In this document: piece after piece, positions 1-64,000 of the stretch | Position numbering within the stretch: the stretch's first letter is position 1 | Layout of the letters: each line of letters starts with the position of its first letter | From: Lytechinus pictus | Lineage: Eukaryota | Direction: 5' to 3' | Assembly: GCF_037042905.1 (NCBI RefSeq) | Contig: NC_087252.1 | Location: 3,722,001 to 3,786,000 of the forward strand | DNA length: 64,000 bases | Program-made: the position numbers and the translations under genes | Notes under the pieces: model-generated | Told to the model about the DNA's origin: nothing | The model's input: only the letters and a program-made list of their open reading frames with translations | The model's database searches: none

Positions 1-1484
1 GCGCGAAGATATGCCAAGCCACTAAAGAGGGACAAATTCCTTGATGAATCCCATAAACTGTTGACTAACATTATAGATCCCGTCATGTCAATAAACTCGA
101 GCAATGGTGCAGTTTTGAAAGTTTCACCTGGTATGAATGAGTCATCCCCAAAATAAGGCACCCGTTGTCGAATATTAAAAGATGTCAGGAGAGGTGCCCA
201 TAGTAACATTTCAAGTAGTTTACAGCCCGGCACATCAAGTATCTTTAATTTTTCAAGCCCGTCAAAAGCTCCAATTTCAAGAGAAGATAGATATTCGTTG
301 TTGGACAAGTCTAAGAGCACCAAGGTATTCAAACCACTGAAACTAAAGGAAGCTATGTGAATGAGACTATTATCAAGTAAATATAACTCATGTAAATTTA
401 TCTCCCAGGTCGAGTTTTTCGGGTTGATGGTTTGAACTTCATTATATCCAAGGTCGAGAATCCTCAGTTCTTTCATTCCTGCAAAGTGTTCTGGCTCTAT
501 CTCACGGATGTAATTGCCACTCAGACTTAGCCGATAGAGAGTGGTTAGGTTTGAGAATATGGAATGGTTCAATGAAATGAAGTCGTTAAAAGATAGGTCA
601 AGACTGAAGAGAGAGGCATTAGAGAGGGGACTGAATAAATCTGGAATGATGGCGTCCAAGCCACTTCCAATGATCGAAATTTCCTTGATGCTGGAGATCG
701 CCGCACCTTGGAACAACTGCGTCAACACCGCATTGGTCGTAGGGAAGGCACCTACGACCAGGTTCTGGGCATTTAATGGCGCGATGGCTGCAGGATCAAT
801 GGACGTGATCGGGTTCTGCATATCAATAGTGTCCATAGGACACAGGATGACAAATGTCTCAGGGGTTATACTTTCAATTCCATTGTAACCGATATTAAGA
901 TCAGGCAGTACGAGGTCGCTGCAAATTGTTACGTTGACCGATGCGAGATTGTTGTAGCTCATATCGAGGTTTAGAAACTTGGATGATATCCCCAAAACTT
1001 CGTCTGGAAGCGATGTGAAATTGCAACCATTAAGTAAAAGAAGTTCCAGTTGGTGAAGCCATTGTAAATAATGGATCGATGATAAACTTGGGTTGTCACT
1101 TAGATCAAGGGTGGCCAGGTTCTCGAGTGGTTTGAATGCCTCAGGTTGAATTGTAGTGATGTCATTCTTTGAGAGATCAAGGAAGAGAAGGGCTGTGTAT
1201 CTGATGAAAGACACATTCCTAAGACTACGGATGTTGTTCAGGGACAGATCAAGACGGAGCGCATCGGTTGGCAAATCATCAGGAATTTTAGCGAGACCCC
1301 TTTGCCTGCAACCGGCCCTCTTAGCAATAACATCGAAGTCGCACTTTTCCGAAGTGAAAGCCCGTAAGATCCGAGTAGACGTCGGATCATTTTCAGGTGC
1401 CTTCCTCGTCATCATCTCGTATCGACGACTGGTGACTCGAAGAACGAACACTAAAAACCAGCAAAGACGGATCAGACAAGCCAT
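1..1484 (-). CDS. Intronless leucine-rich-repeat receptor ectodomain, probable Toll-like receptor (5' part; runs off the window's left edge)
   Basis: ATG at 1484 (minus) translates MACLIRLCWFLVFVLRVTS (signal-peptide-like), then CDFDVIAKRAGCRQRGLAKIPDDLPTDALRLDLSLNNIRSL (LRRNT plus first LRR), then LLFLDLSKNDITTIQPEAFKPLENLATLDLSDNPSL. The same frame still reads SLFSGLAYLR at the window edge. TM and TIR domains are not in the window, so TLR is inferred. Confidence 0.85.
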   Translation of the reverse strand, partial: MACLIRLCWFLVFVLRVTSRRYEMMTRKAPENDPTSTRILRAFTSEKCDFDVIAKRAGCRQRGLAKIPDDLPTDALRLDLSLNNIRSLRNVSFIRYTALLFLDLSKNDITTIQPEAFKPLENLATLDLSDNPSLSSIHYLQWLHQLELLLLNGCNFTSLPDEVLGISSKFLNLDMSYNNLASVNVTICSDLVLPDLNIGYNGIESITPETFVILCPMDTIDMQNPITSIDPAAIAPLNAQNLVVGAFPTTNAVLTQLFQGAAISSIKEISIIGSGLDAIIPDLFSPLSNASLFSLDLSFNDFISLNHSIFSNLTTLYRLSLSGNYIREIEPEHFAGMKELRILDLGYNEVQTINPKNSTWEINLHELYLLDNSLIHIASFSFSGLNTLVLLDLSNNEYLSSLEIGAFDGLEKLKILDVPGCKLLEMLLWAPLLTSFNIRQRVPYFGDDSFIPGETFKTAPLLEFIDMTGSIMLVNSLWDSSRNLSLFSGLAYLR

Positions 1485-3397
1485 TCCTTATCTGCGGTTT
1501 ATAATTGACCCCTGTATACGAGACTATATGGAAATGGAAATGGAAAGGATTACAGTTTAAAAGAATGGCAATAACAGCTTTCGAAAAGTTCCTTAAACAG
1601 TTTTGATGATGTCATATCAAGGGCGGATCGAGGCTTGAGCATGGGAAGTGCACGCCTTGGGGAGGAGGAAATAAGGTTAGGAAAATCAGCTGTTGAAAGC
1701 AGAAGTAATGGTACGAATTTCGTTTTTCTTGCCAGTGTCGGAACTCCTCTGCCTCAGCGGGAGGGTACACGTACGTGCACCCCCCCCCCCAGCCTACACC
1801 CTTGGAATTCATCAAAGATGGGGCACAGTCATTTTTCCCTTGAAATTTCTAACAAAAATACACGATAAAAAATGTATTTGCTATATAGAGATGCACTTTT
1901 TAAGGTTCGATGGATCTAAATTTGGTCGAAACCACAGCGAGCACCACTACCCCCCCCCCATAGCAGCACCCATGCACCCCTAGTGTTGGTGTATGACATT
2001 CCTTATAAATGTGATGGATTTAGTCAGAACATCTTGATTAGAAACAAATTAAAATAAACAATAAGCTATTTCACTTAATGCCTGTCAGGTCAACAAAAAA
2101 CTGTAATTGTGTAGGGTTTGTTGAGGGGAAAAGTATAGTATCGAAATACTTAATAAGCCATGCTCCAATAAACAATAATTTCCTATTAGCAAAGTATAGA
2201 AACTAGATTGAGGGGAAGACCCACTATTGATTAATAAGGAAGAGAAATTGAGTGGGTAACCACTGGTGTATTGGATCGAGATTTGGAGTGAGGCTGCTGG
2301 GCCCCCTTTTGCTGCCCCCCCCCCCAAAAAAAAAAAAAAAACACGAAAAAATAGCGTTGTTAATTAGAATGCAAACCTGGGCCAATTTAAGAACAGTCCC
2401 CAGCATTTAAAAATGAATCCACCCCGTATACATTTTATAATTGGGGTGGTTGCAAAGGTCACCCCTATCTGAAAAGTGGGGGATGTATATCCCCCATCCC
2501 CTGGGATTTATGCAAGCCACATACTTCATATTTGCAATCGTTTCCTTTGCAACTTCATCTATTTAAGCCTATATGTCTGCGTTTTGGGAACCTATATACT
2601 GGTGTCTGTATAGTAGCCTATTAAGGCTGCCTTATCGCTCAAAATTCATTTCAACCCGAGCCAGTGATACATGAGTTTTCAATGGACAATTGACGGTTCA
2701 ATCCTTGTTTCGTTTTGATATAACACCCGTTTTTTGTGTCTTTTGTTCTGAAACTTCATTTCGTCATAGGATCCAGGGGGCCCCGAGGGGCCCGGTCCCT
2801 CTCCCTTATTGGCAGAGCAAAAAAAGGTGGGAAAGAAAGAAAAAAAAGAAAAGGAATGGAAAACGAGGAGAAAAGCCGAGAAGAGGAAAAATAAGAGGAG
2901 AGAAACGAGTGAACAAAATAAGATAAGGGGAAGATTTGGAAAATAATTCTATTTAATTATGTCACTGTATAAAAGTTTTGCTCGCGCTTCGCGCTCGCAT
3001 TGCCTGTTAGGGGATTTACATATCTTGTTCAAAATAGAGTTTAAAATATTAAGTTTTGAAGTCAATATACAAAACATATTTCAGCTCGGAAATCGAACTT
3101 TCATTATTTTGTTTGATTTACAAATTGATTTTTTAAGTGCTCTGTATAAACGTCAGTTTTATATGGTCAGAATATTAACATTTTCTGCGCGCAAAATTCG
3201 ATTTTTCAGGTTGGCCTACCTATTATTTTCGTGTATTCCATAAATTTCTCAAAATATCTGCAGGTCTGATTGTCAAAACGTGTCAGTGGCGCTGCAATCT
3301 TGCATTTTGATTGGTGAGTTGTGTATATCGCAATACTAAGTCTATAACAAACTACTTAAATCCCCATTTCATGTTAGTTTATAAAGAACTTTGGCTC

Positions 3398-4513
3398 GAG
3401 ATTATTATCCCAGTTATTTTTAAGGCGTCTAAGAAACTATGATATTTTTGACAAAGCTCAGTTTGCATATCAGAACAATAGAGGCGTCGAAGACGCAGTG
3501 TTAGTCTTACTTCAGGGCGTGTATCAGCATTTAGATATTCCCAAGTCCTATGTCAGGTCTGTTTTTATAGATTTTTCAAGCGCCTTTAATACCATAGTAC
3601 CTCACATACTGATAGATAAACTACTAAATATGAATGTCTCACCTTGTCTTGTCAGAATTATTTACAATTTCCTTATAGACAGACCACAATGGGTTAAGTG
3701 CAATAATTTGAATTCTGTCACCAAATGTTTAAATTTAGGTGCTCCTCAAGGCTGTGTAATTTCACCAACTCTCTTTTCTCTCTATACAAGCGATTGTAAT
3801 GTCACCCACTATAATTGTGCAATACTTAAATATGCCGAGACACGGTCATCACTGGTTTCATCCTAGGAGACAGTAGGTCATATTTTAGGGAAGTTGATCA
3901 ATTTGTAAACTGGTGTGATCAACATCACCTAGTTCTTAACGTAAACAAGACTAAGGAAATGGTATTTGATTTTCGTCGTTCTTCTCAACTCCATGAACCA
4001 AATTACTTATTCACGATGAAATGATTGAACAAGTTTCTGAATTTATTTGGAACCACTATTGATGATAAACTGAATTGGAACAAGAACTCACAAATTGTAG
4101 CAGGCAAGGCATGTCAAAGGTTACACTTTTTGAGGAAACTCAAGGAGTTTCGTGTGGATAATAGGATCTTGGTTCTTTTCTACCAATCTCTTATTCAGAG
4201 TATCCTCACTTTCAATTTTTTGTGCATTTTTGGTAATCTCTCAAATAAAAATCTGAAAAAAATCGAAAGACCAAGGAAAATCGCACAGAGACTGATTCAC
4301 TCGGATCTTCCCCCCATTAGTACTTTGTATGAAAAACGTGTGTTACTAAAAATACATACAATCATGAATGATTCATCGCATCCATTGCACAGTTTCTTTG
4401 GATTCAACCGCTCAGGCATTCGCCTCCGTGCACCCAAGAGTAACCGTTCACGATTTAGACAATCGTTTGTACCCAATGCAATTCATATGTACAATGACAA
4501 AGTTAAACGCTGA
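3398..4513 (+). mobile_element. 5'-truncated non-LTR retrotransposon (CR1/L2/Rex-Babar group) ORF2 reverse-transcriptase remnant with frameshifts
   Basis: Motifs QFAYQNNRGVEDAV, FIDFSSAFNTI, GAPQGCVISPTLFSLYTSD and KYA(D) at a frameshift. The C-terminus continues in ORF 4025-4513. The 3' UTR resumes after 7118 and ends in AATAAAT(GAATCT)n at about 7345-7372. Confidence 0.9.
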
Positions 4514-4953
4514 AGCTTTTGTAATCACGCATGTCAGCATTCAATCCTTGACAGTGTTTTTGCCTGCCTACCCTTTATTATCATTATTTTAAGTAATTCA
4601 ATTCAATTCGAACGCACTTGCGATCGATCCTCAGCCCATTCTTGCCTCTGTCCTTCCCAGCTTGTTATGCTCTCCAAAGTCGGTTTTTAATGTGTTCTTT
4701 TTTTTATTATGTAATTACTTTTAACGTTATATAATAAGCTGAGTATCCTTGCTTCAATTTGTAATACCTAATTATCATTCCGTCTATAAGCTTTTTTGCT
4801 TTTTTGTTTCTCTCCCTCTCTATCTCTCTCTGTCTTTCTGCTATATGATTTCCCTCTATCTTCTTCGCTCACTTTCTTTCTCCACTGTGTCCACCTTTGT
4901 TTCTATCCAACTTATTCTTTCTCTTAATTCTTGCTTGCATGGTCTTTTCCATC

Positions 4954-7110
4954 GGCTTGTTATAATCACTCGGGTCGCGTTCGCGTTCGAAATCACTCGG
5001 GTCGCGTTCGAAATCACTCGGGTTTTGGATTTTGGGCGATTTTTTTTTTTCGATGCGATTTTTTTTTCTAACGGTGTCTTTAATGGGACAAACACGCTGG
5101 GAAAATAAAATGAAATTCAAATTCTAGTTTCGTTTTAAGCCGGCAAGTGCCTTAAATAAAAGGCACTCGCCTACTGCTTAACATAACAAACAAGCAAATC
5201 AGCCATGTGGCTCAACTATCCTAGAATACATCCAGACTTCTACTGTTTTTATACGAGGACTCCGAGTCGGAACTTGCCATATCTGCCACATCGATATTAC
5301 ATCGTCACATTCCCATGTACGGACATGTATGCCTGCATGCAATGGCCCCAAGGCGGGATCCGGCCACGGTCGGACACGGCGTGCATCGGTAGCATGGAGC
5401 AAGGTAACGTGAGTCCAGCCGAGTTAGATCCCACGTTACAGTGCCAGTCAGTCTGCAGCTCGTCCGAAAGTATTTTATTCAGCGGTATGCATAGCCAGCC
5501 ATCCGTGGTTTAATGCATATATACGTAATTAGACCAAAAGCTTCGGCCTCCAGTCTGTAATGTTCGTTGTTCCGCTGAACTCCATTAGCTCCACTCATCA
5601 ATACAGAGACCGAAGTTCTAGCTCGATCTGTACAGGGACTCAATGGCCATATGTTTATGCATTAAGTTCCAATAAAACGGGGAAGTGAAGTTGCGCGACA
5701 GCCGAAGCAATTAGTTACTGTTTTTCCCCTTTTAAGTTTATTTTCTCTTTTTTTGGTGCATTTTAGGACAAAACGGAATAAAAATATTTATTTGGTACAG
5801 TTCTTTCCATATATTTTTATGAAATAAAGACAAAAATCGATGAGCGCCGTCTGGGAGATTTCGCATTGTTAACCCCGTAATGATGGTTGCACCATAGCGA
5901 GCCGTCTGTGTACGAGGAGAAATAAAAATGTTAAAAAACTCGAAACAGACGGCTGCCAGCTGTCTAATACGTAATGAGCTTTGAGGACAATCTTTCCGAT
6001 AGGCGTTTTAAAATTCTGCTCTTAACTATTGTCCATTTCTCATAAAATTTGTCTTATTTTATAGATAAAATGGCCATATCATGTTTTAAGTAACTGGAGA
6101 CCTAAAAAATTCCCTACCTAAATTCTCGAAACATTGCATTAGGTGATGTGCTTAATTGATCTTCTTTGTGCTCGCGTGCCAAACGTATACGGTGAGCTGA
6201 ACGGGGATCAGTCTCTCTCTCTGTCTCTCCTACCTTTCCGAAATTAAAACGGTCCTTCGATCGGACATAGTTATTTAGACGCAGGACAAATAATGCTCTG
6301 ACAACCAAACTAACTTTTCGTCAGCATCAGTAAAAATGTGAATGGGCTTTTAAAAACTAATACTAAAACTGATCTAAAATTGATCTTAGATCGATTTTAA
6401 AATTGATTTTGGAAATCGATTTTATATTAATTTTAAAATCGTAATTGTACCTGTTCTAATTAACCGATTTTAAAATCGGCTCCCGATTTTACCCGATTTT
6501 ACCACAATTGGCGCGATCACCTGCCAATCTTCGATCATGCCCCTTGAAGGAAAAATCGGATATAAAATATCGGCGTAGATCTAGTTACAGTGCGTGATCG
6601 TTCAAAACATATTTCAAGATTTTTTTGAGGTGCTAGCTATTTAGAGGTCGCATTAATCAGGGAGAAAGACGCAGTATTATCTCTGACGATGTTTACGAGG
6701 ATAGATATCTTCTCTTCAACCTCGTGGTGATAGCGGACGCCGCCGTGAACTTTTAAAGGTCGTATTACCGACGGACATCACTGCACTACTCTCTTACCTC
6801 CTTTATGATGATAGACACTTCTCTTCAACCTCGTGGTGATAGCGGACCCCGCTTCTTTTATATTTGTTCTTGGTTATCAAAAGTTAATTTCTGAAGATAG
6901 TAATTAAATTGATTTGAAAACGTTAGCTCCCCAAAGCATTTTAATAACATGTTCCGAATCATCGCGCGTGCTTGCGACTTCTATTACATTTTAATTGCAC
7001 TTGCGCCTTTAAGATGATGCAAAATCGCCAAAAATCCAAAACCCGAGTGATTTCGAACGCGACCCGAGTGATTTCGAACGCGAACGCGACCCGCGTGATT
7101 ATAATAAGCC
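4954..7110. mobile_element. 2.16 kb non-autonomous DNA transposon with about 90 bp TIRs and an 8 bp TSD, inserted in the LINE 3' UTR
   Basis: Left end GGCTTGTTATAATCACTCGGGTCGCGTTCG matches the reverse complement of right end ...CGAACGCGACCCGCGTGATTATAATAAGCC. TTTCCATC is duplicated at 4946-4953 and 7111-7118. No transposase ORF is evident. Confidence 0.9.
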
Positions 7111-8633
7111 TTTCCATCTATCTCTTAGTTAACTCTCAGCCGTTTCTCACTCTTTGTCTTTAATGGGTAAATTATTTGACATTTCCCTTCTATGTTGTAT
7201 TGCAATATCTGTTTGAATTGTTTATGTATATTTTCTTTCAATATATTCGCCCAATGTAGATGTCGTTGTGTTTGTATACTTTATATCATTTGTATGCACA
7301 GCCAGTGGAGGCCAAATTTCTATGTATTTTATCATGGATCAATAATAAATGAATCTGAATCTGAATCTGAATTACTCGTGCATCATATTCATAATTATGA
7401 AGGAGCTTGAAATGTCCAGTTTTCAGACCATAATACTAACACTTTTCGCGCTCCCATTAGGCTCATGTATAAGATATATATCTAATAACTAAATTGTCCC
7501 TTTTTTCAGAATAGAATATCGGCAAGTTTCATCTCGCGCTTAGGAAGAGGAATAGAAAAATAGTCATCAGTTTCATGTGATAACATAATACCCGGCATAG
7601 AGTGTCCCGGTCCTATATGTCAAGATTTAAAGTAATAATAATGAAATATATATATCTGCTCTTTTTTAAGTGTGATTGATCCATATCCCCTTCACAATTT
7701 CCTACAAAGCGTTTGAAATTTAGCTTAAATTAACCCCTTTTCAGATCGGAATAACAAATATTTTAAGCTCTATTGATTTTCATGTTTAAAAAAGTTTATT
7801 TATATTACCCAAACTCTAGGTCCAAATCTGAAACACGGGCTCATGTTTATTCACATATATATACGCAGCTTGGCTCTATTTAAATCATCATCCAGATTCA
7901 GATAAGAATTATATTATATATAATATATATATATTTATATATTGCGCTTGCATTATTAACCAAGGAATTAGATCCACAATTACTCATCCTTTTCATGATT
8001 TACAAAACATGAATAGAGTGTGTTGTTTTTAGGTCTAAATCTCGAATTTTTCACGCTTCGTGCTCGCCTCGTCAGGGGCGGCGGAACGTATTTTCGTATG
8101 GGCCGGCAAAGCTAAGATAAGGGCACTTATATATATAACGTCAAATTGACATTTTTGATGCAATCTGATATTTTCACCTGAGATTGTGATATTGCTGTGT
8201 GTTTTGTAGTAATTGATTTGAGTAAAGCCTTTTTGAAGTGATTTCTAATAGGATGTATTTTTCGTTAGCGAGCGATTTGAAAAAAAAATCAAATTTGAAG
8301 TTGTGAAACTCGGTTTTGGGGTCAATTATCGCGCAAATTACTGTTAAAAGGGCATTCTTTCAAGATGTTTGGGAGCGCATGAATCGCGAGCTCAAACTTT
8401 TGGAAATTGTATGTTTTAATGAAACCTGAAAATTAATCTGTTTTTGTTAACATGAAAAAGACGTGTATCTAAAAGATTGACACGAGTGCAAAGCACGAGC
8501 TGAAATTTTTATACTGACCAGAAAATGAACTGAAGCTGATAAGGACTGCATTTGGTTACCTTGAAGGCCGCACTTTTCCATCACATCAAAGTATATACAT
8601 GTACATACAGTTGCAAATATGGGTGGCAGGGTT

Positions 8634-8835
8634 CAGGCGCGGATCCAGGGGGGCACGTGCCCCCCCCTTTCCTTTGAGAAGCAAAATTAAAAATGGCATG
8701 AAAACAGAGATGTGCCCCCTCTTTTGAACTTGAAGATTTTTTTTTTTTTTGGTTGTCAAATTTTTTCGGGGACAAAATATTCTTAATTTCCTCCAAAAAA
8801 TTTGCCCCCCTTGGAAAATCCTGGATCCGCCCCTG
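8634..8835. mobile_element. hAT-like MITE
   Basis: TIR CAGGCGCGGATCCAGG / CCTGGATCCGCCCCTG, with 8 bp TSD GCAGGGTT at 8626-8633 and 8836-8843. Confidence 0.85.
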
Positions 8836-9589
8836 GCAGGGTTAAGGAGGACGCATGGGATTCATCTAAAACTCCACGTTTGACAGTTTTTCTTCAAATT
8901 GTTGAGTGTGGGAGCATCATCTGGGGAAGCTTATTGTATCTGTTTATTACTCCTTGATTATAGTCACTGCATGTCGGATCCGGGGGGGGGGGGGGGGCAC
9001 AGCCGGCCCGTGCCCCGCCCCCCCCCCCTTTGAGAGGCACAATTAAAAATTTTAATTTACACTTTCAATACTAGAAGTCAATAGGCCTATATTAATTATT
9101 TGCTATTTTATCCCCCACTGCTGTGAACGGACGTACGCCACTAAAATGTACAATTTAAAGCAGACGCAATATTGTAAATTATGATTTTACATTGTAATAG
9201 GCGCTAGAATTTCCTTTGAATTATATTTTTTATCCTCCAAAAAATGTAACAGTGATATGAATTTCAGATTGTTCAAGGAAATTTTACTAATATTGGAAAT
9301 ACTTATAGAAAGAGCAAATGATAAGAAAAAAAATAATTGACCCCCATAAAGTGCACTGCATGTATTGAGTGGAAGGTATGGCACGCCAAATGATGCACAT
9401 GCGATGAGAACATGAGACACTAAGAGCTTTCCATATAAAACTCGGAGAATTCGCAAGAATTTTGCAACTGACTGTTCAGATTTCCGAAGTCCTCTGCTTT
9501 TTTTGGTGAGTTTTGGTGCTGAAATATTCGCTTCTTTATCAAGAGGGTGAGGGGTTTAAAAATACATGTTCATATTCCTTTTCTGAAAA

Positions 9590-10420
9590 GGTGTCAGTCA
9601 GCGTGGAAGCACAACAACAAAGCTGAGTGACTAGTGAGTAGTATCCCAGACGAAAAGCCGCCAGGCAGGCGGGTGGCGCATTGGAGGAGAGCAAGCCCAG
9701 GCGCGCAGCCCGAGGCCGAGCCCCTGCGGTAATTCGGGCTGTCGCGATCCCCAGTCAAGATCAAGCCAGGCGCTAGCTAGACAGGAATAACCGTCGTTTC
9801 TGGGGATTTATTCAACAATTTCTGACATTTTACTGTAATCCCCATTTACCGACGGTAGGGTGTACGTGTGGGCTCGCATGTGTTCTCATTCCCTCCCTTT
9901 GGCTTTTGTCAATTCACAGTCCAAAGTTTGATGTAATTTTACAGTACACATCGAATTTAAATTACAATCTAAGGTCATGTATAAACAACAAACTTTTAAA
10001 ACTTTATATCTCAATGTTTAAATACTTTAAACGATATAGATGAAAAAGGCATGAAAAATATACTTTACCGATGTTTAATTGGGTTGAACACGATAAAAAT
10101 TGTCAAAATGGCAGCCAAACTATAAAATATTTACAAACGAACGTCAACAATCACGAATGTAATATTGATATTGCTTTCGATATTATACGATCTGCTCCAT
10201 ATGCGAACGAAACCGAAGATAAACGATACTAGTTATACTAGTACTAGTACTAGTAATCGCGATATATCGATTCGAGACATTAAGTTAATAACGATAATGA
10301 CGTCATTCAAGATGGCAACTTGCAAGAAAAACCGTCAGGTCAGGTGAAAATGTCTTAGATGACAGATTTCTCAATCATCCAGAGGATTTTTTTCAATAAC
10401 TCCGGCCCAAGGTATGCAAT
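9590..10420 (+). promoter_or_regulatory. Candidate promoter / non-coding first exon region of ZNF gene A
   Basis: Local GC/CpG-rich patch at 9650-9780. Possible donors ACG|GTAGGG (9854) and AAG|GTATGC (about 10411). CRE TGACGTCA next to YY1-like CAAGATGGC at about 10298-10316. The coding exon at 15107 starts with an acceptor, so an upstream exon is expected. Confidence 0.35.
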
Positions 10421-10855
10421 TACTTAAGTTATTTATATTTACCTGATAATGGAAACCATGAAACTTTCAATTTTGCTTAAAAAACAGTTTTAAATCGCGA
10501 TCTATAAAACGCTAGTTCACTATACGTTGGCTGTAGGTACGGGGCCCCATCCCCTTCAGTCTATGTATGGTGAGTGGAGCCAACGTAGTTCAGCGGAACA
10601 ACCAAAATACAGAGACTGAAGCTTTGGGTCTAGGCGCTAGCTACCTCGAGCGAAGTTCGTGCAGGCTCCACTCCGCTTCACTACGCTCCACCTACCCGAA
10701 CTTGAGACGGTGAACTCGATCGGATATTCTGACTTAGGGAATCTGAGTGACAAAGGTGGGATTTTATGGGGGGGGGAAAAAAATCCATGCAACATCACAA
10801 TCTTTAATTTAAAAACAAGACTGCCAAGAGAGGCAGCGTAGTAGTACTAGTAGTA

Positions 10856-11330
10856 TAGTGAGTGATTGTATTACCGACCGGCCTTGTATTACCGAACGCG
10901 CGCATCATACGCATCAGAAAATAATTTCATACGCTCGAAATTTTGCAACATCCTTCCAAAGAGAACTTGAATAGAAAGATGATGAAAAATGGTAAAAAAC
11001 ACATTTTCAAAGTCTTAATATTCTAAAAATAATAAAATATGGTCAAAATAGCTCATCAGTGATTTTGTTGTTTTCTCAACTTTTCCCATAGAAAACACAC
11101 GTTCGGTAATACGATACCTTTTTCAAGTGACCAAAATATTTCACATGCGAAGAGGGGTCCGATTGGAAGCTAATATCGTAAAAAGGAAAAACGATTTCGG
11201 CAAAATTTTTACATATTTATATTTTGTAGGTAATTGTGTATTTATGGTGAAAGTTTGGTGAATTTTATGAGAATAATGTGTTTGATATGATTGAATTCAT
11301 GAAAAGTGTTCGGTAATACGATCCACTACT
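10856..11330. mobile_element. MITE with short TIRs
   Basis: TAGTG..GTATTACCGA at the left and TCGGTAATACGATCCACTA at the right, with internal copies of the same motif. Confidence 0.55.
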
Positions 11331-11630
11331 AGTAGCTCAGTCAGTTAGAGCGCATGTTTCGGATCTCAACGTGAGGGGTTTGAGTCCCGCTCATGCCGAA
11401 ACGCGTCTAACAAAAAAGTCTGATGCTATATCGTTGTGTGTTAGCGTGCCTCACCACTGTATTCAGTGCAGGTGTGAATACAGTTGGAAAAACACTCCGT
11501 CCATCGGAAAGGACGCAAATGTTGGTCCCGTGTATAGGAGAGGTACAACCTATGCACGTTAAAACCAATACACTATTCGTCAAAGAGTAGGGTGTTCACC
11601 CGGTGTATTGCACCTGCTGGTCCCGGCAAA
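11330..11630 (+). mobile_element. tRNA-derived SINE
   Basis: A-box TAGCTCAGTCAGTTAGAGC and degenerate B-box GGTTTGAGTCCC, followed by a non-tRNA body. Confidence 0.6.
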
Positions 11631-12164
11631 ATCCAGGTCAAGTACCCGATGCGTTTGTGCCCATGAGGGCCCTGCATTGTATAGATCCAGAATTAAAATT
11701 AATATTCTTACTTTACACAAAGTTTCACTTTTCCATGCTTCTATCAGTCTCAAAATTGGTGATTTAGAAATTACAGCCAACATGAAGTTCCTCACACGTA
11801 TAAATAATTCGCTGCCGATATCAAAACATCGCATGCGCGAGGGTCCGAGTTCGACCGGACCTGGTACCTCGCGAATATATATCGCATCCGCACGTCATCT
11901 CGTACTAGTCCACTATGTGGACGTACATTTCTAAAAGTGCTCACTAGTATGTGAAAAGTTCCACACATACACAAGCAACCAATGCATGGCTACACAATGA
12001 CACATGGTAACGCCACACATACATGTAATCTATCACAAATTGAAACCAGTAAGATTTAGGCGTGATCATTGACACAAAGCTTTATAGTTTTGACCAACAT
12101 TTTCAGGCAAAGATAAATAAAGCCAATAGTTTAATGAATCTGATAAGAACATTTGTTTATCTAC

Positions 12165-12385
12165 GTGGAAGCGTCGTGGTGTAGCGGTTCTGACTCTCGC
12201 CTTGTAATCAGAGGGTCGTGTGTTCGAATCCCACCATGGCCTAGCGTCTTTTAGCAAGGCGTTAATCCACACTTTGCCACTCTCCACCCAGGTGTTAAAT
12301 GGGTACCCGGTAGGATGTGAAAGCCTTTATGTAGTATGCCTAGGAATTGAGTCTTGGAACTCTTGTTGGAATGCTCCCCAGGGCA
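12165..12385 (+). mobile_element. tRNA-derived SINE (3'-truncated), same family as 53686-54031
   Basis: GTGGTGTAGCGGTT A-box and GTTCGAATCCC B-box. Near-identical to the reverse complement of about 53815-54031. Confidence 0.8.
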
Positions 12386-14039
12386 TTTAAAGGTCAATGA
12401 ACTCTGGCCGTGTTGGGAGTATGTGTTGAATGGGCATCATAACTAAGGAAGTTTATGGATCTAGCTCATGAAACATCGACATAAGGATAATCAAGTATGA
12501 ATGATTGTTTTGTCTTAGTTTACATGATCATGGTCAAAGGTCATTTTGGGTCAATGGGCGTAATATTTTATTATCATATTAGTGTTTTCTTCTGTGAATA
12601 ATATTCATTAGCTATTTTCAAAGGAAGCACTGCTGCTATATCGCATTGCGTAATGCAGGCGAGACTGCCAGAGGCGTTCCACTTGTTTATTGTTTGAATT
12701 ATACAATATTTCAATTTTTACAGAATTGACAATAAGGACCAGTTTTACTGAACCATAAAATGTTGGAACAATTGTAATTCCCTATGTTCATAAAGAACAA
12801 AAACTTATTTCACCTTCCAATGAGGAGAAAATTAACATGTTTCATATTTCATATAATAGAATACAAAAGAAATAGTGAGTGAGTGACGTCATCAGTCCCC
12901 TTGTTTGCATCCCGACCATCATGACCATGATATGCATATAACTTGTGAAATTTAACAAAACATTAAAATGTCATAACTTTCCTATTTTACATCCGATTTT
13001 GATGAAATGTTCAGTGTTAATAATATGCTTCTTGACTGACTGACTTTATATGTGCATAGGACGGTGTGTCCCTTCGCTCTCCTACAGGTGATCCTTTTCC
13101 ATTCAGTTCTACCCTGGGCTAGGTCTTCAGCATCCAGTAGAGGAGCCCCACATCACTTCTGACTCGGTCCCTCCATCTGGAAGGGGGACGTCCTGGTGGT
13201 CTCCACTTGTCAAAGTCATTTCTGTACGCCTGAACTGGAAAGCGGTTTTGTGACATACGGCATACATGTATGTGCACAAACCACCTCAGGCGTTTTTTGT
13301 AGCTTCCTCACATTTTGTGATTTTTGTTTTTATGCTTCTTTAATTTTTTCTCTATTCAAATTAACTTTTTGTTGGGGTGGACTTGTCCTTTAATTTCCTA
13401 TTATGAAAGTTGCCGCGCATACGCATAGATCTATATAGGACCACTCATCCAGGAATGAGGTTATATAGCCAATATTGAATTATTGATAATAGTATAAGTT
13501 ACAACAAACAACCTTCCCTAGTTGGAAAACAAGTCATTTCTCATGAGGTTTAAATGTAATATGTATGAATCTAAGAATGGCTTTTTCGTGTGGAAGGGTT
13601 GAGTACCGGTAGATAAAAAACACCTTTTAGGTGATTTAAAGGATGATTATTCTTGAAAATATGCCGAAAATCCATGTTTTTTGCATTTACATTAGAAACG
13701 TTTAGTTTTCGTGGATTTCTGTCTAAATTCTATCACCATCATTTTCTAACTTAAGCTTTAAGTTGATATTAGATTTAGCTGCCTGTTTTTCTGTTAGATC
13801 CGATTTTGCTTGACATATCGCCCCAAAATACGGTCATTTTTATACCACGCAGTTGTCATATTGTGCACCGTATGGGGGTGCGCATTCATGATCATTCATT
13901 GACAGTGACAGATCTTGGGATAAACCTTTTTTTTATCATGACCTCTGGTAGGCCCATGCACCTGATCCAAATCTGGCACTACCTCCTGGTCGTATCTATG
14001 AAATAACTTTTAAGTTTCAATCGTATCCCCTCGCGCACA

Positions 14040-14370
14040 TCAGTATGTCAATGTCCTCCGGAGTTTTAAGTTGAATCAATCTTTGTTCATATGGAAGTTT
14101 TTTTAACTCAGGTACCAATTTAGTGGCCCTTCTTTCAGTTCTTTGTACATTTTCTAGTGCATGAATATGTTTTTCAAGTAAGGACTCCATATGGCAAGTG
14201 TGGTCTGATCAAGGCTTTTACCTGGTATATATAGTAAAAAGTTCTCCTTGTATAGATAAACAAATGTTCTTATCAGATTCATTAAACTATTGGCTTTATT
14301 TATCTTTGCCTGAAAATGTTGGTAAAAACTAAGCTTTGTGTGAATGATCACACCTAAATCTTACTGGTTT
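14040..14370 (-). mobile_element. CR1-type LINE ORF2 C-terminal remnant
   Basis: Minus strand reads KLSFYQHFQAKINKANSLMNLIRTF...IWSPY and RRATKLVPELKNLPYEQRL, with frameshifts. Confidence 0.75.
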
Positions 14371-14478
14371 CAATTTGTGATAGATTACATGTATGTGTGG
14401 CGTTACCATGTGTCATTGTTTAATCATGCACTGGTTGCTTCACATACTATTATTTAATTGTAGACTCAATCCAACAAA

Positions 14479-14930
14479 GGAAAAGAGATCCATATGCACC
14501 CCCACCAAAAGTAACTAAAGATTGTCGAGACTTCCGGTTCGTTCACTTCAGATTTTTCTATTGAATATTTAGTGTTGCTTTATGTACCTTGTTTGGGACT
14601 CGAACTCATCTCGTTATGACTGCAGTCAAGACCTCTTCCCTCTGTGCTACATGTAGCGTGAAGCGCTGATACCGGAAGAGGGTTTTTAGTGATTATGAGA
14701 CAACAGTTTGACTATTCTAAATTCACAGACCCTTTTAATACTGACTATTAAACCGATGTATATGGACAATTACACGCACTCGATCCTGCTAAAAAATTGA
14801 CTGAATAAACCATATCTTGGTATGTATTTCCACTTTCCCGTCATATATATTTGGGCTAGATATAACATTTTGAACCTTTTCCATATTTTTATTTTCAATT
14901 TTAGTGGGGGTGCATATGGAACTCTTGCCC
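14479..14930. mobile_element. MITE with about 30 bp TIRs
   Basis: GGAAAAGAGATCCATATGCACCCCCACCAAAA vs TTTTAGTGGGGGTGCATATGGAACTCTTGCC, with an imperfect CAACAAA/CAAACAAA flanking duplication. Confidence 0.7.
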
Positions 14931-15128
14931 AAACAAAGTAACTACCATGTACAGTGTAGATGGCATTATGCCTGTTGGATCAAGTGAAAACAGACCTACT
15001 CTGCTGCGTTGACAATGCTCCTTTCTTGAACAAAGTTTCACCATCGGTCATCAAGTTAGTTGGGTATTTTTATCACACTGAAGTGTTAATTCTGCTTCTC
15101 CCTCAGACACATGTACAAGATTTGAAAG

Positions 15129-15337
15129 ATGGGGAAGAAAAAGAGAGGACCAGGGTCGTTAAATCTAACAGTTGGAACAAAGAAAGGGACGCTGCGTATA
15201 GCCCCTTGTATCATGATAAGAGATGGAGGCAGGTATCGGATATGGGTCAGCGAGGCAACAATGAAAGGTCTTCTTGAGATTCAGAGTCAACTCTTGTTGA
15301 GTTCATATGATGAGGTCCTGAGCGTACTGCTTGCAAG
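15129..15337 (+). CDS. ZNF gene A, constant coding exon 1 (basic N-terminus plus RHH-like beta-alpha-alpha module)
   Basis: Acceptor TTCTCCCTCAG| at 15106, ATG at 15129, donor AAG|GTTAGT at 15337 (209 nt, phase 2). Peptide MGKKKRGPG...RYRIWVSEATMKGLLEIQSQLLLSSYDEVLSVLLA. Confidence 0.75.
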
Positions 15338-16611
15338 GTTAGTGCAATATTCTAGATTTCTTATTTAATTTTCAAACTAATCAATTCACACACTCCAAGA
15401 AATCTAAACAAATGCCACCAATGTGTGTTTATAGGCATAAAGAAAAGAATCAATTCTGTCGATATTCAAAAGATTGGAAGAGTGATTTTGATATGTTGAT
15501 ATTTTGGGAGCCATGCAAAAAATCATTCAGAATCAAGACAAGGATTGTAAATATCAGATTATAGCAGATCATGATATGATACATTTATCAGACAAAACAT
15601 TGAATTCTGTCTTTCAATATGGCATTCTTGTGACATTTTGGAGGGATATCTTACTTTAAGTAAAGTGTTATTTTTTAAAGAAAAATTTCCCCTGATTTTC
15701 CTTCTTCCCATACAGTTATAAAGAGGTACTAGGCAGAAGGCACAATGCTCAAAGTGAGAGGCTGAATGATTGGTGCTGGAACAGGTATATATACAGTTTG
15801 TATCAGGGAAACTGGTTTTTTTTTTCATGGTGTACATTTTGAGCTGACGAGCCCAATTTTTAGCAACATTACAACAGTTTACAGTGAACCCTATGTGAAT
15901 ATCAAGGGCTCTATTAGTTTCCAAGGGCTCTATAGAACATTGCGCGGGCACCCGGTGTAATTTTACCCCTGATTTGTATGACTTTATTGGTCTTATTTTT
16001 TGTGCATTACATATTTGGGTTGTCTATATCTGTTTGTGCTGTATTCATTATTATGATAACTACAATTGTGGTAATTGTACATTTAAATTGCGCAATTCCT
16101 ATATTTACTGAGCTGCTCATTACAATACTTTACAAATAAGTTTACGATAAGTTTACAAAGAGTATGAATAAGTTATAATTACAGGAAAAAGGGAAGTCTA
16201 CTGTCTTTACAAATTATATAACCAAAAGTGATTTATTTGTTGAAACTCTTGAAAAAGGTAGGTTTTTAGTTTAGTGTTGAACAAGGTAATAGATAATGCG
16301 TTCTGTAGAACCGAACCTGTTCCTTTGACAGATAATCTTTATCTATGCGTTGATTATGATCTGATGTGATTTTCGAGTCACAAAGGCATATGTACATTGC
16401 ATGGCTCATTTCCAGAATAACTTACATTGTAGAAGCAATTGAATAACTGGAATGACAAACTTTATTCACGAATGCACATTTCATTGACTATCTGATGAGA
16501 TCTTTCAGGGTTTTGACAATTTTAGAGTTAAGTTTGCAATACCTCATCTGTCAAAACTGACTTTAGTTGTGATCTACCTTTCAACTGTTGATTTGTTCCT
16601 ATATAATGCAG

Positions 16612-16719
16612 CCCAGTGCAACGAACAGACTCCTGCGAACAATCTTCAAGTAGTACTATGCAATCAGCAACATCAGTCACGGTCCACAGAGAGAAATCCA
16701 GTAAACCGGCTTCATTAGG
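16612..16719 (+). CDS. ZNF gene A, constant exon 2 (108 nt, phase 2-2)
   Basis: ATGCAG|CCCAGTG...TTAGG|GTAGGA. Open frame SPVQRTDSCEQSSSSTMQSATSVTVHREKSSKPASLG links exons 1 and 3. Confidence 0.65.
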
Positions 16720-17164
16720 GTAGGAAATAATTCTGATTTTCAAGCCTGAAATTTTTGTTTCAACTTTGGGGGTAATTACTGAATTTTTTGGGCCAATTCT
16801 TTAATTTCCAAGGCTATTTTTTCCCTGCACAACAAACAATTATCATAGATGCCATTATTTAGAATATTGATTTTTTTGTAATATTACAAATTCTTGATTC
16901 TTACTGTGTCATAGCTTTTAGCATGTTTTGTAGCAAGTTCTCTGCAGACCTGTCCTAAGAGGAGGGACAACTTGAGGCTGCTTTATATAGCTGTTTGAAA
17001 GTATAACTTTATGAATGACTGACGACCCTTTCTTGTTTTTTATGAAGTATCCTTCAGCTGAATTAGCATCCAGAAACATATTGCAGTCATGCATGCATAA
17101 TCTTGAGTATGTCCATCAGTGTGGAAATCTCACATTTCTTGTCATTGTATATTCCCTTCAATAG

Positions 17165-17754
17165 AATCATTGGTAACCAGAAGGCCACTTCCAAGAGAGA
17201 GCAACAGCTATGTGAGACCTACAGCATTGTGAAGGAAGAGTATGTGGAAGACACTTTGACAGAACAGGACCCCTTGCAGGAAGGAAAGTCAGGAGACCGT
17301 AGGACAGAGAGCGAAAGAACTCTCCAGAAGTCTGGACAACCAAGAGGACCCCAAGGGTTTTTCTTGAAGCATGGTAATCTGGAAGATAGACGGACACCCT
17401 TGCTAGAAGACAAGTCAGGAGACTGTAGGACTGAGAGGGAAAGAACTCTTCAGATGTCTGAGAATCCAATAGGAACATGCGAGACTTCCTTGGATCGGGA
17501 AAGTAGACTGACAGGAGAAAGTAGGTCTACGGTACTATCAACGCAAGATCAGCAAGAAGAAGAGTCAGAAGATGACTTGTCCTATGCAGATGATGATATT
17601 AGTGATGATGGCAATAATAACCACAAGAACCTAGTGCATCCATCAGATGAAGGGGACTCAAGGTCCTCCACGTACTTGATGAAGAAAGAACCTGAGGACG
17701 ATGGTAGTTCCGGTGGTGGAAGAGCCAATGAAACACCATCCTGCAGCCAACAAG
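17165..17754 (+). CDS. ZNF gene A, constant exon 3 (acidic, psi-K-x-E motifs), ending in the common phase-1 donor
   Basis: CCCTTCAATAG|AATC acceptor, in the frame of ORF 17103-17819. Ends PSCSQQG at CAACAAG|GTTTGT. Confidence 0.85.
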
Positions 17755-19049
17755 GTTTGTTCTCATTGTCAATTGTCGTAACAAGGCATGTTCACACCTG
17801 CCTGATCACAAAAACTTAGTATTTTGTAATCGCGGTAGATTTCTGATTAAAATCTCTCAATTTCCAGATACCCAACTGGAGAAAGGGTTACAATCAAGCG
17901 CAACTTTGTAATATGTGACTCGTCATACCGAAATGAGAGACAACTCGGAATTTTTCAAATCCAAGTTTGTAGTGATTATTGTTCTCCGTTTCTTTACCTC
18001 TAATTTGATATATCACTCGACCCTTTAGAGTAAATAATAGTGGAGATATTAGCCTTAGAATGCAAGAAGAATTGGGCTTTTGAAAATAAAAATCAAGAGA
18101 AAAACGCCTTCGAAGTTTGACTTCCGTTTTGAATCCGCTCCATGAAAAAATCTATTTTGCCACCGCCGAGCTAACAAAAATGTCCTAGCAACCGCTTGCC
18201 AAAGAAGCCGAAACGATTGACCAATGAGGAGGCTGCATTTGGAACAATAGTGAACTTGCAGGTCAAGCGCGACTACAAGACGAAACAAAGTAAATGTTCT
18301 GGTTCGATATGTCAATCCACTGATCTTCTATACAGATCAGTGTAATAGCTCCATAGTTATACTGGGGTCTTATAATTATATTCGTGAAATAAATAATTGT
18401 CATGATCTCCCTTTTTAGTGAAATAAAAGGCAGGGAGAAAAGGTCGGACCTAAAACCAGTGAGGAGGGAGTATACCAATGATTTTCATTGTATCATCGTC
18501 TTGTTTAATAATAATAACAATTTCATATACCGCAAATTGCCTCTAAGCGGTTGTTTGAATGTCGATCGCGTTTACTCTCACACGTAATCTATCAAGCGAG
18601 TCATTATGACCTAAACTTTAACCGCATGTTCTAATAAAAAGAACTATCCGTTGTAAAATGGTAAGATAAGCCTTCAAAATATTTCAATTTGAACCTTATC
18701 TTTATACGAAAGGCTTGCGTGATCATGTTTTATGAATGCTTATGTTAGATTGAGGCAGTGAGAACAAAAAACGTGAATAATTTGCTCAATATCGTCTATT
18801 ATCGATCTTTTTTTTTTTTGGGGGGGGGGTATAATTATTTACAGCATTGGAATGATTCAAAATCAGTATGAAAAAAAAACAAAGATATATTAATGAAACA
18901 AAAGTTATAGAGATTCTAAAACTGATTCCGGAAAAAAAAAAATGGCATAAACGTCTTAACAAAAAGAGCGAGGAGGTACCCTGAGTAAAATCCCGCCACA
19001 ATTATTTCCAACAAAGGATAGATTAGGAGTTAAGATTTTTTTAAACTAA

Positions 19050-19410
19050 CAAGTGCACACCTAGTTACCAAGAATGCATACAACATTCCATTTATTTGAA
19101 TGCAGGATAAACCCCGGGCTTCCTATGTATAGTCAGGCACATTGGACCACTCGGCCACGACACCTCCACGAATGCTGATTTTCGGATCGATATCAAGCAC
19201 AAACAATATTTTGGTTGTGCCGTGGCCGAGTGGTCAAAGGCGCCTGGCTATACATAAAAAGTCCGGGGTTCGATCCCCGGCCGCGGCATGCACCTATGCC
19301 TGTGAGCAAGGCATTTAATGTGCAATGCTATTTTATCCTGCTTTCAAATAAATGGAAATTCTATAGGCATTATTGGTAGCTTGGTGTGCACTTGTTTAAA
19401 AAAATATATA
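19050..19410. mobile_element. Two copies of one tRNA-derived SINE in inverted, head-to-head orientation
   Basis: The + copy from about 19214 has GTGGCCGAGTGG and GGTTCGATCCC boxes. Its reverse complement (GACCACTCGGCCACGACACC and tail similarity) lies at about 19050-19165. Confidence 0.7.
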
Positions 19411-19539
19411 TATTCTAACGCAGTAATACAGATTAAGAATCAGAAGATTGTTGCAAATGCCTTGTGCAACAATGATGTCTTTGTAAGATTGAATGATTAA
19501 AGAAAGAACAATAAAAGCTGGTCGATATTTTTTCACATG

Positions 19540-20365
19540 TGTTCACTCTCAAACATATAAAGAGGATAAAAAAAATAAGACGAAGAATGGAGGAAAAATA
19601 CGGTGGGCGTGGGCAGGAAAGAGGAAGAAGAAAGAACGGCTGTGAAAAAAAATAGAAGATCGAATGGGGAGAAGAATGAATAATACAGAACAACAAAAGA
19701 AATAAGAGGAAAAAGGATGAGGAATAAGATGGTGGGGTGAGCAAGAGAGAGGAATAAGAAGGAAAAAAGGGGGAAGGAATGAGGTTAAAAAATATTGAGA
19801 GCAGATCGACGGGGGAGAAGAAAAAGATATGGAGGGGGAGAGGAATAAGATGGTGGGAATGGGCAGGGGAGAGGAAGAAGGAAAACATAAATATATAAAG
19901 AGGAACGAAAGAAAAAAAGAGGAATAAGGCGGTGGGTGAGGGAGGGAGAAAACAAAGAAGGAAAAAAGAAAGAAAACCGGCAAAAAGAGAGAAGATCGAA
20001 GGGTGAGAAGAACGAAAAACAGAATTATGTAAATAGAAACGAAAACAAGAAGAAAAGGGGAAAAATTAAAAAAAAAGTGGAGGGTGAAAAAAGGCAAGAC
20101 AGAAGAAGGAAAGGAGGGGGAAAAATCGGCAGAGAAAAAAAAAAGATCGAAAGTGAAGAAAGAAAAACAGATTAGGAGGAACGAAAGAATTAAAGAAGTG
20201 AAAGGGGATGAGATAGAATAGGGGAGGGGGTTAGAGAGAGGAGACCGAATGACCTGAATAAGAAGAGCGAACGAAAAGGGGGAGAGAGGAAGAAAGGAAG
20301 AAATAAAACACAAGAAAGACGAAAGAAGTAGGTAAGAGAATAAGAGAGAGGGAAAGAGAGAATAG
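19540..20365. repeat. Purine-rich (GA/GAA) low-complexity tract
   Basis: About 800 bp of almost pure A/G. It explains the F/S/L-rich minus-strand ORFs. Confidence 0.85.
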
Positions 20366-22469
20366 ATCTGGACACAGTCGAATGGAACAACATGACAATG
20401 ACTTTTATAAAATGTTTATTTCAATATGTGTATTTTAAATGACTAATATTTTCAATCAATGTCTTATACCATATCCCAAAAAAATGCACTAAACCTTCTG
20501 CATGGTCGTTTCGGTCATTATTCATTGGTCGACGTTAGCTGTCTCAGACTTTCTGTTTGTACAGTTATTTATTTCGCTTTCTCTATCGTTCATTCAAACA
20601 GTCATGATAAAAATTGAGGGCAACAATGTCTTGATTATAAATAATTGAAAATAATGAAGCCCACCAAGCTTTCTACATAAATTTTGTCTCTTTTGTTAAA
20701 GATACTGCAGATCAATTAACTCACATTCACGAACAAACAATACTTTTAAGGATTGTAAACCCTTTCTTTTGAAATGTTCTCTCTTGAAAACATCCCGATC
20801 ACTTGCAAATAATGGAGATAATCTTCAACATGTCCATGTTATGTTTAATGAAATTAATCCTCGCAAACAAACCGTGTTCTGAATACTTTGCGTCTCTGCA
20901 TGACTTTTATTTCGCGATTATAGCCAGGCTAATACTCTAAATCCGGTATCAATCTATCGCTAACACCCCCGCCTGGTACTATTATCACCAAAAAATAACC
21001 CTTTAGAAGTTGTATCCCGTTTGTTAACTATTGTCAAGAAGCCCCCCTTTTGAATTTCAGAATACGCATTGAAATCGATGCTTCTGATCTTTCTTTTGAA
21101 GCTGAATCATTGAACCGATCGATCGAGCGAGCGGCCACCGCCAGCTGTACACGAGTTTAAATGAATAGCCAATCAACAATGGCGTACGTTGCTAGGGGCG
21201 GAGCTTAGTATGAAGCGAAATTCGATCAAGTCGAACGTGCCAAGTATCATAAATTTTCGAATTGACCGAAAAAAACACTCGCAGAAAAACTGCTTTTTTA
21301 TCACATTCCCGTCATCAATTTCACTCATCTTTTTCACAGAGTAATTATGAAACATGGAAGAATCAGAAAATGAAAAAAAAAAAAATCTTCACAATTTTGA
21401 CTTTTTTATTTGTGTGTCGAATTCCAAGGAATTTTGATTTGCGACTTGTCTCTCATTTCGGTATGATCGATCACATATGTTTGTTTCTTTGTGGGAAAAT
21501 CAAGTTTTGTTTGAATTTTGGAGTTGCATTTGATCCCAACTCTAACCGCCAAGGGCCCAGATTCTTACTCAGAATTCTGTCACGATTGGAAAATATCAGC
21601 TAACTTTAAGGTGTGAAAGCAATCAACTTGTAATTGCCAAGGGAGAGTGCCAAAAAATAAGTATCTACCTTTCAAAATTCAGGTAACTTAAGCAGCTAGG
21701 GATCTCTCAATGGTTGGGAGAGATTTGCGGTGTGACAGGAAATTATAAATATTGAAAAATGTTGTGAGGCATAGAGTTCATGTTCATTTGCTATAGGAAT
21801 GTGGGTCTTGTAATAGCTCATGTTCGACAAGAAATTTATCTGGTTATGGCAGCTAGGCATAAAAATTGGCAAATAATTACCAGGTATTTTGAAGCTTGAG
21901 TAAGTTATATTCATTTTGTGATCAGAAAAGTTTTGAAAATAATATGGTTTGATATCAGGCACCCAATAGGTATTTGGCTGCACAAAAAGCTTATGAACCA
22001 ATTTAATACTTGAAAGATTGCAGATGATACAAAAAGAACATGCGAATTATCTACATCCATCCAGTCCTCTCATCAAATGGTCTAACTTCATTTAGTGTAA
22101 AATTGTCATTTCATCCTGTTATATTTCATGTACCATCCATTTGGTCTGATATTCATCTTATCCCATCACCAGTTGGTTCATAACTGATTCATCTACCAAC
22201 AGTTAGCCGAATGTTATAACCATTTTGTCTTCATCCAATCTGTCCGACACTTACCCGTCCAATCTTCAGTTTGTCCGATATCATTAAATGAGAAAAATAC
22301 AAGAAAGAAAAAAAACCAAAGAATTAAAGCACCATACATGTAGAGGTTGCGAGTCCAGTATTCCCCCTCCCAGCGAAAACAAAAATATTTTTAGGCAAAA
22401 AGTTTATCTTTTATTTTCAGTGGCTACATTGTACTTTACACAACCTACTGCCTAAATCTTCAACACTGT

Positions 22470-22761
22470 ATAATAATGATAATAATAATAGGCATTTATA
22501 TAGCGCTATCTATCTATACATATATTCTATTCCGAGGTGCGTCGTTATTATTATTACCCCGGCTTTAGCTCGAGCTGCCATTCAGCGCTCATGTATTCAA
22601 GGAATTAATCCTGCCCGGTACCTATTCTCCTCACCTGGGTTGAGTGCAGCACAATGTGGATAATTTCTTGCTGAAGGAAATTACGCCATGGCTGGGATTC
22701 GAACCCATGACCCTCCGTTTGAAAGTCAGAAGACTAATCCACTGGGCCACAACGCTCCACA
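22470..22761 (-). mobile_element. tRNA-derived SINE with (ATT)n tail
   Basis: Minus-strand head TGTGGAGCGTTGTGGCCCAGTGG...GGGTTCGAATCCC, with (AAT)n at about 22470-22490. A related + copy lies at about 46375-46560. Confidence 0.75.
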
Positions 22762-23662
22762 TGGGAATAAGCTATAGCATGTCAGTGAATGGGTATTTTC
22801 CAGGGCTCTTCTGAGCATTTCCAAGTCAGTGGCCGAATTGCCCCATGCCCCTATGTAATTTTTACCCTAATTTAAACACCCCCCCCCCCAACAAAAAAAT
22901 AATAATTAATTGAAACAAGAAAATAAATAAACTGCATTGTGAATCTTGGGAGCGAAAGAGCATTGCCTCCCATCTCTTTCAAATAAATAGAGTGAAAGAT
23001 TAGAGAAAGGCAATTAAAATAGGAAGAACACAAAGTAGAAGCCAGGAGACGATATTGTTTCTGGACGAAACAAATATCAAACAAAATAGTGATTGGCCCT
23101 GATGGCTATTGGACTGTAGGCCAGATGCAAATTAGGCCAAATTACTATTTGCTGAAATGGCTTTACATGTAGGGATAGTAGACCAACTGCATTTCTACCA
23201 AATAGAACATAGATGAGATGAGAGTAGACTAAATGATCATTTGATAGATCAATAGACAAGTTGGCTATTAGACCAAATGTATATAGATGTAATGATAGAC
23301 AAAGTGGCTATCGGACCAACTGGCAAAAAACACAGACCAAATGGCTATTGAACCAAGTGATAATAAATGTACATGTAATTGCTAGTAAACACGCTGGCTA
23401 TTCCATGAAATGGATTGGACAAGATGGTGATTGGACTATATATATGGACAGTGGACCAACTGATAGTAGATTTGATCATGTGATGAGTGGACGAGATGGT
23501 GATTGGACCAACTGATGGTAGATTCGATCATGTGATGAGTGGACGGGATGGCAGTAGACGAAATGGGCATAAACACACCCTGAGAATTAGAGATACATGT
23601 ATCTTGAAGCAATCATCCGTTTTAAATCAGCATTGGACATTTCACCCTGCTCTTCTACTCAG

Positions 23663-25131
23663 GTGGAAATTCAAGTATGCAGAGCACCTCTCAAGGGACT
23701 GGACACATTGAGGAAATGTCAGGTGATAAATCATGTGACAGGTCACATGGGAAAGCTCTTCCAAAAGACTTCCTATTACAAGGTGTGCAAGGAAACCATT
23801 CTGAGTTTCTGATGGGGCAAGTTGCGCAAGTGCATTTCACTATTCTCCCTTTACCAAACAAAGCAGAAAATCTTCAAGGACAGAGTGTGGCCGACAGAGC
23901 TACCCTGCCAGATCCCAATGATGAAAGATTAGATGGAGACCTTGCAGTGGGCTGTGGTGTGAAATGTGACAAAACATCAGGTGATGCATCATGTGACCGA
24001 TCATATGCTCAAGGACAAAAAGTTGCTGACCGTGCTACGATTTCGGATGGTCATGATGGAAGATTGAATGGAGACATCGCAGTGGGATGTAGCATGAAAT
24101 GTGACAGAGCGGGTGATGTCTCGCTTTGCAGATCACATTCTCAAGGACATTGTTCTGTTGACAGTGCTACTGTCTCAGATCATGAAGATGAAAGGTTGGA
24201 TGGAAACATTGCAGTGGGACATGATGAAAAACATGAAATATCAGGTGATGCATCGCAAGGCAGATCTTCTAAAGGACAGAGTATTGCTGACGGTGCTTCT
24301 GTGTCAAATCACGATGATGGAAAAGTGGATAGACGTATTGCAGTGGAGCATGAAGCGAAACCTATAAATGTAACAAACTCTTTTCAAAACAAGCAAAAAA
24401 AGTCTTCAGTATTATGTTCTCCAAGAAGCACCCAAACCAATCCTCGCAGCAAGTCGAGGGAAGATAGACCTTTCGTCTGTACAGTCTGTAATAGAGGATT
24501 TAGCCGTAAGGATAACCTGACCACCCACATGAAAATTCATCAAGCGAAGAGGCGTCGTGATCAGTGCCCGTTCTGCAAGAAAAAATTCCTTTGTAGCACT
24601 TATCTGAGGATGCACATCAAGGTGCACACAGGGGAAGAGCTTTACGTGTGTTCTTTTTGCAAAAAGACGTTTTTCAAAAGGCAAAGTCTTGATGAGCACG
24701 TTAGAACCCACACAGGAGAAAAACCATTTCAGTGCTCATACTGTAATATGAGGTTTGCCCGTGCTGATGCGTTCAAGAGGCACACTCGATCTCACAAGCG
24801 AGAAACATGCCAATTTTGTGACAAAACATTTTCCCAAGCTGACGATCTCAAGACGCACATGAAAAAGCACTCTGCAGAAAAGCCCTTTCAGTGTGGCGAT
24901 TGTGGCCAGAGTTTTGCTACGAAACTCCAGGTTGTCGATCATCAAAAAACCCACGCAGGAGAAGAACCTAACTTTTGTTCTATTTGTGACAAAAAGTTTA
25001 AGAGAAAACATGATTTTATTAGACACATGAGAGTCCATACGGGAGAAAAACCCTATCATTGTCCAGTGTGCTCCAAGAGCTTTTCGGCAAAACGCTCTCG
25101 CAATAGGCATATGAAAATGCATTCAGGTTGA
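23663..25131 (+). CDS. ZNF gene A, alternative terminal exon T1: 8 C2H2 fingers (predicted isoform 791 aa)
   Basis: CTGCTCTTCTACTCAG|GTGGAAATTC phase-1 acceptor, in frame with donor 17754 and ORF 23677-25131. Has 8 CxxC-x12-HxxxH motifs with TGEKP-type linkers. Confidence 0.9.
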
Positions 25132-26324
25132 GATCTGGTAGGTCTTTCACAAAGTGTTGTGTATAATAATTTGTGAACAAATTTTCGGCTTTTCTCCTAT
25201 GTGTTTAAGATTGCATGAGTCAGAAAAAATTGGAACCAGTGGGATTCAAACCCTTCATCTACTGCTTGCCGGGCAGCGACTCAGGTATTACTTAGAGTTG
25301 CACTTAATGTCCAGTTATGTGCCGAATAAAAGGAATCACTGCATTGGTCAAATCTAGCTATTAAAAGAGGACTCACGCTCGTACACTAAGTATTTATCAA
25401 TAAGATTGCAAGTAGTGCGCATCAGCATTAAACATGACTTAAAGTCAAATTAACTCTTTTTGAAACATCCCCCCCTCCTGGTTGCTCAATATAGGGAAAA
25501 TTTTCCCTGACAATAAAGTTGGTTCTCAAATAAGCAGAAAATTAGAGCAAAATATAGGTGAAGGCTTGATGAAATTCATGAAAAACCATCTAAAGACGTA
25601 TGTATATCATTGAGGGAGTTTTGGAAATTTTGATTTATGTTTTTGATTTATGAGTAATGACTTCATAAAAAATACACCATCAAACTATCAATATGTACAA
25701 TCAAATGTACTGAAGTGCATGTATACATTATGCAAATATTATGTGCTATTATTGTGCTAAAAGGTAATTGTAGAAAATGGCTTTAGCATTTATTGATCAA
25801 TATTTTTCAAAAAAAACTACAAGGCATTCTGTAATCCTACATGTACGTGTAGTTTGATTAAAACCCATTTACCATTTTTGGTAGTTTCTAGTGTAATAGG
25901 CTATACACGTTTCATCTAATATCCACTTTATAGTCTAACGCTACTTTGGTCATACATGAATATGGTTTAATAGATCAACTGTTAATGAATGAAATTTTCA
26001 TTTGGCAAAGTAAAAAGTAATAACTAGAGGAAGTAGTAATTAGGCCATTTGGACATGAGATGCAGATCTATGAAAATATTAAGTGTAGAGCAAATGGCAA
26101 TCGGGCCAACTCGATTGTCGACCGAATGGGCTATAACCTACATGTACCTGTACATGTATGTATGTAGAAATATAAAGATTATCTGAGTAGACCGACTCAG
26201 GAACTTGCCATCAATATTTTATTTTTTTTAATTGAAAGTAGCACATGTACATGTATATCAGACAATATTACAAAGAGCAAGTATTCACAATTAATTTTTG
26301 TATTTATTGTGCAATGTGCATGAT

Positions 26325-27506
26325 TTTTTGTCTCGCCTGCATAGCAGAGCGAGACTATAGGCGCCGCTTTTCCGACGGCGGCGGCGGCGGCGTCAACATC
26401 AAATCTTAACCTAAGGTTAAGTTTTTGAAATGACATCATAACTTAGAAAGTATATGGACCTAGTTCATGAAACTTGGACATAAGGTTAATCAAGTATTAC
26501 TGAACATCCTGCCTGAGTTTCAGGTCACATGACCAAGGTCAAAGGTCATTTAGGGTCAATGAACTTTGACCATGTTGGGAAAATTATTTTCAAAATCTTA
26601 ACCGAAGGTTAAGTTTTTGAAATGACATCATAACTTAGAAAGTATATGGACCTAGTTCATGTAACTTGGGCATAAGGTTAATCAAGTATTAGTGAACATC
26701 CTGCTCGAGTTTCAGGTCACGTGACCAAGGTCAAAGGTCATTTAGGGTCAATGAACTTTGGTCAAGTTGGGGGTATTTGTTGAATTACTATCATAACTTT
26801 GAAAATTTATGGATCTAGTTCATGAAACTTGGACATAAGGTTAATCAAGTATTAGCAAACATCATGTGCGAGTTTCAGGTCACATGACCATGGTCAATGG
26901 TCATTTAAGGTCAATGAACTTTGGCCGTGTTGGGGGTATTTGTTAAATTACCATCCTAACTCTGAAAGTTTACGGATTTAGTTTTAAAACTTGGACATAA
27001 GAGTAATCAAGTATCACTGAACATCCTGTACGAGTTTCAGGTCACATGACCATGGTCAAAGGTCATTAAAGGTCAATGAACTTTGGCCGTGTTGGGGGTA
27101 TTTGTTAAATTACCATCCTAACTGAAAGTTTATGGATCTAGTTCATAAAACTTGGGATATAAGAGTAATCAAGTATCACTGAACATCCCCTGTGAGTTTC
27201 AGGTCACAAAACCAAGGTCAAAGGTCAGTTAAGGTCAATAAACTTAGGCCATGTTCGGGTAATTGTTGAATTGCCATCATAACTTTGAAAGTTTATAAAT
27301 AGAGTGAATGAAATGTGGACATGGATGTAGTTGACAAGTCTTAAGTCACCGTTCAAATGTCATTTATGGTCAATGAACGTGGTATTATGTCATTATATGA
27401 ATGGTGTTTTTGTGAATGATTATTTTATAGTAGTTTTCAAAGTTAGCACTGCTGCTATATTAAATCGCGTAATGCAGGCGAGACTGCCAGAGGCGTTCCA
27501 CTTGTT
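26325..27506 (+). mobile_element. Helentron-associated / DINE-1-like non-autonomous element with internal tandem repeats
   Basis: Subterminal IR GTCTCGCCTGCA...TGCAGGCGAGAC, a short 5' hairpin, and 5-6 internal repeats of about 160-190 bp (GGTCACATGACC core), in a T-rich site. Partial copies at about 12390-12686 and 38185-39027. Confidence 0.75.
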
Positions 27507-28074
27507 TAATAGAAAATCTGGAGCAACAGACTTTGTTTTTATCTGTTTAAAGTGTCCAGACATACTGTAGGACCCCCATCCCAATCATGATTCAGTATTT
27601 TAGAATTTGTGGGTCAAACTCTTGAATAAATCATGATACAATAGTGGTGATTGTGTATGTTCAAGGAGAAATCAACCCATGTACATTTGAGGAAAATTGA
27701 AATAGTTCATCTCACACAATACAGTACTGTACATTTAATTCATAATTGTCCTGCTGTGTGTGATGCAAAAATACATGTACATACCTGGACCCCATTGCAT
27801 AAAATTTACTATACTAGTAACTTTGCCATCCAGTGGTAACTACCATGGCAACGATGATCAACAGCCAATCAAAATCCAGGATTTCATGGAGGTTACCATT
27901 ACATGGCAAAGTTACCATAATGGTAACTTTCATGCAACTTTTATGCAGCAGGGCCCCGTTGCATAAAAGTTACCATGATTTTGAGGTGGACTTGACCTTT
28001 AAAAAAGGACTGTAGAACCAGATGAAATTGCTGATTTTTCAAACTTAATGTACTGCCTTCCTATTTTCATTCAG

Positions 28075-29291
28075 GTGTGAATTCAACTATCAAGACGACC
28101 TATGGTACCAAGGAAACCTATCAGGATATATCAGGTGGCACGTCACATGACATATCACATGGGGGACCTGTTCCAGAGGAATGGATCTTACATGGTGCAC
28201 AAGAAAACTATTCCGATGTATCTGCCAGGGCCAGTTGCTCAAGTGAGTATGACTCTGAACTGTTACCAAGGCAAGCTGACTATCCACAAGGACATAGTGC
28301 GACTGACAGTGATACCATGATAGATCATAATGATGGAGGATTAGATGAAGACATTGTGATGGGATGTGATGTAAAAGGTGACATGTCAGGTGATGCATCA
28401 TGTGACTGGTCACATGCTCAAGGACTGAGTGTTACTGACAGTGCTACTGCATCAGATCATGAAGAAGGCAATGCAACGGGACCTAGTGAGGAATGTCGAA
28501 CAACCTTATCAGACATCAAACAGTCTCCTTTTTGTCCAGTTTGCAATGAACAATTAACCAGCAGCGATGACTGGACTGATCATTTCAGATTACACGGCGA
28601 ACTCTGGCCTCATGAATGCACCTTCTGCAACGAAAGGTGTGCCACTCTCAAAGATCTTAACAGACACTTGCGAGTCCATCCTGGAGCTAGACCACACAAG
28701 TGCTCCATTTGTGGCAGACGCTTCTTGGAAGAATATCATCTCAGAGAACACATGGCAGTTCATGCGGCACAGAAGCGATATCAGTGCAAGTTTTGCGAGA
28801 GGACGTACGCCCGGAGGGGCAGCCTGTATGCACACATAAAGACACATGAGAGAACTTATCAATGCAAGCATTGTGATATGAGGTTTACTCATCGGATCAT
28901 GCTGTCGGAGCATACAAGATCGCATCACTCCTTGATTAAAAAAAAAACGTTTGAGTGCTCTATTTGTCACAGGAAATTTGCGAGATCTGCTGACCTCATC
29001 GGTCATCGAATAGTCCACACTGGAGAGAAACCTTTTCAATGTTCTCAGTGTGGCAAAACTTTTTCCTACAAAAGAGTGCTTGTCACCCACGAGAAGATTC
29101 ACACGGGAATAAAGGATCATCTGTGCCCTATCTGTGGGAGGGTGTTTGGTAGAGACTACATTTTACAACAACACATGTTAATACATACAGGGGATTTACC
29201 CTTTTCGTGTTCCGTATGTTCTAAGAACTTTCGGCAAAAGAGTACAATGGTAAAGCATATGAAAAGCCAACACCCAACTCTGGCCAATTAG
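28075..29291 (+). CDS. ZNF gene A, alternative terminal exon T2: 9 C2H2 fingers (predicted isoform 707 aa)
   Basis: CTATTTTCATTCAG|GTGTGAATTC phase-1 acceptor, in frame with donor 17754 and ORF 28077-29291. The ORF-track start is GTG, not ATG. Confidence 0.9.
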
Positions 29292-29394
29292 GTCTGAATT
29301 CACAAAGGTGGTTTTGAAAACCATTGGTTGATTCCAAATTTTTTGTATAGATTACACTCACTTTACCACGTCCATTGGAAAATGTCCAATATTG

Positions 29395-29850
29395 ATGCGT
29401 ATTAATGTTCTTAAGAAGCATGGTGCCAATACTAGACGATCTGGTGAACATCTTCAAAATCTACATTCGCCCACTTTTAGAATTTGGATCACCAGTTTGC
29501 AGTTCGAGTCTTACTACAGCCCAGTTGGAAGAACTAGAACATATTCAAAAGCGAGCTCTACGCTACATTGCATTCTAGAATGCTCTAACTTATGTCGAAC
29601 AGAATACGTTGTACGGACTTATAACTCTTAAAGAACGTAGAGATGACCTTGTGCTTTGCTTTGGACTTGGATTACTAAAATCAGACCGTCGTCGAGATAT
29701 GCTCCCCCCCACCAGAAGATCCAAGTCCCGCTCGAATGTCCAGCTGCGGAACTCTGAATGCTTGGACATACCATTTATGCAGAACTCAAAGATATAAACA
29801 ATCCTCGATACCACACATTGTATCTGTGTTGAATTCAAAATGGTTTTGTT
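29395..29850 (+). mobile_element. CR1/L2-group LINE 3' remnant about 100 bp downstream of the T2 stop
   Basis: Reads DLVNIFKIYIRPLLEFGSPVCSSSLTTAQLEELEHIQKRALR, typical of an ORF2 C-terminus. Confidence 0.75.
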
Positions 29851-29981
29851 GTATTTTTGATGTATTTGCAAACCTTGCTCAATTTCTCTATTCGTCACTT
29901 TCCCATTGTCATCCCTTTTCTGATCTTTCTCTTTTACTCTTTTTCCCTCATCTCCTCTCTTCTCTTTCCTCTTTTACTTAA

Positions 29982-30564
29982 AGGAGAATGAAACCCTTGA
30001 AACCAGCTGAATCCATATCAAAGAGAAAAATCAAAGAAACATATTGTTGAAAGTTTGAGGAAGATTGAATGAATAATAAGAAAGTTATGAGCATTCGAAT
30101 ATTGAGATCACTAGTGCCATGTAGATCCTCCCACCGGCAATGCGACCAAGATCTGTGATATCACACACGTACAACTCCCTCATTACTTTAGTACTTATTT
30201 CACTTATATTCTCACTTTTATAGAGTCTATCACAAGGTGAGGTGTTTTCTTTATGAGATGACAAGTACAGAGGTTTCACAACATTATATCATTGATGAAT
30301 CGTTTGTCATATGATTAGAATGAGCAAAAAGAGATGTTTTGGGGTATATTTTCAGTGTCCAAATGGGAGAGTTGTACGTGTGTGACATCACAGATCTTGG
30401 TCGCATTGCCAATGGGAGGATCTCCATAGCATTAGTGATCTCGACATTCAAATGCTCATAACTCTTTTATTGCTAGTCCTATTTTACTCAAAGTTTTGTT
30501 GATCTTATTCTTTGATTTTGCTGCTTTCACAAAAGCTAACTTGCTCCAAGAGTTTCATTCTCCT
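29982..30564. mobile_element. Kolobok-like MITE with TTAA TSD
   Basis: TTAA|AGGAGAATGAAAC...GTTTCATTCTCCT|TTAA, with long imperfect inverted arms (about 30085-30180 vs 30365-30465). Confidence 0.85.
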
Positions 30565-31299
30565 TTAATAACCTCAAGTGAATATATATATATCAGCTCA
30601 CTGTGATTTTAATTTTGTGCAATATTTATACATGTAGTTTGTTACTGCCATATACCTAATTATGTTTAAAATTGTAATGTTTTCTGAACCGGTTTATATC
30701 CCCCCCCCCCCCCCTTCTCGTGATCAAGTGATCTGCACAAATTTCAATTTTATATCAAATGAATGTAAAGTTTAATAATTTAAATATTGAATTTTGTAAT
30801 AATGCATTTATATATAATTCATGTCAATGCCTGTATCTCTCTTGCCATTATCTCATCGCCCTTGCATCTCACTTTCTTATTCTCTTCATTGTATAATGCT
30901 TAGTATGACTAGTTTCTTGGTAATTTTTTATGTTACTGCCATGTCTTTTACAAGGTTTAAACCAGTTTTGCGTCTATTTTTTTTTACTTCTACATGTATT
31001 TTTCTTATACTCCCCTTCTGTTGGTCTTCTTTTCCATATTTTCCCTTCATCTTCCCCTCCTCTATCTTTTCTTTTCTTTCTGTCTCTTTCCTCCCACTCT
31101 CTTGCTGTTTCCCACTCTTTTCCCAATTTATCCTATCTCATCCTCTCTCTCTCTTCCTTTTCTAATTTGCTTTTTTTTCTGTTTCCCATAATCTTGGTTT
31201 CCTCTCTCTCTTCTCTTTCTTTCTGTCCCCATATTCCATGGTTATACATGTAACAAGCACTTTAATGCCTTAATTACATTATGTTAGAATTACACCTTC

Positions 31300-31958
31300 A
31301 CACTACTTGACGTTTGTACATGCTTCGTCGATCAACATTTCACTTTTTAAAGTCGCTGAAAGACCTTTCAAAGACCATGAATTTTGGTCGATCTTACAGA
31401 GGTCTCTCAATGAACCTACAATGGTCTTTGAGGTCATACACGAGTCCTGACCAATCTTTCAGCGGTCTTCGTGGTCTTCATGGGCTCCAAAACTTTTTGA
31501 AACGGTTCAAACCAGTCTTACAACGATCTTACAAGAAAATGGTCTTTCAGTTGTCTTTCAGCTGTCTTTCAGCAGTCTTTCGATGAACTTTCAAAGGTCT
31601 TAATAGTCTTTCAATGATCTTTCGGCAGTCTCTCAAGATTTTTGCGGAGATCACTGTAAGACTCGTGAGAGATCATTGAAAGATCATTGAAAGACCATTG
31701 AAAGACCAGGCAAAGTCCATGGAAAGAATTCTGAAAGATCACTTGTTGCATAAAAGATCTCTGAAAGACCATTGAAAGATCTCTATAAGACTACTTTAAG
31801 AAATATCCATCAGTCTTTCAGAGTTCTTTGAGGGGTCTTTCTGAGCCATTCCACAGAGATGACAAATTTCAGTGATCTTGAAGACCGCTGTAAGACCTCA
31901 TCAATTTTAAGTCTTTCAGTGGTCTTTCAACGGTCTCCGTTCTGTGGAATGGGGGCCT
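31300..31958. repeat. Probable non-autonomous element built from GTCTTTCA/TGAAAGAC micro-repeats that switch strand
   Basis: Many GGTCTTTCA units to about 31635, then TGAAAGAC(C) units. Ends GGAATGGGGGCC|TAA (Harbinger-like), but the left terminus is unclear. Confidence 0.45.
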
Positions 31959-32168
31959 AATTTTTTTTTTCCTTAGAGTTATATATCTTTTATTTGTAAT
32001 ATGATAATCGATTGGTCGTAATCTTTTGCTTATAATGTATCATTATGAATATTTTACTTGTACTTTGCCTCTGTTTATACTGTGCACTAGATTTTTCAGT
32101 CTTTGGACTGTTTAGCCAGTTTTCTTGATTGAAAAGTACCATACTACTACTACTATTACCACTACTAC

Positions 32169-32333
32169 CACTAGCGTACCTACGGGGGGGGGGGGGGGGG
32201 GGGGGGCAGAGGGGCAGTCTGCCCCCCCTGACGAGCCACCACCCATGCATGTATCCCTGCCCCCCCTGACGAGCTTGAAAGATCTTTTTGCCCCCCCTGA
32301 CGAAAATCCTGGAAAATCCTAGGTACGCCACTG
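32169..32333. mobile_element. hAT-like MITE
   Basis: CACTAGCGTACCTA / TAGGTACGCCACTG termini, with 8 bp TSD ACTACTAC at 32161-32168 and 32334-32341. Confidence 0.75.
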
Positions 32334-33898
32334 ACTACTACTACTTTTAAGAACTAGAGTTTCAACTGGCTATGATGTTGAAGTCAACGATGAAGCTAGA
32401 GCCTCTCACTTCAGGTAGTTTTAGATTTAGATTAATTATTTTTTTGTCCATTATTATATGCCTTTCTCTTTTTCCATGATACATTGACTCTCGATCCTAC
32501 CTGTTCTTCTCTTTCCTTTTTCTGCTGGACACTAATAATTTTTGTTTTTATTACTTTATTTTCATTTATTTTGTGTAATCACTGTTCTTATTCGTTTGTT
32601 ATCAACAACCTAATTTGCTCTTATATATTATATGATCACTATTACTCTACTTATGATTTTCCATGATTAAAGTTATTAGAATTTATTACCAGAGGGGACT
32701 TACCAATACAAGCTCTGCTTTTTAATAATAAGTCCCTCATATTCTTTATCACCTTACTTATAATCTGTAATATGTTTTATTATCCAAATTTATATTGAAA
32801 CAATGATTTATTCATTAACCAGTTATTTTTCCACATCACATTGTAACTGAATTATTGTTTATTGTATAATGTTTAAATATTCTTTATATATTCATAGAAT
32901 TATGTGAATTATTTGAAAAGTGAAATTGAAACTTTAAATGTGAGCGGTTTTGGGTAGTTTAAATCTTTATGCCTACTTTCAAGTTCTGAGATATGAAAAT
33001 AGCCCCCCCCCTCTCCTTTGCTTTTGTACAAGTGGCAGCACCAGGGGGGGGGGGGGTACTCACAAGGATTTTAATTGGATTCCAGATCTAGCAAGAATTC
33101 TAAAAATGCTAACACCTGCTCCAGATGTCATGTGTGTTCATGAATGAACTTTCATATGTTAACATAAGTTTGGGCACCAAATTTTGTAATTGAGCATAAA
33201 TTATTGTCTGTATTTTTTTCTCTAATTTTGTATATGCAATTGTTTATGTACAGTACATGTAAATAAGGATAAACTGAACAAAAAGGTGTTTTCAATGACT
33301 GATTGTATATTGATTTGCAGATTCATCCCACACACATGCTCTAATTCAAACTGATCCTTTGTTTAGTTAACAAGATGAGTAGGTTAATAATGATGTCAAG
33401 AGCCGCAGAGTTTTTTATGGGGAGGGGGGGGGGGGGGCTTGATCTATTCTATCATAAATCTAAGAAAATTTCAAATTCATTTTTTGCCCCTCATATAAAG
33501 CCTACTGGTTAAAATCCTGGATCTGACAGTGATTAATCTAGCTCATCTGCTTGTGATCTGGGATCCATGCATGAACCCCCCCCCCCTCTCACCTCCCACT
33601 TTCTCAGTAAAACATAAAGCCAATAGGCTAATACCTCGATCGGTCACATTTGCTCTACGGCGAGTCGAAAACGGCCGTTTTATTCATTTTTATTCAAACC
33701 ACCTATATAGCTAGTATACAAAAATGTTAAAACGGCTGTTTTTGACTCGCCGTATGGCCGCCATAGAGCAAATGTGACCATAGCATAAAACCTAAATGGC
33801 AATTGAATTTATATCATCTTGAATGTTCAGCACCAGCCCCACCCACCCCGCTCTTAATTGGCATCTTAATTTGCATTTCCATTTTCCGAAGGGTAAGA

Positions 33899-34460
33899 CC
33901 CCGGGGGGGGGGGGGGGGGCACTCGACCAAAAAAGTTGTAGGGGTGTGCCGCGGGCGAGACAAAAAACGGGGGCCTTGGAGCGGGCTTATTGTAAAAAGG
34001 AGAGTCCTCGGAACGGGCCTTCGGAACTACAAATGTTTGTGAAAACGGGGGTCCTTGGAACGGATCATCGCCAGCGTGTGAGTGCGTATGCATCCCTATG
34101 GAACGGGCATGCGTGCATGATGCAGCTATAGCGCGGCCTCCGCCGGGTGCACTCGCGCAGAGACGATGGTCGGACAGCGCTCTGCGGCCGCTTTTCACTA
34201 AAATTGCAGCTCATTGTAGCAGATCAATGCGATCGGAAGGGCGTAACGAAAAATATGCGAAGCTTTGGAGCGGATTTCTTTTTTCTCGATAAGAAGAAAA
34301 TGCTATGCTTTGGAGCGGCTTTCTTTGTTCTTTTTCTCAATAAGACAAAATTGCTATGCCTAGGAACGGAAATGTGAGTGTAAAAATGGGGGTCCCCTCC
34401 GCGGCACATACCCACTATGCATTATATACTGAGTGCCCCCCCCCCCCCCCCCCCCCGGGG
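33899..34460. mobile_element. Non-autonomous element with poly-G/poly-C TIRs (possibly EnSpm/CACTA-like)
   Basis: CCCCG(G)nCACTC...GTGCCGCGG at the left and CCGCGGCAC...GAGTG(C)nGGGG at the right. Confidence 0.7.
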
Positions 34461-35285
34461 TATAAGACCACATGATTGAAAAAAAAATGACGGTCGATCA
34501 TGGGTCTTTAAAGTAAAAAGTCATCAGAATTTTGAAAAATGCAACACAAAAGATGGGAGAAAAAGAAAAGAAAAATAGAGAAGGCAGGAAAAGAAAAAAA
34601 TATGCAAAGAAAAAGTAAAAAAAATAAGGGGGAAAAATTAAAAGTGAAATAAGAACAAAAAAAGACTGGAGAAATACAACTTGAGAAATTGAAAAGAAAA
34701 GAAAATGAAAGAGAAACAGTAGTGCAATATGAGCTGATAATTGAAAGGTGTGGGATCACGAACGAGCTTAATTTTTGCACATTTGATGCAAAAATATAAT
34801 TTTATGATACAGTAGATTTACACATTTGACCATGCACCGTGACTTTTCTTTTAATTCCTCATCTTTCTTTTTCTTCTTTTTTCTTGGTCATGAGAATTTT
34901 CTATGGTGTTCCATATGGCCCCGAGCCCCCCCCCCCCCCCCCCCCCCTTCATCTGGACGCCATGAGTGAAAAAAAAAAAGAAGCTATATATTTCACAAGT
35001 CATAGGCAGGCCATATTGGGCTGCCTTGCCACTTTCCACAGCGAGCAGGATATAAGCTAGCCATCCCGACCGGTCGCGCAGCGCGCGCCGGTCTCGCATC
35101 GTTATTCAGAGCGTGCGTCTAGCTACGTGTACGTACGTGTACGTACCGGTACGTACGTGTATATTTTATGTGCATATTATATTTTGTAACGAATTGAGGA
35201 GCTATCTATCATGGACGACAATCATTTTTCGTTGCTGCTGTACCTGCGATAAAAAGCCCGATTTTCAGAATAATTGGAGTCTATC

Positions 35286-35551
35286 ATGGCCGAAACAAGA
35301 AAACTAGGTCGTCCTTCATTTTCCCCAACGAGAAAAGAAGCATTTAGAAAGGATTCCAACATGTCCAAGAAGATGTTTCGAGATAAAAAGCGGAAGGAGC
35401 GAGATGAGGCTTTGTCTACCGTCGTGCCGCCGACCGCACCCCGCTACAAACATATTCGCATTTCAACCGCTACGTTCTGGCGATGGCGATCACTTGCTCA
35501 AGAGCTTGGCCTGGAAGGAGACGAACAGATGGCTTCATTTCTCTTAAACAC
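35286..35551 (+). CDS. ZNF gene B, constant coding exon 1 (AT-hook-like KLGRP, basic helix, RHH-like module)
   Basis: ATCATGG start at 35286, downstream of a CpG-rich patch (about 35065-35160). Donor AAACAC|GTCAGT (266 nt, phase 2). Peptide ...KHIRISTATFWRWRSLAQELGLEGDEQMASFLLNT. Confidence 0.85.
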
Positions 35552-35797
35552 GTCAGTAGAATAGATTTTAAATTAAATCTCAGATATTTTCCTAAAATAA
35601 ATCTTGATCCTGGCTGTGGTAGGGTGGTTTGTAATACTAATAATAGTACAAAAAATTATGAGTGAAGTGTCATAAATTTTTAGTACAAAGTCGTCAAACT
35701 TAAGACAAAGTGTTGGGAAATATTATTCTTGAATGTTAGAGAACAAAATAGAAGATGATTCAGGGGGCTACGTTAGAGAACAAAATAGAAGATGATT

Positions 35798-36233
35798 CAG
35801 GGGGCTACATAAGCACTTGCCTGGGGTAAGTAAGAGTTCGAGTTGGGCAAGTGTTTTGAAGTAAAGACCAAAGCTACTTGCCCGAATTGCGCAAGCAAAA
35901 TTCTCACAATAAAATGACAAAAATTAGGGTTGATAATGATATGATACTGAGTTTGACCCTAAATTTGGTCATGGCAGGCAAGATAAAATCACTTGTCTTT
36001 GGAAAAAGAAATGCAACAACAAAGTAGATCAGTTCATGTCAAAAGAGAGAAAAAGGTAAATGGTTAATAAATAAAATACTGCATAACCAAGCTCTTTTGG
36101 AGAACTAAAACTTATTTTTTCAATGATTTTTTTCGGGCAAGTGAAATAGATTTTTGGGCAAATATATTCAAGATATTTAAAAATTTACTTGCCCGACCAG
36201 GCAAGTGCTTCTAAAAAGTTATGTAGCACCCTG
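35798..36233. mobile_element. hAT-like MITE with CTTGCCC/GGGCAAG subterminal motifs; its left end is part of a 37 bp tandem duplication
   Basis: CAGGGGGCTACATAA / TTATGTAGCACCCTG termini. GTTAGAGAACAAAATAGAAGATGATTCAGGGGGCTAC occurs twice at 35734-35808. Confidence 0.65.
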
Positions 36234-37509
36234 GATAATTTCAACTATTGACATGATTGAATTCATATTTTTAGTGTAATCCAAAGACAAAAAAAAGGCT
36301 TCAAATAAGAATATAAAGTGTCCGGACACCCGACCACCCATGTGTCTGGTGTGTGTTTTGGTGTTTGATAACCCTGGCCGGAGCCCAGGTCTCGTCCGAG
36401 TAATACTAGGCAGACAAGGGTATTCTCCAAAATGGGGTCGCAATAATTAGGGAAAAATGAATTATGCACTTACCTTGATTATATGGATATGTCACAATAC
36501 TCAATAGACCTTCATCCATATAATCGAGGTAAGTGCATAATTCAATTTTCCCCCTTTTATTTGGGGTGCTATTGCGACCCCATTCTATCCCATTTTGGAG
36601 AGTACCCGCTGCCTAATATTACGAGTCCTCGGCCTGAGCTCCCTGGGTTTAGTGTTTGACTGGGCTGGCTTGTGAAATAGCTTTGACAGGTAGAATCCCG
36701 GCACATGGCAAAGTTAGGGCGCGTTACTCAATCAGTAGAGGCGCATGGCCAATATGGGAGATAATCCATATTAGAGACATGCTTTGCAAAAGTACAAAAG
36801 AAAGAACTCCAACAAAAGCATATTTTTTTCCATCCAAAATTTTGTCTCACTGAGGTCAGAAGCCCATTTGTTTTGTGTTTGAATGGGATTGCTTCCCCTA
36901 GCGCCAAAACCTATTCCGAGTTTGTAAAACTGATCCAGATCACACTATTGAATGGATGACAACAAAAATCCTTATCAAAACAAAAGTAGATGGTGAAAAG
37001 GGGTAGTTTTTCAAGAGGAATCTGCTTATCACATTTTTATTTTCTGCCACTAAGGTAATACTTTTGAAGCAAATGAAAACATAGGAAATTGGCCTCCCAA
37101 ACTGGAGACTGTCTCTGAAATTGGATACCAAAATTCTTTACAAAAGTCTCTGATATTGGAGATAAATCTCTCTCATGGGAGACAGTCTCCCATATTGGCC
37201 GTGCGCCTCTACTGTCTATAGATCTGTTGACTTGAGACATGAGAAAACCTTTTCTTTTCCCCTAATGCGCCTTGAGCGCTCTACATGTACTGAGTGGATT
37301 TGGTGCTACATCAGTCCTTCATGTTTATAATTTCGTAGAGCTCAATAAATTGCTCTCCTTATTTTTTTGAGGAGCTCAATACAATACATGTATGATAAAT
37401 TGTAGATTTTTCTTAACATCGTATATGTGCAATAGCTGTGTACAGTGTAGCTATTAATTAATCTGTGGTCACTGGTGAAACTAGGCCTGGGTCAATACGT
37501 TTACAAAAT

Positions 37510-37998
37510 ATCGCGCTCCTGCTCAAAAAAAAAAAAAATTGCTAAAATTTCACATTTTACATCTTTAAATCCATGAAATGGCCATCTATTTTCCATAATT
37601 CCTTGAAATTATTTTGATTTAGTTGAAAACTATCAGAAAATGAAGAATATTCACCTCTTTCCCGACTCTGATTTGAACTTACACTCGGTAAATATTGTAG
37701 TCCCACATGTACTGTACATGTAGACTTCCATGGTGTTGCCATGAAAATCTACATATGGGACTACATGTACAATATGAGTTCAAATTTAAATCAGAGTCGG
37801 GAAAGAGGTGAATATTCTTCATTTTTCTGATAGTTTTCAACTAAATCAAAATAATTTCAAGGAATTAAGGAAAACAGATGGCCATTTCATGGATTTAAAG
37901 ATGTGAAATTTTAGCAATTTTTTTTTTAGGAGCGTGATTTTTTGCTATTTTTCTTTAGTAGCGCCGGCGCGATCGCGCTCCTCAAAAATGAAGGTCTG
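37510..37998. repeat. Long near-perfect inverted repeat (foldback-like element); a one-armed copy lies at about 43518-43910
   Basis: 37540-37680 is the reverse complement of about 37790-37925, with the centre near 37735. Confidence 0.85.
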
Positions 37999-39386
37999 CT
38001 ACATGTAGTCTAAGTCACATGTTTTATTATTATTAGTTGACCAAAACTTTTTCATGACCAGGTAGGGAAAAAAAAGGAAAAGGTTTTCCAGACTTTATTT
38101 ATATGATGCAGTTATGCATGCCAGACACCTCCATTGTACATGTACATGTAGGGGAGTATTAAACCTTGTGTTGAGAAAGATTTTCTCTTGCCTGCATAGT
38201 AATTGGTGCGAGACTATTATAGGCGCTGCTACAGCGCATCAACATTGAAATCTTAACCAAGGTTAAGTTTTTGAAATTTCATCATAGATGAGATATATGG
38301 ACCTAGACCTAGTTCATGAAACTTGGACATGAGTGTAATCATGTATTTCTAAACATCCTGCTTGAGTTTCAACTCACATGACCGAGATCAAAGGTCATTT
38401 AGGGTCAATGAGCTTAAAAAACCATGTTGGGGGAATCAATATCAAAATCTTAACCAAGGTAAAGTTTTTGAAATGTCATAACTTAAATAATCAAGAGTCT
38501 TATACATGTACATGTATATCATTTGAGTGCAACAATTTAAGGTGGGAGTGATCTAGTCTTGCTCTGATTGGTCTACAGGTAAATGTTTATCAAACTTTCT
38601 CTGGTATATGGGGTGTGGTGATGCTCACTGCGAGTGACTGGGGCTGGTATTATGAGTCATACTTCATTTTGTTCCTTGAAGTTACCTGAGTGATCTTTTA
38701 TGGTCAGGGTCTAGGAGTTAAATGGTATTGGGGGTTTGGGAATTCTTATATGACATTGGGGGAGTTTGTAAACAAGTGAAGGTGAATGACTGAAAGGATA
38801 ACAGCTAGGAAGTAAGATTCATACATGTACATATACTACATAACATTACACTGTAGGTCACATGATCATTGTCAATCGACATAGTACATGTATCATACAT
38901 GGATGAATGTTTTCTTTTGTGAATGATTATTCAATACCCGGTAGCTGTTTTCAAAGTCAACACTGCTGCTTAGTGCTATATCAAATCACATACTGTAGGT
39001 GAGATTGTGAGAGGTGTTCCACTTGTTACTCTCTGCCTCTATGGGACATGTCTTTGAAGTCTGAACTCTTTATCATTTCTCCAATGAAACTCAAAATTTT
39101 AATTGAATGTCTGTCTGTGTATTGCATCTCTGTAATTGTAAAGAATAATGTTCATAATTCATTGCCAGCTTTATTCTTTGATATTATTATTATGCCAACA
39201 TATTGAGAACAGAGTGCAATTTTATTTATATATTATTATTATCATTATCTCTTTTTTCGGGGGTGTAAGCTTGTATTTGGTTTTCCATATCTTTGTGGAG
39301 GCTTAGACGATGCCCCTAATGTGAGCTACATTTTAAAATCATGAACACTTTGTACAAATTTGGTATCATTTTCTATTTTAATGTAG

Positions 39387-39434
39387 GTACTATGAGCGGG
39401 CAGTGGAAGCTGCTTCTAAAGAACAGAGACAAGA
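39387..39434 (+). CDS. ZNF gene B, constant micro-exon 2 (48 nt, phase 2-2)
   Basis: TTTTAATGTAG|GTACTATGAG...ACAAGA|GTAAGT. Extends the last helix: (T)YYERAVEAASKEQRQ(D). Confidence 0.8.
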
Positions 39435-40509
39435 GTAAGTATTTAACTGTTCTGGGCCCCACTTTATAAAGAATTGTTACAAATTAACCATAAAGTAAAT
39501 TTACGATGATCAGCCAATCAGATTGCAGGATTTCAGTAGCTTTTAAATGTTACTGCAAATTTGTTATTTCAAGTTTTATGAAACGGATCCCAGACTGGAT
39601 ACTAAATCTGACTGGTTATTCCATACCGGAAATTCTCTTTACAGTGCAAAGTCTTGATTGTACTTGTTGAGTGAAAGAATATAAATGTATGATACTTTAT
39701 GAATCACAAGCTAAAAAAGAACATTTTGATAAACAGAGCTACATGTACATGTATGGAACTTCCTTTTCCTTTTATGTCTCTTTTCTTGCTTTTCCTTTGT
39801 CTTTTTCTTTTCAACCTCTTTATCCCAAATATCATTATTTCCTTTTCTCCATCTCTCCTACCTTTATACCATCTGTCCTCTTTTCTGAATCTCATTTCCT
39901 TTTTCTCCTCATCTCATTTGTTCTTGGTTTTTTTTTTTACATAGTCTTCTTCATTTTATATTTCCTTCTCCCCTTCCCCTTTTATATTTCTTCAACTTTT
40001 CATTCTTTTCAGATTTTCCCCCTTTTTCCTCATATTACTATGTGCAGTGCACATGATATTGTGAAAAATTTTGTAAATGATAAAGAATGTACCTCAAACA
40101 TGTAAAATAGAAAATACAGAAAAACATACTTTGTGAACTACATGTAATGAGTCTGGCTTTGACAAGGTATTTATTTATTGCTGTTTTTTTTTTAGTTTTT
40201 TTTTTATTCTAGCTAGTGGAAAATAAAGGGGGGATCAACCCAGGGATCAAATTGGATGATATGTAAGTTTTTTTAAAGTAGCAAACAAGGGGTGAAATAT
40301 TTTAAAATCTTTTAACACAAATTCATAAAAAAATAATGATATCAAAAGATGGGTAATACTTAAAAGAAAACTTGTCCAACAGCATTCTCAAACACAGCAT
40401 AACAATCACAGATTTTGTGCAGGTGGTGTGGATGAAAATTAATGTCTTTTTTTCTTATCCTGCCGTTTAATACATGTACATGTATTTCTCCTTGGTCTAT
40501 CTTATGCAG

Positions 40510-40787
40510 TATTCCCCAGAATTCCGAAGAATCGAGGCAAAATGTAGAGACTTCCATGTTCCAAGGTGATGAGCAAGGCACAGAGACAGATGCCATGGGA
40601 TCTACAACACTGCCAATGCAAGCTACGCAAGATGGCTGGAGAGGTGATGATGGTGACAAGAGTCACAAGACTAATGATGGTGGTGAGATGTTAGAAGGGG
40701 AGTTCACCTGCCTTGTCAAAACGGAACCTCACGATAGTGGTGAAGAATCCAATGAACATGGAACATTACCATCCGTCAGCCAACAAG
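40510..40787 (+). CDS. ZNF gene B, constant exon 3 (acidic), phase-1 donor
   Basis: TCTTATGCAG|TATTCCC...CAACAAG|GTTTGT, in the frame of ORF 40442-40819. Ends VKTEPHDSGEESNEHGTLPSVSQQG. Confidence 0.85.
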
Positions 40788-41481
40788 GTTTGTTTTCATT
40801 ATCTGAATTTGTAAACTAATGATATCACCAAATCTTAAGTTTTCCCATGCAAATATGGTGCTTCATATAATTTTAGCTTAACTTTATCTGATGTCGTGCA
40901 TGTGGGATCAGTAATTATAATTAGTCAGGAAGCTTAATGAAGAAACTCTTGAGAAAGTTATATGCAGTTCACATCACAGGGTATTTATTAATCAGTAGTC
41001 AGCCACAGTTATAATTCGAGGTACACGAATATCAATAAAGATTTTGGTTAAAACAGGAGAAGTGTAGGATTAAAAATTCTGAAGTAGAATAATATTGGAT
41101 GGACGTCTAAGTCTTGAAGTCAGTCTATCTGGATGAGTGTGGGTCTAGTACATGCAATTGTCTATCTAAAAATCAAGAAGCCTTATTTATATCATTAGTT
41201 TTGGGGGTGTAACAATTTAAGGTGAGAGTGATCTAAACTTGATCTGATTGGTCTACAGGTAACTGTCTATCAAACTTTCTCTGGTAAAGGGGTGTGATGG
41301 TGCTCTGTCCAGAGGCTGGGGCTGGTATTATAAGTCATAGTTCTTAGAACTTTTGTTCCTTGAAGTTAGCTGACGTCACTGAGGGTTGGTCAGGGTTTAG
41401 GAGATTAATGGTATTGGGTGTTTGGGGTTTCTAAGATGACATTGGAGGAGTTTGTAAACAAGTGAAGGTGAATGACTGAAA

Positions 41482-42910
41482 GGAGGCGCGATAGCTCAGT
41501 CGGTAGAGCGGAAGATTCGTATTCTGGTGACCTGGGTTCGATTCACACTTGGTGCGCTAGTGCCCTTTGGTAAGGGATTAATCCTCATTACCAGGTCCTT
41601 CGGAGAGGACCGTAAGCCGTCAGTCCTCTGGTCGCTTGCTTACAAGCATTTATCAGGGCGCGACAAACCCGCTTGCCCGGGGCAAGTGAAAATGACGTGC
41701 GGGCAAGCATTTCTCAAAGTCAATTGCCTGATCGGGCAAGTGGTTGTTTTGAAAATGAACAAGATAAATTGACAGTAAAGTTTAATAATTTTTTGATAAA
41801 TTGCAATTATCGGCCGATTATCTCTCATACAATGTCATACCAGTCAAAAAACAGTGGAAACATGTCAAATCAGCGCCAATTTACCGACAAAAGGCGACAC
41901 TTTATCGCCAGTGGTCCCGTTCGATGGAGGCTGCCATCTTACTTTCTAAACTACAATGTGCGCATGCGCTACTAATCGACGAAGGAGCTAGCTGGGGAAA
42001 CCCCTCTCTCCCTCTGAGCGCATGTACGGACGTACACGAGCGATCGCGATCGAGCCAGCCGAGTCTCGAGCTAGATCGCGCTGAATGCATGCAAGCTTCG
42101 GACTGACTCGGCCAGGACCAGAGTCACCAGACGTCCCATATTTTATTCATTTCTAAAACATTTTAGTTTTTGTTTTATTTTAAAAATATATAAAAGAAAC
42201 ACCAAATATCATTAGGATTTTTGTTATATGATTGGATTGTTTTTATTTGCTTGAAGTTTGAACTTATTCCTCTTTCTTTCTTTTCTATCCTTCTATCTTT
42301 CCTTCTTGCCCTTTTTTGTTACATATCTATTTTTATTTCCTGATCCTTTCTCTCTCCCTCTCTCTCTGTTCATTTTCTTTCTTTCCTTCTTTCTCTTACT
42401 TGCCTTCTTTATTACATTTCCTTTTTTTATTTCCTTCATTCCTTCTCCCTTCCTCTTGTTTTTATTTTTGTTCTATCTCTCCTTCCATTATTATTTTTTT
42501 TCATTCTGGCCTCCCTTCATTCTTTCCTCCCTCTCTTTCTTCCTTTCTTTCTTTCATTATTTATTTCATTTTGTCCTTATTCTTTTCCCTTATACTTTCT
42601 TTCCCTTTCTTCCTTCCTTCCTGTTTTCTTCTTTCTTTCCAAGAATGAAGGCCAGAACAACTTGAACAAGAGTCAAGAAAAAGAAATGCCAAGGGCAGCG
42701 CCAGTAAATCAAGTTCAGCCAGGACAGAAAAGAATAATTAAGAGCAAAAGAATTTTTGAAAAAAAATAGGGCAAGCAGTTTTTTCTATCGGGCAAGCAAA
42801 TTTTTTTATCACTTGCCCGACAGGGCAAGTGATTAATTTTTTTTTTGTAGAGGCCTGATTCATGCTTTCTTAGCAATCAGGTAAAAAATCCCCACCAATC
42901 AATCAATAAC
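41482..42910 (+). mobile_element. tRNA-derived SINE split by a 1.2 kb hAT-like insertion (41654-42857)
   Basis: Head TAGCTCAGTCGGTAGAGC...GGTTCGATTC. The insert is bounded by CAGG...CCTG with CTTGCCC/GGGCAAG subterminal motifs. The SINE tail (CAAT)n resumes at about 42858-42907. The TSD is imperfect. Confidence 0.6.
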
Positions 42911-43039
42911 AGGAAGTTAACTACATGTACATAACACCAGTTTCATGAAAGGACTTGTCGGACGTTTTATCCGACAAGTCCCATTTTATCCGACAGTTAC
43001 CATAGTAACATTACCTCTCAGCCAATCAACATCATGATC

Positions 43040-43298
43040 TCTCTATTCCCAAAACCAGACGGTCATGGGGAGATCATGCATTTGCATCAGCAGCTCCCCG
43101 TCTATGGAACAATCTTCCAACTAAACTAAAAGACTGTAGATCAGTAGAACATTTCAAGGCCAGTTTGAAAACTTATCTAATGGCCAAATTGTAAGTTTTT
43201 CCAGTAGTGAGTTAAGTTTATTGTAAGCGCCTTGAGCACCCCTAATAGGGTGGATATGTTTTGCGCATTATAAATGTCTTATTATTATTATTATATTA
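43040..43298 (+). mobile_element. L2-type LINE 3' end remnant, followed by a short MITE (about 43313-43520)
   Basis: Reads AAPRLWNNLPTKLKDCRSVEHFKASLKTYL, then GTAAGCGCCTTGAG...(TTA)n tail. Confidence 0.7.
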
Positions 43299-44432
43299 TC
43301 AGAGAAAGATGTCTGGGGGGCGTTTCATGAAAGGACTTGTCGGACGTTTTATCCGACAAGTCCCATTTTATCCGACAGTTACCATAGGAAAAGTGCCTCT
43401 CAGCCAATCAAAATCATGGAAAGATGTCAGATCTGACAACTTGTCGGATAAAAATATTGATGAAACGCTCTCCAGATCCGACAACTTGTCGGATGAAAAT
43501 GTTGATGAAACACTCCCCAGACCTTCATTTTTGAGGAGCGCGATCGCGCCGGCGCTCCTATAAAAAATAACAAAAAATCGCGCTCCTAAAAAAATTACAA
43601 AAAATCGCGCTCCTAAAAAAAATAACAAAAAATCGCGCTCCTAAAAAAAAAAAAAAATTGCTAAAATTTCAGATTTTACATCTTTAAATCCATGAAATGG
43701 CCATCTATTTTCCATAATTCCTTGAAATTATTTTGATTTTGTTAAAAACTCAGGAAAATGAAGACTATTCACCTCTTTCCCCGACTCTGATTTTAATTCA
43801 AATTCGGTAAATATTCTAGTCCCATACAGGTGTATGTAGATTTTCATGGCAACACCATGGAAGTCTACATTGTGGGACTACAATATTTACCGAGTGTAAG
43901 TTCAAATGAACAGGAAGTTTGGGGTTTGATTCCTTGTAGAGAAATACTCAATATTTGAAAAATAGGATCTTATGCCTTGTGAAAATAGGGTTGATAACAA
44001 CAACATGTTATGGGGGGCCTGCTTGAAAACCAGCAGATAGTTGAAATAGCTATCCTGGTTAAATGACAATTATTGACAAAAAAGTTTTGTGTTAAAAAAA
44101 ATTGATCAGTCATGTCATTCATGAGTGAGCATACATTAAAGGCCAGAGATACACAAGGTTAGCCCATAAAATATTTTATTTTGCTGTGAAGTTTTAACCG
44201 ATCAATTCCTATATTGTGGTGTCGGTGAAAGAACGTCCTAAGCAAAACATTTTCGTACACCGCATAGGTGCAGAAACACCATTAAGCAGTCCAATTATGC
44301 TTGCTGCTAAAGGCATTTTTGCGTGCATGCAATACGCAAAACTGTGGTGCTAAGAGTGTTCTTGCACTAACTGGAAAATATACTGTAATGCTGTATATAT
44401 ATATACTATACATAATTTTTATATTTCTTCAG

Positions 44433-44552
44433 GAGACAGCTTGACAGGAGATGATGATGATAGGAAGGAGATTGAAGAAGTGGAGTTTAAATGTCTTATC
44501 AAAGAAGAACCGGATGATGGTGAACGCAACCAACCATCCTGCAGCAAGCAAG
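44433..44552 (+). CDS. ZNF gene B, exon 4 (120 nt, symmetric phase 1-1), last constant exon
   Basis: TTTCTTCAG|GAGACAGC...AAGCAAG|GTTTGT. Peptide GDSLTGDDDDRKEIEEVEFKCLIKEEPDDGERNQPSCSKQG. Confidence 0.85.
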
Positions 44553-44802
44553 GTTTGTTATCATGATCTATATGTTGTGTTAAATGTGCGCAGTACAGAA
44601 AATAATTTCTATTTCAAAATGGGTAAACATTTTAACAAATGCGATTCTAGCTAAATTTCTTTCTAAATTGAATGGTATAACAGGCCCAATTTATAATTAT
44701 TATTATGCCCTTCTGACCTTTCAACAAAAGTGATTTTAGCTACAGTGTACCTATCTTTAATACTGAATTGAATAGTAAAACAGGCAAATTCATCATTTAC
44801 TA

Positions 44803-45567
44803 TTATTGTATCCCCCGAACAGAGTTCGGAGGATACTATGGATTTGGCCTTGTCGCGCCGTCCGCCGCAGAGATTTCCTTGTGAGCGCTCTATCAGCTGC
44901 ATTTCTTCTCCGATCATCTTCAAATGTGGCATGAACGTCCATTATGGTAAAGCAAAGCCGCCTATCGATTTTGGTGTGGGCGGAGACATCGTTGCCATGG
45001 TGACAAGTTTTTGTAGAAATAGCAGAGATGTCCTTGTGAGCGCTCTACCAGCTGCATTTCTTCTCCGATCATCTTCAAATGTGGCATGAAGGTCCATTAT
45101 GGTAAAGCAAAGCCGCCTAATGATTTTGGAGTGGGTGGAGACATTGTTGCCGTGGTAACCATATTTTTGTGGAAAATTTGGTTAAACCTGTAACTTCTGC
45201 TTTTTTCCAGTTTGTCATAACAGTTCAACAGAAGCAATATTAGAAGGTGAAGCGAAGATGCCTATCATTTTTGTCGGGGTGTCTTAGGGTTAGGTTTATA
45301 AAATATATCCAGATTACTCTATAATTGTATTCCCCAACAGGTGATACTGGACAATATTTTAGATTCTGCAGAGTCATGCTGCTACGTCATATTATTGTCA
45401 TCAAATTTGGTACCCACAGGCAAAATGTGGGCAGGGTCATTGTCGCCATGACAATTGTATTTATTTGTCAAATATCTATGTGAGCTCTATATATCGCAAT
45501 GACGGATGACGCGGTGCGTTTGGGGGATACATGTGCTCGGCCGCGCGACCCGCCGAGCATCTCTAGT
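44803..45567 (+). mobile_element. Helitron/Helentron-type non-autonomous element
   Basis: Subterminal IR GTATCCCCCGAAC / GTTTGGGGGATAC, internal tandem repeat of about 156 bp, and 3' GC hairpin TGCTCGGC...GCCGAGCA followed by CTAG|TT. Confidence 0.75.
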
Positions 45568-47245
45568 TATAATGCTCATCTGACATTAAATCTGCCAAAC
45601 CAAGTGAATAGTTCATTTCTATTTATATGAAAACTGTTTTATTTTTCATCTTCATTTTAAATGGAATAAATTAAAGCTAACTGTTACCAATTCATAGATG
45701 ATAAAAAGTAGAATTCTAGAACGAAGCAATATGATAGAACCGAAAAAGAGTGTGATGCTAACTTACAGGTGGAGACAATCGCAGCTTGTCATGTAGCATT
45801 GTTGTCTTTCTTGGATCTATGAAAAAAATATTAGTCAACATGGGCTGGATTTGATTCTATGCCATTGCATCAGCACTATTCGACTGAACACTTTATAGCA
45901 CTAGACCACAAACAGTTGACAGCAAATGTGCTCCAAAAGTTTTCTACCCTATGTTGTCAATATATCCAGAAGGATTCTTGTTAATTTGAGGATTACACAT
46001 TGAAGCAAATTTTTGATAGCTGGATAAACATATTGAATATCTTCTGTATGAAAATAAAATTCATTGCCAACTCCTGCATGTGTGTGCTTTTTGTTTTGTA
46101 TTTATTAATAAGAAGTAAAACTAATTATTATCACTATATAATGATCCAACATGGTGCACGTGGAATGAGAGGCTACCCTTCAGAAATGACATCTTGCTGT
46201 TTAAAACAGGAAGGCTAGCTAGTACTTGGATAGATGGGGCTGCAAGTTTTGAAGTACACGTATGTTCTTTGTCAGCTGGAAAGAAATTGAGTTTAAAATA
46301 CCAACTAGATTAAAATATCCATCATTTCTTTGAGCCAATTTGATACAGAAATGGCTGAAATATACATGAAACACATTGGGCCAATGGATAAGTCTCTAGA
46401 CTTTGAATCAGAGGGTCGTGGGTTCAAATCCAAGCCATGGTGTCGAATCCTTCAGCAAGAAGTGATCCACATTGTTCAGCACTCAACCTGCCAGGATTAA
46501 TTCCTGTAATGTGCCAAGTGACTTTAGCCGCTTCAGCTTAGCTAGGGTAATATATAGTGCGTCATTGAATAGGCAACTAGATAATTGGCTCATATATATA
46601 ATTTTAAAAAAATCAGTCTTTCTTGACAATGGCAACGTCCATTTGAATAAAGTACCAGCCTACATATAAACTCAAATAGGAATTTTCTTTGTCTGCGTAA
46701 ATAACAGAAGCGCTGTGTCTTTGAACAGCAAGCTTTATAGCATATTGTTGAGTTTTGCATTCCATTCAGATGTAAGCAGTAAATTCACCAGAATTTGTGT
46801 AAGAAATGTCACACCTTTCACACTGACATCCTTTTACGTATGCAGAGTGTTAAACATGATACTATTTTCAGCAGGATTTATTTGTCGTTACTGCTATCCC
46901 TCTAAAAACCCCTAACCAGTCAACACTTAGAAGAGTGAGCAAAAGTACAGTGGGGCTTTAAATCAAAGGTTTAATAGGCTTTTAAAGTTATGTGACCATT
47001 TCCATCAATTGATTTTTCTGTAAATTCATTTTTTTACCTTTTGAAAATAGTGGTGACCATTCAGTGATGCCTCAAAAAAGTTCCTCCAAACATTGTCATA
47101 CAAATGTAGTGGTCCCCATTGGTGTAAATCTGTGACGTCAGACAATTCATGTGAGGGGGATGACACAATAGATCATCCTCCTCCCCCTGAACAATAGATA
47201 CACCACTCTGGCATATGTATGCCAGTAGTGATCACACTTCATCCG

Positions 47246-47430
47246 AAACCTACATGAAGATTATTTTTTGACATTATCAGCAGCCCAGTCCTTCCTTGTG
47301 AAGTTCATCAGAAACCTACATGAAGATTATTTCTTGACATTATCAGCAGCCCAGTCCTTCCTTGTGAAGTTCATCAGAAACATACATGAAGATTATATCT
47401 TGACACTACCAGTAGCCTTGCTTGTGAAGT
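47246..47430. repeat. 66 bp tandem repeat, about 2.7 copies
   Basis: AAAC(C/A)TACATGAAGATTAT recurs at about 47246, 47312 and 47378. Confidence 0.85.
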
Positions 47431-48774
47431 GGATTTATTAGCAAAACTTCCATTTGTGAATCTGTATACTCCCGATTAGTTTATACGCCCACAGTTTCCA
47501 GGATCCAGGTTTGTGATCTTTTGCAGAATCAAACTTTGGGGTACCGGTAATCCCCAAACTTCGTAGTAAGGTGGTTTTATATTCTATAAAAGAGGATGGC
47601 ATTCCACACCTTACATCACACTTGCCAAGTAATTGAATGGCCTAAGTGCTTGACATCCGTTTTATTAGACCGCACTTGAAGGATACCTCAACAGGATGCG
47701 ATCAAACATGCCAGAATCAGTGAATGCAATTATCTATTTTGGATAATGTGAAAAGCATTGTTTACATGAATTTAATCTTGGACGAGGGAACGCGTTTCAT
47801 GCCACTACAAGTACACGTACATGTAGAGCGTACAGTGACTCGATGAGTTTAAGCAACAAGTTTTTATAAGCGACTGCACTTCTATAGCCAGGTTTCAGTT
47901 CTTGGTGCAGTCAAGACAAGATGATGGGATTTCATCAAACTTAAGGAGGTCAAGAAAGAGGAGATTTTGGATGAGACTGCATAGTCCATATGACGCTTAA
48001 TCCATCCCACCCCATCTATGATTTGATATGAATCTCTTTGTCTTTGCTTCTGAGATTAATCTGGTAAAAGAGAGTGTCTGCTATAAATCAGATCTTGAAA
48101 AAAAAGTAAACAGATTGAAAAAAAAAAGACTAAGAATAATATTTCAAAGATAAACTACCAGTAAATGATAGAATAGAGTCGACCAGCTGATACTAACTTT
48201 CAAGTTTTCTACAAGTAAATTGAATGCTCAAATTACAAAGCTGATTTTCTTAGAATTTTTTTCGAGTGTGAATCTACAAATAAATCATTTTGTGAGATCA
48301 GTGCCAGGGAGGTGGCAGTTTTCTGCGCCCCCTTCCCCCTTAACATGTTTTTTTTGAAAACTTACATAATTTATTACTGAAAATTTTCTCAGATTTTGTT
48401 AAGCGTGCACAAACTCCTTTAATTTCACTTTAGAAAATGTATAAAAAAGCACCTCCATAACAAGCGTGGTTGCTTTGCTTTCTTGCTACATGTATATGTA
48501 AATATTGCTTTTCCATTTGTGTAAAAAAATTACATGATTGCAAATAGTTCCACCCTGTATCCTAAAATTAGCATAAGAACCTATTCCTTTTCTCTCTCTT
48601 TTTTCTCTCTCTCTGTATCTCTCTTTAGCTTGTATAGAATTGTTTATTATTTCCCATTCTGTTTTAATAGCCAGTGGGTATTTTAAGCCTGGAGTTGTCT
48701 GGTGCGTTTCTAAGTTCTGTTATGCTTGAAACGAATCTTCTTTTTTGTATATTTCGTTCTGCTCTCCTACTCAG

Positions 48775-49328
48775 GTGGGAATTCGAGTGAGCAGAGGAGC
48801 AATGAGGAAATGGCAGGTGATGCATCATGTGACAGATCACATGCTCATGGACTGAGTTCTGCTAACAGTGCTTACTTGTCAGATCATGGAGAATTGGCTG
48901 AAGATACCACAACCCAAAATGTGTATTATGAGACACGTGAAGAAGCATCTTCAGGGAAGGTTTACAGCATATTTTCGCCTAGAAGCTATCAACATGATCC
49001 TCCCCAGGACCCTGGCATTGATAAACCTTACGTCTGCCCTGTTTGCAGTAAAGGATTTACCCGCAGCGATTGCTTTCGAAGGCATAAGAAAACGCATCGT
49101 AGTGAAAGGCCTCATGAGTGCCATTTATGCCCAAAGAGGTTTCAGCGTGCCGAAGATCTCCGAAGACACCTACGAACCCACTCTGGAGAAAAACCATATG
49201 CATGCTCCGTTTGCAATCGACGCTTTGGTAGGAACTCAAGTCTCAAACAACATATGGCACGTTATGAGGTTAGCTGCGACACTGGTCAACGTGTGATTAA
49301 ATGTATAATGGAAAAAGTGCTTGTATAA
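48775..49328 (+). CDS. ZNF gene B variable exon a1: 2 canonical C2H2 fingers plus 1 atypical finger (isoform 421 aa)
   Basis: CTGCTCTCCTACTCAG|GTGGGAATTC phase-1 acceptor, in the frame of ORF 48726-49328. Confidence 0.85.
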
Positions 49329-49573
49329 CGAGATGAAAGTTTGTTATGTAGATGCACACAAGATACCATACTGGAGAAAACAGTTTTGCCACGAAAGAAT
49401 TTCCAAGCTCGTCATCTTACTGTACAGGAAAGAATCCACACAGGAAAGAGTGTCTTGGAATATCTGCTTGTGTTATCAAAAGCATTTCCATCATGACTTT
49501 CAGCAACCTTGTGAACCTCGTTATCCATGTAAATTCCTTTGCGTCAAAGTGCAGCACATAATAGATATTTCAT

Positions 49574-50153
49574 TTGAGTATGCAGAGCATCTGTGAAGAC
49601 ATCAGGAAAAATGAGGGAATGTCAGGTGATACATCATGTGACAGATCACATGTTCATGGACAGAGTGCTGGTACCAGTGCTGTTTCAGATCAATTGGCTG
49701 AAGATATCACGACCCAATCTGTGTACGGTGAGACACATGAAGAATCATTTTCAAGGATGTTTTACAGCATATTTTTACCTAGAAGCAATCAACATAATCC
49801 TCCCCAGGACCCTGGCATTGAAAAACCTCATGTCTGCCCTGTTTGCAGGAAAGGATTTACCCACATCAATTGCTTTCGAAGGCATAAGAAAATCCATCGC
49901 AATGAAAGGCCTCATGTGTCATTTATGACCGAAAAAATTTCAACGTGCCGAAGATCTCCGAAGGCACATGTGGAAACACAAGGAGAAAAACCATATATGC
50001 TCAGTATGCGATAAACGCTAATAGTTGGAACTCAAGTTTCAAAAACCATTTGGCAGTTCATAAATGAGAAAAACTATATATATGCTCAGTATGCGATAAA
50101 CGCTAATAGTTGGAACTCAAGTTTCAAAAACCATTTGGCAGTTCATAAATGAG
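49574..50153 (+). pseudogene. Gene B variable exon b1, defective
   Basis: Homologous to b2/b3, but the CTGCTCTTTTACTCAG|GTGG acceptor is deleted. Frameshift after finger 1, in-frame stops, and an about 85 bp tandem duplication at 49983-50153. Confidence 0.8.
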
Positions 50154-50468
50154 GTTAGCAATGTTTGATTAGATGTACTTAGTGGAAAAGGGAATGTATT
50201 ACAAGATGAAAGTCTGTCATGTCAATATACTGTCAATGCACACAAGATATGCAAGAAAAAACAGTTTTGCCACGAAAAAATTTCCAAGTTCATCATCTAG
50301 CTGTACAGGAGAATCAACATGGGAAAGAAAGTCTTGGAATAACTGTTTGCGTTATCAAAAGCATTTCCGCCAAGACTTCTGGTACCCTTGTGAACATCTT
50401 AGCCATGAAAATTCATTTGCGTAAAAGTGCAGCACATGATAGATATTTTATTCTGCTCTTTTACTCAG

Positions 50469-51457
50469 GTGGGAATTCAAGCAAACAGAGCTCCTGTCAA
50501 GAAATAGGGAACACTCAGATAATGTCAGGTGATACATCACATGACAGATCACATGGGAAGCATCTCCCAGGTGACTACCCTTTACCAGCTGTCCTAGGAA
50601 CCCCTTCCCATTCATCTCCCAGAGGCCATCGCTCAAGTGAGTATGGCTCCTATCTCTTGCCAAACCAAGTGGATTATCCTCAAAGACAGAATGCAACTGA
50701 CAGTGCTACCATGTCAGATCGGAAGAGGTTGGATGGAGGCATTGTGGTGGAGAATGAGAATTATGACACATATTCTTTACAAAACACAAAAAGGTCATTC
50801 CCCGTCGAGACAAGAAGCATTCAAAGTACTTCTTGCATCAATCCCGAAGGAGAAAACACTTTTCTCTGTTCCATTTGCAGTAAGGAATTTAACCGCAAGC
50901 ATAATTTGAGGCGGCATATGAAATTCCATGAAGGAAAAAGACCTCACACGTGCTCTTTCTGCAACAAAACTTTTGTACAAAAAGGCGATCTCAGGAGACA
51001 TGAGCGATCCCATACTGGGGAAAGACCGTATTCATGTTGTTTTTGTGACAAACGCTTTATAGATACATCCCACCTAAAAGCTCATTTGTTAATTCACACT
51101 GGAGAAAAGCCGTATGAATGCAGCCTTTGTGACAAAACCTTTTCTCATAAAGCTAGCCTAACGGTTCACCTGAGATTGCACAGTGGTGAGAAGCCATTCA
51201 AGTGTTCACTCTGCGACAACAGCTTTTCTTTGAAAAGTCAGCTCATGAATCATCAGATCAAACACACGGGCATAAAGCCATACCAGTGCTCGGTTTGTGA
51301 GAAAAGGGTCGGGACAAAAAGCTCTTTAAGTCAACATATGAAGATTCATTCAGGAGAAAAACCATTTCAGTGTTCTGTATGTTCAAAGTGCTTTCGGCGG
51401 AAGAGTACTCTTAAAAAACATATGAAAATCCATGGAATCTCTTGTGAGGACTTGTGA
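50469..51457 (+). CDS. ZNF gene B variable exon c1: 7 C2H2 fingers (isoform 566 aa)
   Basis: CTGCTCTTTTACTCAG|GTGGGAATTC acceptor, in the frame of ORF 50219-51457. AATAAA at about 51594. Confidence 0.9.
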
Positions 51458-52516
51458 TTTCCTATGAAACACTGTCAAATCATCAATGTTCGGCAGACGT
51501 TACACATTTCTAACCGGGGAGCTTTTCATATAATCTTTTGTCAACGATTTTTCGTGACTTATTCGATCTCAACCAATGATCACTTAAAACAGTAATAAAC
51601 AGTGCAAATCTTTGATTATTTCTTACATGAAATTATCCCATTGTTTCATCTATTGTTTTGAGTGGTATACGTACTGTGTGCAATGTTTACTTTGCATTTC
51701 AAGGATGTGGAATTAAAGTGGAGAAGAAGTGAATTATGATTCAAATCACTGTTTATGATATCAAACATACAGAGATGCCAACTGTCCTATACTGGATTTA
51801 CATTTTTTCTCTGAAAATATTTATCTTACTTTTTTTCATTTTTAAATTTAAGAAAAAGACAATTAGCAAATTTGCTCTGGTCTGAAATCTGAAACAAGTA
51901 AAATCTGCTGAGTTTGATGAGGGATGAAATGTCGAGAGATTTTTGGAATATCAGATTTTTACATTTTTATTGATATTTAGATTAAGCACATTCCATCAAT
52001 AAAATACTTTCAGAGGAATTTTAACTTGAATTTTATTTTGGAAAATCTCCTTTTTGTGGTCCCAAACATAATGTATTTAAGTTGATATAATTTTGTTGAT
52101 AAAATATTAAACTCAAAAGTCAAGTGTCGTGAAACTTTACAACAATATTCTCCTTAAAGATATCTGATAACCAGCAAAATCTGAAAGCTTTTTAAAACAT
52201 TTGTATAGGTTTAAAATCTCTGAATGGCTAATATGTAAGGTGCACTACATGTATATCTTGGACTGTAAGGCCCAAGATAAACAAATGTGTACTGAGGCCG
52301 GCCTTGGAGATACCTTGACATACAGTGTATACATCAGCTCAGCTTACTATTTTTGATTGCTAGACTGGACTGTGTCCACCTACGTACAAGGCGATGTGAG
52401 TCCCTCAATTACTCTAAGGTGGCTTAAGCATTGAACTACAAATAGCTAGCAAAAGTTATTACTAACGAACAAGAGAAAATGTTGACGTGAAAAGACAGTT
52501 GATTCGTGTCACTTAA

Positions 52517-53259
52517 CCCTAAAAAGACTGGATTTATTGCAAAAAATGACAGTGGGGGCTGAATCAGCCCTCCCCCTCAACATTTTTCGTGATAAATCCA
52601 CCACTTAAATTTTTATTACTGCATCGCTCATTGACTTTTTACTTTTTTAAAGTCTTGTGCAACTTCTGAGATAAAAAATGCGACCCCCAGGTAAGCGGTT
52701 CCGAGATTACGCAACATTTTGTAAGTGCATGCAGACCCAAAATTACTCAAAAATGTGAATTCGTGTAAAAATCCAATGCAAATAGTGTTTTTAGCCATAA
52801 TTCATAAATGTACATGTATCATTTATTTTTCCTTTTACTAATTAAAATCAAATGATCTCTTGTTCATGGTCAAAATAAAATGCCCAACAATTTCCATTGA
52901 AAAAAAGCAATAAACAAAAAGTGGAAAACAAGGAACATCAGAAATCTAGAAAACAATGTGATGTTGATTTTTTAAACTACATTTGATCATATTCCTATAA
53001 AGAGTCTTTGATCCAAAATTAGCATATGATAGGCATTATTTACTGAATTAGAGCAAACTTTTTTATTTAATGCATAATCAATTAGCCATGAGATTTTTTC
53101 GCAGAATTTGACCATTGAGTTTTGTAGAAAATGCTATGGATAAGGCACGTGCCAATTTTTGTCGCGATCATGCTATTGACGGCCGAGATCTTAAGGGGGA
53201 CTGATTCAGGCCCCCCCCCCCCCAGTCTTAGGCGTCGAAATAGCCCAGTCTATTTATGG
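52517..53259. mobile_element. piggyBac-like MITE (TTAA TSD); duplicated copy at about 58466-59208
   Basis: TTAA|CCCTAAAAAGACTGG...CCAGTCTATTTATGG|TTAA. The second copy ends CCAGTCTTTTTAGGG|TTAA. Confidence 0.8.
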
Positions 53260-53685
53260 TTAAATAGGCGATGTGGATAAAGAATCTCAAAGCAGTTTCA
53301 GTCTTCTAGCATGTGTGGAACACCACCCAAATTGCTTGGTTGAGGCCGGCTCAAAAGCTGGTGTTGGATGTGGCTTCAAACCCAATGCATGTGTATCTTG
53401 GGTCTTAGCCTGAAGAATTTGGCAAAAGACTACCTCTCTAGCATCACATAAAAGAACCCACAAAGTCATTTCCTGACACTTTATAAGTCAATAGGGCGTT
53501 ACATTTACATGTAGCTTTTCTAAATTAGGTACAATTTTCAGTCAGACTGAATTCTTTTCAACAATTTTACATGACTGCCTGGGAAGCAATAAATCATTAG
53601 TATGGTCTCTGCTTACTTTCTCTGGATGGTTATAGGATAGATATTAGAAGCATTCTGTTCCATTTTTAAACTCATCAATGATAAT

Positions 53686-54031
53686 AATAATAATATTCCG
53701 CATTTATAAAGTGTTAATACATCGGAACGACGTCTCTAAGCGCTTTACAGACATATTATTACCCCGGTCATCGGATCCTTGCATGCCCGCATACAATGTA
53801 TGCACCCTCTCCACTCCCTGGGGAGCATTCCAACAAGAGTTCCAAGACTCAATTGCTAGGCATACTACATAGGCTTTCGCATCCTACCAGGTACCCATTT
53901 AACACCTGGGTGGAGAGTGGCAAAGTGTGGATTAATGCTTGCCAAAGGACGCTAGGCCATGGTGGGATTCGAACACACGACCATCTGATTACAAGGCGAG
54001 AGTCAGAACCACTTCACCACGACGCTTCCAC
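53686..54031 (-). mobile_element. Full-length tRNA-derived SINE inserted 19 bp upstream of exon a2
   Basis: Minus-strand A/B boxes and (ATT)n tail. TSD ATGATAAT at 53678-53685 and 54032-54039. Empty site in the duplicate at about 59645. Confidence 0.85.
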
Positions 54032-54050
54032 ATGATAATTATATGCTCAG

Positions 54051-54535
54051 ATGGGAATTCAAATGTGCAGAGCACCTGTGAAGGTATCAGGAAATATTAG
54101 GAAATGTCAGGTGATACATCATGTGACAGATCACATGCTCATGGACAGAGTTCTGCTACAAGTGCTAACATGTCAGATCAATTGGCTGGAGACATCACGA
54201 CTCAATGAGGGTATGGTGAGATGGTTGAAGAAGCATTTTCAAGGAAGTTATTTTCAACTAGAAGTAATCAACATAATCCTCCCCCGGACCCTGGCATTGA
54301 TAAACCTTTTCTCTGCCCTGTTTGCAGTAAAGGATTTACCCACAGCGATTGCTTTCAGAGTCATAAAAACCCATCGAAAGGAAAGGACTCATGTGTCATT
54401 TATGACGAACCTGCGAAGATGTTTGCAATTACATGCGGACCCACACTGGAGAAAAACCATATGTATGCTCCATCTGTGATCAACGCTTTGGTAGGAACTA
54501 AAGTCTCAAAAAAATATATAGCACGTCAAAGCTGA
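54051..54535 (+). pseudogene. Gene B variable exon a2, defective
   Basis: ATGCTCAG|ATGGGAATTC acceptor. The phase-1 frame hits TAG after ...CEGIRKY (about 54098). Fingers are frameshifted. Confidence 0.8.
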
Positions 54536-54831
54536 GGGTAGCAACATCACTTGTCAACGTGTGATAAAATGTCTAGTAGAAAAAGTGCTTGTATTACAAG
54601 ATGAAAGTTATGTCAATACAACAGTTTTGTTGTGAAAAAATTTCCAAGCTCATCATCTTACTGTACAGGACAGAATCCACACAAGACAAAATTTCTTTGA
54701 ATATCTGTTTGTGCTATCAAAAGCATTTCCATCAAGACTTCTGGTGATCTTTTGAACCTCATTATCAATGAAAATTCCTTTGTGTCAAAGTGCCGCACAT
54801 AATAGATATTTGATTCTGCTCTTTTACTCAG

Positions 54832-55343
54832 GTGGAAATTCAAGTGTACTAAGCATCTGTGAAGAGATCAGGAAAAATGAGGAAATGTCAGGTGATACAT
54901 CATGTGACCGATCACATGCTCATGGACTGAGTTCTGCTAACAGTGCTTCCAGGTCATATCAAGGAGAATTGACTGAGGACATAATGACCCAGTACATGTA
55001 TGTGTGTGGTGAGACACATGAAGAAGCATTTTCAAGGAAGTTATTTTCACCTAGAAGTAATCAACATAATCCTCCCCAGGACCCTGGCATTGATAAAACT
55101 TACACCTGCCCTGTTTGCAGTAAAGGATTTACCCGCAATGATTGCTTTCAGAGGCATAAGAAAATCCATCGAAAGGAAAGGCCTCATGTGTGCCGTTTAT
55201 GCCCGAAGAGATTTCTGCGTGCCGAAGATCTTCGAAGACATATGCGGATACACACTGGAGAAAAACCATATGTATGCTCTGTATGCGATAAATGCTTTAG
55301 TTGGACTTCTAGTTTCAAACGCCATTTGACAGTTCATAGATGA
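54832..55343 (+). CDS. ZNF gene B variable exon b2: 3 C2H2 fingers (isoform 407 aa)
   Basis: CTGCTCTTTTACTCAG|GTGGAAATTC acceptor, in the frame of ORF 54768-55343. Confidence 0.88.
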
Positions 55344-55660
55344 GGTTGGCAACATAACTGGTTACGGTGTGGTTAGATGTTTAGTGGAAAAATATGTCAA
55401 TATTCTGTCAATGCACTCAAGATACCATACTGGAGAAAAACAGACTTGCCACAATGAACATGTCCAAGTTCATCATCTATTAACCTGTACAAAAGAATCA
55501 TCATGGGAGAAAAGGTCTTGGATGTTATTTTTTTGCTTTATCAACAGTATTTCTGCCAAGACTTCTGGTACTTATGTGAACATCCTTATCCATGAAAAGT
55601 ACTTTGTGTAAAAGTGCAACACATAATAGATATTTTATTCTGCTCTTTTTAAATACTCAG

Positions 55661-56637
55661 GTGGGAATGTAGGCAAACAGAGCTCCTGTCAACAAAAAGG
55701 GAATACTCAGATAATATCAGGTGATTTATCACATGGGAGGCATCTCCCAGGTGACTACCCTTTACAAGGAACCCCTTCTTATTCATCTCCCAGAGGCAAT
55801 TGCTCAAGTGAGTATGGCTCCTATCTCTTACCAGACCAAGCAGATTATCCTCAAGGACAGTGCTCTGCTGACAGTGCTACCACGTCAAATCATGATGGTG
55901 AAAGATTGGTTCTAGACATTGTTGTGGGGAATGAGAAATATCACACAAATTCTTTACAAAACACAAAGAAGTTATCCCCTGTCACTGCAACGAGAAGCAT
56001 TCAAGGCAATCCTGGCATCGACCCCAAAGAAGAAAGCACCTTTCTCTGTTCCGTTTGCAATGAAGGATGTAAACGCAAGGATGATTTGAAGCGGCATATG
56101 ATCTTCCACAAAGGGAAAAAGCTTCATGAGTGTTCTTTCTGCAACAAAACTTTTGTATCAAAAGCCAATCTCATTAGACATGAGCGATCCCATACTGGGG
56201 AAAGACCGTATTCATGCTTTATTTGCAACAAACGGTTTCTAGATACGTCTCATCTAAAAGCTCATCTGTCAATTCACACGGGAGAAAAACCGTATGAATG
56301 CAGCCTTTGTAACAAAGCCTTTTCTCTTAAAGCTCCTCTAATGGCTCACCTGAGAATGCACAGTGGTGAGAAGCCATTCAAGTGTTCACTCTGCAAAAAC
56401 AGCTTTTCTTCCAAAAGTAATCTCAAGGCTCATCAGATCAAGCACACGGGCGAAAAGCCGTACCAATGCTCGGTTTGTGAGAAAAGGCTGTGGAAAAAAG
56501 ACTCTTTAAATCAACATATGAAGATTCATACAGGAGAAAAACCATTTCAGTGTTCTATTTGTTCAAAGAACTTTCGGCAGAAGAGTAATCTTAAAAATCA
56601 TATGAAAATCCATGAAATATCTTCTGACGATTTGTGA
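55661..56637 (+). CDS. ZNF gene B variable exon c2: 7 C2H2 fingers (isoform 562 aa)
   Basis: CTGCTCTTTTTAAATACTCAG|GTGGGAATG acceptor. The phase-1 frame is open (GGNVGKQSSC...) into ORF 55906-56637, whose start is TTG. Confidence 0.88.
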
Positions 56638-56756
56638 TTTCCTACGATAAAAGTATGGCAGATATTAAAAATTATTATCCGACGAGCATTTCATAATCTT
56701 TTGTCAGCGATTTTCCCTGACTTATTCGGTCTCAACCAATGTAATATTTCACTTAA

Positions 56757-57755
56757 GGTGACAGGTGCCCTAAAAAAATTTTTTTTTTATGATTTCAATT
56801 TTTTTGTCTCCTTTGCTAGTTTCATGTGTGTACTTCATCATGCAACTTGTTTTATCTCAATATTCTACCTCTTGTTTTAATAAGAGGGGGGTTAAAACAT
56901 ATTTTTTTCATAAAATTCTCAAACCGGAAGTAGTATTTTACACACCGGAAGTGATTAAATCTGTCCCCAAAACCTTTGATACTGCCTTTAAAAAAAATCA
57001 GAAATTCCCCAGATTTTTTTTGGCTGAAGCCCCAGATATTCCATGTAGCAAAGTGGACTACCACCCTCTGTTGGCCAAATAGGGAGAGCTACTGTATTGC
57101 ACAATATGGCAGCGACTTCAAGTTACATACACTATGTGACAGACATGGCACGTTACAAATTTCCGTTATTATTAGTATTATAGCCCTTTCTTTATCGTGA
57201 TATTATACAAAATTGAGGGTTTTTTAAATGAAAAATGTAATAACTTGAGTTCTAATCATTGGATTTGCATGAAATTTTGTAGAATTGTGTATCTTGAAGA
57301 GTACAACAAAATAATGATAGTTTTTGTGCATGGTACCCCCACAGGTGGAGTTGTGTATAAAAGTCCATTCTGAATTTCTCATTATCTGACTGCTTGTTTA
57401 ATCCATAATTTTTACAATTCTACTCTGAATATTTCTTAAAGCCATCATAAATTCATCACAAAGAAGTCAGAGAATTAAATTAATCCATCAAAACTTAAAT
57501 TACACTCTATGTTGTGAAGTTATAACCATAGAAAGTTCATATAGAGAAAAATCTTGATTTTTAAAGTCATGACTTTGAATGACCATATTTTGCTTATGCC
57601 TAAAGCTTATATGCCACAGTGCAAATTTTTGTGTAGATCAGCTCATAAGCTTTCCAAAAATATATAGTTTGTTGGGGTACAGGTACTTAGTAAGAATCCT
57701 ATGCTTGATTATATACCCGTAGTCGTTTCCGCACGGTAATAGGGCACCTGTCACC
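56757..57755. mobile_element. Kolobok-like non-autonomous element (TTAA TSD), present only in triplet copy 2
   Basis: TTAA|GGTGACAGGTGCCCTA...TAGGGCACCTGTCACC|TTAA. Empty sites CACTTAAAACAG (about 51581) and CACTTAGAAGCAG (about 62095). Confidence 0.88.
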
Positions 57756-59642
57756 TTAACACAGTGCAAATCATTGATTATTTGTGACATGAAATTATCC
57801 CCTTGTTTCATCTATTGTTTTGAGTGGTATAGGTACCGTGTGCAATACGTACTTTGCATTTAATCAAGGTTGTGGAATTAAAATGGAGATGAAGTGCGGT
57901 ATTCAAATCACTGTATAAGATGTCAAATACAGTATACAAAGATGCCAACTGTCCTATTTTACTGGATTACATTTTTTCTCACAAAATCAATATGTTTTCT
58001 TTTTCAAATATTCTAAGAACAAAGAAAATGCGCAAATTTGTTCTTGTCTGAACTCTGAATCAAGTAAAAATCTGCTGAGTTTGATAGGGGACGAAATGTT
58101 TAAGAGATTTCTGGAATGTTAGATTTTTTAATATCTACTTCATTGAATTAAACATAATTCCATCAATGAAATACTTTCAGAGGGATTTTAACTTGCATTT
58201 TATTTTCGAAAATCTTTTCTTTTTGTGGTCCCAAACATAGTGTAAGTCAATATATTTTCGTTGGTAAAATATTTAACTCTAAGTCAAGTGTCGGGAATCT
58301 TTACAACAATATTCTTCTTTAAGATATTTATCTTAATAATGATAACCAGCAAAATCCAAATGCTTTTAAAACATTTTTTATAGCTTGAAAATCTCTGAAT
58401 GGCTAATATGTATTAAAGTTGCACTACATGTATATCTTGGACTTTAATGCCCAACATACACATCCATTAAAAAGACTAGATTTATTGCAAAAAATGACAG
58501 TTGGGGGGCTGAATCAGCCCTCCCTCCCCCAACATTTTTTGTGATAAATCAACCACTTAAAATTTTTTTACTGCATCGCTCATTGAGTTTTTACATTTTT
58601 AAGTCTTTTGCAACTTTGGAGATAAAATTGCGACCCCGGGTACGCAGTTCCAAAATTCTGCAACATTTCGAAAGTGCATGCAGACCCCAAATTGCTCAAA
58701 AACGTGAATTTGTGTACAAATCCAATGCAAAAAGTGTTTTTAGCCATAATTCATAAATGTGCATGTATCATTATTTTTTCCTTTTACTAATTAAAATCAA
58801 ATAATATCAACTTGTTCATGGTCAAAATAAAATCCCCAACGATTTCCATTGAAAAAAAAACAATAAAAAAGAAAAAGTTGAAAACAAGGAAATAAATCAA
58901 AAACTTAGAAAACAATGAATTAAGGTGATGTTGATTTTTTTTAAGTACATTTGATCAGATTCCTATAAAGAGTCTGTGAACCGAAAATTAGAATTTGGGA
59001 GGCATTATTTACTGAATTAGAGCAAACCTTTTGATTTTTTGCATAAATAAGCTTAATTAATTAGCCATGACATTTTTCGCAGAATTTGATCATTGAGTTT
59101 TGTAGAAAATGCTATGGATAAGGCACATGCCAATTTTCGTCGCGATCACGCTTTCGACAGTCGAGTCCTCTTGGGGGTCGAAATAAATGTAGCCCAGTCT
59201 TTTTAGGGTTAAATAGGCGACGTGAATTAAGAATCTCAAAGCATTTTCAGTCTAATTCTAGGGTGTGTGTAACACCACCCAAATTGCCGGGTTCAGGCTG
59301 GCTCAAAAGCTGGTGTAAGAGGCGGCTTCAATCCCAATGCATGTGTATCTCGAGTCTTTGTCTGGAGAATTTGGCAAAAGATTACCTATCTGGCATCACA
59401 TTTAATAATGAACCCACAAAGACATTTCCATACACTTTAAAGTCAATTTGGCATTTCATATATATGTAGATATTCTAAATTAGGTACATTTTTCAGTCAT
59501 AATTCTTTTGAAACAATTTTCCACAACTGCCTGGGAAGCAATAAACAATTACACTGTAGGGAATAAAGTATGGTCTCTGCTTAATTTCTCTGGATGGTTA
59601 TAGGATGGATATTAGAAGCATTCTGTTCCTTTTTTTACTCAG

Positions 59643-60117
59643 CAATGATAATTTGAGTGTTCATGGACTGAGTTCTGCTACAAGTGCTAACATGTCAGAT
59701 CAATTGGCTGAAGACATCACGACTCAATGTGTGTATGGTGGTGAGATGCTTGAAGAAACATTTTCAAGGAAGTTATTATCACGTAGAAGTAATCAACATA
59801 ATCCTCCCCAGGACCTTGGCATTAATACACATTACCTCTGCCCTGTTTGCAGTAAAGGATTTACCCGTAGCGATTGCTTTCAGAGTCATAAAAAACCCAT
59901 CGAAAGGAAAGGCCTGATGTGTCATTTATGCCCAACGTGCGAAGATGTTTGCAATTACATGCGGACCCACACTGGAGAAAAACCATATGTATGCTCCGTT
60001 TGCAATCAATGCTTTGGTAGAAACTCAAGTCTCAAACAACATATGGCACGTTATGAGGTTAGCTGCATCACTGGTCAACGTGTGATAAAATGTATAATGG
60101 AAAAAGTGCTTGTATAA
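59643..60117 (+). pseudogene. Gene B variable exon a3, defective
   Basis: The original acceptor and first about 85 nt are deleted. The nearest TTTTTACTCAG| (59642) gives A-M-I-I-stop in phase 1. Fingers 1-2 are degenerate. Confidence 0.75.
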
Positions 60118-60197
60118 CGAGATGAAAGTTTGTTGTGTCAATACAACGTTGAAAAGTGCCGCACATAATGGATATTTCATTCTGCTCTTTTACTCAG

Positions 60198-60703
60198 ATG
60201 GAAATTCAAGTGTGCTGAGCATCTGTGAAGATATCAGGAAAAATGAGGAAATGTCGGGTGATACATCATGTGACAGATCACATGCTCATGGACTGAGTTC
60301 TGCTAACAGTGCTTCCAGGTCAGATCAAGGAGAATTGACTGAGGATGTAATGACTCAGTATGTGTGTGGTGAGACACATGAAGAAGCCTTTTCAAGGAAG
60401 TTATTTTCACCTAGAAGTAATCAACATAATCCTCCCCAGGACCCTGGCATTGATAAAACTTACACCTGCCCTGTTTGCAGGAAAGGATTTACCCGCTATG
60501 ATAGTTTTCAGAGGCATAAGAAAATCCATCAAAAGGAAAGGCCTCATGTGTGTCATTTATGCCCCAAGAGATTTGTGCGTGCTGAAGATCTCCGAAGACA
60601 TATGCGGATACACACTGGAGAAAAACCATATGTATGCTCTGTATGCGATAAACAATTTATTTGGAACTCTAGTTTCAAATACCATTTGACAGTTCATAGA
60701 TGA
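60198..60703 (+). CDS. ZNF gene B variable exon b3: 3 C2H2 fingers (isoform 405 aa)
   Basis: CTGCTCTTTTACTCAG|ATGGAAATTC acceptor, in the frame of ORF 60110-60703. Confidence 0.88.
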
Positions 60704-61026
60704 GGTTAGCAACATCACTGGTTACAGCGTGGTTAGATGTTTAGTGGAAAAATAGTGTTATGTCAATATACTGTCAATGCACTCAAGATACCATACTGGA
60801 GAAAAACAGATTTGCCACAAAAAACACGTCCAAGTTCATCATCTATTAACCTGTACAGGAGAATCATCATGGGAGAAAAGGTCTTTGATATTATCTGTTT
60901 GCTTTATCAACAGTATTTCTGACAAGACTTCTGGTACTCCTGTGAACATCTCTATCCATGAAAATTGCTTTGTGTAAAAGTGCAACACATAATAGATATT
61001 TTATTCTGCTCTTTTTAAATACTCAG

Positions 61027-62015
61027 GTGGGAATGTAGGCAAACAGAGCTCCTGTCAACAAAAAGGGAATACTCAGATAATATCAGGTGATTCATCACAT
61101 GACAGATCACATGGGAAGCATCTCCCAGGTGACTACCCTTTACAAGGAACCCCTTCCAATTCATCTCCCAGAGGCAATTGCTCAAGTGAGTATGGCTCCT
61201 ATCTCTTACCAAACCAAGCAGATTATCCTCAAGGACAGTGCTCTGCTGACAGTGCTACCACGTCAAATCATGATGGTGAAAGATTGGTTCTAGACATTGT
61301 TGTGGGGAATGAGAAATATCACACAAATTCTTTACAAAACACAAAGAAGTCATCCCCTGTCACTGCAATGAGAAGCATTCAAGGCAATCCTGGCATCGAC
61401 CTCAAAGAAGAAAGCACCTTTCTCTGTTCCGTTTGCAATGAAGGATGTAAACGCAAGGATGATTTGAAGCGGCATATGATCTTCCACAAAGGGAAAAAGC
61501 CTCACGAGTGTTCTTTCTGCAACAAAACTTTTGTACAAAAAGCTGATCTCATTAGACATGAGCGATCTCATACTGGGGAAAGACCGTATTCATGCCTTAT
61601 TTGCAACAAACGCTTCACAGATACGTCTCATCTAAAAGCTCATCTATCAATTCACACAGGAGAAAAGCCGTATGAATGTAGCCTTTGTAACAAAGCCTTT
61701 TCTAATAAAGCTAACCTAACGGTTCACCTGAGATTGCACAGTGGTGAGAAGCCATTCAAGTGTTCACTCTGCAACAACAGCTTTTCTTCCAAAAGTCTGC
61801 TCGTGAATCACCAGATCAAACACACAGGCATAAAGCCGTACCAGTGCTCAATTTGTGAGAAAAGGCTTGGGAAAAAATATTCTTTAAATCAACATATGAA
61901 GATTCATTCAGGAGAAAAACCATTTCAATGTTCTGTTTGTTCAAAGAACTTTCGGGTGAAGAGTACTCTTAAAAAACATATGAAGATCCATGAAATTTCT
62001 ATTGAGGACTTGTGA
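61027..62015 (+). CDS. ZNF gene B variable exon c3: 7 C2H2 fingers (isoform 566 aa)
   Basis: CTGCTCTTTTTAAATACTCAG|GTGGGAATG acceptor. The frame is open into ORF 61284-62015. Confidence 0.88.
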
Positions 62016-64000
62016 TTTCCGACAAAGTGTACGGCAGATGTTGAAAATTATTATCCGAGGAGCATTTCATAATCTTTTGTCAACGATTTTCCCTCACTTA
62101 GAAGCAGTGCAAATCATTGATTATTTTTTACATGTAGTTATCCCCTTGTTTCTCCCAAAATACATCATTTTTAAATATGCTAAGAAAAAAAAATAGCAAA
62201 TTTGTTCTGGTCTAAAACAGTAAAAATCTGCAGGGTTTGATTCGTACAAAATATCTGAGAGATTCCTTGAATTATTAGTTTTTTCGATTTTTACTTATTA
62301 ATTAAATCGAAATATAATTCCATGGATAAAATACTTGTACTTTCAGAGGAATCTTGACCTGAATTTTATTTTGGAAAATCTCCTTTTTTGTGGCCCCAAA
62401 TATAATCCAAGATTTTGATTTATTTTTGTTTATAAAATATTTAATCCAAAGTCAAATGTCCTGAAACTTCACAACAATATTCTTCTTAAAGATATCTATC
62501 TTACTAATGATATACAGCGAAATCCGAATGCTTTTTAAAATATATTTCAGAAGTTGAAAATCTCTTAACTGCCCATATGTAAGGTGCACAATATATTGTA
62601 CTCTATTAAGCCCAAGATGTACACTACACATTGAAAGTGGAATTAGGCAGGCCTTGGAGCCGCCTCAACATGTACACATCAGCTTCCTATTTTGTATTGC
62701 CAGACTGGACCGAGTCCACCTCGAAGATGATGAGAGTCTGAGAGTCTCGCAATTACCCCCATGGCAGCTGAACCATTGAACTTCAAATATTTATTGTTAA
62801 AAATCAACGAGAAAAAGTCATCAAGGACATACCCAAGTGATTTTTATATCAGATTTTAAATTTCTGTACATAATTTACAGGAATTGTATAAAGGGATGAA
62901 TAGCTTTGTTGAAAGTAGAAAATTTTGCTACAGAATGAGAGGTTCATGTGCATGTATGCCATATTTCCTAGTGTAAAATCAACAATACCTGAAAATTTTT
63001 AGATGAAATTGAAGTCATTAAATATCTATTTCTGAAAAAAAGTGGCAAATTTCAAGCCTTGTCTTTCATTGATTCGTTGATTGATTCATGTGCATGTAAT
63101 GTACAGTATGTATTTTTACACTTAAAGACACATTAAAATATAACATGATATAAAAGAGTATGAATATAGTCATAAAAGATGCAGGAAAAGTCATTAAAAG
63201 CTAGTTGGATCAGACAACCTAACATAGGGTTAAATATGTTAATGGCCATATACAAACTACAAAGAAACATACAAACCTTGGGATGAGAGTAGACAACAAA
63301 CTCTTGTGTAGGTTAGAGCAGTACCATGTGGTACACACAGAGCTCACTTGTATGCCTGCCAGAAGAATACCGTCCAGACACACATTCTCTTTCAGAAATA
63401 ATTTTTATTGACCACCAAGTCTATGAAGTTCAGGCCATTCCTTTCTGACTTATTAATTCCAATGAGAGGGACAGTGGTTTTCTGTTACCAGTTAATGAAA
63501 AATGGACAATCTACTTATCCTCCATGTCAAAATTCATTGAATACCCAGTATACCTTAATACAAAACAAAATTACAAAACAGACTTTCCACTTTAGATCGA
63601 GTTTGGAACAGAACTACAAATTTCGGAAATGGAAAAGACAGTTTTTGTTTAAACAGAAAATCACTATCCCTACAATAGACTTGAAATTCATCCTGAATTT
63701 GAATCCTGAACAGAATAATTAAAGTGAATTTATAAAAATAAAAAATCCAAATCTGGAACTAGTTTTGCCGAGGTTGATTCTGTTGGGACACATGAATCTT
63801 TTCAACTTTAATTGAAGTGGTATATAACATACACATGTATGTCCTGCATAATCTGGTTATATAAATGATTTTTGCGAATACTCGAGTTACGGAGTTGCGA
63901 AAGTCAACATATTCAAGTTGACCTACATTGTTAAAAGGGAAAGAAAATCAAGAACCATGGGGGAAAATTAAATCATACAAAATTTGCCGAAGGTTTATTT

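Follow-up and report, generated by a model that had tools for sequence, protein, structure and literature searches.

Genes in which constant 5′ exons are combined with alternative 3′ exons are known from the Drosophila loci lola and mod(mdg4), which belong to the TTK-type BTB class and give many C-terminal isoforms (PMC11426971, PMC12692577). As described, the constant 5′ exons of these loci encode an N-terminal interaction domain and are spliced to one of a set of 3′ exons that differ in their zinc-finger DNA-binding unit; 20–30 such exons are found at one locus in the fly. KRAB, FiNZ and fish 'KRAB-like' zinc-finger genes have a short N-terminal effector exon and a single-exon tandem finger array in clustered, duplicating genes; they are described as diversifying mainly through whole-gene duplication (PMC10547256, PMC9101882, PMC11603059). 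In host-transposase fusions as described, it is mostly the DNA-binding part of the transposase that lies behind a host KRAB domain (10.1101/2020.05.07.082677).

In the window analysed here, a 64,000-nt stretch of Lytechinus pictus DNA, two zinc-finger genes (A and B) with a layout of this kind were found. Compared with what is described for lola and mod(mdg4), the sea-urchin genes contain no BTB domain and belong to a deuterostome, not an arthropod; each variable exon holds a long tandem C2H2 array (2–16 fingers), and 2–12 variable exons per gene are spread over several paralogs, whereas the fly exons are gathered at one locus. The layout is colinear and in cis, with stub-chaining donors and without sign of trans-splicing. 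Measured against these descriptions, the urchin family works like lola and mod(mdg4) but is not a member. Unlike in the KRAB-type genes as reported, it is the finger exon that is copied here, behind a constant part that stays single, and no KRAB match was obtained; unlike in the reported fusions, the candidate transposase piece lies in front. What is new here is the presence of in-phase internal donors that, in gene models, chain exon stubs, and of a constant domain predicted to be ribbon-helix-helix-like and not BTB. The sequence-only reading had described the family without internal donors and without an N-terminal domain; the former were found here and the latter is predicted. We consider it probable that these genes form a small echinoid family of C2H2 transcription factors of constant/variable design, composite exons included. 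RefSeq already lists isoforms at LOC121420435 (X1/X2) and neighbours in L. variegatus, at LOC129266428 and neighbours in L. pictus, and for XP_011679011 in S. purpuratus, including constant+T1 and constant+T2, but under automatic names ('zinc finger protein 235-like', 'starmaker-like'), with the constant-part domain uncalled and the single family unrecognised. A literature search, with most subscription journals outside its scope, found no description of this gene family.

Gene A is a real gene from which two proteins are made, constant+T1 (8 fingers, 814 aa) and constant+T2 (9 fingers, 730 aa). All its features lie on the forward strand. The constant part, previously given as 907 nt in three exons, was corrected to 976 nt in four coding exons. 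Exon 1 (15108–15337, ATG at 15129) is present in contig record 2 and in RefSeq proteins. In contig record 2, about 72 letters ending in AG precede the 15108 acceptor, a piece not listed as aligned; a probable 5′ UTR exon of uncertain start may occupy 10341–10412, where an AAG/GTATGC donor (10412) lies within CpG-rich DNA (o/e 1.22). Exon 2 (15716–15784, 69 nt), which falls in a gap of contig record 2, is in frame and was found in all three RefSeq orthologue proteins; its length and that of exon 3 (16612–16719, 108 nt) add up to the 177 letters missing from the listing of that record (69 + 108). Exon 4 (17165–17754) is acidic, contains two psi-K-x-E motifs and ends at 17754 with the donor CAGCCAACAAG/GTTTGT (PSCSQQ/G), which is in phase 1 as had been stated. 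The letter-identical donor of gene B sits at the end of the penultimate constant exon of that gene. In a genome-wide search, the donor pattern gave 5 matches, all within this finger family, and the control gave none; the donor likeness is therefore not due to chance.

The first variable exon, T1 (23663–25137), encodes a 269-aa linker and 8 C2H2 fingers, with its stop at 25129–25131; the second, T2 (28075–29291), encodes a 150-aa linker and 9 C2H2 fingers. As claimed from the sequence, both are open in frame with the constant part (23663–25131 and 28075–29291), and their recognition helices are unrelated, no helix pair among the best matches listed sharing more than 3 of 7 letters. Identity between T1 and T2 was 39% in the finger regions and 40% in the linkers. 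The T1 acceptor, CTGCTCTTCTACTCAG/GTGG, was indeed a near-copy of gene B's, being one base off the acceptors at 50469 and 54832. Between L. pictus and L. variegatus, the identity of the fingers was 93% for T1 and 94% for T2, and that of the linkers 82% and 90%, respectively; the base-contacting positions matched at 29 of 32 in T1. T2 retains an internal phase-1 donor (TCAA/GTGAGT, 28242). In T1 the internal donor typical of the family has decayed and lies out of phase; a second T1 donor lies past the stop, at 25137, and an AATAAA at 25325.

Gene B, also on the forward strand, has a constant exon with the same N-terminal motif as gene A (35286–35551), followed by constant exons at 39387–39434, at 40510–40787 (the penultimate one, with the PSVSQQ/G donor at 40787) and at 44433–44552 (PSCSKQ/G), the last of which carries the constant/variable donor CAGCAAGCAAG/GTTTGT at 44552. 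Its variable exons inside the window (48775–62015) start at 48775, 50469, 54832, 55661, 60198 and 61027, with degenerate copies near 49570, 54050 and 59640; three further variable exons lie past the window, at G000:C8:3786830, 3791525 and 3796249. Four paralogs, A, B, C and D, form two clusters on one chromosome; for each gene two or more distinct finger endings are annotated, and together the four carry at least 15 intact finger arrays (16 with gene E). Identity of the constant regions was 42–45% for A and D, 38–41% for B and C, and 26–32% for A and B; judged by sequence, gene A is not the nearest paralog of gene B. For gene E, a single variable exon was found in the 120 kb examined, and the N-terminal motif located at C8:240388 corresponds to the beginning exons of the transposase-like gene; both L. 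variegatus models of gene E are without the motif, and the gene was not counted as a carrier of the domain. The S. purpuratus model (XP_011679011) has the same PSCSKQ/G junction and stub repeats, its isoforms differing by one 53-aa stub. Its N-terminus is a pipsqueak-type HTH (PF05225) in place of the exon-1 domain, which is therefore not universal in the family. This start resembles the N-terminus of pogo-type transposases.

The majority of variable exons are of the composite kind, in which a 5′ splice site inside the exon allows it to be internal or terminal. An in-phase GTGAG[TA] at nt 140–185 was present in 12 of 16 variable exons and in none of 16 control windows of double length. All six current gene B models with the constant N-terminus that were examined chain stubs colinearly at internal donors, and exon B3 would be used whole in P0055 and as a stub in P0009 and others. 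This chaining in gene B is taken from gene models; RNA reads were aligned to the gene A region only (10101–30000), where repeats dominated the joint and loose-end lists (6201 loose-end rows hidden).

It was observed that gene A is transcribed. The join of the constant part to T1 that had been anticipated, 17754>23663, was present in contig record 2 (run X19, depth 2). In contig record 5, position 25137, 6 nt past the T1 stop, is spliced to the T2 acceptor, so that T2 follows out of frame as 3′ UTR; T1 is not always the terminal exon. This contig, starting from the T1 UTR, is the sole one to join T2 among those listed, and 17754>28075 was not among the junctions listed (751 rows hidden by repeat-derived joints). 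In RefSeq, one L. variegatus gene gives constant+T1 (XP_041471002/3) and constant+T2 (XP_041471004), and constant+T2 is also the L. pictus model XP_054760254, which comes from an older assembly, no current-assembly model of gene A being among those returned. The 17754>28075 join is thus drawn from RefSeq models of two Lytechinus assemblies, which are predictions whose read support was not inspected, and from read depth, not from junction reads. In all three raw RNA runs, chosen by species label, the sense-strand depth of T1 and T2 together was 0.62–0.87 of that of the last constant exon, and the T2/T1 depth ratios were 1.0, 1.76 and 1.25 (664-nt bins, coverage of 3–13×, one study, 90% match threshold). 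Because T2 made only behind T1 should not exceed T1, these ratios speak for direct joining of the constant part to T2.

The out-of-frame join in contig record 5 and the lack of a direct junction among those listed could also mean that T2 is mainly a 3′ UTR exon added behind the T1 stop, with constant+T2 minor or confined to models. Such a role is improbable, since T2 keeps an open frame of 405 codons whose earliest own Met is only codon 81, conserves all 36 of its 36 base-contacting residues in L. variegatus, reaches at least the depth of T1 in each run, and is joined to the constant part in two independent annotations. It is still less probable that the variable exons are trans-spliced from promoters of their own, as at mod(mdg4) and lola. 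The case for this is one of analogy with the overall layout of those loci as outlined in the literature (PMC12692577, PMC11426971), while every variable exon lies downstream of its constant exons on the same strand, all chained models are colinear, and sense intronic depth between T1 and T2 is about 1× outside repeats. The sequence-only reading had itself named the alternative that T2 belongs to another gene, whose 5′ exons would lie between 25131 and 28075, and a 500-nt window near 25932–26431 does reach a CpG o/e of about 1, at a repeat edge. This we regard as very improbable indeed: the 2.9-kb gap between T1 and T2 contains no open frame over 79 codons and no family donor, and both the contig and RefSeq models connect T2 with gene A sequence upstream of it. 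That T2 is part of gene A is supported.

A further explanation accepts the isoforms but holds that the last exon was duplicated independently within each gene once the genes themselves had been duplicated. The common layout would then be a recurrent by-product of tandem duplication of single-exon arrays and not inherited. The very young gene B pairs B5/B8 and B6/B9 (92% DNA identity over 1.9 kb) and the degenerate copies are in line with this, and a linker repeat common to T1, T2 and C1 could distort trees. The trees were built from the 16 intact variable exons, the three degenerate B copies being excluded and finger arrays compared pairwise only. None of three trees placed T1 and T2 as sisters, and in two of them T2 grouped with exon C1 of another gene. 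In AU tests, monophyly of the gene A exons was retained on protein linkers (p = 0.22) and stub DNA (p = 0.11) and marginally rejected on 340-nt DNA (p = 0.049); monophyly was rejected for the exons of C (p = 0.011) and B (p = 0.035). The exons of A or of B formed a single group in none of 200 DNA bootstrap trees. Moreover, several stubs follow this same donor already in the S. purpuratus model, and an internal donor would be purposeless in a single-exon ancestor. Independent duplication within each gene is accordingly rather unlikely. In the trees, the T1/T2 split is likely to be older than the A/B duplication. It was also noted that exchange of exons between loci could yield the same tree pattern. 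The earlier view of the constant/variable design as a family-level system is upheld by the endings of genes A–D, the arrays conserved across species and the S. purpuratus junction, while its claim that the design predates the A/B duplication is likely but unproven.

Ribbon-helix-helix is a fold typical of bacterial repressors, whose intertwined dimers contact DNA through a two-stranded sheet. The first constant exon is predicted to encode a domain resembling it, roughly 40 residues long and of beta-alpha-alpha order, at about codons 35–69 of gene A exon 1 (forward strand). The AF2 model (pLDDT 86) has helices at 14–26 and 32–40 behind an extended segment, and the monomer model shows no DSSP strand. 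Its best structural neighbours were MazE, NikR, TCP, ParD, PutA, CopG and Arc, which are of the ribbon-helix-helix type, two of the entry titles naming it. Statistically the match was weak (Z 4.6 at best, with rmsd 2.1 and 36 aligned, and no neighbour at or above 5; best Foldseek E about 1), and Atlas scores were 0.76–0.78. The likeness to the repressors CopG, Arc, NikR, MazE and ParD and to the ribbon-helix-helix-like plant TCP consists of a predicted extended segment and two helices over about 36 residues, with scores below significance; in contrast to these proteins, the urchin domain belongs to an animal protein, where it is followed by an acidic region and then C2H2 arrays. Weak hints from sequence and from features agree with this likeness: the family profile aligned to the CopG profile over its full length (E 0.55) and found P0033 (E 2e-4), which is itself below cutoff for RHH_1 and DUF7557. 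None of six family members gave a ribbon-helix-helix Pfam match. Pfam searches of gene A exons 1 and 4 and gene B exon 1 gave no BTB or KRAB match and no domain at all, as did P0015, and BTB and KRAB were also absent from the precomputed Pfam annotation of full-length family proteins. For P0020, a naturally occurring protein in which the motif stands twice in tandem, the model showed no paired sheet (pTM 0.43) and gave weak matches (best Z 4.8), a result that says little because the linker between the copies is short.

The N-terminal motif also heads P0015, an intron-containing gene of the Mutator-like transposase class (Atlas 0.93; perhaps Kolobok, a point that PMC9587614 did not settle), which was scored at E 2e-8 with a broad profile without near-copy and at E 0.003 with four zinc-finger-gene rows only. 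It is in this respect, and in the transposase-like start of the S. purpuratus relative, that the family resembles host-transposase fusions. The motif was absent around all three intronless transposase copies checked, and the direction of transfer is therefore not demonstrated; an inverted-repeat scan at the ends of two copies gave nothing usable. A profile search for an S. purpuratus finger protein with the motif, its sensitivity limited by the word index, found none. The exon-1 domain, which has no Pfam model, occurs in sea-urchin and fish finger proteins (fish P0031) and in transposase-like genes.

Under the preferred reading of an inherited constant/variable design, a single promoter would drive constant exons encoding the beta-alpha-alpha domain and an acidic region with SUMO-consensus motifs; the domain may bind DNA and dimerise, and the protein may repress in a SUMO-dependent manner. 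The constant part ends in the conserved phase-1 donor. Paralogous 3′ exons stand in tandem downstream of it, and every one brings its own acceptor, linker, complete finger array and stop codon. The constant part would be joined to one array by cis-splicing, for which coupling to the choice of poly(A) site is probable, so that one gene would yield proteins with a common effector half and differing DNA specificities. With an in-phase donor about 50–59 codons in, an exon could be used whole as the terminal one or as a stub leading to a later variable exon. T1 has lost its internal donor, and the T2 protein would therefore require direct skipping of T1, while the donor past the T1 stop could append T2 as 3′ UTR and leave the T1 protein unchanged. 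More tentatively, and in our view doubtful though worth stating, the family may be an independently evolved, lola-like combinatorial system. The dimerising role of BTB would be taken by a ribbon-helix-helix domain that was acquired from a gene for a Mutator-like transposase, isoforms and paralogs would bring two different C2H2 arrays together in one complex, and a stepwise relay of composite exons would leave linker stubs that record the path; since the domain also occurs, without annotation, in finger proteins of fish and in many small proteins of animals, it might then be an overlooked animal transcription-factor module.

If the preferred reading is true, the constant-plus-variable zinc-finger design, mainly known from the BTB genes of arthropods, has a second origin in a deuterostome, where other parts were used, and gene counts understate the finger diversity of sea urchins. 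L. pictus serves as a laboratory model, which brings knockouts of single isoforms and binding maps within reach. The internal donors offer a testable route to choosing distant last exons without trans-splicing, and with a dimer structure the exon-1 domain would be established as an effector module new to animals.

In the 812 Mb genome the window is G000:C8:3722001-3786000, and the RefSeq models of L. pictus gene B matched it at 100%. The constant part of gene A was found to consist of coding exons at 15129-15337, 15716-15784, 16612-16719 and 17165-17754, with a total of 976 nt and a phase-1 donor at the end. The sequence-only reading had given 907 nt, since the 69-nt exon, contained in all three RefSeq orthologue proteins, was overlooked. 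As it had claimed, both T1 (23663-25131, 8 fingers) and T2 (28075-29291, 9 fingers) fit the constant part in frame, giving proteins of 814 aa and 730 aa, respectively; their finger regions are 39% identical. The near-identity of the T1 acceptor to that of gene B was borne out (one base off two gene B acceptors), and the T2 acceptor diverges more. A donor letter-identical to that of gene A, also claimed for gene B, is present at 40787, but it ends the penultimate constant exon of B, whose constant-to-variable switch donor is at 44552. Apart from three corrections, the initial observation is correct.

Reads from 4 of 23 listed runs were mapped to 10101-30000. The expected 17754>23663 junction was spliced in one 1361-nt contig of sequencing run X19 (depth 2), in which exon 1 is followed by 177 unlisted letters (69+108) and then by exon 4 and T1. 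In a second contig, 25137, six bases past the T1 stop, was spliced to the T2 acceptor; in this 25137>28075 molecule the T2 frame is lost and T2 serves as 3' UTR. The T1 stop would be near enough to the 25137 junction to evade the usual 50-nt decay rule for stop-to-junction distance (available text of PMC13187750).

The splicing of T2 directly to 17754 (17754>28075) was absent among the joints listed, which were dominated by repeat-derived ones. RefSeq models, RNA depth and cross-species finger conservation support the direct join. The isoforms are already present in RefSeq as predicted models: for L. variegatus, constant+T1 (XP_041471002/3) as well as constant+T2 (XP_041471004), and for an older L. 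pictus assembly constant+T2 (XP_054760254). In all three stranded RNA runs of one study, the coarse depth of T1 and T2 combined was 0.62-0.87 times that of the last constant exon, with T2/T1 ratios of 1.0, 1.76 and 1.25; these values are hard to reconcile with T2 occurring only behind T1. Compared with L. variegatus, the T2 fingers are 94% identical and conserve 36 of 36 base-contacting positions (linker, 90%), and the T1 fingers are 93% identical and conserve 29 of 32 (linker, 82%); in both arrays finger identity exceeds that of the linker, the part before the fingers. The T1-T2 gap contains no open frame longer than 79 codons.

Elsewhere in the window, putative fragments at 3378-4513 and 29400-29830 resemble, by eye, the reverse-transcriptase end of a non-LTR retrotransposon. 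A repeat family with internal tandem units (26390-27510, 12380-12690 and 38236-38485) attracts the RNA reads of its copies outside these sites and so reaches a very high depth.

Genome-wide, the donor pattern gave 5 matches (A, B twice, C and D) and the stub motif, from the start of the variable exons, gave 20 (controls, 0 each), all confined to two C8 clusters 3.4 Mb apart. The 16 intact variable exons were distributed as 2 in A, 9 in B, 2 in C, 2 in D and 1 in E, with three further degenerate copies in B near 49570, 54050 and 59640, within 48746-62100. In stored RefSeq proteins, A, B, C and D each have at least two different finger endings. In the S. purpuratus model XP_011679011 the PSCSKQ/G junction recurs with repeated stubs behind it, although the N-terminus of this protein is a pipsqueak-type HTH, unlike A-D. 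These endings and the shared junction and stubs indicate that the design is no recent accident of gene B, in agreement with the family-level system proposed initially. Constant-region identities (A-D 42-45%, B-C 38-41%, A-B 26-32%) pair A with D and B with C. The gene B array has expanded in units of one short and one long array duplicated in tandem; 54787-56724 and 60153-62100 are 92% identical.

An in-phase GTGAG[TA] donor was found 147-177 nt past the acceptor in 12 of the 16 variable exons, and never in control windows twice as long. As the motif also belongs to conserved coding sequence, its presence alone is no proof of splicing, and use of these internal donors is suggested by gene models. 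All six current gene B models examined with the constant N-terminus chain 50-90-codon stubs from successive exons, in genomic order, ahead of the last full array. Older-assembly L. pictus models use B1 or B3 whole; those of L. variegatus behave likewise, and also exit from an array after the fifth finger. Exon B12 (locus L016:249-1426) carries a GTGAG donor inside its array after finger 5, also present in the L. pictus genome, and L. variegatus models join part-arrays through a B12-type donor, giving proteins as long as 1519 aa. In gene A, the T2 internal donor is kept at 28242, and that of T1 is degraded and no longer in phase. At this site (23830-23870) T1 has a short local frame shift, and the same altered peptide occurs in L. 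variegatus T1, implying that the donor loss is common to both species. A 45-codon unit, repeated some three to four times in the T1 linker (23874-24354), is present also in T2, C1 and B11.

The claim that the architecture predates the A/B duplication was examined with three trees built on the sequence outside the finger arrays of the 16 intact variable exons. T1 and T2 were sisters in none of them; T2 paired with C1 with supports of 96/91 (protein) and 89/93 (340-nt DNA), a pairing that the stub alone did not resolve. The AU test rejected grouping by gene in the cases of C (p = 0.011) and B (p = 0.035); the p values for A were 0.049, 0.11 and 0.22. The T1/T2 split probably predates the A/B split; the alternative to an old split would be linker repeats held in common, or exons exchanged between the loci. 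The family-level reading is thus supported, and its dating is unproven.

The first exons of genes A-D encode a common 39-residue motif, for which no Pfam match was found. A profile search among 1.84 billion representatives recovered 31 proteins with an E value of 0.001 or lower, comprising family members, many small unnamed proteins, P0031 (a finger protein of a pipefish relative with two motif copies) and the transposase-like sea-urchin P0015. In the AlphaFold2 model (pLDDT 86), two helices follow an extended segment. We take 22 of its top 23 structural neighbours to be ribbon-helix-helix (RHH) or RHH-like TCP domains, the fold being named in two titles. These neighbours scored weakly (best Z 4.6; Foldseek best E about 1), CopG was matched weakly over its full length (profile E 0.55), and the Atlas neighbours were RHH clusters (0.76-0.78). 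The leads are consistent but no proof, and the predicted fold is quite probably ribbon-helix-helix. The model of a natural two-repeat relative was without a paired sheet; we lean slightly towards dimerisation through the predicted RHH-like domain. Every constant region also contains 2-3 psi-K-x-E motifs. Psi-K-x-E is the SUMO consensus, from which we infer that repression may be SUMO-dependent.

The same N-terminal motif begins a gene without zinc fingers (L025, G000:C1:13421719-13421838; S. purpuratus orthologue LOC579169, 943 aa). It occurs twice per chain in P0021, P0027, P0035, P0031 and P0017, a set that includes a fish finger protein, a fish transposase-like fragment and proteins whose N-terminal domain is of the ZSWIM3 type.

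P0015 was classed as Mutator-like by Atlas (0.93) and has 62 matches in the L. pictus genome. The motif is present in P0015 and absent from all three intronless copies checked; capture of the domain from a transposase gene is plausible, although the transfer may have run the other way. Intronless Mutator-like transposase frames were seen at G000:C6:19100639 and C13:23102993 and on C15, C19 and C29, with identical scores across contigs suggesting young copies. At C8:240388-260057 (loci L003-L005), just upstream of the last constant exon of gene E, lie four exons that form the start of a Mutator-like transposase gene with introns (85-95% to P0015). The catalytic part is missing, and these exons could be the true 5' end of gene E.

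No description of this finger family was found in our literature search, and neither it nor its composite exons and N-terminal domain seem to have been described so far. The layout is like that of Drosophila lola and mod(mdg4), in which the constant exons are spliced to one of several 3' exons that encode different finger domains (available text of PMC11426971 and PMC12692577). However, the BTB domain of those genes is missing from the sea-urchin family, which therefore works like lola and mod(mdg4) while being no member of that class.

What the first reader, a model, noticed from the sequence alone, without database searches (positions are those of the whole stretch)
35286..62015. One constant N-terminus, an array of nine alternative zinc-finger 3' exons (lola/mod(mdg4)-like gene without BTB)
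Seen: four constant exons (35286-35551, 39387-39434, 40510-40787, 44433-44552; 712 nt) end in a phase-1 donor. Downstream lie nine homologous ZF segments. Six (48775, 50469, 54832, 55661, 60198, 61027) begin with the same about 30 nt acceptor, are in frame with that donor and end in their own stop. The spacers (often only about 300 bp) show no further constant exons. Known: Drosophila lola and mod(mdg4) join a constant BTB region to many alternative 3' DNA-binding exons. Inference: this is one gene producing at least 6 transcription factors with different DNA specificities, an independently evolved version of that design. Gene finders would likely split it into single-exon ZNF genes. I know of no description of this family but cannot search. 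The array may continue past the window.
Basis: partly seen in the sequence, partly recalled or inferred. Interest (0 to 1): 0.93.

Follow-up and report, generated by a model that had tools for sequence, protein, structure and literature searches.

The report
Sea-urchin gene with swappable zinc-finger endings
A sea-urchin gene joins one fixed front part, which probably pairs with itself, to any of about nine different zinc-finger endings laid out in a row, so one gene can make many DNA-reading proteins, a design best known from flies that here seems to have arisen separately from different parts.

Summary
Confirmed and extended. The gene is Lytechinus pictus LOC129266428. Four constant exons end in a phase-1 donor, followed by 12 zinc-finger modules: 9 in the window, 3 beyond, 9 intact. 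RNA reads join 44552 to 61027 (59 reads, three runs; some may belong to 55661), skipping intact acceptors; all six intact in-window modules have sense-strand depth. RefSeq models join exon 4 to three more complete modules. Only one junction was seen directly. Two additions. (1) Most modules are composite exons: a donor 147-177 nt in lets a stub splice onward; current RefSeq isoforms chain these stubs and end in the last module. (2) The constant N-terminus has no BTB but models as a ribbon-helix-helix-like homodimer (0.41, best control 0.02). Three paralogous genes share the design with two last exons each. DNA-contact residues diverge fast while the finger scaffold is conserved. It works like lola but is not a member. 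Ten literature searches found no description. The scan noted similar, RNA-unsupported layouts in other genomes.

The parts
34901..35285 (+). CpG-rich promoter/5' region of the gene (inferred)
   Evidence: CpG o/e 1.53 in the 300 nt before the ATG, against 0.12-0.41 before 5 of 6 module acceptors and 0.84 before 60198
35286..35551 (+). Constant exon 1: basic stretch plus RHH-like domain (residues about 54-88)
   Evidence: fold and dimer leads
39387..39434 (+). Constant exon 2
40510..40787 (+). Constant exon 3, acidic linker, phase-1 donor AAG|GTTTGT; its 3' end resembles that of exon 4 (31 of 37 nt)
44433..44552 (+). Constant exon 4, last common exon, phase-1 donor; single copy in the genome search
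   Evidence: read depth 71/113/81 at position 44526
48775..49328 (+). Module M1 (short type; 2 complete fingers plus a degenerate third); lacks the +170 internal donor
   Evidence: joined whole to exon 4 in XP_054760256.1; depth 2-7 after an intron near 0
49573..50152 (+). Module M2, broken here (acceptor deleted, frame broken); its stub appears in RefSeq models with five residues absent from the window
50469..51457 (+). Module M3 (7 fingers); internal donor CAA|GTGAGT after 50636; AATAAA at 51594 and 51998
   Evidence: whole in XP_054760255.1, stub in current isoforms
54051..54530 (+). Module M4, broken (weak acceptor next to a high-depth repeat, stop at codon 16)
54832..55343 (+). Module M5 (3 fingers); weak internal donor GTG|GTGAGA after 55008
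   Evidence: M5-type exon joined whole in XP_054760251.1
55661..56637 (+). Module M6 (7 fingers); internal donor after 55807; first in-frame Met only at residue 146, inside finger 1
59643..60117 (+). Module M7, broken (5' deletion, acceptor out of frame)
60198..60703 (+). Module M8 (3 fingers); internal donor after 60368, used in RefSeq models
61027..62015 (+). Module M9 (7 fingers); internal donor after 61185; direct junction from exon 4
   Evidence: 17/22/20 junction reads in X19/X20/X21
62016..63300 (+). Likely 3' UTR of the M9 isoform; depth falls to about 0 after 63343; ATTAAA at 63017, 63132, 63193
15129..15337 (+). Upstream paralogous gene: RHH-like coding exon
17165..17754 (+). Upstream paralogous gene: last constant exon, same type of phase-1 donor
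23663..25131 (+). Upstream gene, alternative last exon U1 (8 fingers, internal donor lost)
   Evidence: L. variegatus isoform X1
28075..29291 (+). Upstream gene, alternative last exon U2 (9 fingers, internal donor after 28242)
   Evidence: L. variegatus X2 and an L. pictus X2 model

Best explanation
One transcription unit makes a family of C2H2 transcription factors. A constant 237-residue N-terminus (basic stretch, RHH-like homodimerising domain, acidic linker) is cis-spliced from a weak phase-1 donor to one of up to nine intact, tandemly duplicated zinc-finger last exons. Most modules are composite exons, so three outcomes are open at each. The acceptor is skipped. Or it is used and the transcript runs through the fingers to a poly(A) site, giving that module's protein. 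Or it is used and the transcript leaves at the internal donor about 160 nt in, adding an in-frame 49-59 residue stub and moving on to a later module. Short-type modules have no canonical poly(A) signal of their own and probably share that of the next long module. The repertoire evolves by birth and death of last exons, with fast change at DNA-contact residues. Shown: exon structure, one distal junction, sense transcription of the modules, selection pattern. From automated models: three more whole-module junctions and the stub junctions. Inferred: full-length isoforms and their proteins, cis rather than trans splicing, poly(A) sites, dimer, different DNA targets.
For: Joint 44552 to 61027, GT..AG, 17/22/20 reads from 12/16/14 starts in 3 of 3 raw RNA runs. 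That is 19-25% of exon-4 depth, or about a quarter to a third allowing for anchors, so most exon-4 molecules go elsewhere. Sense-strand depth is about 0 over 46669-48669, then 2-7 at M1, 5-9 at M3, 2.5-6 at M5, 8-12 at M6, 8-10 at M8 and 7-20 at M9, ending near 63.3 kb. Older-version RefSeq models join exon 4 to whole M1, M3 and an M5-type exon; the current ones use stub exits 49727, 50636, 60368, 61185, 69671 and 69797. L. variegatus models show the same stubs in the same order. 4 of 4 genes found with this N-terminal domain have two or more finger last exons in RefSeq models. M6 and M9 have no Met before residues 146 and 114, so they cannot stand alone whole. M6 vs M9: pN 0.27 at contact positions, 0.037 elsewhere in the fingers, pS 0.18 (Fisher p 1.5e-8 and 1.3e-5). 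Homodimer model: score 0.41, best of 3 controls 0.02, runs agree in at least 94% of contacts, pLDDT 79. The mark was reached by 21 of 30 solved pairs and 0 of 23 single chains in microbes, and by 17 of 29 pairs (animals 7 of 16) and 0 of 30 single chains in eukaryotes; a pass may come from memory of solved RHH dimers. Residues 9-14 pair with the same residues of the other copy. The top structural neighbours are TCP, NikR, CopG, Arc and other RHH folds.
Against: Only one exon-4 junction was displayed (15 joints shown, 76 not). M6 and M9 share their first 66 nt, so part of the 59 reads cannot be placed between them. No stub-exit junction was among the joints displayed; stub use rests on automated models and on a rough split of binned depth that the tool's human-like read filter could distort. 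All 6 current RefSeq isoforms retrieved end in the last module. Phase 1 of the internal donors is no evidence of design: 38 of 39 GTRAG sites in these frames are phase 1. Last modules (M12, U2) keep the donor with nothing to splice to, and third-codon invariance there is not unusual (31 of 98 columns). Contact-site pN does not significantly exceed pS (p 0.18). The RHH matches are weak singly (Foldseek E at least 0.6, best Z 4.1, no Pfam RHH hit). There are no protein, long-read or 3'-end data.
Confidence: 0.8

Rival explanations
1. Few real isoforms. One or two endings (for example M9 and M12) carry the function; the other modules are recent duplicates used at low level, and stub chains are splicing noise from a donor that happens to be spelled by the Ser-Ser-Glu-Tyr codons.
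For: 3 of 12 modules are already broken. Donor-like GTRAG arises in phase 1 from ordinary codons. L. variegatus models also exit at a site inside a finger array. Current RefSeq isoforms all end in M12.
Against: Purifying selection on the finger scaffold of M6/M9 and M3/M9. M3-, M9-, M11- and M12-type stubs are kept in order in two species. The donor is the most conserved 9-mer among seven diverged stubs: all 5 of 98 windows with 8 of 9 invariant bases overlap it, with M6 (near-copy of M9) and U1 (lacks the donor) left out. As an account of the stubs alone this rival is about even odds; the confidence given is for the whole statement.
Confidence: 0.1
2. The isoforms are real but made by trans-splicing from separately transcribed module clusters, as at mod(mdg4).
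For: Short-read junctions cannot tell cis from trans. lola uses both and mod(mdg4) only trans (PMC1947980, PMC13490949; passages read). Depth is about 0 over 46669-48669 in rRNA-depleted libraries.
Against: All 12 modules lie on the sense strand, downstream of the constant exons. No CpG-rich patch precedes 5 of 6 acceptors, and spacers can be only 318-324 nt. Zero intron depth also fits fast cis-splicing or low coverage.
Confidence: 0.07
3. The modules are separate single-exon zinc-finger genes with their own starts, and the junction reads are read-through into one of them.
For: M1, M3, M5 and M8 have an in-frame Met at residue 12-18. An older RefSeq fragment of M12 was annotated alone (P0014).
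Against: Conserved acceptor at every intact module; late first Met in M6 and M9; direct junction reads; the same layout in three paralogues.
Confidence: 0.03

Closest known systems
Drosophila longitudinals lacking (lola)
   Same: Common N-terminal exons joined to one of many zinc-finger C-terminal exons; the constant part holds a self-associating domain (PMC1947980, passages read).
   Different: No BTB; RHH-like domain instead. Variable exons are 2-12-finger C2H2 arrays of very recent tandem origin (one 1956-nt duplicate is 92% identical), with internal donors and stub chains. Deuterostome host. No sign of homology of the constant part.
Drosophila mod(mdg4)
   Same: Constant exons plus many variable 3' exons (31 mRNAs; PMC13490949, passages read).
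   Different: mod(mdg4) is BTB-based, wholly trans-spliced, with exon clusters under their own promoters and on both strands. Here all modules are on one strand and no internal promoter is evident.
KRAB-ZNF and cyprinid FiNZ-ZNF genes
   Same: An N-terminal effector exon upstream of one exon holding a finger array (PMC10547256, passages read). Fast change at contact residues is typical of KRAB-ZNFs (recalled).
   Different: There whole genes duplicate; here only the finger exon duplicates behind one promoter. No KRAB or other Pfam family in the constant part.
Ribbon-helix-helix proteins (Arc, CopG, NikR) and plant TCP domains
   Same: Predicted strand-helix-helix monomer and intertwined homodimer with the strand pairing on itself.
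   Different: No significant sequence match. Fused to animal C2H2 arrays; one literature search for RHH with metazoan C2H2 gave nothing on such a fusion.
Composite terminal exons (intronic polyadenylation)
   Same: An exon is internal if its 5' splice site is used and terminal if the transcript runs on to a poly(A) site (PMC4227790, passages read).
   Different: Here the run-on part is a conserved DNA-binding coding region, and the unit is repeated in series up to twelve times.
RefSeq gene LOC129266428 (L. pictus) and its L. variegatus counterpart
   Same: The same gene; the constant exons and several junctions are already in automated models.
   Different: The current models chain stubs into 776-940 aa proteins ending in the last module and carry generic names. 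The array logic is not stated.

Membership tests
lola / mod(mdg4) BTB genes with variable 3' exons | N-terminal BTB/POZ domain in the constant exons | tested here: not met
   Pfam scan of exon 1 and of the 263-aa constant-region protein P0001: no BTB, 0 families for P0001 at E up to 1
lola / mod(mdg4) BTB genes with variable 3' exons | Constant exons joined to several alternative 3' exons | tested here: met
   One distal junction in reads; three more whole-module joins in RefSeq models
lola / mod(mdg4) BTB genes with variable 3' exons | Variable exons encode different DNA-binding domains | tested here: met
   Different finger numbers and contact residues across nine modules; binding itself not tested
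lola / mod(mdg4) BTB genes with variable 3' exons | Trans-splicing from internal promoters (all of mod(mdg4), part of lola) | not testable with these tools
   Only indirect signs against: one strand, CpG-poor spacers
KRAB-ZNF / FiNZ-ZNF | KRAB domain | tested here: not met
   No Pfam hit in the constant part
KRAB-ZNF / FiNZ-ZNF | FiNZ domain | not tested
   No FiNZ profile was compared
KRAB-ZNF / FiNZ-ZNF | One finger-array exon per gene | tested here: not met
   12 modules behind one set of constant exons
KRAB-ZNF / FiNZ-ZNF | Faster change at DNA-contact residues than in the scaffold | tested here: met
   pN 0.27 against 0.037 for M6/M9; same direction for M3/M9, M3/M6 and M5/M8, opposite for M1/M8
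Ribbon-helix-helix fold (Arc/CopG/NikR/TCP) | Strand-helix-helix fold | tested here: inconclusive
   Model pLDDT 78.7 with two helices; best Z 4.1 (rmsd 2.3, 37 aligned) to NikR, most top rows RHH or TCP; Foldseek E at least 0.6; atlas leads under their bars
Ribbon-helix-helix fold (Arc/CopG/NikR/TCP) | Homodimer with the two strands paired | tested here: met
   Predicted only: score 0.41, best control 0.02, residues 9-14 pair across copies; may reflect memory of solved RHH dimers
Ribbon-helix-helix fold (Arc/CopG/NikR/TCP) | Sequence match to an RHH profile | tested here: not met
   No RHH family in Pfam; no hit below E 0.34 among solved chains
Ribbon-helix-helix fold (Arc/CopG/NikR/TCP) | DNA binding through the strands | not testable with these tools
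   No assay possible
Composite terminal exon | Internal 5' splice site that is used | tested here: inconclusive
   Strong donor in 8 of 13 intact modules, weak in 2, none in 3; used in RefSeq models of two species; not among the 15 joints displayed
Composite terminal exon | Poly(A) site downstream of the run-on part | tested here: inconclusive
   AATAAA/ATTAAA after M3, M6, M9 and in 0 of 3 spacers after short modules; depth ends near 63.3 kb; no 3'-end data

The most novel reading that the evidence does not exclude
Sea urchins have independently built a lola-like system from an animal RHH-like dimerisation domain and KRAB-ZNF-like poly-finger last exons. Isoform choice is a serial stay-or-leave decision at each composite exon, with the conserved internal donor selected as the switch or as an aid to recognising the acceptor. 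Isoforms heterodimerise through the shared domain to read combinations of sites. Many other tandem finger ORFs in urchin genomes (unrelated arrays at C8:3.85 Mb and C12:26.47 Mb look alike) are such last exons, so urchin zinc-finger gene counts mix genes and exons.
Probability: 0.3. Interest if true: 0.9.

Novelty: new variant of a known kind. Interest (0 to 1): 0.75.

Why it matters
It shows a second route to a fast-evolving zinc-finger repertoire: duplicate the last exon, not the gene. One promoter then feeds many DNA specificities, and splicing or 3'-end choice sets the mix. It gives a deuterostome parallel to lola built on another dimerisation fold, and it suggests an RHH-like domain in animal transcription factors. 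It also shows that current RefSeq proteins for such loci can be stub chains that drop most finger arrays, which affects zinc-finger counts and motif predictions made ORF by ORF. L. pictus is an experimental model (recalled), so the splice switch can be tested directly.

Tried and rejected
Single-exon genes: rejected (late Met in M6/M9, conserved acceptors, junction reads). Phase 1 of internal donors as a sign of selection: rejected, since 38 of 39 GTRAG sites in these frames are phase 1. Recursive splicing: joining exon 4 to most acceptors rebuilds AAG|GTGGGA, which scores like the real donor on a simple U1 match (6.0 against 6), but M8 starts with AT and no test was possible; kept as a low-odds idea. 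Positive selection at contact sites: not significant (p 0.18). Homologues outside Lytechinus: none in three word searches and one full phmmer search (the two extra hits are low-complexity). This is weak evidence for a 43-88 aa fast-evolving query. A resemblance to the N-terminus of human ZNF692/ZNF653 is recalled, was not tested on sequence, and one paper search gave nothing useful. PDB sequence search found no relative. The atlas feature search on the upstream paralogue gave no usable hit. In the run search no holder was on record as RNA; raw RNA runs came by species label. The contig run X1 showed no exon-4 joint, which shows nothing. The whole genome was not available as a file, so arrays were not counted genome-wide. 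Of the neighbourhood, 90 kb downstream, 20 kb upstream and about 31 kb elsewhere were read. PMC218142 (lola trans-splicing) was not held. The S. purpuratus zinc-finger survey of Materna et al. 2006 is recalled and was not seen; it or its supplements could mention such loci. No supplements were read.


Full report
Source. The window is C8:3,722,001-3,786,000 of an 812 Mb genome. Exon 1 matches RefSeq proteins of Lytechinus pictus at 99-100% and of L. variegatus at 92%. The gene is LOC129266428.

Observation. The four exons total 712 nt, read open from ATG 35286 and end in a phase-1 donor AAG|GTTTGT. RefSeq proteins match them exactly. The six named acceptors are in frame and give 405-566 aa products. 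The acceptor motif occurs 7 times on the + strand and 0 times on the - strand, always at a finger module. Exons 1, 3 and 4 have no copy within the array. Self-comparison fits a unit of two short modules and one long module repeated three times; the last two copies of the short+long pair are 92% identical over 1956 nt. M2, M4 and M7 are broken here. Three more intact modules follow the window at 64830, 69525 and 74249. That makes 12 modules, 9 intact, with 2, 7, 3, 7, 3, 7, 12, 8 and 9 complete fingers.

RNA evidence. One lay covered 44001-64000 with three raw rRNA-depleted runs (about 6% of each read) and one contig run. The joint 44552 to 61027, GT..AG, is in 17, 22 and 20 reads. M6 and M9 share their first 66 nt, so some reads may belong to 55661. 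Either way at least three intact acceptors are skipped. These reads are 19-25% of exon-4 depth, about a quarter to a third after allowing for anchors, so most molecules go elsewhere. The table showed 15 joints and hid 76, so other junctions could be neither seen nor excluded. Sense-strand depth is about 0 in the intron before M1, present over all six intact modules, and ends near 63.3 kb, close to ATTAAA sites. The reads come from other individuals and carry many other letters, so assignment among close copies is imperfect.

Gene models. Older-version RefSeq models join exon 4 to whole M1 (XP_054760256.1), whole M3 (XP_054760255.1) and a whole M5-type exon (XP_054760251.1). I take such alternative models to rest on transcript alignments (recalled, not checked per model). 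The six current isoforms retrieved do something else. They enter at M3 (4 of 6) or at an M2-like exon (2 of 6, with five residues absent from the window, suggesting M2 is intact in other haplotypes). They then leave at internal donors, chain stubs of M8, M9 and M11, and all end in M12. Eight L. variegatus isoforms chain M3-, M9- and M11-type stubs and up to four M12-type copies.

The internal donor. Of 13 intact modules examined across three genes, 8 have CA[A/T]|GTGAGT 147-177 nt past the acceptor, a better U1 match than the constant donors; 2 have a weaker GTG|GTGAGA; 3 have none there. Each such module is a composite terminal exon in the sense of PMC4227790 (passages read). For function: the site is the most conserved 9-mer among seven diverged stubs (5 of 98 windows with 8 of 9 invariant bases, all overlapping it; M6 and U1 were left out, U1 because it lacks the site). 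A rough split of binned depth also puts the stubs of M3, M6 and M9 above their finger bodies in 9 of 9 run-module cases. That split assumes spacer depth equals neighbour depth and could be distorted by the tool's filter on human-like reads, so it is weak. Against function: phase 1 follows from codon use (38 of 39 sites), wobble invariance alone is ordinary (31 of 98 columns), and last modules keep the donor. I rate stub use as probably real and its selection as a switch as about even. No AATAAA or ATTAAA lies between a short module's stop and the next intact acceptor (0 of 3), while all three long modules have them downstream. Short isoforms therefore probably run on to the next long module's 3' end.

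Selection. For M6 against M9, pN is 0.27 at finger positions -1, 2, 3 and 6, 0.037 elsewhere in the fingers, and pS is 0.18 (Fisher p 1.5e-8 for contact against other, 1.3e-5 for other against synonymous). The modules are under constraint as proteins while their predicted specificity changes. Contact pN is not significantly above pS (p 0.18). M3 pairs and M5/M8 show the same direction; M1/M8 does not.

The constant domain. Pfam finds no BTB, KRAB or other family. Residues about 54-88, and the matching region of three paralogues, look like strand-helix-helix. Atlas features of exon 1 point to RHH and CopB families at 0.75-0.77, a lead only. The atlas model of the upstream paralogue resembles RHH proteins at TM 0.62-0.71, under the bar. 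An AlphaFold2 model (pLDDT 78.7) has TCP, CopG, NikR and Arc as its nearest Foldseek rows, all E at least 0.6, and mostly RHH or TCP chains in the wide search, best Z 4.1, rmsd 2.3 over 37 residues. The two-copy model scored 0.41 against a best control of 0.02, with runs agreeing in at least 94% of contacts, pLDDT 79, and residues 9-14 pairing across copies. The mark was reached by 21 of 30 solved pairs and 0 of 23 single chains in microbes, and by 17 of 29 pairs (animals 7 of 16) and 0 of 30 single chains in eukaryotes. The pass may come from memory of solved RHH dimers. I put an RHH-like homodimer at about 0.75. It would play the part BTB plays in lola, and could let isoforms pair with each other (inference).

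Family. Four genes with this domain were found, all on C8: this one, the upstream gene in the window (last exons 23663 and 28075), one at 274.9 kb and one at 324.9 kb. RefSeq models give each of the other three two alternative finger last exons (matched to modules by reading the printed sequences). No homologue outside Lytechinus was found, which is weak evidence for so short a query. An unrelated minus-strand array 60 kb downstream has five phase-1 acceptors after an exon ending in a phase-1 donor. Two tandem finger exons with one lead-in lie 550 nt apart on C12. Neither was tested with RNA.

Comparison and novelty. It works like lola: common N-terminus with a self-associating domain, variable finger endings (PMC1947980, passages). 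It is not a member: no BTB. mod(mdg4) differs further in being wholly trans-spliced from internal promoters (PMC13490949, passages). The finger exons evolve like KRAB- or FiNZ-ZNF arrays, but those duplicate as whole genes. In PMC10547256 (passages) the words 'isoform' and 'splic' occur 0 times in the main text although sea-urchin finger ORFs are analysed. Ten full-text searches (listings and abstract starts seen) showed no description of this locus or design in echinoderms. Subscription papers, Materna et al. 2006 (recalled) and supplements were not seen. Parts of the structure already sit unremarked in automated RefSeq models. Earlier notes of this scan describe similar layouts in other genomes without RNA support, and none matched this sequence.

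Verdict. A real, expressed lola-like array in a deuterostome, with two features of its own: composite modules and an RHH-like constant domain. New variant of a known kind. Confidence 0.8 in the main mechanism; interest 0.75.

Noticed in passing
window 15129-29291 (+): Paralogous gene with an RHH-like exon, the same type of phase-1 donor and two alternative finger last exons (23663, 28075); both forms are in L. variegatus RefSeq models. The proximal exon has lost the internal donor and the distal one keeps it.
   Followed up: yes
L012/L013 (G000:C8:274,501-294,500) and L015 (C8:324,700-325,300, -): Two more paralogues with two last exons each in RefSeq models; the first has a long tandem peptide repeat in its last constant exon.
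   Followed up: partly
L008, L009, L014 (G000:C8:3,846,001-3,876,000, - strand): Unrelated array of five finger exons with a shared phase-1 acceptor (1, 10, 4, 13 and 10 fingers to the first stop) after an exon ending in a phase-1 donor.
   Followed up: partly
L016 (G000:C12:26,466,001-26,476,000): Two tandem finger exons with the same lead-in peptide about 550 nt apart, the second with 24 fingers and further broken fingers; other same-strand finger clusters on C2, C5, C8, C12 and C13 appear.
   Followed up: partly
window 40436-40819 and 44354-44563: Exons 3 and 4 end in similar sequence (31 of 37 nt), so exon 4 may be a duplicate; exon 3's donor is also in frame with all acceptors, but models join it only to exon 4 and the read lay did not cover it.
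   Followed up: partly
L. variegatus models P0007-P0011, P0017-P0019: Up to four M12-type copies, three cut after 4 fingers and chained to the next, which would combine finger arrays from several modules in one protein if real.
   Followed up: no
window 3-1487 (-): Long single-frame leucine-rich-repeat ORF with a signal-like start, running off the window; resembles sea-urchin Toll-like receptor genes (recalled).
   Followed up: no
window 3378-4513 (+): Broken reverse-transcriptase-like frames of a non-LTR retroelement (by eye).
   Followed up: no
window about 53700-54030: A repeat just upstream of broken module M4 draws thousands of antisense-oriented reads in all three RNA runs, probably from other copies of a highly transcribed short repeat.
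   Followed up: no
module starts 48775, 50469, 55661, 61027: Splicing exon 4 to these acceptors rebuilds AAG|GTGGGA, a possible recursive donor; untested and possibly chance.
   Followed up: partly

Follow-up and report, generated by a model that had tools for sequence, protein, structure and literature searches.

Background

Ribbon-helix-helix (RHH) domains are DNA-binding domains. In the known arrangement of their dimers, two chains contribute to one antiparallel ribbon and helix B packs across the chains; the start of helix B is marked by a small capping residue in a G-x-S/T motif. Plant-TFClass, in the available portion of its description, lists RHH among the DNA-binding classes that are absent from mammals (bioRxiv 10.1101/2022.11.22.517060). 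The accessible text of another source has an InterPro RHH entry among the transcription factor domains of fungi (PMC5415576), which suggests that eukaryotic RHH annotations exist outside plants. In plants, TCP domains have a short basic strand motif and a basic N-terminal region, according to the available part of PMC9841405.

The usual effector domains of C2H2 zinc-finger proteins are BTB, ZAD, SCAN and KRAB (PMC12774644, accessible text). In the case of Drosophila lola, heterodimers between isoforms have been reported by two-hybrid analysis (PMC5127561, accessible text). In the literature that we searched, no RHH domain was described in an animal finger protein; subscription papers, and TED/CATH for AlphaFold models, may already assign the fold.

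In the present study, we analysed a stretch of 64,000 nucleotides from the sea urchin Lytechinus pictus (NC_087252.1, positions 3,722,001 to 3,786,000; the window), in which two zinc-finger genes, A and B, had been proposed in an initial annotation to carry an RHH-like module in the place of a dimerisation domain. Structure prediction suggests that the module of about 40 residues in gene B is probably a self-pairing RHH domain; it would likely couple splice forms with different finger arrays.

Gene structure and isoforms

Both peptides named in the initial annotation were found on the + strand, within the coding exons of a pair of paralogous genes for C2H2 zinc-finger proteins. The gene B peptide begins at 35451, and its final three residues (YYE) are encoded by the exon starting at 39387. 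We regard A and B as paralogues because their spacer exons are 44% identical (E 5e-20). In a six-frame translation of the window, the + strand encodes C2H2 arrays at 24.5-25.1, 28.5-29.3 and 49-62 kb. The exon layout (Table 1) was obtained by mapping five gene models back onto the window, and the junctions and isoform use are based on public automatic gene models together with splice signals. The gene B exon translation agreed with the gene models at 99-100% in L. pictus and 92% in L. variegatus, and that of gene A likewise. As had been stated, an intron interrupts the module at the same place in both genes: the equivalent codon is divided by a phase-2 intron in A and in B, and the two junctions recur in the public models for L. 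pictus and L. variegatus.

Table 1. Coding exons, modules and finger exons of genes A and B within the window
Feature	Positions	Strand	Remarks
Gene A first coding stretch	15129..15337	+	ATG as in L. variegatus models; phase-2 donor GTTAGT at 15338
Gene A module	15231..15337	+	gapless alignment to B module in intron-fixed register; fold putative
Gene A next exon	15716..15784	+	completes module
Gene A shared spacer exon	16612..16719	+	model mapping
Gene A last shared exon	17165..17754	+	model mapping
Gene A alternative finger exon	23663..25131	+	8 fingers; orthologous model P0013
Gene A alternative finger exon	28075..29291	+	9 fingers; models P0012, P0014
Gene B first coding exon	35286 (ATG)..35551	+	phase-2 donor GTCAGT at 35552; basic leader, then RHH-like module
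Gene B RHH-like module, residues 54-89	35445..35551	+	predicted strand ~55-60, helix A 61-74, turn, helix B from 78
Gene B second coding exon	39387..39434	+	first codons complete helix B
Gene B shared spacer exon	40510..40787	+	model mapping
Gene B last shared exon	44433..44552	+	donor leads to alternative finger exons
Gene B alternative finger exon	48775..49328	+	2 canonical fingers; model P0004
Degenerate finger-exon copy	49577..50014	+	1 in-frame finger; acceptor uncertain
Gene B alternative finger exon	50469..51457	+	7 fingers; model P0006
Gene B candidate alternative finger exon	54832..55343	+	3 fingers
Gene B candidate alternative finger exon	55661..56637	+	7 fingers
Gene B candidate alternative finger exon	60198..60703	+	3 fingers
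Gene B candidate alternative finger exon	61027..62015	+	7 fingers

In the gene models, the same first exons of A and of B are joined to different terminal finger exons. Behind one N-terminus, gene B has three different arrays (five finger-bearing L. pictus models examined) and gene A two (among three models); paralogue C, a third Lytechinus gene, has at least two (among five models). The proposal that isoforms keep one module and differ in their finger arrays is thereby borne out in annotated gene models. Gene B models include one further finger array outside the window.

Several other features of the gene models and of the window were observed. The gene B model P0001 of L. pictus (263 aa) keeps the module and the spacer and has no fingers; it is possibly a dominant-negative or RHH-only form. 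In models P0002, P0003, P0005, P0007 and P0011, several finger exons contribute just their 5' portion through internal donors, and spacer repeats are strung together ahead of the last array. Between 48775 and 62015 the finger exons come in pairs, a short array followed by a seven-finger array (49577, degenerate, with 50469; 54832 with 55661; 60198 with 61027), which looks like recent tandem duplication, and frameshifted remnants lie near 54.2 and 59.6 kb. A second open frame crosses the first exon of gene A (14960-15274, +) and encodes KERDAA just upstream of the module, similar to KERDEA in the gene B leader; public models use the other frame, and the likeness may be due to chance or to an old frameshift. 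Shared spacer exons (17165-17754, 40510-40787 and 44433-44552) each contain a hydrophobic-Lys-x-Glu motif, which we take to be a consensus SUMO site. Elsewhere, the window has a 495-codon open frame with leucine-rich repeats (3-1487, - strand) that extends past its edge, as well as reverse-transcriptase-like fragments at 3378-4510 (+) and near 43059-43191, presumably from non-LTR retrotransposons.

Predicted fold and dimer of the gene B module

The AlphaFold2 model of the gene B monomer, for which the alignment had four rows only, has a strand at residues 29-31 of the 68-residue query, followed by helices at 33-46 and 50-67. Its mean pLDDT is 66.5; the blocks over residues 31-68 have values of 82, 86, 81 and 72, and the strand block 53. 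The strand-helix-helix topology of RHH domains is therefore predicted for gene B, with low confidence in the strand.

In an exhaustive fold search over 48,161 chains, the first rows were NikR (Z 5.3, rmsd 1.6, 45 aligned residues), the antitoxin Rv0298 (Z 5.1, rmsd 2.1, 46 aligned), TraM (Z 5.0, rmsd 1.5, 43 aligned) and PutA52 (Z 4.8, rmsd 1.7, 44 aligned), to which the model has 9-16% identity. AmrZ and ArtA were also among the first rows. Among the best 50 rows, RHH is stated in three titles, three rows are plant TCP domains and two are nuclear-pore chains; we take 40 of the 50, the three titled ones included, to be RHH proteins, and we do not vouch for five. The tool warns that a Z below 8 may reflect a merely common arrangement, and as the best Z is only 5.3, the weight rests on the uniformity of the row list. 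With Foldseek, nine of the first ten PDB rows were TCP domains (7vp2-7vp7 and 5zkt; E 0.4-0.7, rmsd 2.1-5.1) and the other was CopG (rmsd 1.5, 36 columns), and several named rows of the viral library were CopG-like or RHH; neither library gave a match at E 0.001. Sequence searches of the PDB gave nothing significant.

When two gene B chains were folded together without an alignment, the score was 0.57, compared with 0.02 for the best of three controls. The runs agreed in at least 97% of contacts, with a pLDDT of at least 80. The predicted contacts 27-31, 28-30 and 29-29 describe an antiparallel ribbon of two chains centred on Ile57, and the contacts 58-58, 59-39 and 55-35 describe helix packing across the chains. 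In this complex test, 21 of 30 solved homodimers and none of 23 monomers attained the mark; among eukaryotic proteins, 17 of 29 dimers and none of 30 monomers did so. Only one of seven eukaryotic dimers without an older solved relative passed, so that the intermolecular ribbon predicted for B:B may reflect memory of solved RHH dimers. The self-dimer that had been suggested is thus supported by prediction for gene B, whose module, according to these models, probably works like an RHH dimer.

Sequence pattern, domain families and range

We compared eight distinct rows of the module from two phyla. Positions 57, 64, 67, 70, 82, 83, 86 and 87 are hydrophobic in all eight. In the strand, the inward positions 55, 57 and 59 are hydrophobic in seven, eight and five rows, and the outward positions 54, 56 and 58 in two, none and two, which is the alternation of inward hydrophobic and outward polar residues seen in RHH strands. 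Position 78, at the start of helix B, is S, T, G or D in every row (Gly rather than Ser/Thr in B), and Gly is found at 75 in three of the eight. Helix A contains Trp in seven rows, and the turn is one residue longer in urchin rows than in snail rows.

Pfam BTB, KRAB, SCAN and ZAD gave no match to the A and B exon translations or to the full-length proteins P0014, P0016, P0017 and P0019. The module was therefore correctly described as a non-BTB, non-KRAB and non-ZAD one, and Pfam assigns it to no known zinc-finger-associated domain; indeed, no Pfam family names it. Gene B matched none of the Pfam RHH families (RHH_1 and RHH_5 among them), and its weak Pfam matches were HTH_23 and ARID. One copy from the snail Littorina matched RHH_5 at E 0.038 (14.2 bits, far below the curated cut-off of 26), or at E 0.15 when the stretch was cut, and clusters named RepB-RCR_reg/RHH_1 appeared in the Atlas at 0.76-0.77; these RHH_5 and RHH_1 matches are independent, weak hints. 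Pfam TCP did not match B, A or Littorina queries. Judged by sequence profiles, the module is a member of no Pfam RHH family.

With B as the sole query, a full HMMER scan over 1.84 billion representatives produced six hits, three of which were B itself or its orthologue. Two others were paralogue C (P0016, E 1.6e-5) and the Littorina saxatilis finger protein P0017 (E 7.7e-4). The sixth hit, P0015, was rejected; its sequence is repetitive and matches only the proline-rich linker. In P0017, four tandem module copies precede the finger arrays; a fifth Littorina copy is present in a neighbouring gene model (P0019). Both an echinoderm and a mollusc thus have the module, and in every case it lies N-terminal to C2H2 arrays. 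After the last module copy, P0017 (~320-340) and P0019 (~188-202) have two or three CxxC pairs clustered together, a feature absent from the urchin proteins.

Word-index searches gave 11 of 42 candidates with B and 3 of 124 with A, all from Lytechinus. With a four-row alignment, 16 of 4,182 candidates were obtained, all from Lytechinus or the Littorina seed, and three more paralogue C models were added. Both the word-index and the HMMER searches are too shallow to set the range of the family. The link to transposons or other mobile elements that had been considered was not found in metagenome contigs (79 pattern matches, none confirmed), viral contigs (21, none confirmed), plasmids or PHROGs. 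Three plasmid records from tblastn at E 5-10 were taken as chance; in PHROGs, the match of one A1 member, at E 0.23, was to an unnamed family, and A2 had no match. The top match of a first Atlas search was a 61-member eukaryotic cluster in which Mollusca are commonest (0.78), which serves as a lead only; a second Atlas search gave no usable match.

Paralogues B and C are identical at 24 of 41 module residues, whereas their leaders agree at 14 of 52 and their spacers at 37 of 141; the module is the part that they keep best. Between the gene B proteins of L. pictus and L. variegatus, identity is 38/41 in the module and 48/52 in the leader, so the module is no more conserved than the leader.

Proposed mode of action and alternatives

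In the proposed dimer, the strands of two gene B chains would run antiparallel in a single ribbon with Ile57 at its centre, and each helix B would pack across the two-fold against helix A and the strand of the partner. Because the gene models join shared first exons to different finger exons, co-expressed isoforms could then form mixed dimers that bear two different arrays. By analogy with the RHH fold, the outward ribbon residues Tyr54, His56 and Arg58, together with the basic leader, may touch DNA as well, for which we would give roughly equal odds either way. To describe the module as occupying an effector slot may therefore understate it, since RHH domains bind DNA and the outward face of the B strand has His and Arg.

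An alternative, to which we give slightly less than an even chance, is that the module serves chiefly to bind DNA in addition to the fingers, like bacterial RHH and plant TCP domains; its dimer would read a short site of its own and the fingers would add adjacent specificity. RHH ribbons touch bases through outward residues, and the accessible text on TCP domains describes an RVR/RIR strand and basic loops (PMC9841405). Residues 56-58 of the urchin modules are His-Ile-Arg in B, Gln-Phe-Arg in C and Arg-Ile-Trp in A, and the gene B leader has 15 K/R within residues 1-52. The existence of a gene model with the module and no fingers (P0001) also fits, as do the four tandem Littorina copies, which could pair within a chain rather than join two proteins. 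However, the outward positions are variable, with Ser/Thr predominating among the five Littorina copies, and the B module itself is near neutral, with 6 K/R and 5 D/E. Self-pairing that couples splice forms remains our preferred reading for gene B.

In the case of gene A, the initial annotation stands in part. The A and B segments do align, as claimed, when the alignment is anchored at the intron, but free searches miss the link; and the RHH fold, predicted for gene B by the monomer model and the fold search, did not appear in the gene A model, which is a single helix. It is conceivable, though on the whole unlikely, that the RHH-like character is limited to B and its closest relatives, and that A has an amphipathic helix, unrelated or degenerated, with no shared module and no A:B pairing. 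The modelled helix spans residues 14-55 without a turn (mean pLDDT 84.2), with the strand region left extended. BLASTP aligned A with B at E 0.8 in a different register, an HMM built from nine B-like rows did not detect A, and hhalign gave a probability of 5.8% (E 0.0066), in the intron register. A lacks Trp67, Ala71, Gly75 and Ala83, which are common in the other rows of the eight-row table.

Against this, the gene A model was built from two rows that are 91% identical, and A retains Thr63 as well as a Ser in the cap position of helix B. When the intron sets the register, 11 of 39 residues are identical between A and B in a gapless alignment (BLOSUM62 score 31); this score was matched by a fraction of 0.00002 of 50,000 shuffles (p 2e-5), with a p of 0.0023 when the hydrophobic/polar pattern was kept, and the register was the best of 15. 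Compared with the average of seven B-like rows, A had a p of 0.0002. Among 6,251 windows of eight fetched proteins, A ranked directly after B and its paralogue, and in a six-frame scan of the analysed DNA with the averaged profile it was 6th of 23,766 windows, after B and four others. The shared phase and codon of the intron, and the paralogy evident from the spacer exons, also argue for common origin. The A-B likeness thus appears real but faint, and it rests on the anchored test. We consider it quite probable that the gene A module is a diverged homologue of the B module, and somewhat favour the view that it still folds as RHH.

We consider it improbable that the RHH dimer is a modelling artefact and that the module folds instead into a small hairpin of helices, docking a co-repressor as KRAB or FiNZ do: two short helices with an extended tail do resemble many small dimers, the Z is low, no E-value is significant and the memory caveat of the complex test applies, but the top rows are concentrated in one fold in three libraries, the alternating strand pattern holds in eight rows from two phyla, and the controls did not exceed 0.02.

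Significance and comparison with known systems

If the preferred reading of a self-pairing RHH module is true, the RHH dimers of urchin and snail finger proteins would be a further kind of effector domain beside BTB, ZAD, SCAN and KRAB, and the only kind among these that may read DNA itself. The module, which we take to resemble the N-terminal motif of vertebrate ZNF692 and ZNF653, could more tentatively belong to an undescribed animal RHH family that extends from molluscs and echinoderms to these human proteins, as a DNA-binding dimer combining the finger arrays of paralogues and isoforms; on present evidence we rather doubt so wide a family. ZNF692 and ZNF653 were not among the proteins returned by the word-index or HMMER searches, which were shallow for family range, and our literature search found no description of their N-terminus. 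Such a family, if true, would add to animal transcription factors a fold thought absent from mammals, and the resemblance, if it holds, would provide a structural hypothesis for the N-terminus of ZNF692 and ZNF653. The proposal is directly testable in sea urchin with a construct of 45 residues.

With prokaryotic RHH proteins (CopG, Arc, the N-terminal domains of NikR and TraM, PutA52 and antitoxins), the gene B module shares the predicted strand-helix-helix order and the alternating strand, as well as the two-chain antiparallel ribbon, which is predicted in B, and perhaps the small cap before helix B. Unlike them, it precedes C2H2 arrays in an animal gene with introns, and its helix A carries a Trp (seven of eight rows); no significant sequence link to them was found. 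Plant TCP domains (OsPCF6, 5zkt; AtTCP10 and AtTCP15, 7vp series), the top Foldseek rows, are a eukaryotic precedent for an RHH-like fold, but they differ in their DRH loop, beta-hairpin and conserved binding site, and those who described TCP class it apart from RHH. To our knowledge, TCP proteins carry no C2H2 arrays.

Among finger-associated domains, BTB, ZAD, SCAN, KRAB and FiNZ are likewise N-terminal and upstream of the finger exons, as far as the accessible texts describe them (PMC12774644, PMC10547256). FiNZ is a 28-residue acidic sequence of cyprinid fish (PMC10547256). Drosophila lola, a BTB zinc-finger gene, has the same combination of a shared N-terminal dimerisation domain and many alternative C-terminal finger exons; in contrast to that of lola, the urchin module is not BTB by Pfam, has about 40 residues and, by analogy with RHH domains, may itself bind DNA.

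Follow-up and report, generated by a model that had tools for sequence, protein, structure and literature searches.

A Lytechinus pictus zinc-finger gene with tandemly duplicated last exons and a probable burst of positive selection at the contact residues of one cassette

Results

The window analysed here, a 64,000-nucleotide stretch of the Lytechinus pictus genome, carries one transcription-factor gene in which four common 5' exons are followed by one of several 3' cassettes that arose by tandem duplication, an arrangement that is clear for c2 and c3 and less clean for c1 (Table 1). All exons lie in order on the same strand, every intact cassette is in phase 1 and has its own stop codon, and c1, c2 and c3 are three seven-finger arrays that act as alternative last exons of this single gene. 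Splice evidence was drawn from two RNA runs of one study together with contigs. Exon 4 is joined by GT..AG to c2 in 8 and 6 reads of the two runs and to c3 in 17 and 22 reads plus the X5 contig, although the first ~50 bases of c2 and c3 are identical and only the longest junction reads tell the two apart. The joint towards c1 (44555>50533, 11 and 5 reads) contains intervening letters that are not known. Sense coverage is 4-14.5x across the arrays against 0-0.5x within intron 4, and a1 has a sense depth of about 2-3 with no splice joint among the 15 of 53 joints listed. Two back-joints, 61673>55250 and 61673>60610, are read as the product of linker similarity.

Table 1. Exons, cassettes and other features of the locus, in window coordinates
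Feature	Position	Strand	Remarks
Constant exon 1	35286..35551	+	start codon; basic stretch and strand-helix-helix motif common to two other L. pictus zinc-finger genes
Constant exon 2	39387..39434	+	agrees with RefSeq models
Constant exon 3, acidic	40510..40787	+	RefSeq models; 3' end present on X1 contig loose end before 44431
Constant exon 4	44433..44552	+	ends in phase 1; donor used towards c1, c2 and c3
a1, candidate last exon	48775..49328	+	first two fingers intact, third degenerate; a1 follows the constant exons in model P0004
b1, degenerate cassette	49577..50150	+	frameshift after finger 1; 5' piece in models P0005, P0016
c1, last exon	50469..51457	+	7 fingers; internal donor after 50636; model P0006 = constant exons + entire c1
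a2, broken cassette	54051..54560	+	stops, frameshift; SINE-like copy immediately upstream
b2, candidate last exon	54832..55343	+	3 fingers; internal donor after 55008; models P0012, P0020
Homogenised tract, units 2 and 3	55602..56121 (c2 coordinates)		acceptor, linker, finger 1
c2, last exon	55661..56637	+	7 fingers; putative burst of change at contact residues; motif of an internal donor after 55807
Inserted element, 1007 bp	56753..57759		perfect 20-nt terminal inverted repeats starting TTAA; lies behind c2
a3, broken cassette	59643..60117	+	5' truncated; out of phase with own acceptor
b3, candidate last exon	60198..60703	+	3 fingers; internal donor after 60368; 5' piece in models P0005, P0016
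c3, last exon	61027..62015	+	7 fingers; internal donor after 61185

The RefSeq models at the locus (LOC129266428 and older ones) have the same constant exons; the older models terminate in a1, b2 or c1, and the newer ones use 5' modules and place a final exon with 9 fingers past the window. The L. variegatus series XP_041470992-XP_041471000 has constant exons as in L. pictus, and of the cassettes its 8 models take up the 5' modules alone. None of the retrieved models connects exon 4 with an entire c2 or c3, joints that the RNA reads do show, and c2 is assigned to a separate gene model, P0020. Each cassette would be a composite exon, in which read-through would give a linker, a zinc-finger array and a stop, and splicing at the frame-preserving internal donor would leave a short linker module followed by the next cassette. 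The case for internal-donor use comes from RefSeq models and the donor motif; the joints number 53, and the 15 of them listed include none of this kind.

Positions -1, 2, 3 and 6 of a zinc-finger helix contact the bases and set specificity. In order of finger, the helices (-1 to +6) read RKHNLRR, QKGDLRR, DTSHLKA, HKASLTV, LKSQLMN, TKSSLSQ and RKSTLKK in c1; RKDDLKR, SKANLIR, DTSHLKA, LKAPLMA, SKSNLKA, KKDSLNQ and QKSNLKN in c2; and RKDDLKR, QKADLIR, DTSHLKA, NKANLTV, SKSLLVN, KKYSLNQ and VKSTLKK in c3. All the helix differences that the initial annotation quoted for c2/c3 and b2/b3 are present in the sequence, as is the finger 3 helix that it described as invariant in the three c copies. Its broader claim, that substitutions concentrate at the contact positions, was examined by comparing contact codons (-1, 2, 3, 6) with non-core variable and core codons, and it stands for two of the three pairs: changes fall at 11/28 contact versus 9/84 non-core variable codons in c2/c3 (p=0.0014) and at 16/28 versus 24/84 in c1/c2 (p=0.007), whereas c1/c3 is not enriched (10/28 versus 21/84, p=0.20). 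When every possible choice of 4 from the 16 non-core positions was taken as the permutation set, p was 0.007 for c2/c3, 0.032 for c1/c2, 0.26 for c1/c3 and 0.024 for all three. None of the 49 core residues differs between c2 and c3, with 5 synonymous changes.

The b cassettes (b2: RNDCFQR, RAEDLRR, WTSSFKR; b3: RYDSFQR, RAEDLRR, WNSSFKY) had been said to differ likewise; the letters are correct, but two of the four quoted changes lie at +1, outside the contact positions, and no enrichment of contact sites is seen (2/12 versus 7/36 others). Between a1 and the b cassettes the contact sites are more conserved than the rest (2-3/12 versus 17-18/36 changed), and the downstream array compared between two species has no enrichment either (6/36 contact versus 13/108, p=0.33). 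One allelic difference falls at a contact site, position -1 of c1 finger 5 (L/S, P0006).

In codon models the contact sites have an omega of about 1.8-2.0 as against 0.6-0.7 at the remaining variable sites (LRT p 3e-5 to 0.004 under each of 8 model settings), so that the outcome by which the initial annotation would have been refuted, a contact dN/dS no higher than at framework positions or than the synonymous/spacer rate, is not the one observed. The excess of the pooled contact omega over 1 is marginal (p 0.02-0.05), and under a double-hit model it falls to 1.4-1.6 and loses significance. Branch models place the contact omega of c2 at 3.7-5.4 (p 0.001-0.003, the branch having been picked post hoc) and those of c1 and c3 at 0.8-1.5, about 1. 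By parsimony over fingers 2-7, c2 has changed at 12/53 contact nonsynonymous sites versus 6/126 synonymous sites (p=0.0007), an excess that survives removal of any single finger (p<=0.012) and holds against the pooled synonymous rate of 26/377 (p=0.0008), the whole signal being that of three sequences and about 12 changes. Measured against the noncoding 3' flank, c1/c2 gave p=0.00016 and c2/c3 p=0.06. Six contact sites have one residue in both c1 and c3 and another in c2, and at none of these 6 does the outgroup array P0002 carry the c2 residue.

The N-terminal linkers of c2 and c3 are near-identical, as noted initially (8/377 aligned bases differ), because they lie in a recent gene-conversion tract, whose score was attained by 0/3000 shuffles, and not because of constraint. 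The linker was accordingly rejected as a neutral baseline. Between c1 and the c2/c3 linkers pN is about equal to pS (0.15-0.16 versus 0.13-0.16). A c1=c3 tract is not significant (p=0.28), and conversion between c1 and c3 was rejected as the source of the sites unique to c2, the largest number of unique synonymous changes being that of c3.

Discussion

In our judgement a single burst of positive selection probably, though by no means certainly, re-specified the contacts of c2 after exon duplication. Following triplication of the c cassette, purifying selection would have kept the finger framework, c2 would have passed through a single bout of positive selection at the residues that contact bases, and gene conversion would later have homogenised c2 and c3 over their 5' halves. 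The outcome would be an isoform with a presumptive new DNA target. Three fingers of c2 have a new Asn at +3, which under the recognition code suggests a site richer in A, and the Pro at +3 of finger 4 may silence that finger.

The initial annotation inferred diversifying selection on the variable exons, as in the arms races of KRAB zinc fingers with transposons; in its full form this reading has such selection ongoing in all of them and driven by transposons. The variable exons are real, and for c2 the contact enrichment and the branch omega above 1 are what such a race would give; cassettes are born and lost within the locus, the c1 allele of P0006 differs at a contact residue, and predicted sea-urchin ZNF motifs are enriched in TE consensus sequences according to Wells et al. 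2023 (PMC10547256). The generalisation to all of the exons nevertheless seems unlikely, given branch omegas near 1 for c1 and c3, the unenriched b pair, the conserved a1/b contacts and the interspecies array described above. Selection on contacts among recent duplicates of the kind found in KRAB genes is seen on the c2 branch only, and not in c1, c3 or the b pair. The tandem C2H2 array and TGEKP-type linkers are KRAB-like (7 zf-C2H2 stretches in c3), but a Pfam scan of exon 1, exon 3, c3 and b2, taken to E=1, matched no KRAB domain, and PF01352 is absent from the precomputed domains of 11 full-length models.

Relaxed constraint would have c2 redundant, its recognition residues drifting and its omega above 1 the result of small-sample noise or multinucleotide mutation. 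The loss of pooled significance under the double-hit model agrees with this, and omega on the c2 branch is raised at non-contact sites also (0.42-0.45 at core and linker, about 0.8 at other sites), which is what relaxation would give; finger 4 carries Pro at +3 and non-polar residues, the adjacent cassettes a2, a3 and b1 are dead, and the 1007-bp element, which units 1 and 3 lack, has been inserted behind the c2 stop. Drift cannot, however, exceed the neutral rate, as the contact changes of c2 do (12/53 against 26/377); adjacent double changes are not in excess in the flanks, and c2 has every Cys and His intact, an open frame, and an exon that is spliced and expressed. We regard relaxation as distinctly improbable. 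A conversion origin of the c2 helices, with another finger or a c-like paralogue unseen in some other part of the genome as donor, strikes us as very improbable. Conversion is demonstrably active at the locus, several contact codons differ at 2-3 bases, and the c1 allele P0006 and c2 have in common an I>E change that needs two base changes. Yet no other finger of the window matches the contact changes peculiar to c2 for more than 8 nt in phase, so that finger-to-finger conversion within the window is unsupported for contact sites; a donor should also have brought synonymous changes, of which c2 has just the 6/126, and no closer c-like protein is present among the best 120 of 565 hits.

Adaptation of contact residues is textbook knowledge for zinc fingers, well known from vertebrate whole-gene duplicates. 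Lineage-specific poly-zinc-finger expansions show positive selection (Emerson & Thomas 2009, PMC2604467; FiNZ-ZNFs, Wells et al. 2023, PMC10547256), and they resemble this locus in their recent tandem duplicates, conserved framework, fast base-contacting residues and conversion among paralogues; unlike them, the duplicates here are alternative exons in one gene and the signal is in one copy only.

The joining of shared 5' exons to alternative zinc-finger last exons recalls lola and mod(mdg4), which have the same constant-plus-variable plan and isoforms with different DNA-binding ends. In Drosophila lola, common N-terminal exons are spliced to one of many zinc-finger last exons (PMC1947980). 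Unlike the common region of lola and mod(mdg4), exons 1 and 3 have no match to a BTB domain. The present gene further differs from lola in belonging to an echinoderm, in its young cassettes (80-92% identical) and in the internal donor of each cassette, which would allow array skipping. The selection pattern is of a known kind, and what is less usual here is to find a lola-like plan that lacks BTB in an echinoderm; no prior description of the locus, or of the layout in echinoderms, was found in the open literature searched.

It is conceivable, if rather unlikely, that sea urchins evolved, independently of the insect BTB genes, a zinc-finger family that couples a lineage-restricted and possibly dimerising N-terminal module to a chain of duplicating finger cassettes, chosen by splicing versus read-through, with c2 a trial adapted to a young A-rich repeat or transposon that it silences. 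Were this true, new DNA specificities would be tried as isoforms without duplicating the gene. The probable contact-residue adaptation here lies inside one gene, on one alternative last exon, in a sea urchin that is tractable in the laboratory. As c2 and c3 have the front end, linker and finger 1 in common and differ at 11 contact residues, they form a clean natural pair for studying the divergence of specificity and a possible pursuit of transposons by zinc-finger expansions in invertebrates. Current models and gene counts understate the zinc-finger repertoire at loci like this one.

The constant front end may be a lineage-restricted module. Exon 1 is 99-100% identical to L. pictus models and 92% to L. 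variegatus, and the relatives found are all Lytechinus proteins (11/42 candidates; 3 true of 5 hits; 2/26), the remaining two of the 5 hits having been set aside as low-complexity matches. Its predicted structure is an extended segment followed by two helices (pLDDT 85). The best Foldseek rows, TCP domains and NikR, are not significant (E 1.5-2.3), VIA Z is at most 3.0 with entries for ribbon-helix-helix (RHH) dimerisation domains at 2.5-2.6 mixed with unrelated folds, and the best Atlas score of 0.80 is a lead at most. A third gene of the family has two RefSeq isoforms (P0139, P0143) with an identical front end and different arrays.

Results

One front end is alternatively spliced onto different finger arrays. 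A six-frame scan of the window located three 7-finger and two 3-finger arrays, arranged as three tandem units of ~5.4 kb each (units 2 and 3 are 92% identical across 1956 bases). Six of the 3' cassettes (a1, c1, b2, c2, b3 and c3, numbered by unit) are intact, each with a phase-1 acceptor, an open finger-coding frame and a stop codon; cassettes a2, a3 and b1 are broken. In stranded RNA data (two runs from a single study), GT..AG joints connect constant exon 4 to c2 (8 and 6 reads) and to c3 (17 and 22 reads), and 11 and 5 reads lead towards c1 through a joint whose intervening letters are not resolved. These joints are taken from the best 15 of 53, and, as c2 and c3 start alike, only reads spanning a 12-base indel tell them apart (longest read sides 53-74 bases). 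The c2 and c3 joints are also present in contigs of X1 and X5, X1 being possibly not independent of the window, and sense RNA depth is 4-14.5 over the arrays versus 0-0.5 in intron 4.

Older RefSeq models terminate in a1, b2 or c1, whereas the newer ones, with all 8 L. variegatus models, use just the first 50-60 cassette codons and end in a 9-finger exon outside the window. The corresponding internal donors (after 50636, 55008, 55807, 60368 and 61185) correspond by calculation to pieces 168, 177, 147, 171 and 159 bases long, every length divisible by three; since no such joint is among the best 15 of 53, this route rests on the RefSeq models.

Positions of the features discussed, in window coordinates
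Feature	Position	Strand	Remark
Constant exon 1	35286-35551		protein match 99-100% L. pictus, 92% L. variegatus
Exon 1 motif	35430-35549		unannotated strand-helix-helix
Constant exon 2	39387-39434
Constant exon 3	40510-40787
Constant exon 4	44433-44552		constant block ends in phase 1
7-finger arrays	50867, 56047, 61425
3-finger arrays	55107, 60467
Second gene, N-terminal exon	15129-15338	+	carries shared N-terminal motif
Second gene, acidic exon	17165-17755	+	ends in phase 1
Second gene, candidate last exon	23663	+	8 fingers
Second gene, candidate last exon	28075	+	9 fingers
SINE-like copies	12157-12383, 53700-54038
TTAA-ended element	56753-57759		1007 bp, 3' of c2 stop
Leucine-rich-repeat frame	3-1487	-	long, single exon
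Reverse-transcriptase-like frames	3378-4513	+	broken

The helices quoted in the initial annotation all proved correct on re-reading, and the concentration of substitutions at DNA-contact positions (helix -1, 2, 3 and 6) that it described was recovered for c2/c3 (contact codons changed 11/28 versus 9/84 non-core variable codons, p 0.0014) and c1/c2 (16/28 versus 24/84, p 0.007), with c1/c3 at 10/28 versus 21/84 (p 0.20). The finger framework is under purifying selection, core residues having changed at 0/49 (c2/c3), 2/49 (c1/c2) and 2/49 (c1/c3) positions. Rather than being no higher than elsewhere, which would have told against the proposal, dN/dS (omega) in a fixed-sites codon model was 1.8-2.0 at contact sites versus 0.6-0.7 at other and 0.1-0.2 at core sites, contact exceeding other in 8/8 settings (p 3e-5 to 0.004).

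Contact-residue change is in excess on c2. By branch, contact omega was 0.9-1.1 for c1, 3.7-5.4 for c2 and 0.8-1.5 for c3; for c2 it exceeded 1 at p 0.001-0.003, the branch having been picked post hoc, and correction for three branches leaves p < 0.01. Parsimony over fingers 2-7 gave contact versus synonymous changes of 12/53 versus 6/126 (c2), 5/53 versus 9/125 (c1) and 3/53 versus 11/126 (c3). The c2 excess is robust to removal of any single finger and holds against the pooled (p 0.0008) and the highest (p 0.013) synonymous rate. At the six c2-unique contact sites, the related downstream array never agrees with c2; it is identical to c1/c3 at two of them and a conservative match to c1/c3 at the other four.

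It had been stated that b2/b3 differ likewise, but these show no contact enrichment (2/12 versus 7/36 other codons; pN 0.11 versus pS 0.10), nor do a1 versus b (2-3/12 versus 17-18/36) or the downstream array when the two species are compared (6/36 versus 13/108, p 0.33). Compared with the window, the older c1 model has allelic differences at F5 -1 and F7 -2, and the older b2 model at F3 +1; among read variants in these exons (drawn from 40 of 376 variant rows), 0/10 fell at a contact site.

Discussion

The diversifying selection proposed for the variable exons thus holds only in part, probably as a single episode on c2, and not for the c1 and c3 branches or b2/b3. Across all branches, contact omega exceeded 1 weakly (p 0.02-0.05) in the model without double hits; with these allowed it was 1.4-1.6 and the excess was gone (p 0.17-0.37). 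The noncoding 3' flanks (divergence 14-15% for c1/c2, 18-20% for other pairs) have no excess of adjacent changes, which argues that the doubles are unlike the background mutation process. On c2 omega is raised at non-contact sites too, leaving room for some relaxation beside selection. The near-identity of the c2 and c3 linkers was confirmed (8/461 bases differ over linker and finger 1, versus ~15% of synonymous sites in fingers 2-7), and reflects gene conversion between units 2 and 3, with the tract placed at 55602-56121 by a run test. As the linker evolves neutrally between c1 and c2/c3, constraint is ruled out as the source of this identity, and the linker was dropped as a neutral baseline.

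The recognition code has Asn at +3 reading adenine. In finger 2 of c2 a QxxD-type helix has become SxxN, Asn at +3 was gained in three fingers and Pro at +3 in finger 4. These changes suggest that the site is richer in A and that one finger is disengaged; we infer that c2 binds a new target. The conserved Phe is Cys in finger 1 of c2/c3 (56065-56070 and 61443-61448 region) and Val/Leu in finger 6 of c1, c2 and c3; the folding or binding of these fingers may be atypical.

At the effector end, there was no match to KRAB, BTB or any other curated domain. The short exon 1 motif recurs at the N-terminus in three or more zinc-finger genes of L. pictus (including models P0139, P0143 and P0144), with none outside Lytechinus among the matches listed. 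Its predicted model, an extended segment and two helices, resembles TCP and ribbon-helix-helix domains only at non-significant scores, and the motif may be an effector or dimerisation domain specific to this lineage.

The selection signature is already known, having been described by Emerson & Thomas 2009 (PMC2604467) and by Wells et al. 2023 (PMC10547256); the latter also predict, for sea-urchin ZNFs taken in bulk, motifs biased towards TEs, and caution that direct validation is required. More unusual is the gene layout for an echinoderm, of which we found no account in a literature search reaching few subscription papers. It functions like that of Drosophila lola (PMC1947980), but the gene is not a member, having no BTB match; nor is it a KRAB gene.

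The same plan recurs in a second gene (15129-29291, +) with two candidate cassettes, where a promoter-like stretch near 21100-21700 may provide an additional start. A third L. pictus gene is represented in RefSeq by two isoforms that share a front end and differ in their arrays. In L. variegatus models P0007-P0011 the downstream 9-finger cassette is repeated as several in-frame 4-finger partial copies, whose finger 3 helix is not that of the full copies, and the resulting proteins have as many as 21 fingers. S. purpuratus model P0059 carries the cassettes' ~45-residue linker module three times ahead of a 9-finger array, so the module predates Lytechinus.

Immediately upstream of the broken a2 acceptor, the SINE-like copy at 53.7-54.0 kb has >1400x antisense reads, a depth that probably originates from many genomic copies. 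The element 3' of c2 has perfect 20-nt inverted ends beginning TTAA, a target suggestive of a piggyBac or Kolobok type, and RNA reads on both strands. The leucine-rich-repeat frame, its start resembling a signal peptide, we take to resemble a sea-urchin Toll-like receptor, and the reverse-transcriptase-like frames were labelled a non-LTR retroelement by reading the translation.
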